Shown here: positions 1 to 64,000 of the stretch, piece after piece
Position numbering within the stretch: position 1 is the first letter of the stretch
Layout of the letters: each line of letters begins with the position of its first letter
Program-made: the position numbers and the translations under genes
Notes under the pieces: generated by a model
Database searches by the model: none
What the model saw: only the letters and a program-made list of their open reading frames with translations
Told to the model about the DNA's origin: nothing
DNA from: a virus
Lineage: Duplodnaviria; Caudoviricetes
Reading direction: 5' to 3' (one strand)
Length of the DNA stretch: 64,000 nt
Virus record (IMG/VR): IMGVR_UViG_3300012036_000007
Location: 570-64,569 of that record

Positions 1-1
1 A

Positions 2-187
2 CCACTTTCGGAAGAAAACGAAGAAAAACTGAAGCAAGCGCAAGAGAAGCTTGAGGCGATGCGAACGGAGTTTGCCGAGCTGCGTCAGAACTCAGTCGAT
101 GAAACGCCTAGGGATCAAATCAAGAAGTCGCTTACCGAGATCATCGGCATCATCCAAGGCATTCGCAAACGCAAAACACTCGACTAA
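2..187 (+). CDS. 3' end of a hypothetical coiled-coil protein (truncated by window)
   Basis: Frame 2 is open from the window edge (PLSEENEEKLKQAQEKLEAMR...KTLD*) to TAA at 185-187. Confidence 0.6.
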   Translation, partial: PLSEENEEKLKQAQEKLEAMRTEFAELRQNSVDETPRDQIKKSLTEIIGIIQGIRKRKTLD

Positions 188-451
188 CCCACTCCATAGC
201 TAGACCGCAAACCTCTTCAAAAGACACGGAACAAACTCGCCAAAATAGATCGCATACCCACTTGCTTGGGCGTAAGAAAGTAACTACACTTCACCCATCT
301 GACGGCGACAAGCGTTCTGTTTGCTTTCGCCACAAGCCACGGATAGATGGAGTGAAGGCAATGCAGATCAGAAAGCGTTTTCAAGCGTATCTGGGCAATC
401 TCTTAGCCCGTCTGCCCATGGTTCTCAACACGAATCGAAAAGGCAGTTCCG

Positions 452-1066
452 ATGACAACATCCAACGAATTAGCGGTCATTCTAGTCGGCATGAAATCGA
501 TGCTCCACCGGCGATATGTGGGCAAGCTTCGTAAGATCTCGCATCGCGAGGACACCGACGACCTATTCCAGGTCACGGCCATGAACGCCCATGCAGCACT
601 TCCGAGGTGCAGGGCAGAAACAACCGAAGAGATTCAACGCTGGGTGATGACCATCGCGGCCAATGCCGTCCGGTCCAAGATCCGGAGCCACAAGGCAAGC
701 CGTAAGCGATCGATCGAGCAGGAAGATACCTCGCTTGAGTTCGCGCATCCGACGAGTGAAGACAGGCAAGTTCAGCGGGTCTTCGACAAAGAGCAGTTGA
801 AATTTATTCACGACTGTATCGACCGCATGAATCGTCGCGCAAGGCCGGTTTTCGTTGACCGGGTGATTTACGGCATGAGCTACGAAGAGCTGTCGGAGAA
901 GCATCAGATCGATATTAAGCCGCTCCGGAGTCTTGTCTATCGCAACATCCAGTTTGTAAAAAACGAGATGCAGCAACGGAACCTGCCAGGGTTCGACCTG
1001 CCTGACCCCGGCAATGACTACGACCCGTTTCTGAGCGACGAATACGACGACCTCCACGACAACTGA
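452..1066 (+). CDS. ECF-type sigma-70 factor (Planctomycete-type), paralog 1
   Basis: Region 2 DTDDLFQVTAMNAH...EIQRWVMTIAAN, KRSIEQE linker, region 4 HTH GMSYEELSEKHQIDIKPLRSLVYR; paralog at 32367. Confidence 0.8.
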   Translation: MTTSNELAVILVGMKSMLHRRYVGKLRKISHREDTDDLFQVTAMNAHAALPRCRAETTEEIQRWVMTIAANAVRSKIRSHKASRKRSIEQEDTSLEFAHPTSEDRQVQRVFDKEQLKFIHDCIDRMNRRARPVFVDRVIYGMSYEELSEKHQIDIKPLRSLVYRNIQFVKNEMQQRNLPGFDLPDPGNDYDPFLSDEYDDLHDN

Positions 1067-1073
1067 GCCCCAC

Positions 1074-1388
1074 ATGCTTGCCGTCAATCTTCCTGAATTC
1101 CATGGCCTCTGCTCAATCGGGCAATGGAATTTGTGGATCGAGTCTTTCAAAGACGGACGGGCGTTGATTCAGATCGAGGCATTCACGCCTACAGTTGTGA
1201 ATGGCCACGAGTTGGGAAAAGGAATGAGCTGGTCGAGTGAGGTAACGCTTGATCGGCGGCGTCCAATAAATGTCGCGATAGATGAATGCGAAGTCTATCT
1301 CCATCGGATTAAGAACCGGGTTCGGATCGCGATCGCTGCCCCGCAGGATGTCCGACTACGAAGAATCGAAAAGGAACCGAGTAAGTGA
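1074..1388 (+). CDS. Protein with C-terminal CsrA/RsmA-like domain
   Basis: CEVYLHRIKNRVRIAIAAPQDVRLRRIE resembles the CsrA core V(R/K)IGI.AP.dV.I.R.E. Confidence 0.65.
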   Translation: MLAVNLPEFHGLCSIGQWNLWIESFKDGRALIQIEAFTPTVVNGHELGKGMSWSSEVTLDRRRPINVAIDECEVYLHRIKNRVRIAIAAPQDVRLRRIEKEPSK

Positions 1389-2884
1389 TTAGCCAAGCCA
1401 AGCCCTCTGCTGAGATAGTTTTCAACACTCGAATCAAAGAGTCGTTGGTTGAGATGCGAGTCGAAGAATGGGGCGAACTCGAGGATTCGATTCGCAACCA
1501 CGGCGTGAGGGATGCGGTTGTGGTTTGGGATGACGGTGAGCGTCTCACGATGGTCGACGGTCATGCCCGGTACAAGATTGCTCGCCAGTGTGGGGTGCCG
1601 TTCAAAATCCACAAGATGCGGTTTGATTCGATCGATGAAGCTATCGCATTCCGGCAGTCAACTCAGGTCGGCAGGCGGAATCTCACTCCATCGGTTTTCA
1701 AGGCCATGCTTGGCAAGCTGGTAGCCAATCGTGGTGACAAGTCAGTTGAGGACATCGCGAGAGAGAACGGGGTCAGCACCCGCACGGCCAATCGAGCTGG
1801 TGCACGCGAGGAAGTAACTAAGGCTCTCAAGTCGATGGGTCAAAAGAAGCTGGCGGACAAGTTGTCCGAGGCCCCGCAGAAGGCTGTCGATGCGGTCAAC
1901 AAGGAGTTGAGGGTCGCGAAGTCACCCAAGGAAGTTATCGAAAAGAGTCGAGAGGTCTTGGTCAGTCCGCCTAAGCCGACGCCCAAGCCGGTAGCTAAGC
2001 CAGCGGTTAAAGACGTGGCGTCTGACTATGCGTCGGTTACGGGGCAGGTTGACAAGTTGTCCGAGGACGACAGGCGGAAGTTGCTTGACAAGTTGTCCGA
2101 AGAGTTTGGCTCCACCAACAAAAACGTTGGTCAATCGAATGACAACTTGTCTGAAGATGAAATCAAGCCGCTGGCCAAGCGACGGATTCATCGGCGTGAT
2201 GAGGTCGATCGTGTGGTGATGGATCTTGGGATTCTCGGAGATGGCGACTTCATCCACGCGATTGAAATGGCATGCGAGCATCGAAGGATTCGTACCCGAA
2301 GAGCGATCGAGCTGATCATTGTCTCGCTGGTTGCTCGATTACCCGAGAGGAACCGAAAAGACGTTCAAATGCCCATGTTTTGCGATGCGGCGCAAGACAT
2401 TCCCTTGCCGGCGTCGATCGACACCCCAAAGAATCGAGAGGCGTGGAATCGATGGTGCAAGAATTTGGATCAGAAAGGCGTGCCGCTATCGGGTGCTGAG
2501 GCGGAGGCGGAGTTGTCTCGCCTTGGAAGGTGCAAGCCGAGCAGCATTCCGAAGATGATCGAGCAGGCATTACGGCAGAGGCAGACAATTTTGCCCCGTG
2601 CTACCCAGCTAGAGGCCTTCGATGAGGCACCCACGATGGAGGAAGTCATGGGGTACGCCAAGGCAAGTAAGAGTATCACCACCGATGGCAAGCTGTTCTT
2701 TCTAACGAAGGACGCGAAGGGCTGGGAGGGCGTCAGTGATTGGCGGAAGGCCTTGCACGCATGGAATGGCTGGGACGAGAAGCGTGCGAAAGACGAATTG
2801 CGCAAGAAGCCCAACGTGGGCGAGAAATGGGACCCGTCATTGAAGACCGGGGTCGTTAGTTACGGGCCTCTTTCCCGTAAGTAG
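1385..2884 (+). CDS. ParB-like N-terminal domain + HTH; probable replication initiator
   Basis: LEDSIRNHGVRDAVVVW...MVDGHARYKIA and GRRNLT ParB motifs, HTH VEDIARENGVSTRT; directly upstream of dnaC/dnaB-like genes. Confidence 0.65.
   Translation: MISQAKPSAEIVFNTRIKESLVEMRVEEWGELEDSIRNHGVRDAVVVWDDGERLTMVDGHARYKIARQCGVPFKIHKMRFDSIDEAIAFRQSTQVGRRNLTPSVFKAMLGKLVANRGDKSVEDIARENGVSTRTANRAGAREEVTKALKSMGQKKLADKLSEAPQKAVDAVNKELRVAKSPKEVIEKSREVLVSPPKPTPKPVAKPAVKDVASDYASVTGQVDKLSEDDRRKLLDKLSEEFGSTNKNVGQSNDNLSEDEIKPLAKRRIHRRDEVDRVVMDLGILGDGDFIHAIEMACEHRRIRTRRAIELIIVSLVARLPERNRKDVQMPMFCDAAQDIPLPASIDTPKNREAWNRWCKNLDQKGVPLSGAEAEAELSRLGRCKPSSIPKMIEQALRQRQTILPRATQLEAFDEAPTMEEVMGYAKASKSITTDGKLFFLTKDAKGWEGVSDWRKALHAWNGWDEKRAKDELRKKPNVGEKWDPSLKTGVVSYGPLSRK
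1856..2151. repeat. Four palindromic GACAA(G/C)TTGTC repeats; candidate origin iterons
   Basis: Copies at 1856, 2051, 2087 and 2141, inside the initiator-like gene. Confidence 0.5.
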
Positions 2885-2945
2885 TTTTTAGACCGTGTGT
2901 ACTGTTCCTTAGGGGCAATACGCGCCAACTTTTTGAAAGGCAGCT

Positions 2946-3584
2946 ATGAGTGCAGACAAGAAAGCAATGGCATCGTTGAAGTTCGATGAACTTCGGCATC
3001 GAATAGGTAGGCGATTTGACGATGTGTCGTTCAAGACCTACGACATCTACGACGAACATCAGCGAGAGATTTTCGACATGCTGGTGCAGTATTGCGACCG
3101 GTTGGATACCCACGTCCCCGATGGGGTCAATGTGCTCTTGCTTGGCCCATGTGGTACGGGCAAGGATCACCTAGCTATGTCGATAGCGAGAGATGCTGCG
3201 TCCCAAGGCTTCACGACGGTATGGACCGACGGCGAATCGCTGTATTCCGAGCTACGTGATTCGATGGATAGCGAGTCGACAAGCGAGCAAGAAATAATCC
3301 GGAAGTATGTTCAATGTGACATCCTTTGGATTAGCGACCCTGCGCCGACTGTTCCACTTGGCTCGAGATCGATGGGAGCGATAACCGATTACCAAGCTCG
3401 AATGCTTTACCAGATCATCGATATCCGGTACCGCAAGATGAGGCCGGTAGTCATGACCGCCAACTCGACCAACGTCAGTCAGTTTCAAGATCTTATCGGC
3501 CATCGAACATGTGATCGGATCGCCCACAATGGGGTGGTCTTAACATGCGGCTGGGAATCATATCGTCGAAGGGAATCACTATGA
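2946..3584 (+). CDS. DnaC/IstB-like helicase loader ATPase
   Basis: Walker A GPCGTGKDHLA; LYQIIDIRYRKMRPVVMTAN; ATGA overlap with the helicase gene. Confidence 0.85.
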   Translation: MSADKKAMASLKFDELRHRIGRRFDDVSFKTYDIYDEHQREIFDMLVQYCDRLDTHVPDGVNVLLLGPCGTGKDHLAMSIARDAASQGFTTVWTDGESLYSELRDSMDSESTSEQEIIRKYVQCDILWISDPAPTVPLGSRSMGAITDYQARMLYQIIDIRYRKMRPVVMTANSTNVSQFQDLIGHRTCDRIAHNGVVLTCGWESYRRRESL

Positions 3585-4903
3585 GCGACCAAAACGAACG
3601 ACCGATCGAGCGAGACCCATTCGAAGCACTGATCGACACCAACACAGAGCAGGCGTTTTTGGGATGTCTGATTATCGACGAAACGGCCATCCATGAAGTG
3701 ATCGATCAGATTCGGGCCGATGACTTCTATGACGATGGGAATCGAAAACTATTTGAGTTGCTTGTTGAGGCTCGCGAAGACGGGGTGGCGACAACTAACA
3801 TGGTGGCTATCCTCAAGCGAATCAAAGACCAAGGTCTTGGCAATTTTGGAATCGACGGGAAATTCCTAGCGAAGTTGGCAAACATCGTCCCGAATGCCGC
3901 CAACGCCGTAGGGTTTGCCATCGACTTGATCGAGCTGTCCAGGAAGCGTGATCTGTACGAACTCTCCAACACGATCACTCGCAAGGCCTTGTCTGGCAAC
4001 CATACCGCTGTCGAGACAATTGGGCAGGCGTACAAGGTGCTAAGCGACATCGAGGCCCGTGCGTCGATCGAGGTAAAGACATTCAAGGAAGCTTGCGTCG
4101 ATGCCTTGACGCAATTGCGGACCCGATCGGAGGATGGAGGTAAGAAAGGAATGGCCATCGGGATACCGAGATTTGACGAGCATGAAGGCGGGATCGTGAA
4201 AGGCCGGTTGATGACAATCGCAGCACGGCCCGGAGGAGGCAAGACCGCACTAGGGATGCAGATCGTAAGCAATCTGGCAGTGGACGGATTCAAGACCTTG
4301 GTTGTCTCGCTTGAAATGACGAGCACGGAATTAGCGGAGAGGCATCTATCGGGTTGCCCGAATGTGGATCCCAAGCGGATCAAAGACGGGACGCTTGATG
4401 AGTACGATTGGCACACGCTCGAGGCACACGTAGAGGGTTCGAACTATCCGATCTACATCTATTCGCCCCCTCGCGCATCGATACGCCAGATTATGGCGGC
4501 AGTGCGTTCGATGATTCAGAAGCACAAGATCGATGTGGTCTTGATCGACTACTTGCAGATCATTGAGGGTGAGGACTCGCGAATGGATTCATCGAACCGG
4601 ATCACAAGCAATATGCGAGTGATCGACAAGGAGATGGCCGAGCAGCTGGACCTAGCAGTGATCTTGCTTTGTCAGTTGAATCGTGAGGGCAAGGGTAAGA
4701 AGCCGACACTTGGGGAGCTGAAGGGGTCGGGATCGATCGAGCAGGATTCTGACGTGGTGATGACGATCCACAACGAGGGCGAAGAGGACGAACGTCTATT
4801 GTCGGTCCTCAAATATCGCCAGGGTGGTCAGTTCGATATCCCGATGCGATGGGACGGTGCGACTACGACATTCGAGCAAAAATACATGTACGAAGACACG
4901 TAG
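3581..4903 (+). CDS. dnaB: Replicative DNA helicase DnaB-like
   Basis: EQAFLGCLI N-domain, AARPGGGKT, SLEM, IDYLQII, CQLNRE, LKGSGSIEQDSDVV. Confidence 0.93.
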   Translation: MSDQNERPIERDPFEALIDTNTEQAFLGCLIIDETAIHEVIDQIRADDFYDDGNRKLFELLVEAREDGVATTNMVAILKRIKDQGLGNFGIDGKFLAKLANIVPNAANAVGFAIDLIELSRKRDLYELSNTITRKALSGNHTAVETIGQAYKVLSDIEARASIEVKTFKEACVDALTQLRTRSEDGGKKGMAIGIPRFDEHEGGIVKGRLMTIAARPGGGKTALGMQIVSNLAVDGFKTLVVSLEMTSTELAERHLSGCPNVDPKRIKDGTLDEYDWHTLEAHVEGSNYPIYIYSPPRASIRQIMAAVRSMIQKHKIDVVLIDYLQIIEGEDSRMDSSNRITSNMRVIDKEMAEQLDLAVILLCQLNREGKGKKPTLGELKGSGSIEQDSDVVMTIHNEGEEDERLLSVLKYRQGGQFDIPMRWDGATTTFEQKYMYEDT

Positions 4904-4913
4904 GAGAGAAAGC

Positions 4914-4940
4914 GCAATCGCTGGCCAACCACTGCGTCTA
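4914..4940 (+). promoter_or_regulatory. ECF-type promoter GCAATC-N14-GCGTCTA (recombination operon)
   Basis: GCAATC gctggccaaccact GCGTCTA; one of 10 copies. Confidence 0.75.
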
Positions 4941-4975
4941 CTGAGTTGAGTGAAAGATTCAACCGAGGTGAGACG

Positions 4976-5371
4976 ATGCAAGTTAAAGCGATTTGGATAA
5001 TAAAAACACTGGTTTTCGAGACCGAAGATCACAAGCATATTGTGACGGTTTCAAACTGGCCAACGAAGCTGGATGTCACAGACATGCTCCATGCTTTGTG
5101 CGGCAAACCAGAAGACGGTTGCTACACATGGAACGAAGGCATTAACGAGCTTAAGCGAATCATCAGTTTGGTTTGCATGCGTAGCGATCAAATCAATCAA
5201 GAGATTCGTCGCATCGAGCCGTTCACCGATGGTGCCAGCATGCACCTTGCATTGTCGATGGCAACCTTGTTCTTGAGCAAGACGCTCGAAGTTCCAATGA
5301 AGGAAGCGAGAATGCTTGTCTCGCTCAACACAACGGACGTGGATAAGTTCACCGGAGCTATCCATGAATAA
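4976..5371 (+). CDS. Hypothetical protein
   Basis: ORF with GAGGTG RBS before ATG 4976; coupled to the next gene. Confidence 0.6.
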   Translation: MQVKAIWIIKTLVFETEDHKHIVTVSNWPTKLDVTDMLHALCGKPEDGCYTWNEGINELKRIISLVCMRSDQINQEIRRIEPFTDGASMHLALSMATLFLSKTLEVPMKEARMLVSLNTTDVDKFTGAIHE

Positions 5372-6251
5372 TGATCAACTGCTGAGATTTGCCACCCGTG
5401 AAGAGTGGTTGGCTAATCGCAAGAATTCGATTGGCTCTTCCGATGCGGGTGCCATTCTTGGGCACGGATATGCCACTCAAAGCCGGTACACGTTGTGGCT
5501 GGACAAGACGGGGCAATCAGAGGTCGAATTCGATGACCAGACCCAAGAGCGGTTTGCGAAGGGTCACGCTGCTGAGAAATACATCGCGGACCTAGCGCGG
5601 ATTTCGCACGGATGGGAAGTGCAGTTCGACCCCGATCACTCGATGCGGGTTTCGTCGGACATGCCGTATGTGACGGCATCGCTAGACATGTTTGCGATCG
5701 TCGATGGCAAGCCCTGCGTTTTGGAGGCCAAGAATCTTTCGAGCTGGGTGGCAAAGAAGGAGTGGGACGAAGCGGCTGGCAAAGCCCCGTTGAAGTTCTC
5801 GCTTCAGGTGCAGCATCAGTTGCTTGTCACTGGCTGGGATCAGGGTTATTTGGTCGGACTCAACGGCATGGATTTGCTAACCATTCCGGTTCCGAGACAT
5901 GAGCAGATCATTAGCCAGATGAGTGTGGCTTACCGAAAGTTCTGGCATTCGGTTGAGAACCGCATTGAGCCGGAGCTAGATGGCAGCAACGCCACTTATT
6001 CGGCATTGTGTGAAAACAATCGTCCGGTAGAGCGGCAGGTAAAGCACGTAGAAGACACGGAGTCGGAGTTGGTGGAATCCTATTTCTTCGCCGAAGAGAT
6101 GTTGTGTGAGGCGGAGAAAACCCGCAACAAACGACGCAATGAGGTGCTCGGATTGTTTGGTGACAACGAGAGCTTGGTGATGCCCGATGGTAGTTGGGTG
6201 TCGGTTAAAAACGGGCGGGGGAAGACTCGCCGAATCAAGAAAGGTAGATAG
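5364..6251 (+). CDS. YqaJ/lambda-exonuclease-like recombinase nuclease
   Basis: EEWLANRKNSIGSSDAGAILG, KGHAAE, ASLD, LEAK, LQVQHQLLVTG. Confidence 0.9.
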   Translation: MNNDQLLRFATREEWLANRKNSIGSSDAGAILGHGYATQSRYTLWLDKTGQSEVEFDDQTQERFAKGHAAEKYIADLARISHGWEVQFDPDHSMRVSSDMPYVTASLDMFAIVDGKPCVLEAKNLSSWVAKKEWDEAAGKAPLKFSLQVQHQLLVTGWDQGYLVGLNGMDLLTIPVPRHEQIISQMSVAYRKFWHSVENRIEPELDGSNATYSALCENNRPVERQVKHVEDTESELVESYFFAEEMLCEAEKTRNKRRNEVLGLFGDNESLVMPDGSWVSVKNGRGKTRRIKKGR

Positions 6252-6253
6252 AG

Positions 6254-7147
6254 ATGGCAACAGTGACAGAGAATCCCGAAGCGAAAGCACCGGAGAAGAA
6301 ACGAACCCGCGATTTAGCAGTGCCTGAAAGCATGGCATTGCAATCAGTGATGGCAGAGGAGGCAAAGTTTGAGCTAATCCAACGCAAGGCGATGGTGTAC
6401 GCAACAAGTGGCTTGGTCCCGAAGCAGTATCAAGGCAAGTTGCAAGCGGGAAGTGTGATGATCGCGATGAATATCGCGCAGCGAATGGACGTAGATTTGC
6501 TGATGGTGATGCAGAATCTCTACATCGTGCATGGCAATCCAGGCTGGTCCGCGCAGTTTCTTATTGCGTGTTTCAACCAAGGCGGGGACTTCACCGCAAT
6601 TCGGTACAAGTTCGATGGTGAAGGTGATAGCTACGGGTGTACGGCCTATTGCACCGAGAGGGCTACCGGCGATCTGATTGAAGGCACCAAGGTTGACTGG
6701 AAGATGGTCAAGGGCGAGGGCTGGTCGGCAAAAGCCGGATCGAAATGGAAGACCATGCCAGAGCAGATGTTTCGCTACCGGGCGGCAACGTTTTTGGTTC
6801 GAACGACTGCACCTGAAATCGGCATGGGTTTTAAGACCGTTGAGGAGTTGGAGGACATTACGCCAGACAAAAGGCAAGTTGCGGTTGACGATCTTGACGA
6901 ATTGTCCACCGTGTTAGACGCGGAGTACGTTGTTGACGAAGACGATCAGCAAGCTGTCTCGACACTGGAGGCGGACTTTGATGACATCCTCAGAGAGGCC
7001 GATACGGAATCGGAACTCAAGTCATTAGGTGTGACGATCAACGGCGAAAAGAGTCTAGGGGAAGACGGAAGGGGCGTGATGCTCAAACGGGTGCATGCAA
7101 AGCTCAAGGCAATTCAGGAAGCGAAAAAAGCTGATGGCGGTCTCTAA
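6254..7147 (+). CDS. RecT-like single-strand annealing protein
   Basis: SGLVPKQYQG, VMQNLYIVHGNPGWSAQF, WKTMPEQMFRYRAA; follows the YqaJ-like gene. Confidence 0.8.
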   Translation: MATVTENPEAKAPEKKRTRDLAVPESMALQSVMAEEAKFELIQRKAMVYATSGLVPKQYQGKLQAGSVMIAMNIAQRMDVDLLMVMQNLYIVHGNPGWSAQFLIACFNQGGDFTAIRYKFDGEGDSYGCTAYCTERATGDLIEGTKVDWKMVKGEGWSAKAGSKWKTMPEQMFRYRAATFLVRTTAPEIGMGFKTVEELEDITPDKRQVAVDDLDELSTVLDAEYVVDEDDQQAVSTLEADFDDILREADTESELKSLGVTINGEKSLGEDGRGVMLKRVHAKLKAIQEAKKADGGL

Positions 7148-7313
7148 GGTATATCGGTTCGAAGACAATTCGCACTGGCATATTTATCGATACCAGCCGA
7201 CGCAAAAACGCGCTTGCCTGATCGCAGTTTATGAGGATTCGCGGCACCCACGAATAGGATTTTCGCTCAAGCATGTGCTTGGGTTTTTGGGGTGCCTAAG
7301 GGGTGACGAATAA
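7134..7313 (+). CDS. Small hypothetical protein
   Basis: Fills the gap and overlaps both neighbours. Confidence 0.4.
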   Translation: MAVSKVYRFEDNSHWHIYRYQPTQKRACLIAVYEDSRHPRIGFSLKHVLGFLGCLRGDE

Positions 7314-8115
7314 ACGAAGTCCACTTGAAATGCCCGCAACTCTACAAGAGTGGCGGGCTGTATTTGGAGACGATCTTGGTTTTGAAACCAATGTCGATCC
7401 ACGTGCCGTAAGTTTCCCACCCGGCCACCCCGATAAGATTGCTGAGTTGCGTTCCCGGGTCAGCCGAGGGCAGCGATTGTGGCACCCAGACGACAAGCGA
7501 GAAGACTGGGGGGATTTCGTCTTCGATCGATCGACGTGGAAGGCGTACGGTGACCAATCCTTTGGCGTGGTGGTCGGGATGGATCGTAAGGACAGACATC
7601 GGCACGCGATATGGAAGGCCATTGCTGAACCCCTTGGGAATCAGAAGCTTCTCTACATCAATGCCCGGGCTGGCTATGTCGATAGCTTTCAGAAGGATCG
7701 CGAGTTAGAGCAGATCTACCGCCATGCACGCAGGATGGGTGCATCGTTCGTGGCGGTTTGTTCCTTGTTCACAGCGAGATGCAAGCAGGTCAAGGATTTG
7801 CACGAACGCGAGTCATTGATTACCGGCGGTTCGATGCAGTGGATGCGGTGGCTAGCTGGCTGGGTGGACAAGGCGATTGTGTGCTGGGGTGAGACACCGT
7901 TGATGAATCGCCATGCAGATGTTTTGTGGATGCTCTCGCGGACGACCATCAAGGGCCATGTATGGTGTGTCTCATCAAGCGGTGACGAATGGCCACGTGA
8001 GGTGTCCTACAACTTGGGGATGGACCGTTTCGAATTTACTGAGTTGATCGAGGATCACAAAATTGAACACGAAAGAGATGAAATCGATCTTCAAGAAGCA
8101 ATTGACCGGCAGTGA
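7303..8115 (+). CDS. DUF1643-like protein (divergent)
   Basis: HRHAIWK...LLYIN...ARRMG...SLFTAR...DKAIVCWG follows the DUF1643 pattern. Confidence 0.55.
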   Translation: MTNKRSPLEMPATLQEWRAVFGDDLGFETNVDPRAVSFPPGHPDKIAELRSRVSRGQRLWHPDDKREDWGDFVFDRSTWKAYGDQSFGVVVGMDRKDRHRHAIWKAIAEPLGNQKLLYINARAGYVDSFQKDRELEQIYRHARRMGASFVAVCSLFTARCKQVKDLHERESLITGGSMQWMRWLAGWVDKAIVCWGETPLMNRHADVLWMLSRTTIKGHVWCVSSSGDEWPREVSYNLGMDRFEFTELIEDHKIEHERDEIDLQEAIDRQ

Positions 8116-8647
8116 ATTTGAATCTGTTGTTTCGAAGCGGATGGATAAGTATCGAGATGCGGGCGTAGCCGATATTCGCAAGAGTGGCGTTGCAGCGTTT
8201 TACACATCAAGCGGGTGGCAGGTCCAGCAATCTCGCCCTGACTTCGAAGGCATCATGCAAGGGCCGGTTCCGATCGTGTTTGATTGCAAGGCCTGCTCAG
8301 GCCATTCGTTTGGGCTCTCGAAGTACCAAATGCACACCAGCGGCAAAAAGGAATCGCGGCGGTATCAACTGGAGTACATGTTCGATAAGGCCAGTTACGG
8401 CGTGGTAGCGTTTTTCCTTATCCATTGGAACCCACGCGAGTTGAAGACCAAAGCGGCAGAGGCGGTGACGTATGCGTTCCCAGTGCATCGCGAGATGCGG
8501 TTTTGGGACAAGTTCGAGCGTGGCGAAATCAAGTCGATTTCACGCGATGATTGTGATGAGTATGGCCACCGCGTTAGTTGGACGCTGTTCAACAGGTTGG
8601 ACCGAAATATTCAGCCCGACATACGAAATGCCGTTTCGTTGATGTGA
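8078..8647 (+). CDS. RecU-like Holliday junction resolvase
   Basis: GSEFE...YRDAGVADIRK...SRPDFEGI...FDCK...SF matches the RecU PD-(D/E)xK layout. Confidence 0.75.
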   Translation: MKSIFKKQLTGSEFESVVSKRMDKYRDAGVADIRKSGVAAFYTSSGWQVQQSRPDFEGIMQGPVPIVFDCKACSGHSFGLSKYQMHTSGKKESRRYQLEYMFDKASYGVVAFFLIHWNPRELKTKAAEAVTYAFPVHREMRFWDKFERGEIKSISRDDCDEYGHRVSWTLFNRLDRNIQPDIRNAVSLM

Positions 8648-8733
8648 CATGTTGCTTGGATTTGCTTCTAGCTCTACGACAGGTGGGTGTGCGATTGCAC
8701 CGGCCAATTGGGTTCGTAGCAGGCAGCAGGAAC

Positions 8734-9645
8734 ATGACGGCAGAATCAGAAGTTAAGCAAACAGTGTTGGTGGAAGTCCCGCAGCGTACGTTGGATGCGT
8801 TGGAGCAAGATCACGACCACATCACGCAGATCAGAGCGGCTATGGCAAAAGTCCGCTATCAAGAGGATGTTGTGTCTGGCATCAAGGATGAGCTGAAAGA
8901 TGCCAAGACAGAGTTGGATTTGCGTCAGGCTAAGATGAATGACCTGATCGAGAGCGGGCCGCCCAAGGTCGATCCTCAGCAGATGCTTCCTTTCGGTGTC
9001 GTCAGCACGGATGATGAGGAAGGTGATGAAGACGAGGGAGATGATTTCGATTCGCTTGACGATGATCCATCGGATGATGAGACGATCGGCGGTGACGGTG
9101 AATCGATCGACGGTGATGACGAGGCGAATCTGCCCGATGGTGAATCGATTGATGCAGAAGGTGAATCGATTGGGCCGGATGATGAGTCGCCAGCGGTGGC
9201 CAACGAATCGGCAGCTGTTGAAAGCCAGCCCAAGTTAAAGGTGCCTGACTTTATCATGTTGATGGCTATCCCGATGAAGTCCAAGAACGCGTTGGCAGCA
9301 ACGGGAGTGACGAATCTAGCTGAGTTGCAGAACCTCGCGAACGGCAACAACCCGAAGTATCCGAAGGGTCTGCCAGACGTGAAGGGTTTGGGACGCAAGA
9401 GCATCGAATCGCTGATTGAAGAAATGCCATCGACGGCCAAGGAGCAGCCGAAGGTCAAGGACACGCCGAACGGTGAGGTCAAGAAGATCCAAGCGTTGAG
9501 CTTTATGACCGGCGAATCGTACTCGATTGAGGCTGGCAACAAATACGATGCGATGGTCATGCACGACGGTAAGGCCATCGTTGAGTTAGGCACTGAGAGG
9601 TTCGAGCTTGCTGAATACGACTACGAATTGGTGGTCGAAGAATGA
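8734..9645 (+). CDS. Coiled coil + acidic repeat linker + RNAP alpha-CTD/HhH-like domain
   Basis: GESI(D/G) x3 acidic repeats; KSKNALAATGVTNLAEL...VKGLGRKSIESL. Confidence 0.55.
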   Translation: MTAESEVKQTVLVEVPQRTLDALEQDHDHITQIRAAMAKVRYQEDVVSGIKDELKDAKTELDLRQAKMNDLIESGPPKVDPQQMLPFGVVSTDDEEGDEDEGDDFDSLDDDPSDDETIGGDGESIDGDDEANLPDGESIDAEGESIGPDDESPAVANESAAVESQPKLKVPDFIMLMAIPMKSKNALAATGVTNLAELQNLANGNNPKYPKGLPDVKGLGRKSIESLIEEMPSTAKEQPKVKDTPNGEVKKIQALSFMTGESYSIEAGNKYDAMVMHDGKAIVELGTERFELAEYDYELVVEE

Positions 9646-9869
9646 GTAACCAAGATAAATTCTGGATGGTGTTAGGTCGTGGCGTGCCAACACATCGGCA
9701 TTCGACTGAAGAGGTTGCTCGGAATGAGGCTGGTCGGCTGGCCAAGCTGAACCCAGATCAGGATTTCTATGTCCTCGAGGCTATCGCAGTAGCCAGAAGC
9801 AGCACGGTGTCTTGGTCGAATCTTCGCAGTCCAGCATCGGTCCACATTGAAGATGATAAGCCGTTTTGA
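9642..9869 (+). CDS. Conserved phage hypothetical protein
   Basis: FWMV..PTHRH.T.E.A..EA.RLA..NP...FYVLEA; ATGA coupling. Confidence 0.7.
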   Translation: MSNQDKFWMVLGRGVPTHRHSTEEVARNEAGRLAKLNPDQDFYVLEAIAVARSSTVSWSNLRSPASVHIEDDKPF

Positions 9870-10372
9870 TCACCGCGACAGAAATTGAACGGGCTTTGAT
9901 TCGGTATCTGAGTCGGCCCGGTCGCTTGATCTGCACGAACACCTACATGCTTGATTCACCGTGGGAGAGTGATTTACTCACGGTGAGCAAGCCGATGTAT
10001 TGGCAGGAATTCGAGATCAAGCTGACGGTCGCAGACTACAAGGCAGACTTCCGCAAAGCCTACAAATGGGGGGCAAAGATCAAGAAGCATGTTGCTTACG
10101 CCCGGTCTCAAGAGATCCGAATCAATCGCAGGATATTGTGTCCCAAGCCGCGCCAGTTCTGGTTTGTGTTCCCCGAAGGCATGGTGCCGGTATCGGAAGT
10201 GCCTCAGCATTGCGGGGTCCTGCTGTACGGTAAAAGTGATTGGCGTGAAGAGAATTGCATCAAGTTGGCCAGGAAAGCCAGAGTGCTTAAGAACCCAACG
10301 AAGTTGACCGAAAGGCATATTTTCAACCTTGCTTTGAAGTGTGCGACGAAGACGCATTCGATAAACGGGTAG
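9866..10372 (+). CDS. MmcB-like PD-(D/E)xK nuclease-fold protein
   Basis: WESDLL...EFEIKLTVADYKADFRK...FWFVFP...CGVL. Confidence 0.65.
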   Translation: MITATEIERALIRYLSRPGRLICTNTYMLDSPWESDLLTVSKPMYWQEFEIKLTVADYKADFRKAYKWGAKIKKHVAYARSQEIRINRRILCPKPRQFWFVFPEGMVPVSEVPQHCGVLLYGKSDWREENCIKLARKARVLKNPTKLTERHIFNLALKCATKTHSING

Positions 10373-10380
10373 GGCGTCGA
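10354..10380 (+). promoter_or_regulatory. ECF-type promoter variant GCATTC-N14-GCGTCGA (membrane/lysis cluster)
   Basis: GCATTC gataaacgggtagg GCGTCGA, 76 nt before ATG 10457. Confidence 0.55.
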
Positions 10381-10456
10381 TATTGCGGTTGTCGGTGACT
10401 GGCCGGACTTTGGACAGCACGAAAGTTGTGTTTATGTCCATCCAAAGGTTCGAACT

Positions 10457-10978
10457 ATGCCCTGGTATCAAGACCGGCGGTTTCACATTGCCATCGGTAT
10501 CACCACCGTATTCCTCCTGTTGCGATTTCTGTTCACCGGCAATCTGTCCGTGGTCGGTGATTACTACTTCGTGCCGGAAGACCCCGAAAAGCCGAAGTCG
10601 ATCGATATTGTCCCGGTCCTTTTCCAGATGGCGATATCGTTCTTTGCGATCGTTGGTTCATCGGTTGTCCTGTGGGTGACCAAGATCTGGGCACGTATTG
10701 CGGACCTCGTGGACGGATATACCGAGACTCGCACAGCGACCAAAGCCGAGCCCGGCAGCAAGGAAGAACTCAAAGATGCGCTGTTCGAGGCCGCTAGTGA
10801 GGGTCGCAGAGATGAGCTAGACCGATTGGTCGATTTCACGCGAAAACCCAAGGCCGTAACGCTACTGACTCGCGAGATCCGAGAGGGGCGCCTTGATGAG
10901 GCGGAGAAGTTGTTTGCCGAGATCAAGCGACTCGAAGGCCAGACCAGTCCTACCAAGCGTAAGGAGGCCGCGAAATGA
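10457..10978 (+). CDS. Two-TM membrane protein
   Basis: Hydrophobic segments FHIAIGITTVFLLLRFLF and VLFQMAISFFAIVGSSVVLWV. Confidence 0.75.
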   Translation: MPWYQDRRFHIAIGITTVFLLLRFLFTGNLSVVGDYYFVPEDPEKPKSIDIVPVLFQMAISFFAIVGSSVVLWVTKIWARIADLVDGYTETRTATKAEPGSKEELKDALFEAASEGRRDELDRLVDFTRKPKAVTLLTREIREGRLDEAEKLFAEIKRLEGQTSPTKRKEAAK

Positions 10979-11466
10979 GCGACGACTACCTATACGAAAG
11001 CGGAAGCAAACAGAGCAGCGGTGGCGGGTTTAGCAATCTGATCCTGATCGTCGTCATCGCAGCGGTTTGCTACTTCGCGTGGAATCGATCCGATTGGGGT
11101 GGCGGTGATAAGCAAGACCGCGACAAGCAAGAGGAACGTGAGGACCAAAAAAAAGACGACGAATCCGATGGGCGTGAGGTCGATGCGGATTGGTCTGGCT
11201 ACAGCTTCTATTCGCTGGTGGAGACCAAACCGCTAGAGCCCAAGACGCTGTCGATGCTCGATGCGTTGAAGGTCTATGCGAAAGCCAATGACATGGCCGG
11301 GGCCGTCCACTACGACGATGACCTGCCCGAAGTCAAAGACAAGATCGATTGGGCCAAGAGCAAGGGAGTCAGTCCGCCGTTCACGATCCTGTACGAGGAC
11401 CTACAGACGCCTAAGAGTGTGATTTCATTCCCGAAAACGATAGCTGATTTGGAGGGCTTGAAATGA
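10975..11466 (+). CDS. Single-TM anchored protein
   Basis: LILIVVIAAVCYFAW followed by a charged linker and a globular domain. Confidence 0.75.
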   Translation: MSDDYLYESGSKQSSGGGFSNLILIVVIAAVCYFAWNRSDWGGGDKQDRDKQEEREDQKKDDESDGREVDADWSGYSFYSLVETKPLEPKTLSMLDALKVYAKANDMAGAVHYDDDLPEVKDKIDWAKSKGVSPPFTILYEDLQTPKSVISFPKTIADLEGLK

Positions 11467-12371
11467 GCGAACTAGCCACGTTTAAGAACCCAGAAGGTTT
11501 TGAATTCTCGACCGGTCTGATAATGCCGGATGACAATCAGAAGGCGTTAATGAACGCGGTTGAAGAGTATCCCGACTCGATGATGCTCGACGATCCCGAC
11601 ATCGAAAAGCTGCTGAAGGACTACGATTACAAACAATCGCGGCGTGATTTAGCACCTTACATGATCAATCAGTCATCGGTGGGAAAGTGCAACACGAGCG
11701 CCGTTGTCGGTGCAGTGGATCAACTTCGACTGCAACAGGGCCTACCCCACATTCCGCTTGCCGATGACCAGCTTTATATGCGGGTCAACGGTGGCCGCGA
11801 TGCTGGCAGTGCACTGATCGAAGGTTATCGCGAGTTGCTTGAGCGAGGCGTAGCACCTCGCTTTGTGCAAGTCGGTGGAATGACCAAGGCATTTCCGCAC
11901 TTCAAGATCCGTCAACGAGATATTCCATCCGACATATGGCAAGCAGCCATGTCTGAGATGAGCCGCTTCCGTGGCTTTGAATGGTATCGAGCACCTCTTG
12001 ATCGGGCCGGTTATGCCAGAGCACTGGCATCTGCCCTAGCCCGTCGTCAGCCGGTCGTCTTCGCATGGCATGTCGGCAACAACGGGATGCGACTGAGAAA
12101 CGGCTATGCACAGATTAGCCGTGGACCGGGCAACCATGCCAACGTCTTCCACTCAGCGAAGTACGTGGGTGGCCAAGACATCGTACACCCAGACGATCGC
12201 AATTCATGGGGACCGTCCAAGGACGTGATCTATGGCCCAACGAACAGCGGTTGGGGCGAAGCCGGCTACGCGTTATTCACGATGGATGATGCATTCGCAT
12301 GTGCCGGAAACCACTACACGTACATCGGGACTTCGGTACGTCCTGATCCCACTAACGACTTCGGTGTGTAA
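11463..12371 (+). CDS. Papain-like (C1) cysteine peptidase
   Basis: NQSSVGKCNTSA (Gln/Cys), GNHAN (His), RNSWG (Asn), WGEAGY. Confidence 0.8.
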   Translation: MSELATFKNPEGFEFSTGLIMPDDNQKALMNAVEEYPDSMMLDDPDIEKLLKDYDYKQSRRDLAPYMINQSSVGKCNTSAVVGAVDQLRLQQGLPHIPLADDQLYMRVNGGRDAGSALIEGYRELLERGVAPRFVQVGGMTKAFPHFKIRQRDIPSDIWQAAMSEMSRFRGFEWYRAPLDRAGYARALASALARRQPVVFAWHVGNNGMRLRNGYAQISRGPGNHANVFHSAKYVGGQDIVHPDDRNSWGPSKDVIYGPTNSGWGEAGYALFTMDDAFACAGNHYTYIGTSVRPDPTNDFGV

Positions 12372-12407
12372 CCCGTAGTCAAATTCGAACCCTGAGGAAA
12401 AGTGATT

Positions 12408-13043
12408 ATGAAACCACAGTTGATCTTATCGGTGTTTGTTGCCCTAATCGGGTACGCCATCATGCCATCGGATAAGTCCGATGAGCCCAAGCAATCGGTG
12501 GCTGAAGTCACCGAGATTGAGAACCCGTTTGAAGCCGTAGACCTACCGATGTTCGTCTCACAGCTGGACGGCTACGGCACTCCCGCGAGCGAGCCGACAA
12601 GCAGTTACGACGTTTGCGATTGTGACTGTGACGCCAACACGGAAGCGATCAAGAGGCTTGCATCGCGGGTGACCAAGTTGGAAGCCGAGCACAGCGACTT
12701 GAAAGCCAAATTCACGCCCGCGATGGCGAGCTACAACAGCACTGGAAGCGGAAGCAGTGGGTCGACCTATTCGAGCTACCAGACTGCGAGTGTCGGCAAT
12801 GGCAGCACCGGTGGGGCGGTCCAGTCCTATGCCCCGGTAGTTAGCCGTGAGATCCGAACGCCCGTTAGAAGTGCTGTCCAGACCATCGTGCAACCGCAAT
12901 ACCAAGTCCAGTACCAGCCGACTGTATCTAGTGGCACGTGCTACATCGATCCAGTCAGTGGCCAGCAAATATGCCCGACGGCTAACACAAGCAATTCGTA
13001 TCAGCCATTGCGGCGCGGACTGCTCGGCTGGCGTAGGCGGTAG
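12408..13043 (+). CDS. Exported protein with coiled coil and low-complexity tail
   Basis: N-terminal hydrophobic helix, EAIKRLASRVTKLEAE coiled coil, C-terminal RRGLLGWRRR. Confidence 0.7.
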   Translation: MKPQLILSVFVALIGYAIMPSDKSDEPKQSVAEVTEIENPFEAVDLPMFVSQLDGYGTPASEPTSSYDVCDCDCDANTEAIKRLASRVTKLEAEHSDLKAKFTPAMASYNSTGSGSSGSTYSSYQTASVGNGSTGGAVQSYAPVVSREIRTPVRSAVQTIVQPQYQVQYQPTVSSGTCYIDPVSGQQICPTANTSNSYQPLRRGLLGWRRR

Positions 13044-13046
13044 GCC

Positions 13047-13289
13047 ATGGCTAATTGGGTCCGTGGAGTATTGATAGCGGTAGCGGTCATTTTGGTCGCT
13101 ACCGTTATCCTCCGATTCCAAAGCTGTTCTATCTTGCCGTTCGATGGACGGTTCCGAGAGTCCATAAGCGATTTTTGGAACGACAGGAAAGAACGCAAAC
13201 AGGACCGCAATGAAGAGCGGTCAGACGACCAGAAAGCGGACGATGAGAACGATCAAGACAACCAACGAAGATTTTGGCGAAGGCGATAG
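13047..13289 (+). CDS. Small membrane-anchored protein
   Basis: GVLIAVAVILVATVIL followed by a charged tail. Confidence 0.65.
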   Translation: MANWVRGVLIAVAVILVATVILRFQSCSILPFDGRFRESISDFWNDRKERKQDRNEERSDDQKADDENDQDNQRRFWRRR

Positions 13290-13292
13290 AAC

Positions 13293-13652
13293 GTGCAGCT
13301 CGATTTGATAGTCATATTCATACATGCCATCGCGGTCACAACGGGCCTCTGGACCATGTATAGACATGGCGAGTTCTTCGAGGACTTCCGCATGTCGGAC
13401 GTACTGCACGGGCGTTGGGACGCGTGGCTCTACATCATCAACTCGTTGTCGACTGCATTATGTGTTGTCGAGATCGCAATCAGGATCGGGTGGTGGGCGA
13501 CCATCAATTGGAAGTTTTCAGCCGACTTTTGGATGTACGCCTTTCTTTCGTTCCATGCCTTCTCCGGAATCCTCGCGACGGTCATCCATGTCGTCACCAA
13601 CAAGTTGCTCAGAAAGGGTGAGTTCTGCGCATTGTGTAAAAGGAATTTTTAG
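13293..13652 (+). CDS. Three-TM membrane protein
   Basis: Three hydrophobic helices; C-terminal CxxC. Confidence 0.65.
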   Translation: MQLDLIVIFIHAIAVTTGLWTMYRHGEFFEDFRMSDVLHGRWDAWLYIINSLSTALCVVEIAIRIGWWATINWKFSADFWMYAFLSFHAFSGILATVIHVVTNKLLRKGEFCALCKRNF

Positions 13653-13662
13653 AGTGCCTGGA

Positions 13663-14007
13663 ATGCAGCGAGATTACACATGGTTTGCCGTCGCAATCAT
13701 TTCATTTATGGCCGGAGTGGTGGCCAACATCGTGTACCCGAATCGACGCGGTGTGCTCGGATTTATCTCTGCTGCTGTGATTGGGATTTTCTGCGGTGGC
13801 GTATCCGGCATGTCGGCACACGCGCTGGAATTGCACAACAGTTGGGTCTACGTGATATCAGCTTCGGTAGCGGTTCTAGGAGATAGGGTGCTCACGTTTG
13901 TGCTTTGTCGGCGTGAAAGGCAAACGACCAACAATTACATCAACGGCGGTCAAAACGCGTTCGGGAACAACGAGATCGAAATGAATCACAAGGAAGAGGA
14001 TCGGTAA
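13663..14007 (+). CDS. Holin-like three-TM protein with C-terminal N/G/Q-rich motif
   Basis: 114 aa, three TM helices, tail TTNNYINGGQNAFGNNEIEMNH; TAATG coupling to the next gene. Confidence 0.6.
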   Translation: MQRDYTWFAVAIISFMAGVVANIVYPNRRGVLGFISAAVIGIFCGGVSGMSAHALELHNSWVYVISASVAVLGDRVLTFVLCRRERQTTNNYINGGQNAFGNNEIEMNHKEEDR

Positions 14008-14552
14008 TGCCTGACTTCAATTTCGGCAACTTCGATATCAGTGGCGGCCAAAGTGCGTTTGGCGACAACAAGCTCGCGATGAATCAGACCATCGGCGCAA
14101 ACCAAGTCGCAAAGCGACTTGATGCGATCAACACGCTTGCAGGCTTGTTCGAGACCGAATTGCAAGTGAGGCAGGCAAGGACAACCACAGTCGACATCGA
14201 GCCCGTGAATGATGCCCCACGAGGTGAACCAGAATCGATTGTTGAGCCAAACCCGTTAGACGAACCGCCTGCTTTGAAAGTCACCGCAGAGTTGATGGCG
14301 GAAGCCAAGGAATTGGAGGCTTCAGAGGCCGAAGGTAACGAGCCCACGGAAGAACAGAAATCGACGTTTGCGGCCAAGGCAAAGTCTGTATTTGGCTCCG
14401 TGGGTGGGTTTCTCAGTAAGAACTTCATTCCGGCTGCGAGGGTAGCTGTTGCAGGGTTATCGGTAGGCACGCCGGGATTTGCGGCATCGGTTATATTGAG
14501 TTGCTTGGAGGCAACGATCAAGATTTCATCGCCCAATGATGAGAGTAAGTAA
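14007..14552 (+). CDS. Hypothetical protein with N-terminal GGQxAFGxN motif and C-terminal hydrophobic hairpin
   Basis: N-terminal FDISGGQSAFGDNKLAMNQ; C-terminal AARVAVAGLSVGTPGFAASVILSCL. Confidence 0.7.
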   Translation: MPDFNFGNFDISGGQSAFGDNKLAMNQTIGANQVAKRLDAINTLAGLFETELQVRQARTTTVDIEPVNDAPRGEPESIVEPNPLDEPPALKVTAELMAEAKELEASEAEGNEPTEEQKSTFAAKAKSVFGSVGGFLSKNFIPAARVAVAGLSVGTPGFAASVILSCLEATIKISSPNDESK

Positions 14553-14661
14553 CCCACCCATGATCCAAACCATCTACTACATCCTCCGCCACCCGATCCA
14601 CGCGTATCGCGGTTCGGTACCAGATACACAATTCAACGTCACATTTTTTGAGTAATGGCTA

Positions 14662-17600
14662 ATGGCAATTAATTTATCGTCCACGACAATCGCTGAAAAT
14701 AATTCAATCAACGATGCGGTCGGAACGCTATCGGCCACGGATGTGGACGTGGGTGGTACGCTGACGTTTACTTTGGTCTCCGGATCAGGTGACACGGACA
14801 ACGCATCGTTTTCGATCGTCGGCACCGAATTGCGAGCAGCAGAGGTTTTTGATTTCGAAACGAAGTCTAGCTACTCAGTGCGTATCAACGTCAACGATGG
14901 CACCGATGACTATTCCGAGGCGTTTACGATTACGGTAACGGATGGCATAGACTTTATAGAAACCGGATTCAAATTCATCAACTTTCGGAACTCAGAAATA
15001 TACACGACCGATGATGCAGGCGATACGTTTTGCGTTAGTGATGTTTATCCTACTACTCGAAACGGAATAACATTTGGCTGGACAAACGGTGCACCTACAG
15101 ATTCGAACAGAAGCTCAAGCGTCGACCCGAAATTTGCAGGTTTTAATGGTACAAATACTGGTTTTATTAAATTCCGCCTAGATTTAACCCCTGGTACTTA
15201 TCGATTTCGCTCAGCCAGTGGAATCGCGAATCAAACTATCAGCACGGGGATCCTTGTAAATCAAGGAAACTCCGCAGGGGAAATTTACCGCGTAGCATCG
15301 GTTAGCGTACCGTCCGGCAGCTCGCTCGATGCTGGTGGTACTGTTCGGACACGAGCTGATTGGTTGGCAAATAACGACTACGTAGAAGCAACAATCACAG
15401 AAAGCTTTATAGAGATTGAACGCAATAACGTCATTCTCTACTTGCAGACGTTCGGTTTTGAGGAACTAGTCGTTCCACTATCCGCAGCAGTGTTGAGCAA
15501 CGCCACAGATAGCGGTGTTCATGATGGAACAATCTTTGCTAAAGAGCCTGAAGGTCACCAAATCGGAAAAATTTCGTCTCCTACTGGTGCTCAAGCTTTT
15601 TCTCTTCTGGGGTCGTCATCTACTTACCTTGCCCTCGAAGATAGAAACGGATCGACCTATCTGGTAACTACGGGGACTCGCATCCCAGACAATTGGACTG
15701 ATACGGTAACCATTCGGCAGACAACCGACTTGGAAACGAAAGATACTAATTTCGTCTTGACCGCAACAGCTATTGACAGACCGGTTACTGGGCTGTATTC
15801 AGACGTAACTAGCCGAACTCTGAGTGAGAGAGCGATCACCCGAGCAGTCATCTACGCAGAATTGTGGCCTGGATACGAAGACCAAGCATTTGACTCGGAT
15901 CAAACAGCGACTAGCACAACTGACCTAAGAGACAAAATAAATGGATTGACGCCTGACGGAACTAGCTGGTATCGAATCCGGGTGCAAGACGGAACGTGGA
16001 CCGGGACAGCGTTTCTAAACAAGAAAGATTTCGGGGCAGGCGGATTGTTGATAGAGCCTGATACAGGGCACGATCCACTAATTGAGTGTGAAATCGACAA
16101 CATGCTTCTTCGCAAATGCCATGTTCGGGGATTGAAAATCAACCCGTGGGGCGATAGTGCTGGTCAGTATACTTTTAATGGCGGTATCGGATCAGCACCT
16201 TACACATTGCTTCGATTTTCGGAACTAAGAGCTGGGGCTTTTTATGCACCTGGATTTGATATTGATGACTGGGCCGATTGGTCCGATGTGTTTGGGTTTG
16301 AATTTTGCGAACAAATTGCCATCCACAATTGTGAGTTCAATGGTGTGTCGAATTGTGTGAACATTTCCGGAGGGCGGATTTTTAGCCTTGTCGGCAATAC
16401 CTACAGACAAGTTGTGCGTGATTTCCATGCTTTAACTACGGCTTTCCGTTTCAGTACTCCACGAGGTGTGTTCGACGACGATATCACCTACTGCGAAATA
16501 GTAGATGGTACGTCATGGGATAAACCTGACATCCTGAGCCAAATCGCTACCGTCGGAGTTCCGCACGCTGATTATCTTCAGATTCGAAGGACGACAGGAG
16601 GCGGGGCCGCTTACCCGACAGGTTCGGCGGGATTGAACGGAAGCTCTAATGTAGCTTGGTTTCCAAATGTAATCGGTTTTACGGCTTCAGAAAACCGACT
16701 GTACGAAGTGGTATCAGTTACAGGGGACGGATTGATAGACCCCCAAAACCCACCTACTGGAACCGGGACAGGAATTGTCTCTGGCAATGTTACTTTTGAC
16801 TATTCAGCAGAATACGATTTGGGGACTGACTTTAGAGTGGTTCTAGAAAACAATTGCGTCCTAGCCGATGGAATCAATACAAACGTCGATGATTCGATTT
16901 ACCCTGACGTACAGTTTGTCATCAATTCAAACAATGGCTGGAATAATAATCTTATCATTTCCGCTATCAACAACATGTGCGGAACTAAAAACATCAGAGG
17001 CATAGTAGCAGGTAGTGATTCTGAAGTTTATGCAGAAAAGAACACCTTTGTTGGACCTGCTGAAAAACCTCTACAAAATGACCAAGCCATCATTAGCGGC
17101 GGTCTGGTGTGGGCATCGAGAAACATTGTTGGTGTCGCAGATTCAGCTCCAAATGTTGAGTCTAACCTAGGCGTGTTAATGAGCGAAAACAACGTCGGGG
17201 TTAATTTTCGATCTGGGGCTGTGTCACCGTTTTTGCCAAACGAAGTTTTAATTGGGACTTTTACACTCCAGGGTTCGGTAGGTTGGGTTTACCCAATCAC
17301 TGACGACGACACGGTTGACGCCACTGAGTTCCGAGCAGATATGCAAGGGCAGTTAACGCATAAAGCTGGAACAGCAGGGGCTACGATTACGCCTCTTGCT
17401 AATAATGACGTTACAGCACCAACCCTAGAATCGATTACGATTCAATCGAGCGGGACAACAGCCAGTCTGCAATTTTCCGAGCCGGTCACAGGTACAACCG
17501 TCCCCGTGTTTTCGACAGCAGGGATCGTTGCTACGTATGTATCGGGTAGTGGCTCGGACGAACTAACGTACTCACTCAGCCGAATTGCCTACTCAACAGA

Positions 17601-18180
17601 TACGCTCACAGCATCATTGGCCGGTGCTGCAATTCTCGATGACTCCGATAATGCTTTGGTTGACGTTACAGGATTTTCGGTAACAAATAATTCAACCCAG
17701 CCGGAACCTGACGTAACAGCACCAACACTTAGCAGCCCAACGATTAGCATCACGGGCACGACAGCAACGCTCTCTGTATCGACAAACGAAGCCAACGGCC
17801 TGATCTACTATTTACTCAAAGCCGGATCAGCTCCAAGCGATGGGGAGATTCTGTCAGCTTCTCAAACCGTGGCTCCTGGCTCAACTGGGGTGATTTCTCT
17901 CGGAAGCGAAACGGTTCTTTATGAGACGACATACCATCTAGGCGTCTTTCAGCTAGATGCTGCGTTCAACCAATCTGCAACCGTAACTACTTCCGAGACT
18001 AGTGGATCGGAGCCTTCCTCGGTAGACACCGAAGCAATCATCGAGGCAATCGAAGCAGCAACGGCAGCAATCTTGGCAACTACAAGCAAAGCGGCTATCC
18101 GTGAAGCGCTTGCAGGTCGTTGGACGAACTTAGGTACGGGTGCCGACTTTGACGATATTGAAATAGGAGATACACCGTAA
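14662..18180 (+). CDS. Large adhesin/fibre-like protein: cadherin domain, beta-helix-like core, Ig-like repeats
   Basis: TIAEN...GTLSATDVD...FDFETKSSYSVRINVNDG cadherin signature; HADYLQ beta-helix motif; two DVTAPTL repeats; visibly more AT-rich than flanks. Confidence 0.7.
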   Translation: MAINLSSTTIAENNSINDAVGTLSATDVDVGGTLTFTLVSGSGDTDNASFSIVGTELRAAEVFDFETKSSYSVRINVNDGTDDYSEAFTITVTDGIDFIETGFKFINFRNSEIYTTDDAGDTFCVSDVYPTTRNGITFGWTNGAPTDSNRSSSVDPKFAGFNGTNTGFIKFRLDLTPGTYRFRSASGIANQTISTGILVNQGNSAGEIYRVASVSVPSGSSLDAGGTVRTRADWLANNDYVEATITESFIEIERNNVILYLQTFGFEELVVPLSAAVLSNATDSGVHDGTIFAKEPEGHQIGKISSPTGAQAFSLLGSSSTYLALEDRNGSTYLVTTGTRIPDNWTDTVTIRQTTDLETKDTNFVLTATAIDRPVTGLYSDVTSRTLSERAITRAVIYAELWPGYEDQAFDSDQTATSTTDLRDKINGLTPDGTSWYRIRVQDGTWTGTAFLNKKDFGAGGLLIEPDTGHDPLIECEIDNMLLRKCHVRGLKINPWGDSAGQYTFNGGIGSAPYTLLRFSELRAGAFYAPGFDIDDWADWSDVFGFEFCEQIAIHNCEFNGVSNCVNISGGRIFSLVGNTYRQVVRDFHALTTAFRFSTPRGVFDDDITYCEIVDGTSWDKPDILSQIATVGVPHADYLQIRRTTGGGAAYPTGSAGLNGSSNVAWFPNVIGFTASENRLYEVVSVTGDGLIDPQNPPTGTGTGIVSGNVTFDYSAEYDLGTDFRVVLENNCVLADGINTNVDDSIYPDVQFVINSNNGWNNNLIISAINNMCGTKNIRGIVAGSDSEVYAEKNTFVGPAEKPLQNDQAIISGGLVWASRNIVGVADSAPNVESNLGVLMSENNVGVNFRSGAVSPFLPNEVLIGTFTLQGSVGWVYPITDDDTVDATEFRADMQGQLTHKAGTAGATITPLANNDVTAPTLESITIQSSGTTASLQFSEPVTGTTVPVFSTAGIVATYVSGSGSDELTYSLSRIAYSTDTLTASLAGAAILDDSDNALVDVTGFSVTNNSTQPEPDVTAPTLSSPTISITGTTATLSVSTNEANGLIYYLLKAGSAPSDGEILSASQTVAPGSTGVISLGSETVLYETTYHLGVFQLDAAFNQSATVTTSETSGSEPSSVDTEAIIEAIEAATAAILATTSKAAIREALAGRWTNLGTGADFDDIEIGDTP

Positions 18181-18836
18181 TGGGTGCTTTTCAAACTGTT
18201 TTCGGCAGTGGTGACTCGACCAACGTCATCACAATCGAAGGCGTTGATGCGACTGATTATTTCGATGCAAAATTCGCGGCACTCGCTGGGGTCGGCATCC
18301 GTACCGTAACGCTCGAAGTTTCGAATGGCACTATCAATGTGCAATCGGCTCGCGTGCGTCTCACTAGCGATCTGGGAACGTTTACGGCCACAACGGACGC
18401 AAACGGCCTAGTTACGTTTAATCTCGACGATGATGATTACATTGCCGCGGTCGTGGCGGCGGGCCATAGCTACAACGGATCAACGATCACTGTGGATAGC
18501 GACGAAACGTTCCCGGTCGTGCTTACGCCAATACCTACCGTGGTGAGCGATCCAGGTTTTGTGACTGGTTGCTGGGAGTGCTTTGTAGATGGCTCAACAT
18601 CTGAAGGTGTAGAAGTCAGTCTTCGGTTTGCTAGGTTCGATCGCAGCGATATTGGCAAGCACCACAGTAAGGCCGTCCGAAAGATACTCAGTGACGCGAG
18701 TGGTCAGGCGTGCTTCAGCAACATGTTCCCCGGCGCGACCTACGAGGTATGGACCAAGTCAGAACAGTTGCGGAGCGTCGTTACCGTTCCGAAAACAGCA
18801 ACAGGAACGATTCAACTTGGTTCGTTTTCCGACTAG
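18180..18836 (+). CDS. Beta-sandwich (carboxypeptidase-regulatory-like) protein
   Basis: TATTDANGLVTFNL and SDASGQACFSNMFPGATY repeats; TAATG coupling. Confidence 0.6.
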   Translation: MGAFQTVFGSGDSTNVITIEGVDATDYFDAKFAALAGVGIRTVTLEVSNGTINVQSARVRLTSDLGTFTATTDANGLVTFNLDDDDYIAAVVAAGHSYNGSTITVDSDETFPVVLTPIPTVVSDPGFVTGCWECFVDGSTSEGVEVSLRFARFDRSDIGKHHSKAVRKILSDASGQACFSNMFPGATYEVWTKSEQLRSVVTVPKTATGTIQLGSFSD

Positions 18837-18900
18837 TGATTGTTTTGAATTGTGTGGTGTTGCATCCATGGTTGTGGAAGGCAGTTATTGACCCCGCAAC

Positions 18901-19173
18901 ATGATGGATACGCAAATGGAATCGGTCCCTTTGAACGTCGCATATTACTGGACGTGCAAGACCTGTGCTCGTCGCAATTTTGCACTGCCTGACGTGATGG
19001 AAGTGGATGAGGACGAGCGAGAAGAGGCTTATCGGTTTATCCACGACATCGAAGATTGGCAGGGCCTGCCAGACGATTGGGGCGATTTTGAAGTGTACGG
19101 AATCCCCAAGCACGTAGTGTGCGAAAAGTGTGCAGCAAGATTCGAAACGATTGATTACCTCGATGACGAATGA
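18901..19173 (+). CDS. Small zinc-ribbon protein
   Basis: WTCKTC...VVCEKC. Confidence 0.65.
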   Translation: MMDTQMESVPLNVAYYWTCKTCARRNFALPDVMEVDEDEREEAYRFIHDIEDWQGLPDDWGDFEVYGIPKHVVCEKCAARFETIDYLDDE

Positions 19174-19179
19174 TCCAGC

Positions 19180-19206
19180 GCAATCATTGTTTCCCAAGTG
19201 CGTCTA
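19180..19206 (+). promoter_or_regulatory. ECF-type promoter (MTase/helicase operon)
   Basis: GCAATC attgtttcccaagt GCGTCTA. Confidence 0.75.
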
Positions 19207-19293
19207 GCTACTTGGGCGGCATTGTCGCTCGTTTGCTTTCGTGAGTTTCTTTGATCGTGTTTTCTTGCGCCGTGTTCGGCTTGGGGTATCGTT

Positions 19294-20178
19294 TTGCCTA
19301 TTTTAGATCCAGACCAACAGTGGTATTTGCATCATGGTGACTGCATTGAGCACATGTCGGAAATGCCCGATGCATGTGTCGATCTGGCTGTGTTTTCGCC
19401 ACCATTCCCATCTGTCTACGCCTATTCGGGGTCGGTCAACGACATAGGCAATAGCGAGGACCTAGGTGGGGACGCAAGGCTACATCTGTCATTCTTCTAC
19501 AACCAGCTTGCTCGGTTGGTTAAACCCGGTCGGGTGTGTGTCGTCCATGTGGTCCAGATACCGCGTATGAAGCGATGTGGCGAAGTAGGCCTGAATGACT
19601 TCCGTGGTCTTAACATCCGCTTAGGTGAGCGTTCTGGGCTCGTCTATGAATATGATTGGGCTATTCGTCGTAATCCCCAAGAGCAGGCGGTGCGGACTCG
19701 CAGCCGGGAGTTGCAGTTTGCGGGGTTGGAGGCCGATCGGGCAAAGATTCGTGGGACCCTCAATGACTATCTCATCAAGTTCCGGGCGCCGGGCGATAAC
19801 GCGGTGCCGGTGAATTCGGGTGGGGATGTGAGCCGCAATGATTGGATCAGTTGGGCGGAGGGTACTTGGGATGGCGTTCGTATGTCGGACACGCTCAACA
19901 CTAAGGAAGCAAAGGGCGAAGACGATACACGGCACGTTTGCCCTTTGGCGTTGCCGGTGGTCGATCGACTAGTGCGGTTGTATACGAATCCGGATGAGAT
20001 TGTATTTTCGCCATTCGCGGGAATCGGATCGGAAGGCTATGCGGCATTGCGGCTTGGTCGACGGTTTTACGGCTGTGAGCTGAAGGACGAGTATGTAACG
20101 GCTGCTAGGGGTAACTTGGCGAAGGCTAATGCGTTTAGCGACGACCAACTTTCGCTCTTTTCGTCGGAGGTGGTTTAG
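19294..20178 (+). CDS. Beta-class N4/N6 DNA methyltransferase
   Basis: HGDCIE, DLAVFSPPF, HVCPL, FSPFAGIGSEG, GCELK. Confidence 0.9.
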   Translation: MPILDPDQQWYLHHGDCIEHMSEMPDACVDLAVFSPPFPSVYAYSGSVNDIGNSEDLGGDARLHLSFFYNQLARLVKPGRVCVVHVVQIPRMKRCGEVGLNDFRGLNIRLGERSGLVYEYDWAIRRNPQEQAVRTRSRELQFAGLEADRAKIRGTLNDYLIKFRAPGDNAVPVNSGGDVSRNDWISWAEGTWDGVRMSDTLNTKEAKGEDDTRHVCPLALPVVDRLVRLYTNPDEIVFSPFAGIGSEGYAALRLGRRFYGCELKDEYVTAARGNLAKANAFSDDQLSLFSSEVV

Positions 20179-21666
20179 GTGCAAATCCGATTCGATACAT
20201 CCAGCGTGGCGGACTATAAGAAGTTTTTGACGGCAAAGACCCTGCCTGGGTTTCGGCTTACCGGAACCGTCGCTACGATCCCTGACCGGTATGCTCATCT
20301 ATTGGGTGGGAAGCCATCATCGGGTGTGGGCTCGGAATACTCCCCTGATCCATTCATGTTCGATTATCAAGGGGCAATCACTCGCATGGCGATTCGTCGC
20401 CAGAAGTTTAGCGTGTTCGCAGCGTGCGGGCTCGGTAAGGCCTTGATCGCACTCGGATACGCAAAGCACGTCAACGAATTGCTGGGGCGAAAAAAACGGG
20501 TTTTGATTTTCACTCCCCCGATGGTTGTGGGGCAGATGATTGCAGAGGCCGCTAAGTTCTACGGCGACGATATGCCGGTTGAGCGAGTGACGGCGGCAAA
20601 CCTGCAACAGTGGCTCGATAGCGAAGGCGATGCAGTTGGGATCTGTAATTACGAAGCGTTAAAGAAGGACACGCGACCGGGCAACCTTGGCGCATTAGTG
20701 CTCGATGAGTCATCTATTCTGAAGTCGGCAGGTGCGACCTACGCCAGTATTTGCATCCGGCTTGGCCAGGGGCTCGATTGGAAGCTCTGCCTGACGGGTA
20801 CGCCAGCTCCAAATGATCGAATCGAGTACGCGAACCATTCGGTTTTTATGGATAGATATCCGACGGTCAATTCGTTTTTGGCCTCGTTCTTTGTAAACCG
20901 TGGTCAGACTCAGAACCGCTGGGAACTGAAGCCCCATGCGTTGAAGCCGTTTTATCGATCGCTATCAGATTGGTGCATCTTCCTGAGCGATCCAGGCATT
21001 TATGGGTGGAAAGACAATGCGGGGACTCTGCCGCCAATCCATACGCACATCCATCATGTGGATCTGACGAAACAGCAGTGGGATTGGGTGCACAGTCATC
21101 TCGGTGCATTGGTGCCTACTCGCGCCGGTGGGATACAGACGCGAGGCTCTTACGGTCAGGTAGCTAAGGGGCATTGGAATGGCCAAGATTTTGAAACAAA
21201 CAAACCGGAGTTTATGGCGGATCTGATAAAGCAGTGGCCAGAAGAATCAACGTTGGTTTGGTGCATCTACGATCAAGAGCAAAAGCTGGCCCATGCGGCG
21301 CTGGGTGGCGAGTCTCTTAGTGGCAGCGATTCGATTGCTAGGCGAGAGAGTGTGGTTGGCCGGTTTATTTCTGGGGAGTCAAAAGTACTCACGAGCAAGG
21401 CGAAGATTCTGGGGTTCGGATTGAATCTTCAAATCGCAACCCGTCAGGTTTTCAGCGGAGTCCAGGACTCCTACGAAAACTATCACCAGTGTGTGAAGCG
21501 TTCAAACCGAGTCGGGTCGGTCAAACCGCTCAACGTCCATATCCCAGTGACGGAGCTGGAATTACCGATGCTCGAAAACGTGCTGGAAAAGGCTGATAGG
21601 GTCGAATCGGACATTCGCGAGCAGGAAGAGATATTCAAGTCGTGTGCAGTGGGGCTAGAACTTTAA
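20179..21666 (+). CDS. SNF2-like SF2 helicase
   Basis: CGLGK, LDESSILK, LTGTPAPND, GFGLNLQ, QCVKRSNRVG. Confidence 0.85.
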   Translation: MQIRFDTSSVADYKKFLTAKTLPGFRLTGTVATIPDRYAHLLGGKPSSGVGSEYSPDPFMFDYQGAITRMAIRRQKFSVFAACGLGKALIALGYAKHVNELLGRKKRVLIFTPPMVVGQMIAEAAKFYGDDMPVERVTAANLQQWLDSEGDAVGICNYEALKKDTRPGNLGALVLDESSILKSAGATYASICIRLGQGLDWKLCLTGTPAPNDRIEYANHSVFMDRYPTVNSFLASFFVNRGQTQNRWELKPHALKPFYRSLSDWCIFLSDPGIYGWKDNAGTLPPIHTHIHHVDLTKQQWDWVHSHLGALVPTRAGGIQTRGSYGQVAKGHWNGQDFETNKPEFMADLIKQWPEESTLVWCIYDQEQKLAHAALGGESLSGSDSIARRESVVGRFISGESKVLTSKAKILGFGLNLQIATRQVFSGVQDSYENYHQCVKRSNRVGSVKPLNVHIPVTELELPMLENVLEKADRVESDIREQEEIFKSCAVGLEL

Positions 21667-22658
21667 TGGCTCGCATGAATTCCCAAACCAATTTTGGCTA
21701 TTTTCCAGCTTCGCCCGCAACCATCGAAGCGATCGCGGAACGTATCTATGCCGTCCCAGGGACTTCGTTGATGGATCCATGTGCCGGTGATGGCAGTGCG
21801 ATCAAGCAACTGGCTGAATTGATTAACGTCCCACTCTCTCGAGTCATTGCTTGTGAGTTAGATCTGACGAGGTCCGATCAGCTGAGGCAGAATCTACCGA
21901 CATCACGGCTATCGCTTTGCAGTGACTTTCACGCGGCATACGGGGCGGGCAAGGTTAGTCTGCTTTTTATCAACCCACCGTACGACAACGAGTTAGGTGG
22001 TTCGGTTTCCAGTGAGTTCGCATTCTTGGCCCGAGCGGAACGGTATCTAGCGGCCGGTGGCGTGTTGGTGATGCTGGTCCCAGTTCGCAAGCTACGCGAT
22101 GTGAATATGCGGACGGCGTTGTGGACCCATTTTGAGTCAGTAGAAGTCGTTCGTCCGCCTGAGGGGTGCGACAAGTATGGGGAGCGGATTGTAACGGCTG
22201 TGAAGCGAGAAAAGGCCAAGCCGACTCAATCGAACCTGCCGTATGAATTCCTGCGGGCTGAGGGTACTGGCATTGAGTACCGGACCGTCCCGGGGCAGGT
22301 TTTCGATCTAGAAAAGACATCGTACACCGATGGCGATTTGGAAAGGTTGCTTGACACTGAGTCCGCATTGAGATCGTTGGTGGGGACCGGTTACCGGAAT
22401 ATCCGAAACGTAAGGCCACCCCTTGAGCTAGGTGACGGGCACAGGGCTCTGTTGCTCGCAGCCGGTCATCTGAACGGCAAGGTCTCGCGAGAGGGCGAGA
22501 AACCTCATGTGGTACGCGGTACGTGCCGGAAGACCGAGAAGGTGATCGACCAGAGCAGTGACGGCAAGCACCAAACAAAGGTGGTTGCAGAGCAGATTGA
22601 GTTGGTAATTCGGACGATCGATCAGAGCGGCAAGATTAAGGAGATCGTGGGTGCTTAG
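21666..22658 (+). CDS. Adenine DNA methyltransferase (DUF6094-like)
   Basis: MARM...GYFP, MDPCAGDG, LFINPPYD. Confidence 0.8.
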   Translation: MARMNSQTNFGYFPASPATIEAIAERIYAVPGTSLMDPCAGDGSAIKQLAELINVPLSRVIACELDLTRSDQLRQNLPTSRLSLCSDFHAAYGAGKVSLLFINPPYDNELGGSVSSEFAFLARAERYLAAGGVLVMLVPVRKLRDVNMRTALWTHFESVEVVRPPEGCDKYGERIVTAVKREKAKPTQSNLPYEFLRAEGTGIEYRTVPGQVFDLEKTSYTDGDLERLLDTESALRSLVGTGYRNIRNVRPPLELGDGHRALLLAAGHLNGKVSREGEKPHVVRGTCRKTEKVIDQSSDGKHQTKVVAEQIELVIRTIDQSGKIKEIVGA

Positions 22659-23184
22659 GGATATCAAATTTACGCGATGGCGATCCGGTGGTTCCCCGCT
22701 GGTTCACCCCGCAAAGTGCAAGGCATATGCGGTAGCGGAAGAGCGACAACCAAGATTCTTGATCGCTCATCTAGCCGCACCGGTGAATGTGGCTAAGGGT
22801 ATCGCGGCGATGGTCCGTGGTGGTCTCGATTTCGAGGTCTATTGTGATTCGGTTGGCCATTCGCAGAACTGCCCGCACGGTTACAGCGTGGCAATTACTC
22901 GGCTACCGAAGTTTTCTACCGCACAGGTCTTGATCGTTAGCAAGGACCCTCAGTTGCTAGTTGGCGGATATGAGCAGGCACTTTGGGATTATTGCAAAGG
23001 GGATCAGATCACGACCCCATTGATGGACCAATGGCAGGAATCGATTGCTGAATCGGTAGAGAGGTTTGCACTAGTGCGGCAAGCCGGAGGGTTTGGAATT
23101 GAGGCCCGGATTGCGCGATTCGATAGTCAGCGAATGGACAAGCTCGTCAGCGGGCTGCTTAGTAAACGAAAGATCAAAATCTAG
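22651..23184 (+). CDS. Hypothetical protein
   Basis: ORF overlapping both neighbours in the operon. Confidence 0.65.
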   Translation: MLRDIKFTRWRSGGSPLVHPAKCKAYAVAEERQPRFLIAHLAAPVNVAKGIAAMVRGGLDFEVYCDSVGHSQNCPHGYSVAITRLPKFSTAQVLIVSKDPQLLVGGYEQALWDYCKGDQITTPLMDQWQESIAESVERFALVRQAGGFGIEARIARFDSQRMDKLVSGLLSKRKIKI

Positions 23185-25136
23185 TGAATAGCGTCAGTGA
23201 GTATTTGCATCGATACAGCGATGCGTTGTCGGACCGTATTGATGAGCTGCATGAGCCACTTCATTACCGGGGTCAAGCATTTGATTTCGCGGAGACGAAA
23301 AGGCAACCGAAGAGAGGTCAGACCGATGCGATAGCAGCATTGGTGAAGGCCATGAGGGCAGGCGAAAAGACCGTCAACATGGTTGGGGCACTCGGTTCCG
23401 GTAAGACGACGGTTGCGGCCATAGCGGTCCACACGCACGCCAGGGGGCGTCCTTATCGGTGTATCGTCATGTGCCCGCCACACCTGCCCCGAAAGTGGAA
23501 GCGAGAGTTGCTCGATATCGTACCGCAAGCACGGGTTCAGATTGTAGAACGGTATACGGATCTAGTGCGTCTGGCGTCTTGCAGGGCCGCGCCGATTGGT
23601 GCTGAGTTTTACATCGTCAGCGAATCGATGGCCAAGTTGGCCCCAGCATGGAAGCCGTCCGTTGTGGTCAGGCGTAACGGGTTGGCATGTGGTCGATGCT
23701 ATTCCCGTCCGATGAAGAAGATCGTGGGCGATGAGACGGGGCTAGAGCCCATGTCCCTCGATGATCTAGGCAATACCAAGACGAGCTGCAGTACGTGTGG
23801 GGAGCCGCTTTGGCAGTGGGTGGCCAAGCCAAGTCGATGGCCTATCGCAACCTACGCGGCCAAGAAGATGCGAGGGATGTTCGATTATGCCGTGATAGAC
23901 GAAGTCCATGAGGCATCGGGTAGCAACACCGCAATTGCGATAGCTGCGAGCAAGATCGTCAGCATGTGCAAACACGTCATTCCCCTCACGGGTACGTACG
24001 TGAATGGCTATGCACACGGGATCATGCATCTGCTGTGGCGATCGGCACCAACAAGCCTGCAAACGATGGGCTTCGAGTATGGCCAGACATCGGAATTCGC
24101 GAAGAAATACGGACGGCTTGAAAAGACGATTCGCACCAAGGTACCGACCTATAGCAATCGTCAGTCCTCAGGCTCGAAGGGCCGGACGACGGTTAAAGTC
24201 AGGCCGGGAGTAATGCCTACTATTTTCGGCGACCACCTGCTAGGCAAGTGTGTCTTCCTAGGACTCGAAGATATTTGCGACGACCTGCCCCAGTTTACGC
24301 GGGGGGTCTCGCCAGTGCATATGGAGTCCGAGCAGTTTGCTGCCTATCGGGAAATCGAAGAGGCAGCCGCATCGGCGATGCATGAATTGATCCAGAGCGG
24401 CAACATGCGTGCTATCTCGCAGTTGATTCGATGCATGATTGACTATCCGGACCATCCGAACGGATACGGCCCCATTGGCTACGAAGATGAGGATCAGCAA
24501 TGGCGGGAGATTATCGAACCACGAAGCCTTAAAGATCAGGTTTGGCCCAAGGATCGTGCATTGATCGACCTAGTGAGATCCGAAGTATCGGCGGGTAGGA
24601 AGTGTTGGGTGTTTGCGGAAATGACGCAGAAGCGAGATGTCCAGCGTTTGTTACAGGCCAAGCTAGAGCGGGTTGGGATTCGGACAGCGGTATTGCGATC
24701 GGGGGCGGTGCCAACAAAAAAACGCGAGGAATGGATTGCCAAGCACGCGCCGGGTGTGGATTGCATCATCTCGCACCCACGATTGGTGGCAGTCGGTTTG
24801 GATTTCTTCCAGCGAGATCCAAGGGGAGGTTATCTCTACAACTTTCCGACCTTGGCGTTCTACCAGACAAGCATGCAGACGTCGGTAGTGCGTCAAGCAA
24901 GTGGGAGGGCGTTTCGGATTGGGCAGGAACTGCCCTGCAAGGTCATCCACTTTCACTACGAAGAGTGCTTGGAGCAAAAGATGGTGAATCTAATGGGTGC
25001 CAAGATTCAGGCCAGCGAGGCGATTGACGGCAAATTCAGTTCAGACGGTCTGAGTGCGTTGTCAGACACCTCGGATGCGATGGGCATGGCGTTGGCCAAG
25101 TCTTTGGTGGCAAGTATGCAAAAGGTGGTAGCGTGA
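23184..25136 (+). CDS. SF2 helicase with internal zinc finger
   Basis: GSGKT, CPPHL, CGRC...CSTC, IDEVHE, LTGT, VGLD, RQASGRAFRIGQ. Confidence 0.85.
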   Translation: MNSVSEYLHRYSDALSDRIDELHEPLHYRGQAFDFAETKRQPKRGQTDAIAALVKAMRAGEKTVNMVGALGSGKTTVAAIAVHTHARGRPYRCIVMCPPHLPRKWKRELLDIVPQARVQIVERYTDLVRLASCRAAPIGAEFYIVSESMAKLAPAWKPSVVVRRNGLACGRCYSRPMKKIVGDETGLEPMSLDDLGNTKTSCSTCGEPLWQWVAKPSRWPIATYAAKKMRGMFDYAVIDEVHEASGSNTAIAIAASKIVSMCKHVIPLTGTYVNGYAHGIMHLLWRSAPTSLQTMGFEYGQTSEFAKKYGRLEKTIRTKVPTYSNRQSSGSKGRTTVKVRPGVMPTIFGDHLLGKCVFLGLEDICDDLPQFTRGVSPVHMESEQFAAYREIEEAAASAMHELIQSGNMRAISQLIRCMIDYPDHPNGYGPIGYEDEDQQWREIIEPRSLKDQVWPKDRALIDLVRSEVSAGRKCWVFAEMTQKRDVQRLLQAKLERVGIRTAVLRSGAVPTKKREEWIAKHAPGVDCIISHPRLVAVGLDFFQRDPRGGYLYNFPTLAFYQTSMQTSVVRQASGRAFRIGQELPCKVIHFHYEECLEQKMVNLMGAKIQASEAIDGKFSSDGLSALSDTSDAMGMALAKSLVASMQKVVA

Positions 25137-25750
25137 ATCTCTATGATGTACTTGGTGTGAATGAGGATGCGACAGCAGAGGAGATCAAACGAGCTTATCG
25201 AAAAAAGGCCCGTGAGAGTCACCCTGATAACGGTGGAGATGGTGAGGCATTCCGGAGGGTCAACGAGGCCCATCGGGTACTGATCAATACAGAGGATCGC
25301 GAGAGCTACGACCGTAGCGGGGAGATCCCTAACCCAAAATCTGCCATGAGTGCGGCGGAAGAAATCATGCTTTCGAGTTTGCAGTCGGCTGTATCTGGAG
25401 GGGCCAAAGATGTCTTTCGGGCCATGCGGTCTGATTTGGACCGCAAGCGATCTGAGGCCAAGGCGGAGTGCGGGCGTGTCAAAGGAATAACCAAGCGGCT
25501 TGCTAAGGATCTCGATCAGGTCAAGAACCAGAATAAGGCCCCGAAGGATGGCAGTGGGTTTGGTTTGGTGGTCAATTGGTTTGAGTCACAGATTCAAATC
25601 AGTAGCGAAGTGATTGAGCGGATGGAGAAGCAGATTCAGGTTTTCGGTGAGGCCCTTGCGTTAGTCGATGGCCTGCAAAGCGAGCCAGATCAGCAAGACA
25701 GGCGAACAATGGCCGGGGCGGGCTACACGGTTTGCACGTGGGACGTTTGA
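25133..25750 (+). CDS. DnaJ-domain protein
   Basis: LYDVLGV...EEIKRAYRKKARESHPD (HPD motif intact). Confidence 0.9.
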   Translation: MNLYDVLGVNEDATAEEIKRAYRKKARESHPDNGGDGEAFRRVNEAHRVLINTEDRESYDRSGEIPNPKSAMSAAEEIMLSSLQSAVSGGAKDVFRAMRSDLDRKRSEAKAECGRVKGITKRLAKDLDQVKNQNKAPKDGSGFGLVVNWFESQIQISSEVIERMEKQIQVFGEALALVDGLQSEPDQQDRRTMAGAGYTVCTWDV

Positions 25751-25751
25751 T

Positions 25752-26129
25752 ATGGGCAGGATTAAAGACATCAATGAGCTGTCCGAAGCGAACAAGGCCA
25801 AGTTGGTTGCCCTGTATGAGCGTGGATGGACGGTCGAGAAGATTGCAAGCCGCTACGGGCTTGCGCAAAAGCAATTGAGTGATCTTCTAGCGGTTGATGA
25901 ATCGTTCGAACCAGTACCGGCTGAATCACATATTGGCCATCACTTCCCAGTCGACATGCCTCTATTGAAGCCAGCAACACGTCGGGGGCATCCAGCGCTG
26001 TCGAGACAGATACGCAAGAACTTCCCACGCTGCATGGGGTGCGGTGCGTTGATCACTGAGAAGCGTTGTGTTCGCTGCGAGTTGGTGGCGAGTCAGAAAA
26101 TGCAGGAAACCAAAAAGGATTTGAGATGA
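25752..26129 (+). CDS. HTH + zinc-finger protein
   Basis: GWTVEKIASRYGL; CMGC...CVRC. Confidence 0.65.
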   Translation: MGRIKDINELSEANKAKLVALYERGWTVEKIASRYGLAQKQLSDLLAVDESFEPVPAESHIGHHFPVDMPLLKPATRRGHPALSRQIRKNFPRCMGCGALITEKRCVRCELVASQKMQETKKDLR

Positions 26130-26485
26130 GCGAACCGATACGCGGACGGGTTCTACCCGATGATGTCTGCCGCTGCCACGATTCACAATGCGAGATTCGT
26201 GAGCAATGCCTGCGATACCTCCATCGATCCCAAGGTGGCGAGAGGGTTGTAAGCACGGCATCGATGCGAATACCCGGTCAGGAATGCACAGATCGGATCA
26301 ATCCCGGTGATTCTTGGCTGAGTTGGCGCAGTGGTGAATGCCCGATTGCGTCTGATTCAGTGGTCGAGGTTGCATTCAATTCCGGTGGTTTGCAGACAGA
26401 GCGGTCGGCGGGTAGTTACTGCTGGCGACACGAGAATGAGGGATCGGACATCGTAGCCTTCCGGGTCAGTGATGGGACGCAATAG
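26126..26485 (+). CDS. Cys-rich hypothetical phage protein
   Basis: DVCRC...C..REQCLRY; WRH....SDIVAFRV. Confidence 0.6.
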   Translation: MSEPIRGRVLPDDVCRCHDSQCEIREQCLRYLHRSQGGERVVSTASMRIPGQECTDRINPGDSWLSWRSGECPIASDSVVEVAFNSGGLQTERSAGSYCWRHENEGSDIVAFRVSDGTQ

Positions 26486-26693
26486 AGGAATCAGATACAG
26501 GTCGCATCTTCGGCGATGTGGTTTTCGCACGTGGTCGGAAGTCCAAGCACGCCGGGATGCGATCCTCAACAGTGATACTCATGGGTTGCCAGAAAGGTCC
26601 GAACTTCGAGAAATCGGAAGGCTGACCCGTCTACGTGAGGCTTGGGAATTCCAAGTCATACGAAGGCAAGTAGATTCAAAGGGTGGTTTGTGA
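26469..26693 (+). CDS. Hypothetical protein
   Basis: Coupled ORF between neighbours. Confidence 0.5.
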   Translation: MMGRNRGIRYRSHLRRCGFRTWSEVQARRDAILNSDTHGLPERSELREIGRLTRLREAWEFQVIRRQVDSKGGL

Positions 26694-27190
26694 TGAATGG
26701 TGCAGTGCATATTCGTTGGATGATTCGCATGGACATGCCCAGCGTGTTAGGGATCGAAAACCGATGCTTCGAATTCCCATGGAGTGAAGACGATTTCGTG
26801 AGGTGCCTGATGCAGCGTAATTGCATTGGTATGGTGGCTGAGATTGACGGCCAAGTGGCAGGCTTCATGCTCTATGAGTTGCACAAGAACCGCTTGCATT
26901 TACTCAACATTGCAGTCGGGCCGGAATACCAGTGGCTAGGCGTATTCACAGCGATGATCAACAAGCTGAAAGGCAAGTTGTCGGTAGAGGATCGGAATCG
27001 AATCATGCTCGAAGTTCGCGAGACCAATTTAGATGCTCAATTGGCTTTTAAAGCCTTGGGTTTTCGAGCAATAAGCGTGCTGCGGGACTTCTACATTGAG
27101 ACGGACGAAGACGCGTATCTATTCAGCTACCGATACGCTCCAACCGTTGAGGAAGCGGAACACCGTCTTACGGGTCAGATGCGTGGTTGA
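26693..27190 (+). CDS. rimI: RimI-like GNAT N-acetyltransferase
   Basis: HIRWMIRMDM...FEFPWSE...LHLLNIAV...LEVRETN...GF...RDFY...EDAY. Confidence 0.85.
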   Translation: MNGAVHIRWMIRMDMPSVLGIENRCFEFPWSEDDFVRCLMQRNCIGMVAEIDGQVAGFMLYELHKNRLHLLNIAVGPEYQWLGVFTAMINKLKGKLSVEDRNRIMLEVRETNLDAQLAFKALGFRAISVLRDFYIETDEDAYLFSYRYAPTVEEAEHRLTGQMRG

Positions 27191-27294
27191 GGTGTGTGTC
27201 GCAAGCAACAAGCTATTTGCCTCACGCATGGCTTTTGTGCTCTACTATGCACAAAACGCATTGCTTAGGTTCGGGGCTAGGGGGTATTAGGTAG

Positions 27295-27717
27295 ATGGCA
27301 GACGACGATTCGGAAGTGAAGCTGATAGGCCGGGAGTTGACCATGCTCTGTCGTGCCGTTACCGAGGGGTGGGATATTCCGCAGGAGATGCGGAAGAAAG
27401 TCGTCTCCCATTTTCAGCACGTGATTGATGATCCGGAAGCGACCCATCGTGAGAAAGACCGAGCGTCTAAGGGTCTGATTGCGGTCGAGAAACTGAGGAT
27501 GGATGCGATCAAGACGGCCAAATCGATTGTGGATGAGGCTCCCACGGTGGTCATCAACAACAACGTGGGGTCTAGAGATACGTTGGCTGAGTTCGTGAAC
27601 GAGATGAGCCCCGAGCAGCAGACTGAGTTTCTAGTCAAGTATGGAAAAAACGCCACAACCATTCAGGGCCACGCCACGCCAGCTGCAGGAAGTGCCAGCA
27701 CTTCGGATAGCGACTAA
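27295..27717 (+). CDS. Putative terminase small subunit
   Basis: Helical 140 aa protein immediately upstream of terL. Confidence 0.5.
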   Translation: MADDDSEVKLIGRELTMLCRAVTEGWDIPQEMRKKVVSHFQHVIDDPEATHREKDRASKGLIAVEKLRMDAIKTAKSIVDEAPTVVINNNVGSRDTLAEFVNEMSPEQQTEFLVKYGKNATTIQGHATPAAGSASTSDSD

Positions 27718-29398
27718 GGGAGCGTGCCGTTCGCTCGAGACGTTCTTTAGGCTGGCGTGGCCGCATGTTCCTCGCGCTATGGGCGAGCTTGTTTGGGAGC
27801 CATACATCCCGGTCGTGTGCCGCCATCTCCAGGCGGCTTTTGAAGGCAAGATTGGTAGGCTGTCGATCAATCTACCCCCAGGTGTTTTGAAATCGACTTT
27901 GGTTTCATGTGTATTCCCAGCATGGGTTTGGTCTCAGACGCCGGGTGCTGGGATCGTGTCGGTAGGCTATGACGACGGGCTGGCGAAGCGAGATGCGTCT
28001 GACTCACGCGATTTGATGCGGACGGAATGGTATCGCAGTCTTTGGCCGGAAGTCACGTTTCGGGACGACACTGATGCAAAGGGATATTATCGGTTGACTC
28101 AAGGGGGGTGGCGGATGGGCCAGACGTACAAGAAGCGCCTGACTGGAGATCACCCGGTTTACTTCATATGGGATGATCCGTTGAAGGCCATTGATGCCCA
28201 TAACGCGAGTCTGATCAAGGAATTGCGGGACTGGTACTTCAAGACCGTAAGTACCCGAGGTAAGGCCCGCACTGTCGTCGACGATACGGGTAGTGGGGTG
28301 TCGAGTGTCCGGCACATTCTCTGTGGTCAGCATCTTTCGGTTTCAGGCCCGTTGATGATCCCAGAGGAGCAGAACGCAATTGACACAGCAGAGGGGCGTG
28401 AAGGGCGATGGCATATTGTCAAATTCCCGATGCGATATGATCCGGCAATAGCGATGCCAGACCGTGGATTCGGTGGTGAGTATCGGACCGAACCCGGTCA
28501 GTTGCTCGACCCATTACGACTGCCAGAAAGCACTGTGGCTGATATGGAAATGGACCTTGGCAATGATGCCCATGCCCAATTGCAACAGAACCCGGTCGAA
28601 GTCCAAGGCACGATGTTCAAGGCCGACAATCTGATTGAGATCGATGCGGACGAAGTGCCAGCCGACCTGGATGAGGTTGTTAGGTTCTTCGATAAGGCGG
28701 CAACAAAAGACGGAGGATGTCAGACGGCAGGTGTTTTGATTGGCAAACACAGTCGCCAGATTGGCGAGAAATCCGTATTCAACCCTCCCAAGATCCACTA
28801 CTACATCTTGGACGACCACAGCGGGCATTGGGATGTGGACCGCGTCGAAGATGAGATCGTGCTTTGCAAGGACGCGGATCTAGCGGTATGGGGGTTCGAT
28901 CGATATCGACTTGCAATCGAGGAGGAGGGTGGAAGCGGAGGTAAGGTCTCAGTGAGGTCGACTGAAAAGCGGATGCAGGGCGTCCAGTTCGAGGCGATCA
29001 GTCCCGTGGGGAACAAAGAAGCTAGGGCGACACCGCTTGCGAGAGAAGTCAGGCTAGGCAATGTCTACATCGTCCGTGGATCATGGACCCCTGCATTTAA
29101 GACCCAGATGCGTCAGTTTCCCAACGGGAAGTTGAAGGACAAGATCGATGCGGCTGCGGGTGCTCATCTTTGCCTGGAGGGCACGATTGGAACCAAGAAT
29201 AAGAAAAAAGGAGCATTGGTGAGTCGTCCGCGAACGAATGTCATCTGCGTAGCAGCTGGCTGCGATCGACCAATCGAATCCGGTTCCGATTATTGCTGCC
29301 CAGAGTGCGAGGTAGTTTCGGGATTCAATGATCCAACGATGACTGTCGACCACAGCGATGGTTGCTGCGGGCGGTATTTCAGGGCAAGCAATTCCTAG
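27641..29398 (+). CDS. Terminase large subunit
   Basis: INLPPGVLKST, WDDP, AQLQQNP, RFFDKAAT, GNKEARA, FPNGKLKDKIDA. Confidence 0.9.
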   Translation: MEKTPQPFRATPRQLQEVPALRIATKGACRSLETFFRLAWPHVPRAMGELVWEPYIPVVCRHLQAAFEGKIGRLSINLPPGVLKSTLVSCVFPAWVWSQTPGAGIVSVGYDDGLAKRDASDSRDLMRTEWYRSLWPEVTFRDDTDAKGYYRLTQGGWRMGQTYKKRLTGDHPVYFIWDDPLKAIDAHNASLIKELRDWYFKTVSTRGKARTVVDDTGSGVSSVRHILCGQHLSVSGPLMIPEEQNAIDTAEGREGRWHIVKFPMRYDPAIAMPDRGFGGEYRTEPGQLLDPLRLPESTVADMEMDLGNDAHAQLQQNPVEVQGTMFKADNLIEIDADEVPADLDEVVRFFDKAATKDGGCQTAGVLIGKHSRQIGEKSVFNPPKIHYYILDDHSGHWDVDRVEDEIVLCKDADLAVWGFDRYRLAIEEEGGSGGKVSVRSTEKRMQGVQFEAISPVGNKEARATPLAREVRLGNVYIVRGSWTPAFKTQMRQFPNGKLKDKIDAAAGAHLCLEGTIGTKNKKKGALVSRPRTNVICVAAGCDRPIESGSDYCCPECEVVSGFNDPTMTVDHSDGCCGRYFRASNS

Positions 29399-29402
29399 AC
29401 GC

Positions 29403-29429
29403 GCAATCGGTGGCAGGGCAGTGCGTCTA
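29403..29429 (+). promoter_or_regulatory. ECF-type promoter (terL-portal intergenic transcript)
   Basis: GCAATC ggtggcagggcagt GCGTCTA. Confidence 0.75.
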
Positions 29430-29436
29430 CTTGGTT

Positions 29437-29735
29437 GAACGCAATCGTAGTTGACCAAAGGCATGGCATTGAAGATGAAGAAACTATTGACCGAAATCCG
29501 CAGGCCGACTGCTCGATGGTGAGACACACGACGGTCTGCCCGTCTGAGTGTCCGGCCTAGATGTTTGCGGGGGGCTGGTATTGCGAATCGCTTATCCGCA
29601 TCGCAAGACTGAGTCTGTCCGCTGGTCGGGGAATGGCGGTCACTGCCTAGCCGTGAGTGGCATCGTAACCACGGTTCGAGTTCTCCTTGAGGAGGGTCGC
29701 TATAGTTCTCGTCGAGCTGTAGCGGCCCTTTTTTT
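29437..29735 (+). ncRNA. Candidate ~300-nt structured RNA
   Basis: Bounded by the promoter motif and an intrinsic terminator; long hairpin 29502-29558; no convincing + strand protein gene. Confidence 0.45.
29693..29735 (+). terminator. Rho-independent terminator
   Basis: AGGGTCGCTATAG...CTGTAGCGGCCCT stem followed by a T-run. Confidence 0.85.
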
Positions 29736-29826
29736 GCGCCCATGCCAAATCTGCCCTATGTAGTGGCCATCCATTAACCTCACAAATCTACTTCCCGTCC
29801 CCCGAAGATTTATATGAGGCCAGACC

Positions 29827-32178
29827 ATGGGTCTACCGATCCCGACCGAAATCAAGAAGCAAAGAGCAGCCGAGCAACAGGCATTCGATGAGGCGTTTAA
29901 CCGGACGCTATCCGCTGCCCTTTCCGGTTCGCCTCTTGGACAAGAAAGCTCTAATCCACGAGGTGAAGTCAAATCGTTCAACGGCTGGAACTATCTCGGC
30001 ATCACTGCCATAGCTAGGCAAGCTGCAAGGTCTCACCACTATGTCTATGACGGTAGTCACAATGCGAAGTCCAAGCGTGCCAAAGCCAAGTCGATATACG
30101 GGTCCAAGTGGCGAAATCTTGCCCAAGACGGAGCGGCCGATGTGGTCGACGAATCCCATTGGTGTGCCCGGTTGGTATCCAGACCGGGTGGCCGAATATC
30201 TATTGGTGTTTTCATTTGGGAGTACATCCAGCAGATGCACCTCCACGGGGCTTGCATCATCTGGAATCGTCGATCGATTGACGGTAGCCGGATTGTACAG
30301 CGGTTGATTATCCCGATGTCGATCGCACATCGGATCATGCCCGGTGAAGACAGAGCGGCCCCGAATGGTGGTGTCGAGATCAAGATCGATAACGCGGGGT
30401 TGGGTTGGTACGCACGCAAGGAATTTGGTGCACTGGTCAACAAAGTAATCCCTGTTGAACAGCTATCGGTGGTGAGATACCCACATGCACAATCCAGGGG
30501 TGATGGCCAGAGCCCAAGCGATGCAGCCGGCTGGTGGATCGATCTAGCCACAATGGTCGACATGACTCGCTGGCGGCATATGAAGCGTGGACCAAAACCT
30601 CATGCGTTGCTGACATTCGATGATCCGGACATCGATGAGGAAAAGCTGAATGAGGTCGAGAAGCGGATGAACCGCAAGTTCGAAGGCGACCGGATGGATG
30701 AGAAGTGGGCTGCCATTGGCGGTGGTGCCAAGATCCAAAGCACAACGACTCCGAAGGATATGAAATATGAAGAATCATTCGATCAAATCGGTCGAGTGAT
30801 CCTAGCCACCCACGGCGCAGGAGCTGCCATGGTGGGCCTAACCGACAACATGACCCACGGAAGTATCTCAGCAGCGATCACCCAAGCCAATACCGTTGTG
30901 CAAGCCGACTTGGATTTGCTCGGTGAGGACTTCACGTTGCTCTTTGAGGACTTTGGGCAATCGATGGTCTGCGAGTTCGAAACCCAGCCGATGGATGATC
31001 CGGCTGTTGTTGAGACGCAGTTGACGCAAGACCTAGCAGCGGGTTGTCGGCTCGGTAAGGAATGGCGTGCAATCCGCGGCCTGCCCCCGTTCGGTGACTG
31101 GCGAGATGATGCCCGCGTGACATCCACAGGATTCGTCCGTGATGAGGATCCAGAGAACGCCCCAACCACACAAGCACGTCCTGAGATGGTGCTAGGCCGA
31201 ACCGACTACCCGGCGCCTAAATCGATGTCCAAGTCGGCACCCAAGTCGTCCCCCAAGGCGGAAAGGGTCAAAGCCGACGACAGTCCGATCGTGGCTGTCG
31301 ACCTAGATGGGACGTTGGCCGTCCTGGGTAAGTACGACCCGGATATGATCGGGGAACCAATCAGGTCGTCTATCGAGATCGTACGAAAGCTGGATCGTGC
31401 CGGAGTCCGAATTTGCATCTTTACCTGCCGGGATAATGACGAGCTAGTCAGGCAGTGGTTGGAGGCTAATAGAGTCCCGTTTGATGCCCTGAATGAGAAC
31501 CTTGCGGGCTTCCCCACCTCGGGCAAGATCTATGCGGATGCGTACTTCGACGATCGGGCTGTGAACGTCGATGAGGGGCTTAAAGGAATCGCCCATGCGT
31601 TGGGTAAAGAATGGTCGATCAAGCTAGGTGAGAATCCACACAAGCTAGGTGCGATCATGTTGGAGGTGCCTGCAAAGATGCGGGCAGCTATCAAGGGATT
31701 GCAGGGATTGATTCCAGCTGAATCGGTAGCTCCAGAGGGGCTGGAAGAATGGCCCCATGTGACGGTACTCTACGGAATAACTGGAACACCGATCGAAGAG
31801 GTCGTGGCAGAGGTCCGCAAGATTCGACGCATCGAGGTATCTGTCGGTGACCTAGGATTTTTCAACCGCGATAATGATTCGGTCGCCAAGTTGGCTGTCG
31901 AGTCCGATTACTTGCGGAAGATAAACGGCAAGTTGTCCGATTCATTCCCGGTCGAGACCCACCACCCCGAATACAACCCGCATATCACGTTGGGCTACGT
32001 CCGCAATGACGGGGCGAGCTACAGCAAGGTAATGAATCGATTGCGTGGCGAGGTTTGGGAAGCAACCCATGCGGTGGTCTCAGTCGACGGGCGGAAGATC
32101 CGCGTACCGCTGGTCCACAAGCCGGAAACCGTGATAGATCGGATGATGGGCAAGACAGCCTACAGCAACGGCCACTAG
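29827..32178 (+). CDS. Portal protein fused to HAD-like and 2H phosphoesterase (Acb1/gp57B-like) domains
   Basis: Portal features (AIARQAA, G.SP, PKDMKY, EWRAIRGLPP); VAVDLDGTL...FTCR...KIYADAYFDDRAV; HVTVLYG...PHITLGY. Confidence 0.8.
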   Translation: MGLPIPTEIKKQRAAEQQAFDEAFNRTLSAALSGSPLGQESSNPRGEVKSFNGWNYLGITAIARQAARSHHYVYDGSHNAKSKRAKAKSIYGSKWRNLAQDGAADVVDESHWCARLVSRPGGRISIGVFIWEYIQQMHLHGACIIWNRRSIDGSRIVQRLIIPMSIAHRIMPGEDRAAPNGGVEIKIDNAGLGWYARKEFGALVNKVIPVEQLSVVRYPHAQSRGDGQSPSDAAGWWIDLATMVDMTRWRHMKRGPKPHALLTFDDPDIDEEKLNEVEKRMNRKFEGDRMDEKWAAIGGGAKIQSTTTPKDMKYEESFDQIGRVILATHGAGAAMVGLTDNMTHGSISAAITQANTVVQADLDLLGEDFTLLFEDFGQSMVCEFETQPMDDPAVVETQLTQDLAAGCRLGKEWRAIRGLPPFGDWRDDARVTSTGFVRDEDPENAPTTQARPEMVLGRTDYPAPKSMSKSAPKSSPKAERVKADDSPIVAVDLDGTLAVLGKYDPDMIGEPIRSSIEIVRKLDRAGVRICIFTCRDNDELVRQWLEANRVPFDALNENLAGFPTSGKIYADAYFDDRAVNVDEGLKGIAHALGKEWSIKLGENPHKLGAIMLEVPAKMRAAIKGLQGLIPAESVAPEGLEEWPHVTVLYGITGTPIEEVVAEVRKIRRIEVSVGDLGFFNRDNDSVAKLAVESDYLRKINGKLSDSFPVETHHPEYNPHITLGYVRNDGASYSKVMNRLRGEVWEATHAVVSVDGRKIRVPLVHKPETVIDRMMGKTAYSNGH

Positions 32179-32193
32179 TTTTCGGGAATTTGC

Positions 32194-32220
32194 GCAATCA
32201 CCGATTCGATTGGGCGTCCA
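32194..32220 (+). promoter_or_regulatory. ECF-type promoter variant upstream of sigma paralog 2
   Basis: GCAATC accgattcgattgg GCGTCCA. Confidence 0.65.
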
Positions 32221-32366
32221 CCACCGAACACCTAGATGGGCCGTCTGTTTTCTTTGAAATGCGACCCATTTTGAGTGAATCCCACTACCGCGCTAGGCCG
32301 AACTACTGTAGCATATAGAGAACAGTTGAGGCACTTGGCTTCACGGACCTCGAAAGGCGAATTCAG

Positions 32367-32876
32367 ATGGCAACAGCAGCAGAAATCACGGACGTTTTGG
32401 TAGGATGCGAAAACCGGATCAAGGGTATCGCGACCAAAGCAGTAGACGCCGATGACTTGTTCCAGGTCACGGCCATGAATGCCCTGGCCAACGGGGAATC
32501 TTGCGAAGGCCAGACTGCTGATGAGATCCAAGCTTGGGTGATCAGTGTCGCATATCGTGCTCGCACATCCGCATGGCGCAAGTCAACGGCTGCTAAGCGT
32601 GACAGTCGGCGGACGCAAGGTATCGAGCGGCATGATGCCATCGAATCAGAGGCACCGTCCGAGGTTGCTGAGGATCGAGAATTGGCCCAAGAATTAGTGA
32701 GCCGACTTGAGCAGCTCCCAGCCCAAGCAGCGGCCATCATTCGTATGCGATACCTTGGCCAGATGGAGGCCAGCGAAGTGGCTGAGGAATTAGGGATCAC
32801 ACGCCAGCAAGTGAATTACAAGCTGTGCCGAGCCATGACCCGACTGCGAAAACTGTCTGCTGATTTGGTGGCCTAG
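32367..32876 (+). CDS. ECF-type sigma-70 factor, paralog 2
   Basis: DADDLFQVTAMNAL...EIQAWV; LEQLP...IIRMRY...EVAEELGIT...RAMTRLRK. Confidence 0.88.
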   Translation: MATAAEITDVLVGCENRIKGIATKAVDADDLFQVTAMNALANGESCEGQTADEIQAWVISVAYRARTSAWRKSTAAKRDSRRTQGIERHDAIESEAPSEVAEDRELAQELVSRLEQLPAQAAAIIRMRYLGQMEASEVAEELGITRQQVNYKLCRAMTRLRKLSADLVA

Positions 32877-33021
32877 CATCGCATGCAATGAATGAAACGG
32901 ACGCGAACTATCTGAATTAGTCGCGATCCGATGGGTCTGCCGAGCAGGGCAAGTAAAGCTCTGTGACTCGGGGCCATATTTGGGCAGCTGCCGATTCTTG
33001 AGCGATTCTTCGACCCGTTGC

Positions 33022-33048
33022 GCAGTCGATGGCTTTCGCGTGCGTCTA
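33022..33048 (+). promoter_or_regulatory. ECF-type promoter (probably a leaderless WYL mRNA)
   Basis: GCAGTC gatggctttcgcgt GCGTCTA, then 7 nt to ATG 33056. Confidence 0.75.
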
Positions 33049-33055
33049 TCTCAGC

Positions 33056-33322
33056 ATGGATGCACTGGCTTTGAGGATGATTGCACTAGCGATGCGTGAA
33101 CAAGATACGTTCGCTGTTTCGATCACCTACACCGATGCATCCGGTGTTAGGACTCGCCGCGTGGTGAGCCCCATACGTTTTGAGCAAGGTACGGATCGCT
33201 TCAAGGCCTTGTGTCTTGCGCGTGAGGATGTTCGCACGTTCCTGTCGTCGAAGTGCAGCGATGTGCGATTAGTCCACGCCTGCGATGTCGTGATGCCTGT
33301 TGAGATTGAAAGGTTGCTGTGA
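33056..33322 (+). CDS. Stand-alone WYL-domain protein
   Basis: ITYTDASGVRTRRVVSP...ALCLAREDVRTF. Confidence 0.75.
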   Translation: MDALALRMIALAMREQDTFAVSITYTDASGVRTRRVVSPIRFEQGTDRFKALCLAREDVRTFLSSKCSDVRLVHACDVVMPVEIERLL

Positions 33323-33993
33323 TGGATGAAGTGGTTTTGGTTGACGCTGGGGACGGGCGAAAGCTGGTCAAGAAGTGGAGCGAGGATGGAGAACGACGGC
33401 TGTACGGCTGGGACGGGGCATTCGTAGGTCGGTTTCATATTGCGGCTATCAATTTTTGTGCCGCGCGTAGATTGCCTGCCGTTTTTACTGATGAAATGGG
33501 CCGTGTTTGTGGTGTTTATGAAGATCCTTCCTTCGCGATGATCGGCGGTGCCAAGCTATACATCGACCACGAAGGCGTTCCGCACGTTGTTGCCGAAGAG
33601 ATGCGGATTGTTTGCCGCGATGAAGGTGGGTTTGCTGTACTGGTTGGTGATCGCGAATGCGACCACCTGACCTACGATGAGATGCTTGGTCTGGTGGCGT
33701 CGACTTTTTCAAACCATGCCCGTTGTTACCAGTGGTTGCGGACTCGCGAGGAGAGTCGCGTGCGTGATGCGGCCTTGCGTGACAGTGCTGCGGAGCGAGC
33801 GGAGTCTTGTGTTGATGATGCGGTAGTGCCCCAAGTGGAACCGGCGAAACCGGAAGAGTGTGATGCAGTCGTCGCTAGTGACGCACAAGCTGCAGCAAAG
33901 TCGTGGGACGATCAGAGAGAGTACTTGGCTCGCAAGATCATGGATGATCGCGAAAAAGCTAAACAGCAAAGGCGACCACAGCGATTTGGTTAG
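33319..33993 (+). CDS. Hypothetical protein
   Basis: GTGA-coupled 224 aa ORF. Confidence 0.65.
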   Translation: MMDEVVLVDAGDGRKLVKKWSEDGERRLYGWDGAFVGRFHIAAINFCAARRLPAVFTDEMGRVCGVYEDPSFAMIGGAKLYIDHEGVPHVVAEEMRIVCRDEGGFAVLVGDRECDHLTYDEMLGLVASTFSNHARCYQWLRTREESRVRDAALRDSAAERAESCVDDAVVPQVEPAKPEECDAVVASDAQAAAKSWDDQREYLARKIMDDREKAKQQRRPQRFG

Positions 33994-34028
33994 GCCTGTC
34001 AACGTCTGAAACATTGGGATTGTGAGCA

Positions 34029-34535
34029 ATGAGATTGATTTTAATCGGGTGCAGCAAGACAAAGCTGCCGTACACACCAGAGCGAAAGCGTGGTGGTCGG
34101 ATCAGGCCGCAAGAGATGTACGGCGGATCGCTGTTTTCAAAGCGGGTTAAGTATGCTGAGTGTCGCAATCTCCAATGGCGGGTTCTGTCAGCGGAGTACG
34201 GGGCATGGCGACCGGACGAAGAGCGCAAACCGTACGATGAAACACTTGCAGATAAGACACCTGCTGACTTCGCAATCTGGCATGCTTGGGTTGCGTACGA
34301 TCTGATTCACGAGCTTTTCGAACCGTTTGAGACAGGGGAGGCCGAGCAACCGCTTAAGCCTTGCGACCTGACGGTTGAGATCCATGCTGGCAAGTTGTAT
34401 GCCCATCCGTTGGCTGAGATCTTAGGAAGCCTCGGAGTGAATGTTGAATTGCCCTGCGAGGGTCTCGGGATTGGGGAGCAGTTGGCAATGTATACCAGCG
34501 GTCGGTTGTCCGGTGAATGCGTCGCAAATGCGTGA
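34029..34535 (+). CDS. DUF6884-like protein
   Basis: LIGCSKTK...MY.GSLF...WRVLSAEYG...PYD.TL...EIHAG..Y...GLGIGEQL. Confidence 0.75.
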   Translation: MRLILIGCSKTKLPYTPERKRGGRIRPQEMYGGSLFSKRVKYAECRNLQWRVLSAEYGAWRPDEERKPYDETLADKTPADFAIWHAWVAYDLIHELFEPFETGEAEQPLKPCDLTVEIHAGKLYAHPLAEILGSLGVNVELPCEGLGIGEQLAMYTSGRLSGECVANA

Positions 34536-34541
34536 ACGAAA

Positions 34542-34811
34542 ATGAGGGAAGCTATGGAGATTCAAGCTACGCCAACAAAGTTTGTGATCGGGATTCCTGG
34601 TGAGAAAACAGACGGTCCCTATTTATTTCGGTCGTCCGCAACTGTCGAGATCGTAGATGAGGCGGCTGGACCGTTCCTTCTGCTCAGCGTTACGAACGAT
34701 GGTGAGTACCCGGAAAACACATTGCCTATCGATCTAACTGAAATAGATGCGTTCTGCAACGCACTGAAATCAATAGCGAGTCAAGTCATTGGAGAGCCTA
34801 CGAATGAGTGA
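34542..34811 (+). CDS. Hypothetical protein
   Basis: ATVEIVDEAAGPFL pattern seen in small phage proteins. Confidence 0.6.
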   Translation: MREAMEIQATPTKFVIGIPGEKTDGPYLFRSSATVEIVDEAAGPFLLLSVTNDGEYPENTLPIDLTEIDAFCNALKSIASQVIGEPTNE

Positions 34812-34920
34812 AGAACCTCGAACGGATGAAGAGCTTGAAGAGTTCGTCAAGCAGATCCGAATTAGGGATCAACGCAACGCGGTCAAAAACGAACTGTGGA
34901 TCACAAACCAGCGGAGCTGA
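34804..34920 (+). CDS. Small hypothetical protein (38 aa)
   Basis: MSEEPRTDEELEEFVKQIR...; GGAG RBS, overlaps the previous stop. Confidence 0.45.
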   Translation: MSEEPRTDEELEEFVKQIRIRDQRNAVKNELWITNQRS

Positions 34921-34950
34921 AAAAACTTTCCCTTTCTTCCTGATTTCGTA

Positions 34951-34979
34951 TTGCACAAGCAAGACCGTGTCGATATAAT
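34951..34979 (+). promoter_or_regulatory. Housekeeping sigma-70 promoter
   Basis: TTGCAC-N17-TATAAT. Confidence 0.75.
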
Positions 34980-35031
34980 TTAGGACATGGCAAGCGAATG
35001 ACGCGAGCCGAAACTAACCGGAGACAAAACG

Positions 35032-35382
35032 ATGAACGCAGCTGAAATCAAAACTGAAATCGAGCGATTGGCACAAAGCCGCAAAAACCAAGTCAACGTG
35101 GAATTCGAGGGATACGACCCCGGCCACGAAATGCCGCAAGATCGCATGATCTCGAAATTAATCGACGAAATGCACAGCGGTGGACACATCATGGTCGGCG
35201 ATGAGATTTACAGCAGCGACGAAATTCAGACGATCCGCGAAACGTTTAACGCCAAAGTCAAGCATTTTATGGCTGATTATCATGGTCAAGGCGTACCAAC
35301 CGCGACTATGCAAGGGTGGGAAAAAGAAGTTGGGATGAAGCAGAGCCAAATCAAAAACGCTGTCAAAACATTGGGGCTGTAA
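35032..35382 (+). CDS. Hypothetical protein
   Basis: GGAG RBS; downstream of the sigma-70 promoter. Confidence 0.7.
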   Translation: MNAAEIKTEIERLAQSRKNQVNVEFEGYDPGHEMPQDRMISKLIDEMHSGGHIMVGDEIYSSDEIQTIRETFNAKVKHFMADYHGQGVPTATMQGWEKEVGMKQSQIKNAVKTLGL

Positions 35383-35384
35383 TC

Positions 35385-35576
35385 ATGACCAACGATCAAA
35401 AGAAAATTGCGGAAAAATACGTCGCCCACTATCCGCATCTAAAGCATTTGGCGGACAACGCCAATGCCGATCCGGCGGCAGAAAAAACGCTGGGAGATGA
35501 GATAGGCCGGTTGGCCTGTCCTCCAACGGTTAGCCCGTCCGAACTGTACGCGATCAGCAAACTGGGGATCGCGTGA
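35385..35576 (+). CDS. Small hypothetical protein
   Basis: Operonic spacing; GTGA overlap with the next gene. Confidence 0.6.
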   Translation: MTNDQKKIAEKYVAHYPHLKHLADNANADPAAEKTLGDEIGRLACPPTVSPSELYAISKLGIA

Positions 35577-35944
35577 ACAAGGCACTGCTGAGAGCGTTCC
35601 GAAGATCGAAAATGTCGACTTACGAGTTAGCTGCGACGACGGGATTGAGCAAGTCAACGGTTGGCCGCTGGGTTCGTGGCGAAACTGATTTGTCGGTCTC
35701 TAATTTCGAGGCGATCGCGGATGCACTTGGCCTCACGAGTAAGCAGCACGGAGGTAAACGTACAGCGGGGCCCGGAAAATCGCTTGGGGCTCCGCCGAAA
35801 CGCGGTGTGGCGAAGGTCCCGTTCAGCGGGCGGGCGACCCCCGAAGTCGTTGAATTCCTGCGGCAGACGGGCAACATTAGCGAGCAGATCGAAACGGTTG
35901 TTCGGCGATCGAAAGCGTTTCGAGAGTGGAACCAAGCCCGTTAG
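35573..35944 (+). CDS. XRE-family HTH protein with C-terminal RHH/antitoxin-like segment
   Basis: MSTYELAATTGLSKSTVGRWVRGE...IADALGL; HGGKR..GAP...R.TPEVVEFL. Confidence 0.8.
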   Translation: MNKALLRAFRRSKMSTYELAATTGLSKSTVGRWVRGETDLSVSNFEAIADALGLTSKQHGGKRTAGPGKSLGAPPKRGVAKVPFSGRATPEVVEFLRQTGNISEQIETVVRRSKAFREWNQAR

Positions 35945-36046
35945 GTCGGCAATCAATTGCGTTAGCACAGTCGCAGAATCAAGCCCATTTCGTGATCCGT
36001 GGATTCCCCTATCATGATGGGGAATCATCAACGAAAGGCTTTTGGT

Positions 36047-37135
36047 ATGGTCAAGAAAAAGAATCCGGTTGCCGTTTGGTTAACCGCAGTTGTCGGCATC
36101 TTCGCCGTCCTCATCTTCGGTTGCTGCGGTATGGGTGGGCTTTCCGTTTTGCTGTCGCCAGTCACAGTCAAGATCGCAGATGAGTCTCCCATATTCGATG
36201 AGCCTCAAGCATCGGCGCCAGACGAGGAGGTGGGACCATCGACTGAACCGCTCGACGAACTGGATGTCCTTGACAGCATTCCTCTGAAAGAGAGCGAGCC
36301 TGATACCGATCCCGTAGTTGCCGACTCATCGCCCCAGCCAGAGCCGCGAACGTGGAACACAAGCGACGGCAATAACACGATCGAAGCGAGGCTGACAAAC
36401 TATGTGCGTGAGAGCGAGACCGTTGAGCTAGAGAATGTCAGCACTGGCAAGCGTGGTGAAGTGCCTTTGGCTAGTCTGAGTCTTACCGATCGCGAATACG
36501 TCAAAGCCATTTGGGGGCCACCGATTAACGAAGGGGCTGAGGTCCTCGTTGGCATGATCTCCCGCACCAAAGACGGTGACACGATCGACTTCAAGTCGTT
36601 GGATGGTCGGGAAACGACTATCCGGCTCGAGGGTGTCGATGCCCCTGAAAAGGCGCAGCGATTTGGAGAAGAATCCACGGAATGGATCTCTCGAAAGATG
36701 TTCAACAAAATCGGCCGTGCTGAGATCACCGGCAAAGATCGGTACGGTAGATCGCTTGGCTATCTGTATGTCGGCGATGACTGGGTGAATGAGGACCTAC
36801 TGACCGCTGGCCTCGCTTGGCACTACGTGAAGTACAACAAAGACACGCGACTTGCAGAGGCACAGCAGACGGCACGGAGGCTTGGGCGTGGCTTATGGGC
36901 GGACGCTAGGAAAGTCGCACCGTGGGATTACCGCAATGGCCAGCGAGTCGAGACCGCATTGCCTGCCAATGTCGAGAGCACGCGAGAGGATGAGGAGATC
37001 GTCTACATCACGGACACGGGCACGAAGTACCACCGTGAGAGCTGCCGCTTTGCCAAGAAGTCGCACTACCCGATTCCGCTAAGCAGGGCTACATCTGCTT
37101 ACGAACCGTGCAAAGTCTGCAATCCAAAGCGCTAG
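36047..37135 (+). CDS. Membrane-anchored thermonuclease (SNase) with SHD1 and C-terminal Zn-binding domain
   Basis: TM helix; PRTWNTSDG..TIEARL (SHD1); DGDT...IRLEGVDAPE...DRYGR; VYITDTGTKYH..C...PCKVC. Confidence 0.9.
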   Translation: MVKKKNPVAVWLTAVVGIFAVLIFGCCGMGGLSVLLSPVTVKIADESPIFDEPQASAPDEEVGPSTEPLDELDVLDSIPLKESEPDTDPVVADSSPQPEPRTWNTSDGNNTIEARLTNYVRESETVELENVSTGKRGEVPLASLSLTDREYVKAIWGPPINEGAEVLVGMISRTKDGDTIDFKSLDGRETTIRLEGVDAPEKAQRFGEESTEWISRKMFNKIGRAEITGKDRYGRSLGYLYVGDDWVNEDLLTAGLAWHYVKYNKDTRLAEAQQTARRLGRGLWADARKVAPWDYRNGQRVETALPANVESTREDEEIVYITDTGTKYHRESCRFAKKSHYPIPLSRATSAYEPCKVCNPKR

Positions 37136-37204
37136 ACAAAGATTGGCGACGAGGTTGATTGCATTCCACAACGCCGAATGAAAGAGAGGTGTCGCTAACC
37201 AAGG

Positions 37205-37576
37205 TTATTTATGCCCGCTCTCCTCGGTGACAATAGTTTCGATTCTTTTCCAAACTGAGTCGTTTAGCTCGTCGTTTTCGTATTTACGCGCTAGAGCAGT
37301 AAGCACGCTGGTGGCTTCCTTGCTTTTGCCTTGGATTCTCACCTGCAGGGATCGAACAGACTGCAACGCCCAAACGCGAAATTCATCTTGCATGTTCTCG
37401 CAACCGAGCACTTGCAGCCATGCGTGTATTGAGTCTTCATTTGGGGGATTCTTCTCGCCTCGTTCGATTTGCGAGACCATCGAAACCGAATGACCACTCG
37501 CCTTCGCAAGGGTTACTAGGGTTTCCTTAGCTTCGCGTCTCGCTTTCCTTAGTTGGTCGCCAAAAATATGTGCCAT
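37205..37576 (-). CDS. XRE-family HTH regulator
   Basis: FGDQLRKAR...LAKASGHSVSMVSQIERGEKNPP. Confidence 0.85.
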   Translation of the reverse strand: MAHIFGDQLRKARREAKETLVTLAKASGHSVSMVSQIERGEKNPPNEDSIHAWLQVLGCENMQDEFRVWALQSVRSLQVRIQGKSKEATSVLTALARKYENDELNDSVWKRIETIVTEESGHK

Positions 37577-37823
37577 TGTGATTGCCTGATGTTTAGCAGC
37601 TGGAATCCCTCGATCTTAGAATCGAGGTGAAAGGTTTCCACCCGACTGGTGTAACTAAACCGGGGCGGTGGAATCCGGTCAAGTTCACGGAATGGGAAAA
37701 GCCTGATAATTGGGGAAATTGACGATCTTGCGATGGAATCTACAGTTAGAGCTGTGTGCGTGATCAGGATCACAGTATTTCCACTTTCTCGCGGATCTGG
37801 ACTGGTGGCCAATTTTTTTAATT

Positions 37824-37850
37824 GCAATCGCCTTCCCGCCCTTGCGTCTA
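37824..37850 (+). promoter_or_regulatory. ECF-type promoter (ATPase operon)
   Basis: GCAATC gccttcccgccctt GCGTCTA. Confidence 0.75.
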
Positions 37851-37895
37851 CCGGAATGAATCCATTTTCATTCTCTGACGCAAAGGCAAATAAGC

Positions 37896-39326
37896 ATGGC
37901 AACCGCCACTGAAGTATCCATCAATCACGTCCAGGCCATCGAGCACGTGGAATTCGATATGCCGCCCGGTCAGGGTGGCATCCGAATCATCAAGGGCAGA
38001 AACGGAGCTGGCAAAACCACGGCCCTGCTTTGTGTCTCTGCCCTCTTGGGTGAGAAAGTCACACTCGGGGTCAGCGACGGCCATGATCGCGGTTCGATCA
38101 AAGGCATGGGGGTCGAGAAGGTTGTAACCGACAAGATCCGAACCAAGGGCAAGACCGACACGAAATCGCTGACCGGTCGATTCAATATCTCGGATTTGGT
38201 TGATCCACGCTTGAAGGATGCGGCTGCTCGAAACAAGGCACGGGTCAAGGCTCTGGTTTCCCTCACGTCAAACGATTACGGCCCCGAAGACTTCTACGGT
38301 CTGTTTGGCGGCGAAGATAAGTTCTGGGATACCGTCGATGCCGAATCGCTCGAAGGGGCATCTGATCTTTTGGAGTTGGCAGGCAAGGTCAAGCGGGCAA
38401 CCGATGCGGTAGCGAAAGGCTACGAAGTCAGTGTCGAAGATTCTGAGGCACGTTGGCAAGTGGCGGTAGAACAATCCAAGGGTGCTAAGCCAGATCAACC
38501 GCCTAAGGGGGTCGCGGAGTTGGCAGACGCGTACTCGGCATCCAAGTCAGCTTTGGAGCAAGGTCGGGCGCAAAACGAAGCCAATGAGACAGCACGTAGG
38601 GACAACGAATCGATTGATGCTAAGCTCGAACAGCATCTGTCGTTTGAGCCCGATTACGATGTGGAAGAGACCCGCGAAGGGCTGGCCAGGACCATAGAAA
38701 CGGTTGAGGTACTTCGAAAGAAGTTAGAAGCCGCTGAAGCATCCAAAGCGGAGTATGAAAAGCGAGTCAATCAGATTGACGCATGGACGGCCCGTCGTGA
38801 TGAGCTGGCATCGATGCGCAAGCCCGTCAGTTTGAGCGTGGTCGATGTGGATTCACTCGAATCCGATGAGCGTCATGCTTTGGAAGCCCTCCACAATGCG
38901 GAAGCGGCAAAGCAGCAATGGGAGGCAGCCACGCGAGCGAAGGAACTGTCGGATCAGATCAAGAGCGACCAAGACCGAGCCAAGAAGTTTCGGGCGATCG
39001 CAAAGGGGACTTCCGATGTCGTAACCAGCAAGCTCGATGTTGAGGGCCTCAAGCTAGTTGACAGTGTGCTGATGAGCGAACACGCCCGCCGCGGTAAGTG
39101 GGTGGCCTTCGATGAGCTGAGCGAGGGAGAGCGATGCCGGATTGCAATTGCGATCGCAATCCAGGCCCTTGGCGCAGGCGGCGTCCTGGTGCTAGAGCAA
39201 GAGGTTTGGCAGTCACTCGATACGGCCACCCGTGAGGCGGTGCGGGATCAGTGCTGTGATGCAAAGGTCTGGCTGGTATCGGGCGAGGTCGGTGATTGCG
39301 ATCTGTGCGTCGAAAGCGAGGTCTGA
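37896..39326 (+). CDS. SMC/Rad50-like coiled-coil ABC ATPase
   Basis: GRNGAGKTT, long coiled coil, LSEGE signature, degenerate Walker B VLVLEQE. Confidence 0.8.
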   Translation: MATATEVSINHVQAIEHVEFDMPPGQGGIRIIKGRNGAGKTTALLCVSALLGEKVTLGVSDGHDRGSIKGMGVEKVVTDKIRTKGKTDTKSLTGRFNISDLVDPRLKDAAARNKARVKALVSLTSNDYGPEDFYGLFGGEDKFWDTVDAESLEGASDLLELAGKVKRATDAVAKGYEVSVEDSEARWQVAVEQSKGAKPDQPPKGVAELADAYSASKSALEQGRAQNEANETARRDNESIDAKLEQHLSFEPDYDVEETREGLARTIETVEVLRKKLEAAEASKAEYEKRVNQIDAWTARRDELASMRKPVSLSVVDVDSLESDERHALEALHNAEAAKQQWEAATRAKELSDQIKSDQDRAKKFRAIAKGTSDVVTSKLDVEGLKLVDSVLMSEHARRGKWVAFDELSEGERCRIAIAIAIQALGAGGVLVLEQEVWQSLDTATREAVRDQCCDAKVWLVSGEVGDCDLCVESEV

Positions 39327-39330
39327 CCCG

Positions 39331-39528
39331 ATGGACGATCAAGAAGTGTTGGCAGAAGACATGACGAAGGCCGCTCACAGCTTGGATTTTGCTGTGGGTA
39401 GTTTGCGGGAAGCGATCAAGACCGCATCTGGCCAGCAAGTTGTCGAACTTGATGAGATGGTTGCCGACATCGATCGAGTCATGCGGAAGCTACACGGTTT
39501 GCGTGAAGAGGTTTCACGTGATGGGTAG
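39331..39528 (+). CDS. Small helical hypothetical protein
   Basis: ORF between the ATPase and the terminator. Confidence 0.55.
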   Translation: MDDQEVLAEDMTKAAHSLDFAVGSLREAIKTASGQQVVELDEMVADIDRVMRKLHGLREEVSRDG

Positions 39529-39561
39529 AGCCGACTAGTCCCAACCTCTTAGCAACCACCC

Positions 39562-39591
39562 AAAGCCAGCCTATTCAGGTTGGCTTTTTTT
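39562..39591 (+). terminator. Rho-independent terminator
   Basis: AAAGCCAGCCT-attc-AGGTTGGCTTTTTTT. Confidence 0.85.
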
Positions 39592-39603
39592 GTTGCCCGT
39601 CGT

Positions 39604-39630
39604 GCAGTCGAAGGCCATGCAATGCGTCTA
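39604..39630 (+). promoter_or_regulatory. ECF-type promoter (dnaN)
   Basis: GCAGTC gaaggccatgcaat GCGTCTA, directly after the terminator. Confidence 0.75.
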
Positions 39631-39667
39631 ACACTGGTACTCGTTTCGAAACCAAGAAAGGCATAGC

Positions 39668-40759
39668 ATGAAGTTCCAAATCGCAAGAGACCGATTCCTC
39701 ACCTCGTTCCAGGTAGCAGCATCGGTCGCCCCGAACAAATCCCCGAAGGATATCCTCAAGTACGTGAAGTGCATCGCAAGTGAGGGCCGTATCTCGCTCT
39801 CTGCCACGGATATGGACCACGGGGTAAAACTGGAACTCACCGGAGCGGCGGAACAAGATGGAAGCTGCTTGTTTCACGCAGAACGGATGTTGCGGATCTT
39901 GAAAGAGACGGACGCAGACGACATTGAATTCGAGCTGAACGGAACGGATCTTCGCATCGCTGCGGGCAAAGCCGACTTTAAGCTCTCGACGGCCAACCCT
40001 TATGAGCATCCAGGTGTGGAGTTGATCAAGGACGGGGAAACCATCACTCTCGATAAGCGGGCTATTTGTCAGGGGCTCAAATTCACGTCCTTTGCGACCG
40101 ACTCGGAGAGCAGCCGGTATGCGTTGGGGGGCGTCAATATCGAGCTGGATGGCGGGGTGTTGAACTTCATCGGCACCGATGGCCGTAGGCTGTCGAGGTT
40201 TCACATCGATGACATCGCAGGCAAGGACATGCGCGGAATTGTCCCGACGCGAGCTTGTCAGTTGTTGGCCCGGACACTGGTGAGCGAGGGTGATGCTGAG
40301 ATCCGGATGACCCATAATCATCTGCAGGTGACAACCGAACGGGGTTGCTTGTGGACCCGACTAGTAGAGGGTCGGTATCCTTCGTGGCGTCAGGTTATCC
40401 CAGATCGTGATGGTTCGACGTTTGAGGTTCATGTCGGGTCTTTATTGAGCTGCGTCAGGCAGGCTTCGATCACGACCGAGAAGGAATCGCGTGGCGTGAA
40501 TATGACGATCAGCAGTGGGTTGCTAACCATGGCCTCCAAGACAGCGGATGTTGGTGCCTCAAAGTCAGAGATTCCGATTGCATACGAGGGTGCTGAAATT
40601 GATGTGGTGTTGGACCATCGATACGCCTTGGATTACTTGCAGGCGTTGGACCCCCTTGACGTTGTAGGGATCTCGATGGTGAGCAGCCATCAGACTGTGT
40701 TGCTCACCTCTGGCAATGGTAGCGAGTACGTCATCATGCCGATGTCCAAAGATCAGTAA
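39668..40759 (+). CDS. dnaN: DNA polymerase III beta sliding clamp
   Basis: LSATD, SRYALGGV, GTDGRRLS, RLVEGRYP, YVIMPM; 363 aa. Confidence 0.95.
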   Translation: MKFQIARDRFLTSFQVAASVAPNKSPKDILKYVKCIASEGRISLSATDMDHGVKLELTGAAEQDGSCLFHAERMLRILKETDADDIEFELNGTDLRIAAGKADFKLSTANPYEHPGVELIKDGETITLDKRAICQGLKFTSFATDSESSRYALGGVNIELDGGVLNFIGTDGRRLSRFHIDDIAGKDMRGIVPTRACQLLARTLVSEGDAEIRMTHNHLQVTTERGCLWTRLVEGRYPSWRQVIPDRDGSTFEVHVGSLLSCVRQASITTEKESRGVNMTISSGLLTMASKTADVGASKSEIPIAYEGAEIDVVLDHRYALDYLQALDPLDVVGISMVSSHQTVLLTSGNGSEYVIMPMSKDQ

Positions 40760-40797
40760 GCTTGAACTTGGGCCAAGACCGGTGATAACTAGCCGCT

Positions 40798-43254
40798 ATG
40801 GCTAAACCACTTGAATACCCGATTAAACTAACCAACCATCCTGACAATGCGGGATCGCTAAAGAGTCTCAGCGACTCGATTAGTAAGGCGATGCGGGGTG
40901 CGGATTTATCCATCCAGTCGGTGGGTGAATCGGCAGTTGCTCAACTCAGTGCGATCGAGCGTTCTGTGGTTTCAGCGAGTCAAAGCCTTGGTGGTTTGTC
41001 TCGCAATAGCGGTTCGCTGCGAGAATCTTCGGTCGGTCCGGTAGCCCCGGCTGCTCCTATTGGTTCGGTTGATCCAGTCGGCCCATCTGGTGTGGATGCA
41101 GCAGCCGGGTTCAATCGGGACTTCGAGCGCGAGCAGAATCTAAACCCGCCTAGATTCATGGTGGAAATGCCGGATGTGGCGGGTGTGTCCTCCGATTTCA
41201 TGTCGGATCTTGGGACGGCGTTTGATTCGAATCCCATCGACGTGAACCCGTCGGTCGGTTTCGACCCGGCTGAGATCAGTGCGGAAGCGGATGAGTTGAA
41301 GCGGTTGTTGGATTCGAAGCTCGCTGCGGATGCTGTCGCGGTGGGCGTGTCGCTTGATGACGATGTGCTGAGTGACCAGCTTGGTGATTCCTTGCGGCAG
41401 TTGGAGGATCTTGAGAGAGCTGGGGGTGGCGTAGGTAAAGAGCTTTCATCATCGTTCCGAGAAATCGCGTCTAAGGCGGAAGAGAGTGCATCTGGAATTG
41501 GCCAGCTTGCTTCTGGCTTAGCCTTTCTGACTGCGGGGAATGAGGATGCAAAGGAATTCATCAACACGCTTCTCAAAATCAAGGGAGCGACTGACGTAGG
41601 GCTTGGGTTGTTTAAGTCTCTATCTGGCTTGGTTCAAGTGACCTCGCTGGTGAAAGACAGGACGGCATTGCGATCCCAGGCACAGCAGATAGACAACCAG
41701 CGAACACAAGTAGCTAGGCAAGCGGCATTGCAGTACGTGACGATGCTTGACCGGCAAGGCATCTCATTATTGAAGGCCACCAATGGCAACCGTGCCCATG
41801 CGGCTGCATTGAGGCAGGTAGCCACCGAAGCAAGACGGGCGGCTATTGCGGAGCGTGATTTCAACACCTCAGCGAGTTCCGGTGGGTTCAAGGGTGGGGG
41901 CGGACGTGGTAGCGGCATCGCAGGCCTGATCGGTTCATCGCTTGGGGGTTCAGTCGGCGGTGGAGGGTTGGTGAGTACCGTTGCTTCGCAAGCGGGCGGT
42001 TCTATTGGCGCATCGATAGGTGGAGCATCCATTGGAGCAGCTGCAATACCCGCTGCGGCTATCGCTGGCGTAGGTCTGACAGCCGGAGCACTAACCGTCG
42101 GGTTGATAGGCCTTGCTGACACTCTTGATGGCAGTGCGAGCGACATCGATTCCAACACGGCCAAGATCGGTTCTTCGGCAGCCGAGTGGGCGGACTACGT
42201 CGGGGACATGACGGGCCTATTCGACCTGATTGATTCATCGGGGTTGGAAGCAGCTGAATCGATGCGGGCTTTTGCGAAACAGAACCAAGCTCAAATCGAT
42301 GCGATCAACAAGCAGTTCGATGACAAGCAAGAGGCAGCCGACTTGAGCCTCAGCCGTGAAGCCGACGATGCGGCATTGGGGAGCAGTTTCGAAAGGCTCG
42401 ACCTAGAAGTCCAATCCGGACTGATGAGCGACTTGGCGGCAGAGACCCAAAAGGCGGCTGCCCTTGCAGGACGCTTGACCGTACAGGCAGACATTTATCA
42501 GAAATCGATCACCGGTACTGGGGTGAGTTTGGTGGAGAGCAATGCGGCTTTGGATGACGGGATTGATCTAGCCGGTCGGCTTGTGGCAGTCCAGAAGGAT
42601 CAGTTGAAGGCCATCCAGCAAGAGACGGACGAACGGAGGAAAGCCAATGAGGAAGTCACTAAGGGTTTGCGAGATCGATTATCTTTGCTTGACGAGGAGG
42701 AGCGGAAGCAACGGGACATCTACTCGACCGAGAAAGAGCGACTCGAGAACGCGGCTATTCGGTTCGTCAAGTTGTCCGAGGTCGACAAGCTGGAAGCACT
42801 TTCGGCAAAGAGATTGGCGGATGCAGGTAGGGCGTCAGAACTATCGCGGTCGCAGCGTGATTTGCTTGATTCGATTGGAACGCGAGATGCATCAACTGCG
42901 GTGCGCGGAGCAAACCTAGCGGATGCCCAGAACAGTGGCTTCTTCCGGAGCTTTGGTGGCGATGAGCAGCAACGGATAGCGGATGCCCAGCGAGCACGTC
43001 AGCAGGCGATGAGCGAGAGTCAGCAAGTGCAGGTTCAGATCGCGAATCAGGTGGCGGTGGACTTGAAGATCCAATCCAATGAGCAGGCGATTACGGACAA
43101 GGTGACGCGTCAGGTACTTGCGGCCATCGCGGAGCGGGATCGATTGGCGGACCTGAGAAGACGGACGGATGCTAGGGAATTCAGGCTGAATAATGATCGA
43201 GAGATGGAAGCATCGCAATCTCAATTCAACCAAAGCAATCCAGCACTTAACTAG
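40798..43254 (+). CDS. Tape-measure-like protein
   Basis: 818 aa Ala/Gly/Ser-rich helical protein with a hydrophobic Gly-rich middle and coiled-coil C-half. Confidence 0.55.
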   Translation: MAKPLEYPIKLTNHPDNAGSLKSLSDSISKAMRGADLSIQSVGESAVAQLSAIERSVVSASQSLGGLSRNSGSLRESSVGPVAPAAPIGSVDPVGPSGVDAAAGFNRDFEREQNLNPPRFMVEMPDVAGVSSDFMSDLGTAFDSNPIDVNPSVGFDPAEISAEADELKRLLDSKLAADAVAVGVSLDDDVLSDQLGDSLRQLEDLERAGGGVGKELSSSFREIASKAEESASGIGQLASGLAFLTAGNEDAKEFINTLLKIKGATDVGLGLFKSLSGLVQVTSLVKDRTALRSQAQQIDNQRTQVARQAALQYVTMLDRQGISLLKATNGNRAHAAALRQVATEARRAAIAERDFNTSASSGGFKGGGGRGSGIAGLIGSSLGGSVGGGGLVSTVASQAGGSIGASIGGASIGAAAIPAAAIAGVGLTAGALTVGLIGLADTLDGSASDIDSNTAKIGSSAAEWADYVGDMTGLFDLIDSSGLEAAESMRAFAKQNQAQIDAINKQFDDKQEAADLSLSREADDAALGSSFERLDLEVQSGLMSDLAAETQKAAALAGRLTVQADIYQKSITGTGVSLVESNAALDDGIDLAGRLVAVQKDQLKAIQQETDERRKANEEVTKGLRDRLSLLDEEERKQRDIYSTEKERLENAAIRFVKLSEVDKLEALSAKRLADAGRASELSRSQRDLLDSIGTRDASTAVRGANLADAQNSGFFRSFGGDEQQRIADAQRARQQAMSESQQVQVQIANQVAVDLKIQSNEQAITDKVTRQVLAAIAERDRLADLRRRTDAREFRLNNDREMEASQSQFNQSNPALN

Positions 43255-43550
43255 TCGTTCGCTAGATCGGCTAGTCGTTTACTTGCTTGGTTCAGTCTCT
43301 CCCTTGCTGACTCTAAACGGTCTTGATCTTCTGCCAATGCGGCGGTCCACTTATCTACTTCATCCCGGTCTCCGGTATCCAATGCGGACTTAATGATGTT
43401 CTCGCTGTTTCCGATCATGCTTTCGGCTAGCTCGACATTCTTCTCGGCAAGCTTGTATTCCGCTTCCGCCCTAGCGATCTTGTCTGCAACTGACTCGCCA
43501 CACCCGGTAAACACAACCAAAGCGAGAACGAGAACCGATAGATATTTCAT
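43251..43550 (-). CDS. Lipoprotein (coiled coil); possible superinfection-exclusion moron
   Basis: MKYLSVLVLALVVFTGC lipobox. Confidence 0.75.
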   Translation of the reverse strand: MKYLSVLVLALVVFTGCGESVADKIARAEAEYKLAEKNVELAESMIGNSENIIKSALDTGDRDEVDKWTAALAEDQDRLESARERLNQASKRLADLAND

Positions 43551-43687
43551 CTGAGAGAGCCTTTCGAGGGATTAGGGGGCAACGAACACCGATTGTAATC
43601 AATGCCCGCTAGATCGTGGCACATGGCTACTAGGCTGTATTGTTCGAGTGACGTGAATTTGCCAGGGCTGGCTTTGAATTAATAGAC

Positions 43688-45098
43688 TTGACGTACTCCC
43701 CACGGATAAATCCGGGGGATTCTTAGGTTCAAACAGAAACAGCAGGCTGAGCCTGACTGACATTTCCTCGCCTATCGAGCTGACGACCCAGCTCTTGAAT
43801 GTTTATCGCAGCGTTGTGGTCTCGGCCAATTGAATGACCGCAACCACCGCACTCAAACGTACGAACCGAAAGCGGCATGTCTTGGACATGTCCGCAATCG
43901 CTGCACGTCTTTGTGGTCGGCTCGAATCGTCCAACTTGAACGACGCGACACCCTCGCTTTGCTGCAACGTGCTTGAGTATCGACAAGAACGAATCAAACG
44001 CCAAGTCGGAGACCTTACGGCCCCAAAGTCGTTTCATGCCATCTAAGTTCAAATCCTCAAAACACATCACCGCGTACCGGTCGCAAAGGTTATGGGCCAG
44101 TTTGAAGAACCAGTCACGACGGCGGTTTGCAATTCGTTCGTGGACTCTCGAAAGTCGATTCTTCGCTTTGCGTCGGTTGTTGCTTCCCTTGGTTTTCGTC
44201 GCAAGTTCACGATTCGCTTTCGCCAATTGAGCACTACCTTGCTTAAAAAACTCCGGGCTGGTGATCGTACTTCCATCATTAAACGTGAGAAAGTCTTTCA
44301 AACCGAAATCCGCGCCGCCGACATTACTCGTTACTGGCGTGGATGGCTTAAATTCTTCGTTCAATGTTGAGAAGCACAACCACAATCGATTCATGCGGTC
44401 ACGTTTCACCGTGACCGTCTTTATCGTTCCTTCGATCTCTCTGGAGTTCACAAACTTGTAGTTGTGTCGTCCGATCCTAATCCTGTTGCCACCGAGCAGC
44501 TTCCATCCTGCTTGCGTCATCGTGAACGACGAATACTCTCGCGACTTTTGAAATCCGGGGCGACCTGCTTTGACTCCCTTGCGAGTCTTCAACCACTTGA
44601 AAAAACGCTGGTAGGCATTGTCCAAACGCTCAACGACTTTTTGGACGGACTGCGATCCAACCAGCATCCAATCTTCATGACGTTTGCGGAGTTTCGCAAT
44701 GTGTTTCTGGAGTTTCGCCTTCGAACAATACTTGCCGAACAGACGGAAGTACGTCCGTTGAAATGCCACCGCGTGATTCCAAATACGACCGTACGTAGAA
44801 ATCATGCGATGCAATCGCACATTCCTGCGTGTTTCGAACAGTCGGTATTTGTACGTTCGTCGCATCGGTTGTCTGTGAAAGGTGCCCCGCACCGGCTGAC
44901 ACACAACTCGCGCAGAAGAATCCGCAAGAATCGTTACCGGTTTGGAGCGTATCAAAAGTTGTGTGTCACGAGTTATTATAGCGATACCTACTTGCAGGGC
45001 AACACGTATTTGGTCGGATCGACGCCATATCGAACGGCGTCGATCCGAATCGCTATCCATCCCCATAGCTAAAGCAGGGGGCTTTCCGCGATGTCAGA
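43688..45098 (-). mobile_element. IS200/IS605-family element, tnpB only, with IS608-like ends
   Basis: Minus strand LE: TTAC|TCTGACATCGCGG-AAAG-CCCCCTGCTTTAGCTATGGGGA; RE: GAAT-CCCCCGGATTTATCCGTGGGGAGTACG-TCAA|. Confidence 0.9.
43729..44865 (-). CDS. tnpB: RNA-guided endonuclease TnpB
   Basis: TYKYRL, RuvC GADFG / FEDL / RDHNAAINI, Zn finger CSDC...CGGC. Confidence 0.95.
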   Translation of the reverse strand: MRRTYKYRLFETRRNVRLHRMISTYGRIWNHAVAFQRTYFRLFGKYCSKAKLQKHIAKLRKRHEDWMLVGSQSVQKVVERLDNAYQRFFKWLKTRKGVKAGRPGFQKSREYSSFTMTQAGWKLLGGNRIRIGRHNYKFVNSREIEGTIKTVTVKRDRMNRLWLCFSTLNEEFKPSTPVTSNVGGADFGLKDFLTFNDGSTITSPEFFKQGSAQLAKANRELATKTKGSNNRRKAKNRLSRVHERIANRRRDWFFKLAHNLCDRYAVMCFEDLNLDGMKRLWGRKVSDLAFDSFLSILKHVAAKRGCRVVQVGRFEPTTKTCSDCGHVQDMPLSVRTFECGGCGHSIGRDHNAAINIQELGRQLDRRGNVSQAQPAVSV

Positions 45099-45219
45099 GT
45101 AATTGAGAGTTGGAAGCAGTTGTCCGGTCACCGAATTGGCGGATTCGACTAGGTGCTGTCGTTCGTGCGCAAACTGCTAAGATGCTCCCCATCATCAACA
45201 AAGGCATGGGGCAGAGCGA

Positions 45220-48200
45220 ATGCAGGCAGCAGAATTCATTGAGCGCTGGACGAAGTCCGGCGGAGCGGAGCTAGCAAATTCGCAGGCGTTCATAGTGGAG
45301 CTGTGTGACCTATTAGGTGTCGATCATCCAGACCCGACGATTGACTCTGGCGAGGACCAAAACACGTACGTCTTCGAAAAGGCAATAAAATTCAACAATG
45401 GGGACGGAACCTTCAGCGACGGACGAGTCGACCTGTATAAGCAAGGCAGCTTCGTTTTTGAGTCGAAGCAGGGCGTTGAGAAGAAAAACGCATCGGCAGA
45501 TGAACGACTGGCTACGGTTACCCGCAATGCCAGACAACGAAGCGGGACTGGCAAACGAGGCTCCCGTGAATGGGAAAAGTCGATGTTTCGGGCGAGAGGT
45601 CAGGCGAAACGTTACGCGGAAGCCCTCCCGGAGTGGCCACCTTTCTTGGTTGTTGCCGACATCGGCTATTGCTTTGATTTGTACGCGGACTTTAGCGGCA
45701 CAGGGAAGAACTACCAGCCGTTTCCCGACCCACGTAGCTATCGAATCGAAATCACTCGACTCAGTGACGAGAATGTACGTGGTGACCTTCGGTTGCTATT
45801 CACAGGTCCGCACCAACTCGACCCTAGCAAACGATCGGCAGAGGTTACGCGGGAGATTGCGACTCGACTGGCAAAGCTGGCCAAGAGCTTGGAGGCCCAA
45901 CACGACCCGGAGGTTGTAGCGGGTTTTCTGATGCGATGTTTGTTTACGATGTTTGCCGAAGATGTCGACCTAATCAAGCGAGATGGATTCACCGAATTGC
46001 TGTTGAGTCTTCGCACAGAGCCGGACAACTTCGTGCCAATGGTGGAGGGTCTTTGGACTGCGATGGACTGCGGTGAGTTCTCCCAGTTCTTGCGCGAGAA
46101 GGTCCGTCGATTTAACGGCAAGTTCTTCAAGGACAAGACCGCTTTGCCGGTAACGCTAGACCAGTTGCAACTCCTGATCGAGGCAGCGGGCGACTACGAC
46201 TGGAAAGATGTCGAACCAGCGATATTTGGAACCCTGCTCGAAAGAGCGTTGGATCCGGTGGAACGTCACAAGCTAGGAGCACACTACACGCCACGTGCTT
46301 ACGTTGAGCGGTTGGTGATGCCAACGATCATCGAACCATTGCGTGAGCAGTGGGATGCGACCTACGCGGCTGCCACACGACTGGATGACGAAGGCAAGCG
46401 AAAAGATGCGGTCAATCTTTTGCGTGAGTTTCACGGTGAGCTATGTGAAGTCAGGGTCTTGGACCCGGCATGTGGAAGCGGAAACTTTCTTTATGTCGCG
46501 ATGGAGTTGATGAAACGGCTAGAGGGGGAAGTCGTAGCGACTCTGGCAAGTTTCGGGGACAACGTTCTGCCGGGAATCACGATCGACCCGCATCAATTCT
46601 TGGGGATCGAGATCAATCCGAGGGCTGCAGCGCTGGCGGAGTTAGTCTTGTGGATCGGGTACGTACAGTGGCACAAACGAACGCGAACAGAAACGACGCC
46701 TCCCGAGCCAATCCTGCGAGATTACGGCAACATCGAGTGCCGCGACGCAGTGTTGGATTGGGACAGAATCGAGCCGGTTGTCGATGATGACGGCAATCCC
46801 GTCACTCGCTGGGATGGGCGAACAACGAAGCCGCACCCGGTCACGGGCGAAGAGGTGCCCGATGAAGATGCACGCGTTCACGAGCAGCGTTACATCAATT
46901 CAAGAAAAGCCGCGTGGCCCGAAACGGATTACATCGTCGGCAATCCGCCGTTCATTGGCACGTCGCGGATGCGAGACGCACTGGGCGACGGCTACACCAA
47001 GGTGATCCGATCGACGTACAGCGAACTGCCCGAGTCGTGTGATTACGTGATGTACTGGTGGCACACGGCGGCCGAAAGAGTGCGGGCCGAACAAGCCAAC
47101 CGCTTCGGTTTGATCACGACAAACAGTCTTCGTCAAACGTTCAATCGCCGAGTCGTCACACCGCACTTGCAAGCCAAGAATCCGCTTTCGATCGACTTCG
47201 CGATCCCAGATCACCCGTGGGTGGATACGGCGATGTGCGCTGCGGTGCGGATCGCGATGACGGTTGGCGTTCCGGGCGAATCGGCTGGCGTGTTGAACCG
47301 CGTGGCATCGGAAGAAGAACGCGGAGAGGAAGCGGCAGCAATCGAGTTCAAGACTTCGAGCGGGATCATCCAAGCTGACTTGCGAATTGGCGCGGACGTT
47401 GGTTCGGCAATCACTCTTCAAGCGAATGAGGATCTCAGCAATCGAGGCTATTGCCTTTTCGGCCAGGGGTTTGTCCTTGAGGCAAAAATTGCTGCCGACC
47501 TAATTGCAAAAGGATGCGGAGCGACTATCCATCCGTACCTGAACGGGCGAGATGTTACGCAGCAGGCTCGCGGTGTTTTTGTAATCGACGTCTGCGAGTT
47601 GAAGTCAGAAGACGTACGTCAACGTTTCCCTGCCGTCTACCAGCATCTGCTAGATTTCGTCAAACCCGAACGTGATCAAAATAACCGTAAGAGTCGCCGA
47701 GATAATTGGTGGGTGTACGGTGAGCCAAATCCAAAGCTCCGAAAACAGCTTGTCGGGTTGCATCGCTATATCGCAACCGCGGAGACGTCAAAGCATCGCT
47801 TCTTTGTGTTACTTGACGATGCGATCCATCCCGACAATGCATTAATTGCTTTCGCGGTAGATGATGTTTCCATCCATGGCGTGCTTTCGAGCAAAATTCA
47901 CGTTTGCTGGGCACTCGCCGCTGGTGGTCGACTCGGGGTAGGTAATGATCCGCGTTACAACAAAACCCGCTGCTTCGAGACCTTCCCATTCCCCATCACT
48001 GACGCAGCCAGCAAGAAACGCATTGGCGACTTGGCTGAGCAACTCGACGCCCATCGCAAGCGGCAGCAAGATCAACACGCAACGCTGACGATGACCGGCA
48101 TGTACAACGTGCTGGAGAAGTTGCGATCCGGTGAAACACTGACGGCCAAGGATCAAACCATCCACCAGCAAGGACTCGTCTCGGTACTGAAACAGATTCA

Positions 48201-48633
48201 CGACGACCTCGATGCCGCCGTGTTCGACGCCTACGGATGGCCCCACGATATGGAAGACGAAGAGATCTTACAACGCCTAGTCGATTTGAATCACGAACGA
48301 GCCGAAGAGGAAAGTCGTGGAATCGTTCGGTGGTTGCGTCCGGACTTCCAAAACCCCGACGGTGCGACACAAACCGCCTTTTCTGGCCAAGAGAAAAAGA
48401 TTCCCGCCAAGAAAGCCGCTACGAAGGTCAAGAAGCAACCTTGGCCCGCGACCTTGCCAGAGCGAGTGAAAGTCGTTCGCGATTCACTTCTAGAACTGCG
48501 GACTCCAATATCGTCCGACGACATGGCCAAGCGGTTCACTCGGGCGGCGAAGACCAATGTGAACCAGATACTCGACACGCTAGTCGAATTGGGGCAGGCA
48601 CGACTCACCGATGACTCGCAATATGTCCGGTGA
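45220..48633 (+). CDS. MmeI-like type IIL/IIG fused restriction-modification enzyme
   Basis: GRVDLYK..FVFESK nuclease, GAHYTP, LDPACGSGNF, IVGNPPF, CFETFPFP. Confidence 0.92.
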   Translation: MQAAEFIERWTKSGGAELANSQAFIVELCDLLGVDHPDPTIDSGEDQNTYVFEKAIKFNNGDGTFSDGRVDLYKQGSFVFESKQGVEKKNASADERLATVTRNARQRSGTGKRGSREWEKSMFRARGQAKRYAEALPEWPPFLVVADIGYCFDLYADFSGTGKNYQPFPDPRSYRIEITRLSDENVRGDLRLLFTGPHQLDPSKRSAEVTREIATRLAKLAKSLEAQHDPEVVAGFLMRCLFTMFAEDVDLIKRDGFTELLLSLRTEPDNFVPMVEGLWTAMDCGEFSQFLREKVRRFNGKFFKDKTALPVTLDQLQLLIEAAGDYDWKDVEPAIFGTLLERALDPVERHKLGAHYTPRAYVERLVMPTIIEPLREQWDATYAAATRLDDEGKRKDAVNLLREFHGELCEVRVLDPACGSGNFLYVAMELMKRLEGEVVATLASFGDNVLPGITIDPHQFLGIEINPRAAALAELVLWIGYVQWHKRTRTETTPPEPILRDYGNIECRDAVLDWDRIEPVVDDDGNPVTRWDGRTTKPHPVTGEEVPDEDARVHEQRYINSRKAAWPETDYIVGNPPFIGTSRMRDALGDGYTKVIRSTYSELPESCDYVMYWWHTAAERVRAEQANRFGLITTNSLRQTFNRRVVTPHLQAKNPLSIDFAIPDHPWVDTAMCAAVRIAMTVGVPGESAGVLNRVASEEERGEEAAAIEFKTSSGIIQADLRIGADVGSAITLQANEDLSNRGYCLFGQGFVLEAKIAADLIAKGCGATIHPYLNGRDVTQQARGVFVIDVCELKSEDVRQRFPAVYQHLLDFVKPERDQNNRKSRRDNWWVYGEPNPKLRKQLVGLHRYIATAETSKHRFFVLLDDAIHPDNALIAFAVDDVSIHGVLSSKIHVCWALAAGGRLGVGNDPRYNKTRCFETFPFPITDAASKKRIGDLAEQLDAHRKRQQDQHATLTMTGMYNVLEKLRSGETLTAKDQTIHQQGLVSVLKQIHDDLDAAVFDAYGWPHDMEDEEILQRLVDLNHERAEEESRGIVRWLRPDFQNPDGATQTAFSGQEKKIPAKKAATKVKKQPWPATLPERVKVVRDSLLELRTPISSDDMAKRFTRAAKTNVNQILDTLVELGQARLTDDSQYVR

Positions 48634-49218
48634 TGGATGGCAACTTGTAGACGAAAGAACTGTTTGCCATGCATGCTGTGCAGTGGATACGGCTGCGACC
48701 TTGCGGCTCCTATATCGCCGGTCAAGAATGCCAGATTGTCACGACAACCCCTAGATAGGATGATCACCCATGCCACGCTCAGTGAGATTCATGAAGTTGC
48801 GATACAGATTCTTTCGACGGCTGACGGGCGCTGAATACCCGGCTTTGAGGGCAGACGAGATAGCAGAGCGATGTTATCACCTAGCGCGTGATGGCAAATC
48901 CCCCACCATTGCCAGCATTAAAGGCGGCAATTCGTAGCCAAAAGCCGGAAGGAGGCAGAAACCGGAGCAGATCAATTAGCTACCTAGCATTCTGCAAAAG
49001 TACCGTTCTATGCCGGGTTGACCTGATTTGTCCACGGCAATTCCAGGCTGATGTAGCTTGGCGATTCCATTCTGTCGCGACTTACTCTCAAACCAGAGCC
49101 GGCACGTTAGACCTAATCATCATCTTCGAGAATGCCGATAGAGATTGAAAAGAGAAGCCATTTTCTATTTCGATAGTGTCAAAATGCGCAATCGTCTCGC
49201 AAAGGAAGAAAGCAAGCT

Positions 49219-50052
49219 ATGATCGCGAAAACTAGAAATCGGCGGCAATCTGCGCCAATCAAGTGGCATGGCGGCAAGACCTACCTAGCTGCTGGCATTA
49301 TCGAAATGATGCCGGAACACATTCATTACGTTGAGCCATTCTTTGGCGGTGGTGCTGTTTTTTTCCGCAAGACGAACGAATTGATTGAAGGGCATTCGGA
49401 AGTGATCAACGATGTCTACTCCGAACTGATCAATTTTTGGCAAGTGCTAAAGTGTCGAACGAGCTTCAGTGAATTTCAGCGGCAGGCATTACAAACACCA
49501 TTTGCCAAGCCAGTTTGGGATCTGGCGATGACCGAATCGTCAACCGATCCAATCGCCAAAGCTCTTGCGTTCTTTGTTCGATATCGACAGTCTAGGCAGG
49601 GCCTTGGAAAAGACTTTGCAACAATGTCTCGAAAACGGACGCGACGCGGCATGAATGAGCAGGTGTCATCTTGGCTATCGGCCGTAGATGGCCTGCCCGA
49701 GGCACACGCAAGGCTTCAACGTGTTGTCATCTACTGTGATGACGCATACAAATTGATCAGACGAGAGGACGACGCCCAAACTCTATTCTATTGTGACCCG
49801 CCTTACATTTCCCAAACTCGCGTTGTGAGCGATGCTTACCTCTTCGAAATGACGGACGAGCAACATTGCGAGTTGCTGACGACGTTGGGCGAGATTCGCG
49901 GGAAGATGCTTCTGAGCGGTTATCGTCACCCCGTATATGACGCAGCAGCAGAACGGTATGGCTGGCGACGAACGGATACCAAAATCGACAACAAGGCGAG
50001 TTCGTCGAAAACTAAGCCAATCAAAATTGAATCAGTCTGGTCGAATTTCTAA
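49219..50052 (+). CDS. Dam-family (D12) DNA adenine methyltransferase
   Basis: KWHGGK, YVEPFFGGGAV, EVIND, FYCDPPY, LSGY. Confidence 0.92.
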   Translation: MIAKTRNRRQSAPIKWHGGKTYLAAGIIEMMPEHIHYVEPFFGGGAVFFRKTNELIEGHSEVINDVYSELINFWQVLKCRTSFSEFQRQALQTPFAKPVWDLAMTESSTDPIAKALAFFVRYRQSRQGLGKDFATMSRKRTRRGMNEQVSSWLSAVDGLPEAHARLQRVVIYCDDAYKLIRREDDAQTLFYCDPPYISQTRVVSDAYLFEMTDEQHCELLTTLGEIRGKMLLSGYRHPVYDAAAERYGWRRTDTKIDNKASSSKTKPIKIESVWSNF

Positions 50053-50793
50053 TCATACGGCTCCTGCCGCCTTACGAACGTTCATCAACGTTGACAAAAT
50101 CAATTCATCGCTTAAAGCTTGGCAGCCAGTTCTATTTCTGACCTGCGCACAGAGTGCCATTGCTTCACGAGGATGACAGACGATTTCATCGATCGTCACA
50201 CTCTTGTACATATCTGCGTGACAATCGCAGGTAAGTTCTTTGAACCGAGATGGATCGATATCACATTCGACGTTCTCAATCTCTTTCTTTAGATTGCGGC
50301 GTCTTCCGGTCGATCGCAAACCAGTCGGACAACCCTTCTGTCTGCGAATATTCATAAGAGTCTTCAGAACGATGACTTCGTGCAGCGCTTCGGACCCTAC
50401 GCCATCACGAACGTATTCAAAGTAACTCAATGCCATTGCTGGATCGCAAACCAGTGTATCAATGGTCATTCCAGGGCAATGAACCAGCATCGCGTCGATC
50501 AAACGCTCGCGGAATTCATCTGGCGAATCGGTGCATCCACAAGCTGCAAGTTCATTCTTTAGTAACATTCTCTTCTTCCTTTTTGGGTTTGGCTTACCGA
50601 AGTCAATTGAGTCAAACAGTCTGTAATAGTCGATTAAGAGCTGTGCTGAACTGAGTCGCAAATCAGCGTATGTCCCGTCCCGCTTTCCGACAACAAACTC
50701 CTGCAATGTAGCCTGTGGCACTCCGCTTCCGCGGGCGACAGCAGAGATTGAATCATCTTCCAAGATGTATCGTCGGAGAATTTCAGCAAGCAT
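50053..50793 (-). CDS. HTH + tandemly duplicated unknown domain
   Basis: ISAVARGSGVPQATL; two copies of P..F.E...TID..VC.P..A......VR...G..AL......TLMN.R. Confidence 0.75.
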   Translation of the reverse strand: MLAEILRRYILEDDSISAVARGSGVPQATLQEFVVGKRDGTYADLRLSSAQLLIDYYRLFDSIDFGKPNPKRKKRMLLKNELAACGCTDSPDEFRERLIDAMLVHCPGMTIDTLVCDPAMALSYFEYVRDGVGSEALHEVIVLKTLMNIRRQKGCPTGLRSTGRRRNLKKEIENVECDIDPSRFKELTCDCHADMYKSVTIDEIVCHPREAMALCAQVRNRTGCQALSDELILSTLMNVRKAAGAV

Positions 50794-51052
50794 CGATTAC
50801 CTCAAGAACGTCTGATTTGAGGAATTGAGTTCTATCGGAAAACCGATAATGCTCAAGAGACGGTCTGAGGAAATATTGCGAGTCTGCTGCTTTTATTTCG
50901 GATCAAGAGTTCTGAAGTAGTGAGAGCAGATAGCTTTTGGGGGTAGTCTCAATGATTCTTTCGGGCGATCCAAGCGTTCCATCGCAAGGCTGACAACCAA
51001 TTTGCAGCGGCATTCAATGACGTCAACTTGCTGGCCCGACTAGAAACCTCGC

Positions 51053-51079
51053 GCAATCCCGGCCCTGCCCGTGCGTCTA
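51053..51079 (+). promoter_or_regulatory. ECF-type promoter (probably a leaderless mRNA)
   Basis: GCAATC ccggccctgcccgt GCGTCTA, then 7 nt to ATG 51087. Confidence 0.75.
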
Positions 51080-51086
51080 GCTCTGT

Positions 51087-51749
51087 ATGGGCAATCAAGA
51101 CATAGACACCGAATCATTCGCAACCATGCTGCTCGACACCAACTACCCATGGTGTTGGCAATGTGGGCGAATGCCACCGGGTGACCGACCTACGCAATGG
51201 AATGCCCCTTGGCTGCTCCACCGTGCTCACTTGGTCAACAAGCCCCGCGTAGAAGACAGACGGGTTTGCGTCCTGCTCTGCCCAAAGTGCCACACCCAAT
51301 TCGATAGCGGTTGCGGGCTTTCACTGGCGGAGATGCTGTGGATAAAACGCAAGTTTGACCCCGCATATTACGACCGGCCATTCATGCAGAAATTTGCCAC
51401 GAAGAAGTTGCCTGCGATACGTCAGCCCAATGGGTGGATATACAACGCACGGCGGGGGCAGCCCAAGCGGATTCTGACCCTTCGAATGAAGGGCAAGTAC
51501 TGGGATCAGATCAAAGACGGGACCAAGACTACCGAGCTGCGATTGAGAACCGACTATTGGCGGAAGCGATTGATTGGTCGCGAATACGATGAAATCCACC
51601 TGTGGCGAGGTTATCCGCCCAAGTCGGACACGTCCAAGTTGTTGGTGCGAAAGTGGCGGCTGGTCAGTGTGGCCACCGTCTTGCATGAGGAATTTGGACC
51701 CGAACCAGTTGATGTGTTTTGCATCGATGTTGCGATGGCTCTTAGGTGA
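51087..51749 (+). CDS. HNH-like zinc-finger domain fused to an ASCH domain
   Basis: CWQCG...HRAHL...LLCPKCH; LTL..KGKYWDQIKDGTKTTELR...YWRKRL...GYP. Confidence 0.7.
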   Translation: MGNQDIDTESFATMLLDTNYPWCWQCGRMPPGDRPTQWNAPWLLHRAHLVNKPRVEDRRVCVLLCPKCHTQFDSGCGLSLAEMLWIKRKFDPAYYDRPFMQKFATKKLPAIRQPNGWIYNARRGQPKRILTLRMKGKYWDQIKDGTKTTELRLRTDYWRKRLIGREYDEIHLWRGYPPKSDTSKLLVRKWRLVSVATVLHEEFGPEPVDVFCIDVAMALR

Positions 51750-51758
51750 AGGTGGTCA

Positions 51759-52073
51759 ATGAGTTCCCCGAAAAGAATCCAACGAAAACGAATCAAGGGT
51801 TGGCGAATGCCTCCCAATACTTCGTGTGTGACAAGACCGGGCAAATGGGGCAACCCTTTTGATACCGGCAAGCAGTTTCGCGAGATCCTCGCGCCTTTGA
51901 TCGAAGGGGATCTAGCCATCAGATGCAGTGCGGTAAATCACCGGCACATGCTGCGGATTGCCCAAGAGATCAGGGAGCTACGTGGCTTCAATCTAGCGTG
52001 CTGGTGTCCAGTTGTTTCTTGCTGCCATGCAGACGTACTTTTGGAATACGCCAATAGAAGGATGCAGAAATGA
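51759..52073 (+). CDS. DUF4326-family protein
   Basis: RIQRKR.KGWRMP...VTRPGKWGNPF...LRG.NLACWC...CHADVL. Confidence 0.88.
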   Translation: MSSPKRIQRKRIKGWRMPPNTSCVTRPGKWGNPFDTGKQFREILAPLIEGDLAIRCSAVNHRHMLRIAQEIRELRGFNLACWCPVVSCCHADVLLEYANRRMQK

Positions 52074-52462
52074 GCAAGTCACCGAACGTGGATCTCAATA
52101 AGCGAGTGCCGGCCTACCGGGTTCAAGACGCGGACGGCAGGGGCCCGTGGAAGCCGGGATTCTCTAAAGTGTGGGTCCAGGACCGGACCGATGACGAGTT
52201 TGCCGCATTGGCCCCGATTGCTGAGCAGTTCCCTGATCTGGTATTCCCGTCCGGGTATCACTTTGGATGCGGCTGCGAGACCGTAGATCAGCTCAAGCTG
52301 TGGTTCAATGTCGAAGAATTTAGAATCCTTCGCAGTCACGGTTATCACGCCGTATCGCTGAAGGTGGATCGGATGATCGCGCGATCAGATGTGCAGTGCG
52401 TATTCGGGCGACGGCTTGCTCTGAATCGCAAGGTCAGGAAGTTCGCGTTATACGGTAGGTGA
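52070..52462 (+). CDS. Hypothetical phage protein
   Basis: YRVQDADGRGPW...QLKLWF...E...L...GY. Confidence 0.7.
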   Translation: MSKSPNVDLNKRVPAYRVQDADGRGPWKPGFSKVWVQDRTDDEFAALAPIAEQFPDLVFPSGYHFGCGCETVDQLKLWFNVEEFRILRSHGYHAVSLKVDRMIARSDVQCVFGRRLALNRKVRKFALYGR

Positions 52463-52468
52463 AGTGGA

Positions 52469-52740
52469 GTCAAATCACTAGATGCGTCTAGGGATTTGAC
52501 AGCGAGATCAAAACGCCCGCGTAGGGGCATCAACCCTGCGACGGGATCGAAAGAGCCGGCATCGCACATTTGATGACTTCCGCACCATACCAACTACTCG
52601 CTAGCTCGGGCGTAGGCATGGTGCTACAGCAGTATTTATGGCGGCGGCGGGCACTCATCGACTTCGCAAGCTTCAGATCGATCAGTGCCCGCCGCCTCGG
52701 CTTTGATAGCCCCCGATATTGATCTTCGGAATCGGGCCAT
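52469..52740. ncRNA. Candidate multi-hairpin structured RNA
   Basis: Consecutive stems 52469-52500, 52516-52545, 52582-52624 and a perfect 13-bp stem 52643-52655/52684-52696. Confidence 0.45.
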
Positions 52741-52753
52741 CAATCATCTTCCC

Positions 52754-53419
52754 ATGGACGTGCCAGACCGCGAAGAACTCGAAAACCAAATTGCTGCCAT
52801 CATCATTCTATTGTGGATGGACTTCTCGCAGACTCGTTATCAATCGCGACAAGCAGCATGGCAGCGGTTCAACACGCTGTTCAATGAACGGGCCAAGCCC
52901 GTGGTCTCTCGCATCTACGGCAATGCCAGGGTCGATCTAGGTCAGTCTTTCGGGGTGAACTACCAGACACCGATCAACTCCAGTGCTTCCGGTGTCGGAA
53001 CAGTCGATGCAACTGCACCGCCGATCTCGCTACGCGGGTTAGGTGCTCGAATGACTGAACTTGCTAGACGGGTCTTTGACTCGTTTTGGGCCCGCATCGA
53101 ACCGTGGATTCGCGGTGAGGAAGACAAGCCCGAATTCAAGGACTACGAAGCGGATCGGACTGCAACAGATGTGGTCACCCGATCTCACACCGAAGGGGAG
53201 ATGGACGGAGCTGGCGATGTGAATGACCAAACGGGCAAGCAAATCGTAGCGGTGTGGTTCACAGAACCCGGTGCTTGCCCAGTCTGTAGCCCACTGCATG
53301 GGACCGTCCAATTGTGGCGCAGACGGTTTCCGGAGGGGCCACCCGCACCGCACCCGAACTGTAGATGCTATCTCGAATGGCGAGAAATGAGCGCCGGTGA
53401 GATCGGAACAGCCGGTTAG
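52754..53419 (+). CDS. Minor head protein (MuF/SPP1 gp7-like)
   Basis: W....ACPVCSPLHG...PPAPHPNCRC; start uncertain (GTG 52685 lies inside an RNA stem). Confidence 0.8.
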   Translation: MDVPDREELENQIAAIIILLWMDFSQTRYQSRQAAWQRFNTLFNERAKPVVSRIYGNARVDLGQSFGVNYQTPINSSASGVGTVDATAPPISLRGLGARMTELARRVFDSFWARIEPWIRGEEDKPEFKDYEADRTATDVVTRSHTEGEMDGAGDVNDQTGKQIVAVWFTEPGACPVCSPLHGTVQLWRRRFPEGPPAPHPNCRCYLEWREMSAGEIGTAG

Positions 53420-53511
53420 TTGGTTGGTCGCCTTGTGTTGAGGTTGGTAATCGCTCGTCCGACACTTGCCGCCATTAAGTTCAACCAACTTTCTGGAGGC
53501 AAATCGTCCAC

Positions 53512-53697
53512 ATGGGTAACCGAACGGGTCGCAAGACCATCGCATCGACCGAAACCAAAGCTGCGGTGCTGAAGGTCCACAAAGGTAATCCCGATCTGAC
53601 GGCACCTCAAATCGCCGAGAAGTTCATCGGGGTCAGTGCTCGCCAAGTTCGATACTGGATCGGACAAGCTAAATCCAAGGAGCGAGCCAATGCCTAA
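53512..53697 (+). CDS. Small HTH protein
   Basis: LTAPQIAEKFIGVSARQVRYW; GGAGG RBS. Confidence 0.65.
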   Translation: MGNRTGRKTIASTETKAAVLKVHKGNPDLTAPQIAEKFIGVSARQVRYWIGQAKSKERANA

Positions 53698-55123
53698 TTC
53701 TACGGGCATTATCGTGGATGACTTTGGCACCGATCCGATGATCGATGATGCCAACATGTCCATCCGATTCCGAATCTGCACCTCGGACTTGGACCGCGAA
53801 GGCGACATCATCGAACCGTCTGGGGTCGATTGGTCGGACTACGCCAACAATCCAACGGTCCTGTTCAATCACGGCTTTGGCGATATCAGCCTGCCTGTGG
53901 GTAAGAGCATCGACAAAGACGGTGTGCTGCATCTGTCATACGACCCGGAAGAGGACGCGATCTACTCGCGGACATTCTTCGACGAGCGATTCGAGTTGAG
54001 TCGTCAGACTTTCTTCCTCGTCAAAGAGGGATTCATGCGGGCCGCTTCGATCCACGTCATGCCGTTGATGGGAATGATGCGAGAGTTGCAGCATGGTGGA
54101 AGTCACGTCTATGGCTCATCGATGCTTGAGTATTCGATATGCACGGTGGGCGCGAACCAGAACGCTTTTGCCAAGACAAATCCAAAAGGAGAGCGATTTT
54201 CGGAGTTGATGGCGTTGCAGTTGGAAAGCGCAGACCGAATTTTGGATACCCACAAGCTTGGAGGTGATCCGATCAACGCATCGCTGGCCAAGTGCTTGCA
54301 GGCATTCCGCCCCAAGTCCAAGGCAACTAGCCCTGGGGTCACTTACGTTGATGAGGATGAGATGGATAAGAAAACATTGAGCAAGGCGGAGGTCGACAAA
54401 CTCGAGACTCTAGCTTTGGCAAAAGCCTTGGGTGATCGCGTTCAATACGATGACTCAACTCAAAAGCTTTTGACCGCACGGGCCAAGTCTCTTGATGGTC
54501 TTCCGAAGATGGAAGATGACGACGAGACGATGACGAAGATGAGCGACGACGAGATCGAACCCAAGGAAATGGGTAGCGAGAACGTCGATGAACCGCAGGC
54601 GGAGCCGACTTCGGATCTTCCGCCCGGTGCTCAATATCTTGCAGCTCTCCATGCCGACGCTGCCGACTTCCTCAGCAAGTTGGAAGCTGTCAGCAAGTAC
54701 ACCGAAGAGCCAAAGGTCAAGGAATTGGCTGGCGAATTGGCTTCGACCGTCCAAGAGACGGTTGCGGCTATTGAGGGTGGTTCGGCCACGATCTACGCCG
54801 ATGCACCTTCGCTTGTCGGTGAGGCTGTCGAAGAATCTGCCGAGATGATGAAGTCATGGCTGGCAGATAAAGGAGCAACCGGCAGCTACCAGTTGACCGG
54901 CCTTGCACGTCGACTCGACATCGTTCTTGCCAATCCGTCTTCGCCCAAGGCAAAGACGATGGTCGAAAACACTCGACGCGATTTGTTGGCCCTTGAAATG
55001 GCGGCCCGCAACTACAAACCCAAGTCGGTCACCAACCCTGAGACTGAGGCCAAGATTGCTTCACTCACTAAGATGGTCACCCAACTTCAAGAAGCAATTC
55101 AGACGCAACCTGCCGCGCTTTAA
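53690..55123 (+). CDS. Prohead protease with scaffold-like C-terminal region
   Basis: DREGDII, NPTVLFNH...PVGK, AASI, LEYSICTVGAN. Confidence 0.88.
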   Translation: MPNSTGIIVDDFGTDPMIDDANMSIRFRICTSDLDREGDIIEPSGVDWSDYANNPTVLFNHGFGDISLPVGKSIDKDGVLHLSYDPEEDAIYSRTFFDERFELSRQTFFLVKEGFMRAASIHVMPLMGMMRELQHGGSHVYGSSMLEYSICTVGANQNAFAKTNPKGERFSELMALQLESADRILDTHKLGGDPINASLAKCLQAFRPKSKATSPGVTYVDEDEMDKKTLSKAEVDKLETLALAKALGDRVQYDDSTQKLLTARAKSLDGLPKMEDDDETMTKMSDDEIEPKEMGSENVDEPQAEPTSDLPPGAQYLAALHADAADFLSKLEAVSKYTEEPKVKELAGELASTVQETVAAIEGGSATIYADAPSLVGEAVEESAEMMKSWLADKGATGSYQLTGLARRLDIVLANPSSPKAKTMVENTRRDLLALEMAARNYKPKSVTNPETEAKIASLTKMVTQLQEAIQTQPAAL

Positions 55124-55181
55124 AGCGGGGACGGAATTTCCCTTTTCGTAATCCGGCTAACAGAGTTTAGGAGTAAACCAC

Positions 55182-56447
55182 ATGAGCGCGGAACTAAAAG
55201 ACCTTGAAAAGAAGGTCGAAGCATTAACGAATTCGTTATCGAAGAATCATAACTCGATCGATTCGTTCCGATTCAACGGTGAAAACCAAGCGACGTCGTT
55301 CTTTGAGGACACGCCCGCAAAGTCCGGCCCTTCGCGATACGGGACTCCGTTTCGTCGTAGTAGCCGCCCGATGCTGCCTAAGAAGTACGAAGCAGGTCAA
55401 CTTGGCGATTACGGATCGTTTCTCCGCACGTTGATGCGGGAAGGCGATAAGTTCAAGGCCTCGCACACGAAAGCATTTGAATCGCTTTCGCTGGCCAAGG
55501 CTGGTTCGATCAACACGACTCAGTTTGATGAGGGCGGTGCTCTTGTCCTGCCTGAGTATGCCGACGCCATTGAGGCCATGATCTACCAAGAGGAGTCGCT
55601 TTGGGGTCGAACCCGAAGCAATACCGTTGGTGGGAACTCGATGAAGTTCACGATCCTTCGCAATGTCGATCAGGCCGATGGCGTCCGACATGGTGGAGCA
55701 CTCGGGTACTGGACGGGTGAAGGCGATCCGATTCAGACTTCGAATCTGAAGTTTGATGAACTCGACGTCTCACTCCAAAAGCTTGGCGTGGCCGTGTTCT
55801 TGACCGAAGAGCAGATCGATGACAGCGGATATGACATCGTTGGTTTCACCAATGAAGTCGTGCAAGCTGAATTCGATTACCAGCTCGATCGGGCATTGAT
55901 TCGCGGTGATGCGGTCAAGAAACCAATGGGGCTGCTCAAAAGTTCGCACCGTGTCACGATCGATAAAGAAAGCGGTCAGTCCGCGGCATTGGTGGCTGAA
56001 AACGTCATCAACATGCTTTCCCGTCGTTGTTCGTCCTCACCGGGTGACAACTGGATCATCCTGTACAACCAGGATCTCGAGCCGTTCCTGACTTCGATGT
56101 TCTTGCCGACCGGGCCGAATTCGGGCGAGTTGGTTTACATGCCAGCCGGTGGATTGGCTGGCAACAAGTACGCCACACTCGGTGGCTATCCTTGCATGGC
56201 CAGCGAGCATTGCAGCACGGCTGGCAAAGAGGGTGACATCATTTTCTGGAACGCCAAGGATTACGTGTCGATCAACAAGGGTGGCATCAACACCTACGCT
56301 TCGCCACACGTCAAATTCCTGGAAGACATGAACTGCTTGAAGTTCACGTTCCGAGTCAATGGTCGTCCGATGTATGACGAGCCGATCAAGATGGAGCAAA
56401 GTGCCAAGCTTCGCTCATCGATCATCACTGTCGAAGACCGCATCTAG
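55182..56447 (+). CDS. Major capsid protein (HK97 fold)
   Basis: GGALVLPEY, WTGEG, KL.V...TEE.IDDS, ALIRGD...PMGLL, TLGGYP, FRVNGRP. Confidence 0.92.
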   Translation: MSAELKDLEKKVEALTNSLSKNHNSIDSFRFNGENQATSFFEDTPAKSGPSRYGTPFRRSSRPMLPKKYEAGQLGDYGSFLRTLMREGDKFKASHTKAFESLSLAKAGSINTTQFDEGGALVLPEYADAIEAMIYQEESLWGRTRSNTVGGNSMKFTILRNVDQADGVRHGGALGYWTGEGDPIQTSNLKFDELDVSLQKLGVAVFLTEEQIDDSGYDIVGFTNEVVQAEFDYQLDRALIRGDAVKKPMGLLKSSHRVTIDKESGQSAALVAENVINMLSRRCSSSPGDNWIILYNQDLEPFLTSMFLPTGPNSGELVYMPAGGLAGNKYATLGGYPCMASEHCSTAGKEGDIIFWNAKDYVSINKGGINTYASPHVKFLEDMNCLKFTFRVNGRPMYDEPIKMEQSAKLRSSIITVEDRI

Positions 56448-56495
56448 TCTCTAGGTGTTTACCAAAACGATTTTTAGTTACTGGAGATTTTAGAA

Positions 56496-57020
56496 ATGGG
56501 TGCAAGTGATAATGGCTCGATTGCCCAGCTGTCCGACTTTGTGGTCGGAATTGGAGCAGGCGCGGGAGCAACGCGAACTTCTCAGGAGTTCAATTTCATT
56601 GGCAATGAGGGTCTAAACGCCATCGTTGTCACAGACGCTAGTGGTGCAGCTGCTACCGCGACCACGATCACTCTTGAGCAATGCCAAGACGCTGCAGGTA
56701 CAGGTGCGAAGGCTTTGCAGATCAAGAGTGTTGAGAGCAAGATCGCTGCTGACGGCGCGTTCAGTCCAGCGACTGATATTTGGGCGGATGCTACGGCGAT
56801 AAGCCGTGAAACACCGGCGAATGACTTTGTGATCGCCGATACGGATCAAGCTGCGGTGGTGAATATCTTTGTCCTGCCTCAGGACTTGGATGTCGCAAAC
56901 GGTTTCTCTCACGTTCGGGTCAAGTTGGTATCTGCTTCAACAGCGGTTGTATCGCAAGTGTTCTTCGTGCCGACTGGGCGTCAATATAAGGGCGTCAAAG
57001 CCAATAGTTCTTTGGCGTAA
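56496..57020 (+). CDS. Putative capsid decoration protein
   Basis: Beta-rich protein directly after the MCP; LDVANGFSHVR motif. Confidence 0.55.
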   Translation: MGASDNGSIAQLSDFVVGIGAGAGATRTSQEFNFIGNEGLNAIVVTDASGAAATATTITLEQCQDAAGTGAKALQIKSVESKIAADGAFSPATDIWADATAISRETPANDFVIADTDQAAVVNIFVLPQDLDVANGFSHVRVKLVSASTAVVSQVFFVPTGRQYKGVKANSSLA

Positions 57021-57065
57021 TCAATACGATCCTCGAGAGTTTTTTGCCTTTCGCTCGATGATCTA

Positions 57066-57100
57066 GAAGCCGCCTGGGATGATTCTCAGGCGGCTTTTTT
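57066..57100 (+). terminator. Rho-independent terminator after the capsid operon
   Basis: AAGCCGCCTGGG-atgatt-CTCAGGCGGCTTTTTT. Confidence 0.88.
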
Positions 57101-57203
57101 CATGCGCCAAGCGTTGGGGTTGGCGTTGGCTAATCGCAGTATGTGGGGGCTCGAAAGGCAGTTAAACCTAAGCCAGTCATTCACAAAACAGAAGGTCCGT
57201 TGT

Positions 57204-57725
57204 ATGTCGTCCGAAAAAGTTCGTAGTGTTGCAGCTGAGTTGATCGGACTGCCTGCATTCCGTGTCCTCTCGCGAAGCCTCAAATTGAATCCGAAGTGGG
57301 TTGCTACACAGCTCCACATGGCGGCTTCCATTCTCTGTCGTGAGACCGAAGGGGTTGATTCTCGCGAATTCAAATCGATCTTGAGTGCTTACGGTGGGTT
57401 GCTTGAACAACAGCGGGTCTGGAACGAAGAATACTGCGTCTACCAGATCAAGCTCGCCAAGGGTTTGGTCGCTGCGTTTGCAGATATCGAAAATGAGGCC
57501 GATGAGTCGGCAGTAGTTGCGGAGGAATCGGCCCCGGTCGCAACCGAGGCACTCGACTTGCCTGAGAGCGTCAAGGGATTGTTGATCGAAGCCGGGTTGG
57601 TTGATTCCGACAAGATCGAGGACAAGATCGAAGCCAAGTCGCTTGGCAAGGAAATCAGTGGCATCGGTCCTTCGACTGTGACCAAGATCCAAGAAGCGAT
57701 CGCTAAGGCCAAGGCAAGCGAGTAA
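57204..57725 (+). CDS. Hypothetical protein with C-terminal helix-hairpin-helix
   Basis: LIEAGL...EISGIGPSTVTKI. Confidence 0.6.
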   Translation: MSSEKVRSVAAELIGLPAFRVLSRSLKLNPKWVATQLHMAASILCRETEGVDSREFKSILSAYGGLLEQQRVWNEEYCVYQIKLAKGLVAAFADIENEADESAVVAEESAPVATEALDLPESVKGLLIEAGLVDSDKIEDKIEAKSLGKEISGIGPSTVTKIQEAIAKAKASE

Positions 57726-57728
57726 ACC

Positions 57729-58541
57729 GTGTCCGGACTGATACCCGTAGCAGTCCATTGTGCGTTGGTCCCCGATGTCACTTTGGGCGAAGAAACGAGA
57801 CGATTCTTGCTGTCTGCCACGCAGGCGATAGTGGAGGGCGTCACCGGTCTAGTATTCGGTTCCGAAGTCCGGAGCGTCACAGTTGATGGTTCGATCTACC
57901 GGATCACCTACGACGGTGGTCTTTACCAGCCGGGCGATTCGATTGCATTGATTGGTGGTGGCCTGAATGCTGAGGTGTTTGAGATCACTGCGGTGGGAAT
58001 GGATGATCTAGACCATTGGCTAGAGATTAGTTCTGACGATGCATTGGCACCGGCACGACTATTCCCGGTAGTTGTTCAGCAAGGGACGCCCAATGGACGG
58101 TTCTTTGATTGCCGTCCATGTCCTGTCTTTCGGGTGATTACCGTTCAGGCCAAGACTCCCGATCAGTTATGGAGTGAAAGCCAGACGATTGAAACGACCG
58201 AATGGGAGCTGACACGCAAGCGGAATCTATCGGTGGGTGTGGAAGTCCAATTGCATGCGATCCCAAAGGCTATGGAGGGCGGTCGGCATCTAATCAAGCG
58301 TCGGTTGTATGAACCGCTCGATTGCTTCCAGGTCACCTACGTAGCGGGCATCTATTCCGTACCACAGGACTTGATGACAGCCGCTATTGAGATCGCATCC
58401 ATGGTCAGAGATGCAAACGAATCCGGTGGGGTCTACGCATCAGAGAGCCTTGATTACTACAGCTACACCCGAATTGGTAAGGATCAACTATCGATGGTCC
58501 CCCATTCTGCGATGGCTGTCTTACGGAGGTACAAGCTGTGA
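57729..58541 (+). CDS. Head-tail adaptor/connector
   Basis: VTYVAG...VPQDL..A.IEI...SESL..YSY. Confidence 0.75.
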   Translation: MSGLIPVAVHCALVPDVTLGEETRRFLLSATQAIVEGVTGLVFGSEVRSVTVDGSIYRITYDGGLYQPGDSIALIGGGLNAEVFEITAVGMDDLDHWLEISSDDALAPARLFPVVVQQGTPNGRFFDCRPCPVFRVITVQAKTPDQLWSESQTIETTEWELTRKRNLSVGVEVQLHAIPKAMEGGRHLIKRRLYEPLDCFQVTYVAGIYSVPQDLMTAAIEIASMVRDANESGGVYASESLDYYSYTRIGKDQLSMVPHSAMAVLRRYKL

Positions 58542-58900
58542 GCATCAATCGCAGGATGCTAGCCAGAAAAGCTGGCATGATTCCAGGAAGGATCGAAGTT
58601 GTGGTCTACGCCTATGCAGGCCGTGATTTGCACACGTCAGGCGTTCCGGTGAAATGTGAGCGTAGACCATCGAATAAGAAGCAGGCACGTGGAGAGGCTG
58701 ACGCAGATGCCTCAGATCATGAGTACGTATTCTTTACCGCTGAGCTAGAGCGAGTTGGGGTTGAGATCAAGAACGAGGCAGTTATCTACGATCGCGAGAT
58801 AAGCCCCGCCTATCACGTCGTGGAATCTACCCGATGTGAGATGCTCAACTCTCGTATCAGAGCCTATTGCAATACCACGGTGGCCCCAGATGTTGCTTGA
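58538..58900 (+). CDS. Putative head-closure protein
   Basis: Position and size (120 aa) after the adaptor. Confidence 0.5.
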   Translation: MSINRRMLARKAGMIPGRIEVVVYAYAGRDLHTSGVPVKCERRPSNKKQARGEADADASDHEYVFFTAELERVGVEIKNEAVIYDREISPAYHVVESTRCEMLNSRIRAYCNTTVAPDVA

Positions 58901-59348
58901 GGACTTCGCTAAGGAACTACTAGAGACGGCAGAACGGGTCGAGTCATCGGACTATCGTGAGCCGCTGAAAATCGCTGGCAAGACATTCGGTGACGAGGTA
59001 GGCAAGAACTTCCTGCGAGAGGAAAGTGAGAGCGGTAGTGCATGGCCGGAGCATTCACCGGTGACGGTTGCGATCTACGGCCCCCACCCGTTGTTGAGAC
59101 TCAGCTATGTGATGATGACTGCCGCAACGGACTACGGGAATCCAGGGGCTAGTATGGTCTTGGAGAACAACCAAATCACGATAGGAATCGACGGGAACGA
59201 GATTCCATACGCTGCGACCCAAAACGATGGCGGTGGAAATATCCCCGCGCGTGAGTTCTTCTACCTGAATGAAGACTCGCAGGGGTTGCTAGGGGCTGAG
59301 TTGGAAATCAATTGCATATCGGTGATCGAAGAAGAGGTGATGCCCTAA
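58890..59348 (+). CDS. Virion morphogenesis / tail completion protein (Mu gpG-like)
   Basis: NF..E...SG.AW...SP.T...PYAA.QN.G..NIPAREF. Confidence 0.8.
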   Translation: MLLEDFAKELLETAERVESSDYREPLKIAGKTFGDEVGKNFLREESESGSAWPEHSPVTVAIYGPHPLLRLSYVMMTAATDYGNPGASMVLENNQITIGIDGNEIPYAATQNDGGGNIPAREFFYLNEDSQGLLGAELEINCISVIEEEVMP

Positions 59349-60073
59349 TGGCTGTAATAAGTGTGTCAGACAATGGTGATGGAACAGGGGCGGTCGTATC
59401 GCTAGCTGCTAACACTGGAGTGGCCAAGATCTACGCGAGTGCGTTTCTAGGTTCGAATGCCAGACGTATGGCGGTGGAGATTGGCGAGATCGATGGCAAT
59501 GGCACGCTAGACTTTGCTGGTGGGTTAGGTCCTCATCTCATTGCTGGGGTGAACGATGCGGGGCTAATCGCGCCCATTCATTGCCGGATCACAGACGTAG
59601 GGGAAGACATTCATTGGCAGTGCCTCAACGGGGTCAGGGAGTTCGTGCTATCGCTTGATCTACCCGGCGTGATGAGTGATCCGGATTCGCATTACGTGGT
59701 GAAGCTGCCATACAACCCCGATGAAGAGTTGGCGATCGACAATGGCGACAGGGAATATGGGGTCTTTTACTTCCCGAAGCCCGAGCAATACACGACCGCG
59801 AACAACATGGAGGAGTCAGCTAGTTACTTCGTCCAGGTGCTTTTGATCCGCAAGGCAGGCAGGAAAAACAGCGATGGTTTGGAGCAATTATTGAGCATCC
59901 GTCAGAAGATGGCTCTGAGTTTTGCCCACTGTCCGCTACCAGATGTCGAGGCCGTGCATTCTGTTTACATCCAACCGGGATCAATCATCCTGCCCGATAG
60001 GTGGCTCAAGTCCTATGACTGTTCAAGCTTGGTCTTCCGGTGTGTATCAGAACAACCCAGCGGCATACTGTAG
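59348..60073 (+). CDS. Putative tail terminator
   Basis: Position immediately before the tail tube gene; TAATG coupling. Confidence 0.45.
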   Translation: MAVISVSDNGDGTGAVVSLAANTGVAKIYASAFLGSNARRMAVEIGEIDGNGTLDFAGGLGPHLIAGVNDAGLIAPIHCRITDVGEDIHWQCLNGVREFVLSLDLPGVMSDPDSHYVVKLPYNPDEELAIDNGDREYGVFYFPKPEQYTTANNMEESASYFVQVLLIRKAGRKNSDGLEQLLSIRQKMALSFAHCPLPDVEAVHSVYIQPGSIILPDRWLKSYDCSSLVFRCVSEQPSGIL

Positions 60074-60084
60074 GTCTAAGATAG

Positions 60085-61020
60085 ATGGCAAACGAAAACT
60101 GCAACGCTAATATCCCACGCGGCCACAAGATTGGGTTCGCACTCTACAACACTGCCAAGGCTTCGGCATTCACGAAGCTCTTTTCAGTCAACAGTTTCGG
60201 ACTGAAGGGCATCACCAACAAAGTCACCGATGACGGCATCAAAGGGACGATCTTTGATGTGAAGGGTGAGGACGTTGTTTCAACCAAGGCCGTCAGCGGG
60301 GCGGTGACCATGAATCCGCGTCCTGAGGATCTCGAGGCGGTATGCCATGCGATCTTTGGCGGGCCGGGATTCACTGCGGGGATCCTGAACCCGGGCGAGA
60401 TGTGCGGTTATCACCATTGGGGCGAGCTAGACCCCAAGCTCGATGTGATCTACCGCTATGACAATTGCGTCACATCCTCTGCGACATGGTCGGCTTCCGA
60501 TAGCTCACCGTTGTTGCTGCTCAATTGGAACGTCGAAGGCCAGACTGAGACGCTGACCACAACCGGTGGTGTTGCTGCCTTCCCCAGTGCGATTGTTGCA
60601 TCATCGGAACAGCCATTTGTGTTCCGGCAAGCGACATTGACGTTCGGGGGGACTGTCACCCGAATGAAATCCTTCAACTACACGGTGAATCACAATCTGG
60701 ATCTATCAGGCTTCTACAACTCGTTGACCCGAGAGGAGATGCCTAGCGGTGGTCAGACCCATGAGCTGAGTGTCGAGCTGCCGTGGGACGTTGCTGCTGA
60801 GGTTGCCAAGATTGGATCGATTCAGACCGTCGCGGCTACGGTTGAATTCGTGGCAGGCACAAGTGAATTCAATTTAACGTTTCCAAATCTGGAATTCGTG
60901 ATCGACAAGCCAGAGTTGTCGGGTCGGTCACGAATCAACAACACCTATTCGTGTATGGCCAAGATGGATCCAGATAACGCCATTCCTTACCCAGTTCAGA
61001 TCGAGGTCGTCAATGCGTAA
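60085..61020 (+). CDS. Major tail tube protein
   Basis: VSGAVTMNPRPE, PFVFRQATL, SFNYTVNHNL; precedes the frameshifting chaperone. Confidence 0.7.
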   Translation: MANENCNANIPRGHKIGFALYNTAKASAFTKLFSVNSFGLKGITNKVTDDGIKGTIFDVKGEDVVSTKAVSGAVTMNPRPEDLEAVCHAIFGGPGFTAGILNPGEMCGYHHWGELDPKLDVIYRYDNCVTSSATWSASDSSPLLLLNWNVEGQTETLTTTGGVAAFPSAIVASSEQPFVFRQATLTFGGTVTRMKSFNYTVNHNLDLSGFYNSLTREEMPSGGQTHELSVELPWDVAAEVAKIGSIQTVAATVEFVAGTSEFNLTFPNLEFVIDKPELSGRSRINNTYSCMAKMDPDNAIPYPVQIEVVNA

Positions 61021-61267
61021 GATCGAAGCCCCAAACGGTGATGCAGCCAATCAACTCCAAGCAGTTGCGGTGGTCAAGGATGCGATGGAGATCCTGAAGC
61101 TTCAAGGCCGTAACTCGCACGTTGAGTTTGAGAACAAAGACGGCGTTTTCTCGATGGTCGTCTTTACCTCGACTGAGTCTATCGAGGTAGATGGTTCGGT
61201 AAGTTCGAACCTGTTGAAAGCCTGTACGGTGAAACCCAAGGCTGAGAATAAAACCAAAGGTAAGTGA
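61013..61267 (+). CDS. Hypothetical protein
   Basis: Coupled ORF in the tail operon. Confidence 0.6.
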   Translation: MRKIEAPNGDAANQLQAVAVVKDAMEILKLQGRNSHVEFENKDGVFSMVVFTSTESIEVDGSVSSNLLKACTVKPKAENKTKGK

Positions 61268-61704
61268 TGACTGTAGAGACGCCAGTAGGCCATACAATCC
61301 CGAGTGACGATGATGGATACACCCTTGAACGGTATATCCCCGGTGAAGAGGGTCTATATCCCGGCATTGAAGTCAGCTTCCGGCCATTGCCACCACGACG
61401 GGTGGCGGAGTATCGGCGACGAACTAAAGACCACGATGAAGTTGAGATGCTTGAGTCTGCTTGTGCGGTTCTGGCCAAGCAGGTGGTGTCTTGGAATGCC
61501 AAAGACCACAAGGGTGGAAAGATGGCAGTCACCTATCAGAATGCGTTGATCCTTCACCAGAGGATTCAGCAAGCACTTTCGTTGATGGTCATATTCGGGA
61601 CCTACGCGGGAGTGGTGAATCCTAAGCGAGCTGATGATCGCGACGACGATGACGGGTTCTTCAACACACCGGTTGAATTCGTTGAGGACTCGCAAAAAAA
61701 CTAG
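61264..61704 (+). CDS. Tail assembly chaperone (gpG-like)
   Basis: VVSWN motif; ends CAA AAA AAC TAG slippery site. Confidence 0.7.
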   Translation: MMTVETPVGHTIPSDDDGYTLERYIPGEEGLYPGIEVSFRPLPPRRVAEYRRRTKDHDEVEMLESACAVLAKQVVSWNAKDHKGGKMAVTYQNALILHQRIQQALSLMVIFGTYAGVVNPKRADDRDDDDGFFNTPVEFVEDSQKN

Positions 61705-62105
61705 CCACGGCGTTGGAGCATCTTGCGGCCTATCCAACGCTTTCTCAGTTGACTTGTGCTGAGTGCCAGAAGCACGTTTACACGATCCCAGACGGTGAGC
61801 CTCAGACGTACGAGGTCGACGGTGAGAATCTACCGATCGTCCGTCAGGTTCCGCCTCCGTGTGATGATTGTCCGCGGAAGGGACCGGAGAACGAGCGGTT
61901 CTATCGACTGACAGAGCGGAACTATGAGGCGTGGCAGATGTACGACCGCATCCAGGCCACACGTGGGGCGTACAAGGTGCCGGAGCATCTAAGCAGCTGT
62001 CCGGTATGGGCCGACAACATGGCCATCATTAAGCGGGCTTTGCAAGCAGGGCAGGCTCTGGCGAAGTCCAACATGTACCGTCGGTCGAAAAACGCGCAAT
62101 CGTGA
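61695..62105 (+). CDS. -1 frameshift extension (gpGT-like), Cys-rich
   Basis: A AAA AAC shifts into AAA CTA GCC ACG GCG TTG, in frame with ORF 61713-62105. Confidence 0.7.
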   Translation, partial: KKLATALEHLAAYPTLSQLTCAECQKHVYTIPDGEPQTYEVDGENLPIVRQVPPPCDDCPRKGPENERFYRLTERNYEAWQMYDRIQATRGAYKVPEHLSSCPVWADNMAIIKRALQAGQALAKSNMYRRSKNAQS

Positions 62106-62122
62106 GCTTGCCTGTGCGTCTA
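62096..62122 (+). promoter_or_regulatory. ECF-type promoter (nucleotide-metabolism operon)
   Basis: GCAATC gtgagcttgcctgt GCGTCTA. Confidence 0.75.
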
Positions 62123-62151
62123 TATGTGTGAACCCAAAAGGATAAGCAGCG

Positions 62152-62397
62152 ATGGACGGACGAATTAGCTTCAACGAAGTGCAACCTAGCGATTCTGTAG
62201 TGATGCACTTTTCGGATGAGCGTGAGTGCATTGGGGCGTTGGTTTGCAGTGATGGCGAGACGTTTCTGATTCGGTATCGACGCAGGTACAAGACCCAGAT
62301 GCTTCGTGCTCTTGGCCGGATGGCTCAAGACGAGAGTTCGTCGTTCGATTGGGACGATGCGGCGATGATGGCAATGGTTATACGAAACGCGGGGTAG
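62152..62397 (+). CDS. Hypothetical protein
   Basis: AAAGGA RBS; downstream of the promoter motif. Confidence 0.65.
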   Translation: MDGRISFNEVQPSDSVVMHFSDERECIGALVCSDGETFLIRYRRRYKTQMLRALGRMAQDESSSFDWDDAAMMAMVIRNAG

Positions 62398-62402
62398 ATG
62401 TG

Positions 62403-63152
62403 ATGTCGACGATGGTATTGGATCACAAATTTGAGCAGCAAGTTGGGGCGGCCCCCTATCGGTTTCTTTTCTGCGAGTCGCTGCCGTCTTCGCAAGTGGC
62501 TGAGAAGAATCCAATGGCCTACGAATCAAGAATGCGGGAGCTTGCTGAGATCGCCCGGTCTAATGGCGTGACATTCGGTGATTGCGATGTTTGTGGGACT
62601 GAGTTGGTACACAACTATGTGTGCGAGAACGCTGACGAGAAGCGTTTTGTTGTCGGATGTGACTGCGTTGGAAAGATTGGTGATCACAAACTTGTTTCAG
62701 CGATTGGGAAGGCTGAGAAGCAACGCAAGCAGGAGTTAGCCCGTGAACGTCGGGAAGCGAAAAGACGTGCCGATAGCGTAGAGCGAGATGCTCGGTTGGA
62801 CCTAGAGCGGAAAGCAAATTTCGAACAGCACGGTCTGTGGATAACCGACTACGAGCTAGGTCGGCACGAGGCAGAGCAAGAACGATTGGTGCTCCGTGAA
62901 GCGATGATGGAACAGAATGGATGGCTGATCGACGTGCTGCAAAATCAGCCCGGTAACTTCTGCGATTCGATGTGTGATCGATTGCTAGAGCGTCCATTTG
63001 GCGAGCATGAGTTTACGGACAAAATGCTTTCGGTCATGCAGGATGTGTATGGAAAAGCTCATGGTCGGCGGGGTAGCAAGGCATACGATTCAGCAATCGA
63101 CGTGTTTGATTCCAAGTTGGACGGTGCTGGGGATTCGAAGCAAAGAAATTAG
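62403..63152 (+). CDS. Zinc-binding hypothetical protein
   Basis: GDCDVCG...F.VGCDCV followed by a coiled coil. Confidence 0.7.
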   Translation: MSTMVLDHKFEQQVGAAPYRFLFCESLPSSQVAEKNPMAYESRMRELAEIARSNGVTFGDCDVCGTELVHNYVCENADEKRFVVGCDCVGKIGDHKLVSAIGKAEKQRKQELARERREAKRRADSVERDARLDLERKANFEQHGLWITDYELGRHEAEQERLVLREAMMEQNGWLIDVLQNQPGNFCDSMCDRLLERPFGEHEFTDKMLSVMQDVYGKAHGRRGSKAYDSAIDVFDSKLDGAGDSKQRN

Positions 63153-63172
63153 TTGTGAAAGCTGAGGTAAGC

Positions 63173-63679
63173 ATGAGGACAGTAAGAATTTTGAGCGGTC
63201 CATCGGGCTGTGGTAAGTCAACGCTTTGCGAGAAGTGGAAGAAGGAAGCGGAGTCAGATAACGTCCGATTCGTTCGTGTTTCGGCAGATGATTACTTCAT
63301 CGATCGAATCACGGGGGAGTACAACTTCGACCCATCCAACCTGCCGATCGCGCACTCATACTGCATGAACAGGTTTCTTTCCATGATGGGAGAAACGAGC
63401 GACTCTGATCGTCTATTGGTGGTTGACAACACCAATATCCACTCATGGGAGAGGCAGAATTACGGAACGGCAGCCTACGTCGCTGGGTGGGCTGTCGAGG
63501 TTCATGCGTTTCGGGCTGAGACTGTTGACCAGATCAAACTGTGCGCGAGTCGAAATCAACACGGAACGCCAGTTAGTGCCATCGCAAAGATGGCTATCGA
63601 ACACGAAATTTTCGATGCATCAAACGTATTTTATCATCAGATCGAAAACGAACCGCGGGTCAAGGAGACAATTCAATGA
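63173..63679 (+). CDS. AAA_33 / N4BP2-like P-loop kinase
   Basis: GPSGCGKST, SADDYF, AH..C, VVDNTN, RNQHG.P. Confidence 0.85.
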   Translation: MRTVRILSGPSGCGKSTLCEKWKKEAESDNVRFVRVSADDYFIDRITGEYNFDPSNLPIAHSYCMNRFLSMMGETSDSDRLLVVDNTNIHSWERQNYGTAAYVAGWAVEVHAFRAETVDQIKLCASRNQHGTPVSAIAKMAIEHEIFDASNVFYHQIENEPRVKETIQ

Positions 63680-64000
63680 GCCAAGTCCCAGACACGTTCG
63701 GGTGTTGCGACAACACGATCAAGGTATCCGCTGGCCATTACGTCGACCTGCTGAATCCGGATCCAGCAACCATCGATATTCGCAGCATCGCAGCTGGTCT
63801 ATCGAAGATATGCAGGTTCGGTGGTCAGTGCCCGAGGTTTTATTCCGTCGCTGAGCATTGCTGCCACGCGTTGGATTTGGCTGTACAAGATGATCTTGAT
63901 TGCTGGGAAACGTATGCGGCCGTGCTGATGCACGATGCGGCTGAGGCTTACCTAGGCGATGTGGTCAAGCCACTCAAGAACAACCTGCCTGCCTATTCGG
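63676..64000 (+). CDS. HD-domain phosphohydrolase (YfbR/YfdR-like), truncated by window
   Basis: Translated by hand: IAAGLSKICRFGGQ...FYSVAEH...LMHDAAEAYLGDVVKPLK. Confidence 0.88.
   Translation, partial: MSQVPDTFGCCDNTIKVSAGHYVDLLNPDPATIDIRSIAAGLSKICRFGGQCPRFYSVAEHCCHALDLAVQDDLDCWETYAAVLMHDAAEAYLGDVVKPLKNNLPAYS

Follow-up and report, generated by a model that had tools for sequence, protein, structure and literature searches.

The ten copies of a two-box motif in the window (by which we mean the whole 64,000-nucleotide stretch of phage DNA analysed here) are best explained, and in our judgement probably correctly, as ECF promoters at which the host's core polymerase would be directed by an ECF sigma factor that the phage itself encodes. 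Nine of the sites are firm and one is marginal. Most likely, they would form a phage ECF sigma regulon that covers nearly all genes but a short early operon. We propose that the host sigma would transcribe the motif-free operon at the left end, which encodes sigma1 as well as ParB-like, DnaC-like, and DnaB proteins, and that sigma1 would next redirect the polymerase to the motif promoters. These would head all of the remaining blocks: recombination, helicases/terminase, portal, WYL, DnaN, and head-to-tail-tube. The weaker copy 5 would drive sigma2, as reinforcement or as a further step. We infer both the identity of the sigma that reads the motif and the timing of the regulon.

The features are as follows (leave-one-out scores are explained below):

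452-4903, + strand: early block without the motif, with sigma1, ORF 1074-1388, a ParB-like gene, a DnaC-like loader, and the DnaB helicase
452-1066, + strand: sigma1, ECF-type, 204 aa, whose C-terminal tail is acidic; opens the early block
4914-4940, + strand: copy 1, GCAATC-N14-GCGTCTA (leave-one-out 30.2, rank 1); starts 10 nt past the stop codon of DnaB, at the head of the recombination block, with the YqaJ exonuclease at 5316-6251
10354-10380, + strand: marginal copy, GCATTC-N14-GCGTCGA; lies across the stop of ORF 9866-10372, 76 nt before the ATG at 10457, and heads a block of unknown genes (10457-18836)
19180-19206, + strand: copy 3; heads the block 19294-29398, with methyltransferase, helicases, acetyltransferase, and large terminase
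29403-29429, + strand: copy 4; starts 4 nt past the terminase stop, with the portal gene (29827-32178) 398 nt on
32194-32220, + strand: copy 5, a weaker variant, GCAATC-N14-GCGTCCA (leave-one-out 15.6, rank 1); starts 15 nt past the portal stop, 146 nt before the sigma2 start codon
32367-32876, + strand: sigma2, ECF-type, 169 aa, under copy 5
33022-33048, + strand: copy 6, GCAGTC-N14-GCGTCTA; the ATG of the WYL-domain gene (33056-33322) is 8 nt on
37824-37850, + strand: copy 7; 45 nt before gene 37896-39326 (ABC/SMC-like ATPase, phrog_1499)
39562-39587, + strand: terminator-like intrinsic hairpin, 11 pairs and a T-run; ends 16 nt before copy 8
39604-39630, + strand: copy 8, GCAGTC-N14-GCGTCTA; 37 nt before the DnaN start (39668-40759)
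51053-51079, + strand: copy 9; the first ATG of ORF 51087-51749 is 8 nt on, and the block runs into head, adaptor, neck, and tail-tube genes (52685-61020)
62096-62122, + strand: copy 10 (leave-one-out 32.3); overlaps the final 10 nt of ORF 61713-62105 and heads genes from 62152 to 63679 and beyond, kinase/ATPase-like

Identification of the motif

A preliminary description of this DNA had listed ten sites that match GCANTC-N14-GCGTCNA, all on the + strand and six of them exact copies of GCAATC...GCGTCTA. The motif observation itself is confirmed: a pattern scan recovered exactly the same ten sites and none extra, with 10 on the + strand and 0 on the - strand, and the count of six exact copies was borne out. 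The accompanying estimate of 0.03 matches expected by chance was slightly low, as the mean over 100 dinucleotide-preserving shuffles was 0.11 (maximum 2) against the 10 observed; the conclusion that the sites are not due to chance is unaffected. The 14-nt spacer also proved to be invariant. When we let the spacer range over 11-18 nt and scanned both strands of the complete record (64,569 bp), matches were confined to a spacer of 14 on the + strand (10 sites), apart from a lone spacer-13 match within a gene at window position 57549; one such match could well arise by chance in 16 combinations of spacer and strand.

The pattern had been defined post hoc, but this worry is answered by a pattern-free count of two-box words (5-mer, gap of 8-23, 5-mer), because this count puts the motif first. 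The top word in the genome was GCGCA-N17-GCGTC, with 8 copies, and the maxima in five Markov-1 random genomes were 4-5 copies. Furthermore, with a leave-one-out weight matrix, 9 of the 10 copies scored above every non-member position on both strands. Copy 10354 (GCATTC...GCGTCGA) scored 9.0 bits and was graded as marginal because two non-member positions outscore it. Neither intergenic k-mer counts nor the genome-wide two-box count yielded a second motif class of comparable strength above the null. We took the spacer-13 site at 57549 and a weight-matrix candidate at 26328 to be chance matches, as both are in genes and have low scores.

We also looked for the motif beyond this genome. A scan of IMG/VR with a 14-base version of the motif gave one match per stretch in the 80 listed of at least 105, which is the chance level. 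Strain contigs from four runs, aligned to positions 29350-49349, include a variant strain that differs by about 1%; copies 32194 and 33022 were free of changes among the 40 differences listed, where too few changes would be expected in them for this to count as evidence.

Resemblance to ECF promoters

The copies share the consensus GCGCAATC-N12-GTGCGTCTA, also readable as GCAAT-N16-CGTCTA. According to an extract of PMC3426412, ECF promoters typically combine a -35 AAC with a -10 CGT, and a CGTC at a spacing of 16 +/- 1 is typical. In part of PMC6767563, sigma-E promoters of S. coelicolor are listed as GCAAC, 17 nt, CGTCT(A/T). All 10 copies of our motif have CGTC, always with 16 nt between it and the AAT position. 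This agrees with the original suggestion of an ECF-like motif: CGTC is typical of ECF -10 boxes, and the distance between the boxes is that of known ECF promoters. At the -35 box, 7 copies have AAT, 2 have AGT, 1 has ATT, and none has AAC. On its bases and spacing, then, GCGCAAT-N16-CGTCTA is a near-canonical ECF promoter, with the signature of the ECF type complete except that the AAC at -35 is matched only in part.

At copies 33022 and 51053, an ATG begins exactly 8 nt past the motif, so the transcripts from these two copies are probably leaderless, and there is no room for another promoter there. If transcription started at the A of that ATG, CGTC would be at about -13 to -10. For the motif in general, we infer a transcription start about 7-8 nt past it. 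A search for RNA runs that contain this DNA listed none.

Gene blocks headed by the motif

Our gene maps of the window and of a related phage (described below) are crude longest-ORF maps. By the window map, 9 of the 10 copies are in, or within 10 nt of, inter-ORF gaps, which make up 8.4% of the window; copy 10354 straddles a stop codon. This upholds the claim that the copies lie at operon or gene boundaries. Every copy points along the direction of the genes, with 7-146 nt from the copy to the next start codon. One copy had been said to follow a terminator, and indeed there is an 11-bp stem with a T-run upstream of copy 39604.

The extent of the regulon is where we differ from the preliminary description, whose interpretation is, as a whole, partly supported. 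It proposed a "middle" regulon that spares the structural genes, but terminase, portal, head, and tail-tube genes are all among those in operons headed by the motif. It saw no copy directly before the terminase, head, or tail genes, but the terminase is in the block of copy 19180, and copy 29403 is 398 nt before the portal gene. Nor are the head genes outside the regulon: the block of copy 51053 includes head genes at 52685, 53636, and 55182, followed by adaptor, neck, and tail-tube genes. The motif is missing from one block alone, at 4.9 kb the first of the window.

The two sigma factors

The claim that the phage encodes two ECF sigma factors, at 452 and 32367, holds up. Their matches to TIGR02937 score 53.2 and 73.0 bits, respectively (the cut-off is 42.9), and Sigma70_r2 and Sigma70_r4_2 were detected, which places both proteins, by domain content, among the ECF (group 4) sigma factors. 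Sigma2 also matches solved ECF sigmas (SigL, 6dv9; SigH/SigE, 6jcy), and it is a paralogue of sigma1 (31% identity). We found no membership in a named ECF subgroup: the best models, TIGR02984 and TIGR02989, were far below their cut-offs.

We searched for relatives of sigma2. Among 1.84 billion representative proteins, the nearest (by HMMER) were at best 32-34% identical; among 5.8 billion proteins, the lone match was a 99%-identical copy; no relatives were found in viral contigs; and in 50,697 phage records, tblastn found a single weak match, in an unannotated faecal phage. In a phylogenetic tree, sigma1 groups with sigA of the related phage and with P0006, and sigma2 falls outside that clade (support 97/97).

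We recognised no anti-sigma gene next to sigma1 or sigma2, although such factors are diverse. ORF 1074-1388, the neighbour of sigma1, had zero Pfam matches, and the gene next after sigma2 has a WYL domain (24.1 bits) and lies behind its own copy of the motif. A variant copy had been noted before sigma2, and the weaker copy at 32194 (GCGTCCA) does precede it; the leader between them has no significant fold (z = -1.05 relative to shuffled sequence). The pairing of two sigma paralogues with a single motif class counts against our explanation, which accounts for the second sigma only tentatively.

A different motif at matching positions in a related phage

The one relative that we found, which we call G001, is a 100-kb phage that has 31 of 57 tested proteins in common with ours, in largely the same gene order. 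The motif of the window is absent from it: there are 0 exact matches and 2 with one mismatch, the same as in a control with the motif read backwards. Instead, G001 has a motif of its own, CGACAY-N14-[TCA]C[GA]GTC (chiefly CGACAY-N14-TCGGTC), with 12 sites on the coding strand and 0 on the other; this motif was also found post hoc, and the comparison rests on one relative. Exact GACCG-N16-TGTCG sites in G001 are intergenic in 10 of 10 cases. The distance from GCG to GTC is 24 nt in both motifs, and neither set of sites occurs in the other genome.

Six of the G001 sites head operons that match those of window copies 1, 3, 4, 7, 9, and 10, at similar distances from shared genes:

Copy 1: G001 site 22 nt before the YqaJ homologue
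Copy 3: G001 site at 28992; the distances to the terminase are similar (8435 vs 8235 nt)
Copy 4: G001 site at 19031, 469 nt before the G001 portal gene
Copy 7: G001 site at 95894, 57 nt before the homologue (46 nt in the window by the same measure)
Copy 9: G001 site at 56020, 23 nt before the homologue
Copy 10: G001 site at 3418, at a like distance from the homologue of the gene at 63155 (1033 vs 991 nt)

A seventh site is just past the portal region, as copy 5 is in the window. The block 10457-18836 of the window has no homologue in G001. The idea that these promoters are private to the phage gains support from this comparison, as a distant relative has a different motif with the same geometry, at matching positions, without cross-occurrence.

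Sigma1 is 30% identical to sigA of G001, in the same gene order, and the 5 kb upstream of the G001 block that corresponds to sigma1, the DnaC-like protein, and DnaB are free of sites. G001 has three sigma genes, all of them without a site nearby, so autoregulation of a sigma is not a conserved feature.

Which protein reads the motif

We consider that sigma1 is probably the initiator of the regulon. A variant of the same explanation is that sigma2 is the reader and autoregulates from the copy at 32194, and that sigma1 reads something unrecognised; this is possible, though we doubt it. Sigma2 alone of the two has a motif copy in front of it, and it has the better match to region 4 (PF08281, 43.8 bits vs 21.6 bits for sigma1). 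ECF sigmas generally autoregulate, according to an extract of PMC3426412, and phage 7-11 uses such a positive loop (part of PMC8948821). However, sigma2 must itself be transcribed beforehand, and all of the promoters found upstream of it are of the same class. Furthermore, only sigma1 has a clear G001 orthologue with matching gene order, and G001 also bears a motif regulon; sigma2 lies outside the well-supported clade of these phage sigmas, and no second motif class was found that sigma1 might read. Both sigmas may read the motif.

It is improbable, in our view, that the promoters are read by a host sigma, such as an ECF sigma of a planctomycete host, with the phage sigmas serving some other purpose. 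The motif is near the generic ECF consensus, the Planctomycetes (the likely host group) are described as ECF-rich in part of PMC7826278, and overlapping recognition among ECF sigmas is described in an extract of PMC6767563. But the phage itself encodes two ECF sigmas, of which one lies inside the sole motif-free block, and near-total dependence of a phage on a stress-induced host sigma would seem unusual. Also, G001 combines diverged sigmas with a different motif at the same positions and no cross-occurrence, which fits co-evolution of sigma and promoter in the phage, although two different hosts could produce this as well.

Finally, it is very improbable that the sites are not promoters but binding sites for a regulator (the WYL or ParB-like protein) or an RNA-level element: all copies are on the transcribed strand and eight contain a short inverted repeat (CGCA...TGCG), but the best-conserved bases are asymmetric (AATC vs TCTA), the repeat is not conserved in the G001 motif, the motif hairpins are no more stable than those of shuffled sequence, searches of Rfam and for tRNAs gave zero matches, the two genes that begin 8 nt past the motif leave no space for a separate promoter, and two boxes with a fixed spacer and CGTC fit recognition by a sigma factor.

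Comparison with known sigma regulons

Phage sigma factors with private promoters are a classic takeover of host transcription, as in the sigma cascade of SPO1 (gp28, then gp33/34). To our knowledge, few such cases have been worked out. The layout of a phage sigma regulon of the 7-11, phiEco32, or SPO1 kind is present, as predicted from motifs and gene maps, in both the window and G001. The strategy is already known from these three phages; what is new is the phage lineage.

The closest parallel is Salmonella phage 7-11, whose sigma SaPh711_gp47 has eight late promoters, GTAAtg-(16)-aCTA (part of PMC8948821). As far as that part of the source goes, the two systems have in common a sigma-70 family sigma that contains region 4 and is encoded by the phage; two-box promoters with a fixed spacer of about 16 nt, in 8-10 copies before non-early genes; early genes left (here presumably) to the host sigma; one promoter before a sigma gene; and a related phage that keeps the positions of the promoters but not their sequences. 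In contrast to 7-11, to which no sequence similarity was detected, our consensus is of the canonical ECF CGTC type, there are two sigma paralogues (three in G001), and the regulon also spans replication and recombination genes; also, the present system is known from sequence alone. In phiEco32, too, a phage sigma (gp36) drives middle and late genes from a private consensus, but the gp36 promoters have a single element, tAATGTAtA, gp36 is without region 4, and there is a helper/inhibitor protein, gp79 (all as given in the same part of PMC8948821). In SPO1, there is a switch from host sigma-A to phage sigmas (extract of PMC13401047), and our phage likewise has more than one sigma and a probable temporal hand-over from the host sigma, but the SPO1 sigmas read distinct promoter classes, while here one class is visible.

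Among bacterial systems, sigma-E of S. coelicolor (GCAAC, 17 nt, CGTCT; PMC6767563) and ECF41 (TGTCACA-n16-CGTC; PMC3426412) share the CGTC at -10 and the 16-17 nt spacing, and the stringent two-box layout and the copy before a sigma gene are also as in bacterial ECF promoters, at least as the excerpts of these sources describe them. The differences are that AAT replaces AAC at -35, that no anti-sigma partner was recognised, and that the regulon would take in an entire viral genome, not a stress response.

In one survey, 86.6% of 4,350 reference phage genomes had no sigma gene and under 2% had two or three (extract of PMC9429907). A large ECF classification states that phage ECFs were not captured (part of PMC7826278). 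For this phage, the promoter set, the candidate sigmas, and the retuned set of a relative can all be read from the DNA without further data. If the more tentative reading of the lineage given below is true, these would be a natural series of orthogonal sigma/promoter pairs, from which candidate orthogonal expression parts could come, and they would offer an initial look at phage takeover of transcription in planctomycetes. Among the literature matches listed, none was a study of transcription in a planctomycete phage.

Lineage and host

The source is an uncultivated lake phage. Megablast of positions 29000-41000 (12 kb) against 50,697 phage records gave zero matches. The best match of the terminase is 31.5% identical, in Rhizobium phages, and when we used an alignment of terminases to search metagenomes, the G001 contig came up once more; the other terminases, at 26-35% identity, were too distant to be of use. 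By sequence comparison, neither the phage nor its sigmas appear to descend from the phiEco32-like lineage.

Tentatively, and with less confidence than in the promoters themselves, we suggest that this is an undescribed lake-phage lineage, probably of Pirellulaceae (Planctomycetota), with 2-3 ECF paralogues, that places nearly its whole genome on one private promoter class. This class would be retuned between relatives (GCGCAATC...CGTCTA vs GCGACAYA...CGGTC), with the positions and the box spacing kept fixed. If a planctomycete host is confirmed, this would, in our judgement, add to what is known of gene regulation in a group whose phages have hardly been described. We rejected TnpB as a clue to the host, as its matches are all cyanobacterial, at 30-37% identity, and uninformative. 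As a lead to the host, the DnaN gene points to Pirellulaceae.

A repeated two-box motif at gene boundaries

We confirmed that the window has ten copies of GCANTC-N14-GCGTCNA, all on the + strand and at the ten positions that the preliminary description had reported (listed below), versus a mean of 0.11 matches and a maximum of 2 in 100 dinucleotide-preserving shuffles. The window covers positions 570-64569 of one virus record of 64,569 bp. When we considered spacers of 11-18 nt on both strands of the whole record, the matches came from the 14-nt spacer on the + strand, as had been claimed, with one exception: a site with a 13-nt spacer at 57549, which lies within a gene.

To remove the post hoc element in the definition of the motif, we counted all two-box words (a 5-mer, a gap of 8-23 and another 5-mer) across the genome. 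The top word was GCGCA-N17-GCGTC, with 8 copies; the top words of five Markov-1 random genomes had 4-5. The next-ranked words were all this motif again in a shifted register. Extended, the consensus reads GCGCAATCG..G.C......GTGCGTCTA. In leave-one-out scoring, nine copies scored above every one of the other positions, which number roughly 129,000. The 10354 copy scored 9.0 bits and was exceeded by two non-member positions, so we count it as marginal and the other nine as firm. With the record (classed as linear) at an estimated 58% completeness, more copies are expected, and ten is a minimum.

Nearly all of the genes in the window are on the + strand. Their identities, from family searches, are arranged around the copies as follows.

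Gene blocks and motif copies (copies on the + strand)
452-4903, no motif, before copy 1: sigma1 (452-1066), an unknown ORF, a ParB-like gene, a DnaC-like loader and DnaB
Copy 1, 4914: YqaJ exonuclease and neighbouring genes
Copy 2, 10354: eight unknown ORFs, one of 1172 aa
Copy 3, 19180: a methyltransferase, three helicase-like genes, an acetyltransferase and the large terminase
Copy 4, 29403: portal
Copy 5, 32194: sigma2 (32367-32876)
Copy 6, 33022: WYL-domain gene through to a nuclease
Copy 7, 37824: ABC/SMC-like ATPase
Terminator, then copy 8, 39604: DnaN, an 818-aa ORF, TnpB (- strand), a PglX-like methyltransferase of 1137 aa and another methyltransferase
Copy 9, 51053: small genes, a head-morphogenesis gene, two capsid-family proteins, an adaptor, a neck protein and the tail tube
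Copy 10, 62096: small genes and a kinase/ATPase-like gene

The copies had been placed at operon boundaries, one of them directly after a terminator, and both statements hold: 9 of the 10 copies fall inside a gap between ORFs or no more than 10 nt from one (such gaps make up 8.4% of the window), and a terminator precedes copy 8, ahead of DnaN. Five copies start 4-15 nt past the stop codon before them, and two others overlap that codon; 7 to 146 nt separate a copy from the next plausible start codon. The portal block and the block that runs from the head genes to the tail tube are both headed by a motif copy, so the suggestion of a middle regulon without structural genes was wrong. The terminase is within the block headed by copy 3.

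The roughly 400 nt between copy 4 and the portal start (29430-29826) contain only short, unconvincing ORFs and have no match in Rfam; this may be a long leader, or else an unrecognised small gene or RNA. In G001, a related phage described below, the portal lies about as far from its site (469 nt). In the capsid region, just past the gene at 56496-57020, a strong, GC-rich hairpin with six T's after it (57069-57100) is likely to be a partial terminator within the late block. It is absent from the listing of the consensus scan.

Conserved positions and different sequences in a relative

A signature is common to sigma1 and several of the best matches of sigma2, and scanning IMG/VR with an alignment of the sigmas that share it led to one record, G001. 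This genome of 100,207 bp, classed as complete, has direct terminal repeats. By tblastn, it has homologues of 31 of the 57 window proteins (25-58% identity), with the order largely kept. It encodes three ECF sigma paralogues (loci L109 and L112-L117): two adjacent genes that open the early operon (48397-47221) and a third at about 8872-8300. Four sigma proteins from other contigs (P0002, P0003, P0006 and P0007) belong to the same clade, so more phages of this lineage exist. Almost none of the large genes at about 56-70 kb in G001 is matched in the window, so the window's record probably lacks tail and other genes.

The window's motif has no exact match in G001, and there are 2 matches with one mismatch, versus 2 for a control motif that was read backwards. 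G001 has a top two-box word of its own, with 10 copies versus 5-7 in random genomes; on the coding strand it reads CGCGACAY-N14-TCGGTC. All 10 exact sites are intergenic. A slightly relaxed version occurs 12 times on the coding strand, never on the other strand, and never in the window's genome; the best 22 weight-matrix matches are all on the coding strand. In both phages, 24 nt separate the GCG that starts the -35 box from the GTC of the -10 box. As judged from the two genomes, we would call the motif "private" only in the sense that neither phage's motif set occurs in the other.

How far shared genes lie from the nearest upstream site
Portal: 398 nt in the window, 469 nt in G001
ATPase (37896): 46 nt in the window, 57 nt in G001
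Gene 51087: 8 nt in the window, 23 nt in G001
Terminase: 8435 nt in the window, 8235 nt in G001
Gene 7303: 2363 nt in the window, 2236 nt in G001
Gene 8578: 3638 nt in the window, 3600 nt in G001
Kinase-like gene (63155): 1033 nt in the window, 991 nt in G001

Given these similar distances, copies 1, 3, 4, 7, 9 and 10 have positional counterparts in G001. The counterpart of copy 5 lies just after the portal region. The early operon with sigma1 or its orthologue has no site in either phage. According to a passage of PMC8948821, the promoters of phages phiEco32 and 7-11 are likewise conserved in location and not in sequence. The mechanism is already known in kind (gp47 of 7-11, gp36 of phiEco32 and the SPO1 sigmas); what is new is a phage lineage without earlier study that carries it.

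Probable promoter class and geometry

The motif had been described as ECF-type. Written as GCAAT-N16-CGTCTA, it agrees with ECF promoters in the literature except that it has AAT for AAC (a T in place of the C). For comparison, the Streptomyces coelicolor sigma-E promoters listed in a passage of PMC6767563 include GGCAAC, 17 nt, CGTCTA. At the copies at 33022 and 51053, an ATG begins exactly 8 nt after the motif. The ATG at 51087 is the first start codon of its ORF, and the ATG at 33056 opens the WYL-matching segment of its protein. If transcription began at the A of these ATGs, the transcripts would be leaderless and CGTC would lie at about -13 to -10. Statistics, placement, geometry and a relative all lend good support to the interpretation of the motif copies as promoters.

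Sigma-70 consensus sites in 1-60000 were rarer than in shuffled sequence (2, 7 and 5 found versus 15.4, 12.7 and 12.1 expected), which may be partly trivial, as TTGACA and TATAAT contain stop codons. TTGCTT-N17-TACACT at 262-290, 162 nt upstream of sigma1, is a candidate host-type early promoter by sequence. TACACT is also present in the AT-rich stretch that precedes the early operon of G001 (about 48810-48830, coding strand).

Which sigma factor may read the motif

Both phage sigmas stand as ECF proteins, with 53.2 bits (sigma1) and 73.0 bits (sigma2) versus a cut-off of 42.9 for TIGR02937. They are paralogues (31% identity, E = 1e-16). Neither fits a named ECF subgroup among the subfamily models, and among 1.84 billion representative proteins the relatives of sigma2 are at most 34% identical to it.

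Three points favour sigma1 as the reader. No other sigma gene of the phage lies outside the regulon, so sigma1 could start it; it has a clear orthologue in G001 (sigA) in the same gene order; and it lies within a clade of these phage sigmas with 97/97 support, while sigma2 lies outside. Three other points favour sigma2: a motif copy precedes it, as in ECF-style autoregulation; its region-4 match is better; and phage 7-11 provides a precedent. We found no second class of motif in the genome, and both sigmas may read this one.

The two sigma genes share an identical 20-nt stretch (566-585 and 32460-32479) as part of a nearly identical 34-nt run in region 2. A loose contig end in runs X4 and X5 at 32445 carries the sigma1 sequence from just upstream of this stretch, which could reflect an assembly cross-join or recombination between the paralogues.

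Host and source

This DNA is present in lake-water metagenome runs; we found no RNA runs that contain it. The best matches of the DnaN sliding clamp (39668-40759) are 38-42% identical, and every named protein among its 120 best matches is from Pirellulales/Planctomycetota. Neighbours in the protein atlas agree, and the best-ranking sigma subfamily models are planctomycete ones, with scores below their cut-offs. We regard this host group as a lead, not proof.

Other features of the window

The TnpB RNA-guided nuclease gene (43729-45066, - strand; NF040570, 227 bits) is missing from a variant strain in run X4, where a contig with a depth of 28.8 joins 43724 to 45061, so the insertion is polymorphic. 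The 474-nt gap downstream of this gene (43255-43728) matches no Rfam family and could contain the guide RNA.

The portal protein (29827-32178, 783 aa) has extra C-terminal parts: residues 477-734 match phage families that are HAD/polynucleotide-kinase-like and RNA-ligase-like. It aligns over its whole length with its G001 homologue.

The 1137-aa protein (45220-48633) weakly matches the PglX-type adenine methyltransferase of BREX (33.7 bits, far below the cut-off) and also phrog_25988; it may be an anti-restriction or self-protection methylase.

What the first reader, a model, noticed from the sequence alone, without database searches (positions are those of the whole stretch)
13930..14090. RHIM/amyloid-like motif shared between a holin-like C-terminus and the next protein's N-terminus
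Seen: the 3-TM protein 13663-14007 ends with INGGQNAFGNNEIEMN and the translationally coupled ORF 14007-14552 begins with ISGGQSAFGDNKLAMN (10/16 identical). The DNA copies differ at synonymous sites (ggt/ggc, ttc/ttt, ggg/ggc), suggesting protein-level conservation, and the proteins are otherwise unrelated. Known: fungal and bacterial amyloid signalling pairs (HET-s/NWD2, BASS motifs) share a short G/N/Q-rich motif at the C-terminus of one protein and the N-terminus of the adjacent gene's product; the RIPK3 RHIM core VQVGDNNYLTM resembles AFGDNKLAM. Inference: a phage-encoded amyloid co-assembly switch that triggers or times membrane permeabilisation (a holin plus a partner carrying a hydrophobic C-terminal hairpin), or a decoy of host amyloid immunity. 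I know of no described example in a phage lysis cassette.
Basis: partly seen in the sequence, partly recalled or inferred. Interest (0 to 1): 0.85.

Follow-up and report, generated by a model that had tools for sequence, protein, structure and literature searches.

The report
Matched terminal tags couple phage membrane proteins
A holin-like membrane protein of an uncultured phage ends with the same short glycine/asparagine-rich tag that begins the next protein, and two related phages have the same layout with different but matching tags, which suggests the tags make the two proteins assemble, possibly in the way amyloid signalling pairs do.

Summary
Protein A (13663-14007, three membrane segments, weakly holin-III-like) ends with INGGQNAFGNNEIEMN. 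The overlapping gene B (14007-14552) begins with ISGGQSAFGDNKLAMN (10/16 identical; 0 of 20,000 composition-preserving shuffles reach the score). The window holds only these two copies.

Synonymous sites between the copies are saturated (dS about 1.5, dN 0.19), so the match is kept at protein level.

A and B have no detectable homologues apart from one 98-100% identical strain. The conserved neighbouring papain-fold protease led to 85 related loci. Two further lineages (L079; L124/L127) carry the same layout at the same position: a membrane-anchored protein with a C-terminal tag and a small protein with a matching N-terminal tag, an acidic middle and a hydrophobic C-terminus. The three tag types differ between phages but match within each pair, so the tags co-vary.

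This fits the gene-pair layout and G/N/Q-rich composition of bacterial amyloid signalling (BASS; Bab/Agp). There is no NLR-type sensor, the RHIM signature is not met, and fibril formation and a role in lysis are untested.

I class it as a new variant of a known kind. This scan noted a similar layout beside the spanins of an unrelated phage (e1-5754895).

The parts
13663..14007 (+). Gene A: 114-aa protein with three hydrophobic segments (holin-superfamily-III-like) and a hydrophilic C-terminal tail
   Evidence: ORF list. Pfam PF16083 LydA holin E = 2.6e-4, 21.5 bits, below the 28.4 cut-off. PHROG 785 holin E = 3.3e-4. ESM Atlas neighbours are holin-III clusters at score 0.84, with structure TM 0.64-0.71 across the seven rows listed. 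Hydropathy peaks.
13681..13905 (+). Membrane part of A (residues about 7-81, three predicted transmembrane helices)
   Evidence: Kyte-Doolittle peaks centred at residues 12-19, 37-48 and 63-74. N-out/C-in topology is my inference from the RRER cluster after the third helix.
13924..13989 (+). Tag copy 1: C-terminal tail of A, TTNNYINGGQNAFGNNEIEMNH (residues 88-109), 5 residues before the stop
13990..14000 (+). Shine-Dalgarno-like AAGGAAGAGGA before B; A's stop and B's start overlap (TAATG at 14005-14009)
   Evidence: Read directly. Translational coupling is inferred.
14007..14552 (+). Gene B: 181-aa orphan with an N-terminal tag, an acidic/proline-rich middle and a moderately hydrophobic C-terminal region
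   Evidence: No Pfam, PHROG, PADLOC or NCBIfam hit. The only real relative among 1.84 billion representatives is a 98% identical strain variant. The AF2 single-sequence model is poor (pLDDT 51); it is helical after residue 18 and has no helix or strand before it.
14019..14087 (+). Tag copy 2: N-terminus of B, NFGNFDISGGQSAFGDNKLAMNQ (residues 5-27)
14409..14519 (+). Hydrophobic, small-residue-rich C-terminal region of B (residues about 135-171), a possible membrane hairpin
   Evidence: Two overlapping hydrophobic windows, 135-153 and 145-171, at a lenient threshold. The same feature is present in the B-type proteins of L079 and L124.
10457..13652 (+). Upstream conserved membrane-protein and protease module in which the pair is embedded: multi-TM protein, 1-TM protein, papain-fold protease 11463-12371, TM+coiled-coil/S-rich protein 12402-13043, signal+Cys charged protein 13047-13289, multi-TM protein 13293-13652
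   Evidence: Gene maps of the window and seven related loci. Protease: 117 homologues, AF2 pLDDT 94.8, Foldseek xylellain/cathepsins E about 1e-9. A promoter-like repeat lies at 10354 and the next at 19180.

Best explanation
A and B form a two-protein module coupled through a matched, co-evolving terminal tag of about 20 residues, rich in G, N and Q. The tag sits on the C-terminal tail of a membrane-embedded, oligomerising protein. In this phage that protein is a 3-TM holin-like protein; in two related phages it is a 1-TM coiled-coil protein. The same tag sits at the N-terminus of a small partner whose C-terminus is a hydrophobic hairpin-like region. I infer that both tags face the cytoplasm. 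The most likely mechanism is homotypic beta-strand co-assembly of the two tags, as in amyloid signalling pairs (Bell/NLR BASS pairs, Bab/Agp, HET-S/NWD2). When the membrane partner clusters, its tails would nucleate and recruit or convert the partner, or the reverse. This would give a sharp, concentration-dependent switch that controls a membrane lesion late in infection, as an accessory regulator or executor of lysis. Shown: the tags exist, are selected, are private to each pair, and co-vary. Inferred: direct contact, cross-beta nature, topology, and the link to lysis.
For: (1) Each of three pairs is significant against composition-preserving shuffles: 0, 0 and 1 of 20,000 shuffles reach the observed score.
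(2) In a scan of 49,250 C-end/N-start comparisons within 2.5 kb, in 85 related loci plus the window, the only scores of 50 or more are these three pairs, one whole-gene paralogue pair (L078) and one repeat in L101 that I read as off-frame.
(3) Co-variation: every A-type tail scores best with its own partner (59, 52, 52 against 16-31 for foreign B heads), and every B head scores better with its own A tail than with a foreign A tail.
(4) The match is kept at protein level. dS is 1.55 and 1.40, and not computable in L079, which I read as saturation; dN is 0.19-0.23. Of 29 identical residues, 12 use different codons.
(5) Each tag type is private. The L124-type pattern occurs twice in each of 2 contigs and nowhere else in IMG/VR. 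The window-type strict pattern has 0 hits in genome and metagenome contigs.
(6) Composition (G+N+Q 37-53%, K+P+L 0-10%) and length fit the BASS description read. The layout (small membrane protein with a C-terminal tag, adjacent partner with an N-terminal tag) equals Bab/Agp.
(7) Context: same putative operon as a conserved membrane-protein/protease module. A is weakly holin-III-like. In L124 three small multi-TM ORFs lie in tight overlap between the two tagged genes, so the tagged proteins belong to a membrane module whose parts are shuffled.
(8) AF2 gives no helix or strand at B's tag (residues 1-17) and pLDDT 45-49 over the first 30 residues, as expected for a tag that folds only on assembly (weak).
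Against: No experiment or predictor here shows cross-beta structure.
No Pfam amyloid-motif family matches, and the RHIM core signature is absent.
There is no NLR/STAND or other recognisable sensor domain. B is small and has no known domain.
Window B is not demonstrably homologous to the B-type proteins of L079/L124 (hhalign E = 0.5, only the tag columns aligned). Window A has no relative in the 85 loci. So the three cases share architecture, not proven common descent.
Only three lineages are known, so the co-variation rests on a small sample.
The pair is present in 2 of 37 distinct related lineages plus the window, so it cannot be the essential holin system.
A's holin assignment is below Pfam's cut-off.
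Weak PHROG hits (E 0.015-0.057) liken the 1-TM A-type proteins to Rz-like spanins. If that held, their tails would be periplasmic and could not meet a cytoplasmic partner.
Confidence: 0.42

Rival explanations
1. Same direct contact, but a plain stoichiometric heterodimer. B would be an antiholin-like (or pro-holin) regulator that docks on the cytoplasmic tail of A by ordinary beta-strand pairing, with no templating, fibrils or prion-like behaviour.
For: A holin followed by a translationally coupled regulator gene is the classic arrangement (P1 lydA-lydB, recalled, not tested here). A is LydA-family-like, weakly. Co-variation and private tags are equally expected for any specific pairwise interface. 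No amyloid family or predictor result supports cross-beta.
Against: A pairwise interface does not need the two sides to have the same sequence. Identity of the two tags (10/16, 9/15, 10/14) points to homotypic stacking, in which like residues align. The G/N/Q-rich, K/P/L-poor composition is that of amyloid signalling motifs.
Confidence: 0.28
2. The pair is not a lysis device. It would be a phage-carried abortive-infection or superinfection-exclusion module of the Bab/Agp kind, a 'moron' in a variable slot. B would sense a rival phage or stress and trigger the membrane protein through the shared tag.
For: The only bacterial system shown experimentally to use a matched tag, Bab/Agp, is an antiphage system located in prophage defence hotspots. 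The pair occupies a variable slot between the conserved membrane module and the fibre-like gene, and is present in only 3 of 38 lineages. The 1-TM A-type proteins (125-127 aa: N-terminal hydrophobic helix, helical region, C-terminal tag) have the layout of Bab (109 aa).
Against: PADLOC gives no hit for A or B even at E <= 1. B has no sensor or enzyme domain. Window A looks like a holin rather than a Bell domain. The genes sit in what looks like a late operon, not under a separate promoter. No sequence match of A-type proteins to any solved structure, so none to Bab if its crystal structure is in that copy, which I did not check.
Confidence: 0.15
3. The two tags do not touch each other. Both would be recognised by a third, co-evolving phage factor or by a host factor (protease, chaperone, insertase), for instance as a shared degron or targeting signal.
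For: Short terminal tags often serve as degrons or targeting signals. Nothing here shows direct A-B contact.
Against: A host factor would hold the tag constant across related phages, yet the tag differs completely between lineages while matching within each. No third copy or obvious reader exists in the genome.
Confidence: 0.07
4. A neutral remnant of a local duplication across the gene junction, or chance similarity of low-complexity ends.
For: The copies lie 98 bases apart. Low-complexity G/N/Q sequence aligns easily. BLASTP with composition adjustment gives only E = 0.069 for the L079 pair.
Against: Shuffles keep composition and still give 0-1 of 20,000. Synonymous sites are saturated while residues are kept. 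The same layout recurs with different tags in two other lineages.
Confidence: 0.03
5. A decoy that mimics a host amyloid-immunity motif and blocks or poisons host BASS-type signalling.
For: In principle a phage could copy a host tag. The host (lead: Planctomycetota, from a Roseiconus lacunae homologue of the protease) may not be in the genome set.
Against: 0 matches of the strict pattern in one genome each of 185,579 species and in the metagenome contigs. The 43 looser matches are internal to unrelated ORFs, none at a protein end in a G/N/Q context. A decoy needs one copy, not a matched pair on two phage proteins.
Confidence: 0.03

Closest known systems
Bab/Agp abortive-infection pair of E. 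coli ECOR25 with the BASS11 motif (Ibarlosa et al., bioRxiv 10.1101/2024.11.07.622273; abstract, sections 4 and 10, and passages read)
   Same: A small protein (Bab, 109 aa; A, 114 aa; A-type in L079/L124, 125-127 aa) has an N-terminal hydrophobic/membrane part and a C-terminal tag of about 20 residues. The adjacent gene's product carries the same tag at its N-terminus. Both are mobile-element borne.
   Different: Agp is a 1094-aa TPR-GreA/B-C-PIN sensor, whereas B is 138-181 aa with no known domain and a hydrophobic C-terminus. Window A is a 3-TM holin-like protein, not a soluble Babybell domain. The setting is a late membrane/protease operon of a phage, not a defence island. Amyloid formation is shown for BASS11 and untested here. 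The BASS11 alignment is in a figure I could not see, so no direct tag comparison was made.
Bell-domain / NLR gene pairs with BASS1-10 motifs of filamentous Actinobacteria, Cyanobacteria and Archaea (Dyrka et al., bioRxiv 10.1101/2020.01.06.895854; passages and section 9 read)
   Same: A C-end/N-start matched motif on adjacent genes. The motif families were defined from matching in effector/NLR gene pairs. Motifs are enriched in Q, N, G, V, I and depleted in K, P, L, and are about 25 residues long.
   Different: No NLR (NB-ARC/NACHT) partner and no Bell domain shown. The setting is a virus, not a multicellular bacterium. The tags here are about 15-22 residues. Membership in BASS1-10 could not be tested: their HMMs are not in any library here, and the motif lists are in figures and supplements, which are closed.
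Fungal HET-S/NWD2 and animal RHIM (RIPK1/RIPK3) amyloid signalling
   Same: The principle of a short shared motif that transmits a signal by templated cross-beta assembly to a membrane-targeting executor.
   Different: The G-phi-Q-phi-G core that RHIM, PP and BASS3 share is absent from all six tags. No Pfam hit to any amyloid-motif family.
Holin/antiholin pairs (P1 LydA/LydB, lambda S105/S107, T4 T/RI/RIII); recalled knowledge, apart from a search listing for T4 RI
   Same: A small multi-TM holin-family-like protein is followed by a tightly coupled small gene in a phage late operon. A partner that acts on the holin is the known way to time lysis.
   Different: I know of no holin/antiholin pair that shares an identical terminal peptide. 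B has no relative among known antiholins: no PHROG or Pfam hit. A is below the Pfam threshold for LydA.
   Same: Same layout in a phage lysis neighbourhood, with the pairing conserved in relatives.
   Different: Unrelated genome. It is an AI note that I did not check; no sequence relation is known.

Membership tests
Amyloid signalling gene pairs (BASS / Bab-Agp type) | The same short motif at the C-terminus of one protein and the N-terminus of the product of an adjacent gene | tested here: met
   Window: 10/16 identical, overlapping genes. L079: 9/15, genes overlap by 14 bases. L124/L127: 10/14, genes 670 bases apart with three small TM ORFs between them.
Amyloid signalling gene pairs (BASS / Bab-Agp type) | Motifs co-vary: partners match each other better than non-partners across related loci | tested here: met
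   3 of 3 A tails score best with their own B head (59, 52, 52 against 16-31). 3 of 3 B heads prefer their own A tail over a foreign A tail. Only three lineages.
Amyloid signalling gene pairs (BASS / Bab-Agp type) | About 20-25 residues, enriched in G/N/Q (and V/I), depleted in K/P/L, with conserved G/N/Q positions interleaved with hydrophobic residues | tested here: met
   G+N+Q 11-16 of 30 and K+P+L 0-3 of 30 in all six termini. Criterion taken.
Amyloid signalling gene pairs (BASS / Bab-Agp type) | The N-tagged partner is an oligomerising sensor (NLR/STAND, or TPR-type as in Agp) | tested here: not met
   B, and the B-type proteins of L079/L124, have no Pfam, PHROG, PADLOC or NCBIfam domain. 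They are 138-181 aa.
Amyloid signalling gene pairs (BASS / Bab-Agp type) | The C-tagged partner has a Bell/HeLo-type helical membrane-targeting domain | tested here: inconclusive
   Window A has 3 predicted TM helices and is holin-like. L079/L124 A-type proteins have one N-terminal hydrophobic helix plus a helical region. No sequence hit to any solved structure.
Amyloid signalling gene pairs (BASS / Bab-Agp type) | The motif forms cross-beta fibrils, behaves as a prion-forming domain, and cross-seeds its partner | not testable with these tools
   Needs ThT/EM/ssNMR or foci assays. ArchCandy, ASMscan and the BASS HMMs are not available here.
RHIM / PP / BASS3 | Central G-phi-Q-phi-G ([IV]-Q-[IV]-G) core | tested here: not met
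   Signature quoted from Dyrka et al.. The window tags read GGQ[NS]AFG, L124 reads NI[QS]G..SQN.IG, and L079 reads G.GA[AV]NQ[AV]G. No Pfam match at E <= 0.1.
Holin superfamily III (Pfam PF16083 LydA-like) | Profile match above the curated threshold | tested here: inconclusive
   21.5 bits against a cut-off of 28.4, E = 2.6e-4, covering profile positions 3-77 of 78. PHROG 785 holin E = 3.3e-4. Atlas neighbours are holin-III at 0.84, which is below the 0.9 'lead only' mark.
Holin superfamily III (Pfam PF16083 LydA-like) | Small protein, three TM helices, charged cytoplasmic C-terminus, encoded next to lysis genes | tested here: inconclusive
   Size, three hydrophobic peaks and an RRER...KEEDR tail are met. 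No recognised endolysin: 0 cell-wall hydrolase families among the 25 shown of 37 Pfam families from 47 other ORFs. The neighbour is a papain-fold protease of unknown substrate.
Holin-antiholin pair | The partner is a relative of a known antiholin (LydB, RI, RIII, S107-type dual start) | tested here: not met
   B has no PHROG or Pfam hit. A has a single start Met and no dual-start motif. LydB itself was not compared directly.

The most novel reading that the evidence does not exclude
Phages themselves use amyloid-type templating. A self-matching cross-beta tag on a holin-like protein's cytoplasmic tail and on a small hairpin protein would form a nucleation-dependent, all-or-none timer or trigger for membrane permeabilisation. 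The tag sequence acts as a private 'address' that diversifies between phages, so that co-infecting relatives cannot trigger each other's lysis.
Probability: 0.2. Interest if true: 0.85.

Novelty: new variant of a known kind. Interest (0 to 1): 0.64.

Why it matters
Matched amyloid-type tags are so far described for cellular immune systems: fungal NLRs, Bell/NLR pairs, and Bab/Agp against phages. If a virus uses the same device inside its own late membrane module, the mechanism is not restricted to host defence. It would also offer a physical basis (nucleated assembly) for the sharp timing of holin triggering, a long-discussed feature of phage lysis.

The three lineages give a ready test set: three mutually different tags on interchangeable membrane partners. 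Specificity can be tested by tag swaps, and fibril formation by 20-residue peptides.

Three literature searches found no paper that links holins or antiholins with amyloid signalling.

Tried and rejected
Homologue searches for A and B led nowhere.
- The word-index search found only 98-100% identical strain variants. In the variant, B has A24T at a non-shared tag position and A's tag is unchanged.
- Full phmmer of B against 1.84 billion representatives gave 17 hits at E <= 1e-3. One is the strain variant. I read the other 16, proteins of 498-1416 aa hit mostly through B's region about 53-107, as low-complexity matches. So no fused A-B form of B was seen.
- No hit in GenBank phages for B, A, the protease or L079's B-type protein.
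- No close relative in IMG/VR for A, the protease as a single sequence, or DnaB.

Tag pattern scans:
- GGQxAFGxN in IMG/VR gave 32 loci with one match each, all internal or out of context. One of them, an N-terminal GGQSAFGPNKL in L008, has no second copy and I take it as chance.
- The IxGGQxAFGxN scan of the genome contigs gave 43 loci. Seven lie in a conserved enzyme-like context (SKT...GGQRAFGEN.VQE) that I recall as the YggS family (recalled, not tested); the rest are chance-like.

A profile of the B-type proteins (A6) and their conserved C-terminal block found only the two known contigs in IMG/VR.

hhalign of window B against the B-type profile gave E = 0.5, so I do not claim homology.

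ESM Atlas neighbours of B (Cyanobacteriota/Chloroflexota hypotheticals, TCAD2; scores 0.88-0.89) are below the lead threshold and Pfam did not confirm them.

Complex prediction on full-length A + B returned 'no answer' (score 0.00; controls not run). It is neither for nor against binding.

AF2 of B alone was poor (pLDDT 51).

I could not compare with BASS1-11 motif models or lists, which are in figures and supplements.
Full report
What the window is. The genome held for this window is one 64,569-base contig, and the window covers bases 570-64569. Nearly all long ORFs are on the + strand. It encodes a portal, an HK97-type capsid protein, a DnaB helicase and sigma factors, so it is a phage. It has no close relative in GenBank phages.

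The observation. Gene A (13663-14007) encodes 114 residues with three hydrophobic peaks and a hydrophilic tail. Gene B (14007-14552) starts on the last base of A's stop codon, behind a strong Shine-Dalgarno-like sequence.
- A ends ...NNYINGGQNAFGNNEIEMNHKEEDR and B begins MPDFNFGNFDISGGQSAFGDNKLAMNQ.
- BLASTP gives 10/17 identities, 15/17 positives, E = 1e-5, and nothing else shared.
- No shuffle of 20,000 that keeps the composition of both termini reaches the observed score.
- The core pattern occurs only twice in the six-frame translation of the genome. No third place scores above 32 against 59 for the partner.
- At DNA level 38 of 51 bases agree, and 3 of 10 conserved residues use different codons. 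dN is 0.19 and dS is 1.55.
The copies are therefore old, and the peptide, not the DNA, is conserved.

What A and B are. A matches the LydA holin family (PF16083) over almost the whole profile, but below threshold (21.5 against 28.4 bits). It matches a PHROG holin family at E = 3.3e-4. Its ESM Atlas neighbours by features and by structure are holin-superfamily-III clusters, at scores that count only as leads. B matches nothing in Pfam, PHROGs, PADLOC or NCBIfam. A full HMMER pass over 1.84 billion representative proteins found one real relative, a 98% identical strain variant; I read the other 16 hits as low-complexity matches of B's acidic/proline-rich middle in long proteins. Hence B has no detectable fused or longer form. 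The strain variant changes one non-shared position of B's tag (A24T) and leaves A's tag unchanged. AF2 models B poorly (pLDDT 51): there is no helix or strand before residue 18, the first 30 residues have pLDDT 45-49, and helices follow, including two in the hydrophobic C-terminal region.

Finding relatives through the neighbour. The 302-aa protein two genes upstream of A (11463-12371) has 117 homologues at 26-100% identity, most of them at 40-60%. They include one named Roseiconus lacunae, which is a host lead to Planctomycetota. Distant members carry Pfam Peptidase_C1. With their alignment AF2 gives pLDDT 94.8, and Foldseek finds xylellain and (pro)cathepsins at E about 1e-9. The alignment fetched 43 metagenome and 42 viral loci. 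The loci share a module: a multi-TM protein, a 1-TM protein, the protease, a TM + coiled-coil + serine-rich protein, a signal + Cys + highly charged protein, then variable small membrane proteins, then fibre-like genes.

The same layout in two other lineages. I compared the last 40 residues of every frame with the first 40 residues of every start within 2.5 kb downstream: 49,250 comparisons in the 85 loci plus the window. The scores of 50 or more are the window pair (59), L079 (52), L124/L127 (52), a whole-gene paralogue pair (L078) and a repeat in L101 that I read as off-frame.
- L079: a 127-aa protein (one N-terminal hydrophobic helix, then a helical region) ends ...IQNSTGGGAANQAGNNHHEQR. 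The overlapping 155-aa gene begins MSSGNSFQFGSINQTASGSGAVNQVGNN.
- L124 and its near-duplicate L127: a 125-aa protein of the same kind ends ...FNIQGTSQNSIGDHNAQENRS. A 138-aa protein 670 bases downstream begins (M)GSFNLNISGNSQNVIGDNN. Three small ORFs with 1-3 predicted TM segments, each overlapping the next by four bases, lie between them.
- The two B-type proteins are homologous (E = 1e-17); the two A-type proteins are weakly so (E = 2e-3).
- Like window B, the B-type proteins have an acidic middle and two moderately hydrophobic C-terminal stretches. A profile comparison does not show homology with window B beyond the tag (E = 0.5).
- Shuffles give 0 and 1 of 20,000 for these two pairs. Their copies also differ at synonymous sites: 6 of 9 and 3 of 10 conserved residues use different codons. 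dS is 1.40 in L124 and was not computable in L079, which I read as saturation.
- Of the 85 loci, 60 have at least 3 kb downstream of the protease, and these fall into 37 distinct groups. Two groups carry a pair. With the window that is 3 of 38 lineages.

Co-variation and privacy of the tags. The three tag types differ:
- window: I-x-G-G-Q-x-A-F-G-x-N-x-h-x-M-N
- L124: N-I-x-G-x-S-Q-N-x-I-G-D-x-N
- L079: Q-x-x-x-G-x-G-A-h-N-Q-h-G-N-N
Within each phage the two copies match. Each A tail scores 52-59 with its own partner and 16-31 with foreign B heads, and each B head prefers its own A tail over a foreign one. The L124-type pattern occurs exactly twice in each of the two contigs and nowhere else in IMG/VR. 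The strict window-type pattern has no match in one genome each of 185,579 species or in the metagenome contigs. Looser forms give only chance-like or enzyme-internal matches. A host-conserved reader or a host motif being mimicked would not give this picture. Direct mutual recognition of the two tags would.

How it most likely works. In all three lineages the C-tagged partner is membrane-anchored and likely to self-associate, either as a holin-like 3-TM protein or as a 1-TM coiled-coil protein. The N-tagged partner lacks a signal peptide. From the positive charges after the last (or only) TM helix I infer that the tails are cytoplasmic, so both tags can meet there. This is inference, and weak PHROG hits to Rz-like spanins (E 0.015-0.057) leave a periplasmic orientation open for the 1-TM proteins.

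That the two sides carry the same sequence, rich in G, N and Q, poor in K, P and L, with hydrophobic residues interleaved between G/N turns, is what Dyrka et al. describe for bacterial amyloid signalling motifs. It is also what Ibarlosa et al. showed for Bab/Agp, where a 109-aa membrane-targeting protein and its neighbour share a 20-residue tag that forms fibrils and transmits activation.

My best reading (0.42) is therefore homotypic beta-strand co-assembly that couples clustering of the membrane partner to recruitment or conversion of the small hairpin protein, controlling a membrane lesion late in infection. The main rival (0.28) is the same contact as a simple holin-regulator heterodimer without templating. 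Next (0.15) is a phage-carried abortive-infection or exclusion module of the Bab/Agp kind, favoured by the variable slot and the patchy distribution. A shared reader, a neutral duplication and a host decoy are unlikely, for the reasons above.

Context. Copies lie at 10354 and 19180, bracketing the membrane module, the pair and the fibre-like gene. No terminator-like site lies between on the + strand before 16270. No recognised cell-wall hydrolase appears among the 25 listed of 37 Pfam families from 47 other ORFs. The 'lysis cassette' label therefore rests on the membrane proteins, the holin-like A and the spanin-like architecture of two neighbours, not on an endolysin.

Comparison with what is known. 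The layout, co-variation and composition criteria of amyloid signalling pairs are met. The sensor criterion (NLR/TPR partner) is not met. The Bell-domain criterion is open, and fibril formation cannot be tested here. The RHIM/PP/BASS3 core G-phi-Q-phi-G is absent, and no Pfam amyloid-motif family matches. I could not compare with BASS1-11 models, because the motif alignments are in figures and supplements that I could not see. Three searches found no paper linking holins or antiholins to amyloid signalling, and the ASM-detection paper does not mention phages or viruses. Earlier notes of this scan report matched tags in several defence operons and once beside the spanins of an unrelated giant phage. 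These are unchecked AI notes, but they suggest the layout recurs.

Verdict. This is a real, selected, co-evolving matched-tag pair in a phage membrane module. I class it as a new variant of the amyloid-signalling kind of gene pair. The amyloid mechanism and the role in lysis are both unproven. Interest 0.64.

Noticed in passing
window 11463-12371: A papain-fold (C1) cysteine protease with invariant Q70, C76, H225 and W249. It has 117 homologues and always sits among small membrane proteins in these phages. AF2 pLDDT is 94.8 and Foldseek hits xylellain and cathepsins. No classical endolysin family was seen among the Pfam families listed for 47 other ORFs, so it may be an unconventional lysis enzyme.
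   Followed up: partly
window 12402-13043 and 13047-13289: A TM + coiled-coil + serine-rich protein and a following signal + Cys + highly charged protein both end in an arginine/tryptophan cluster (...GLLGWRRR and ...RRFWRRR). Similar endings recur in related loci. This may be an i-spanin/o-spanin-like pair with a second kind of shared end motif.
   Followed up: no
L124 7786-8446 (also L127): Three small ORFs (80, 74 and 66 aa; 1-3 predicted TM segments) overlap head to tail and are inserted between the two tagged genes. In the window a 3-TM domain is instead fused to the tag, which suggests domain shuffling within one module.
   Followed up: partly
window 4914, 10354, 19180, 29403, 32194, 33022, 37824, 39604, 51053, 62096: GCANTC-N14-GCGTCNA occurs 10 times, all on the + strand, against 0.11 expected by shuffling. 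This looks like a phage-specific promoter set, plausibly read by the phage's own ECF-type sigma factors (452-1066 carries sigma-70 regions 2 and 4).
   Followed up: partly
window 29827-32178: The portal protein carries a C-terminal 2',5' RNA ligase/2H phosphoesterase domain (PF13563, E = 3.6e-9). It also has a sub-threshold Acb1 anti-CBASS match (24.4 against 27 bits).
   Followed up: no
window 45220-48633: A complete MmeI-type restriction-modification enzyme (N-terminal, helicase-spacer, methyltransferase and TRD domains) is encoded by the phage.
   Followed up: no
window, among the 47 ORFs of alignment A2: Pfam reports OrfB_IS605 and Cas12f1-like TNB domains (a TnpB-like gene), a DNA polymerase III beta clamp, a DnaJ domain and a staphylococcal-nuclease homologue in this phage. 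I did not work out which ORF carries which.
   Followed up: no
L008 6086-6505: A 139-aa phage protein upstream of a lysis-like cluster carries GGQSAFGPNKL near its N-terminus, 10 of 11 residues as in B. There is no second copy in the locus, so it is probably chance.
   Followed up: partly
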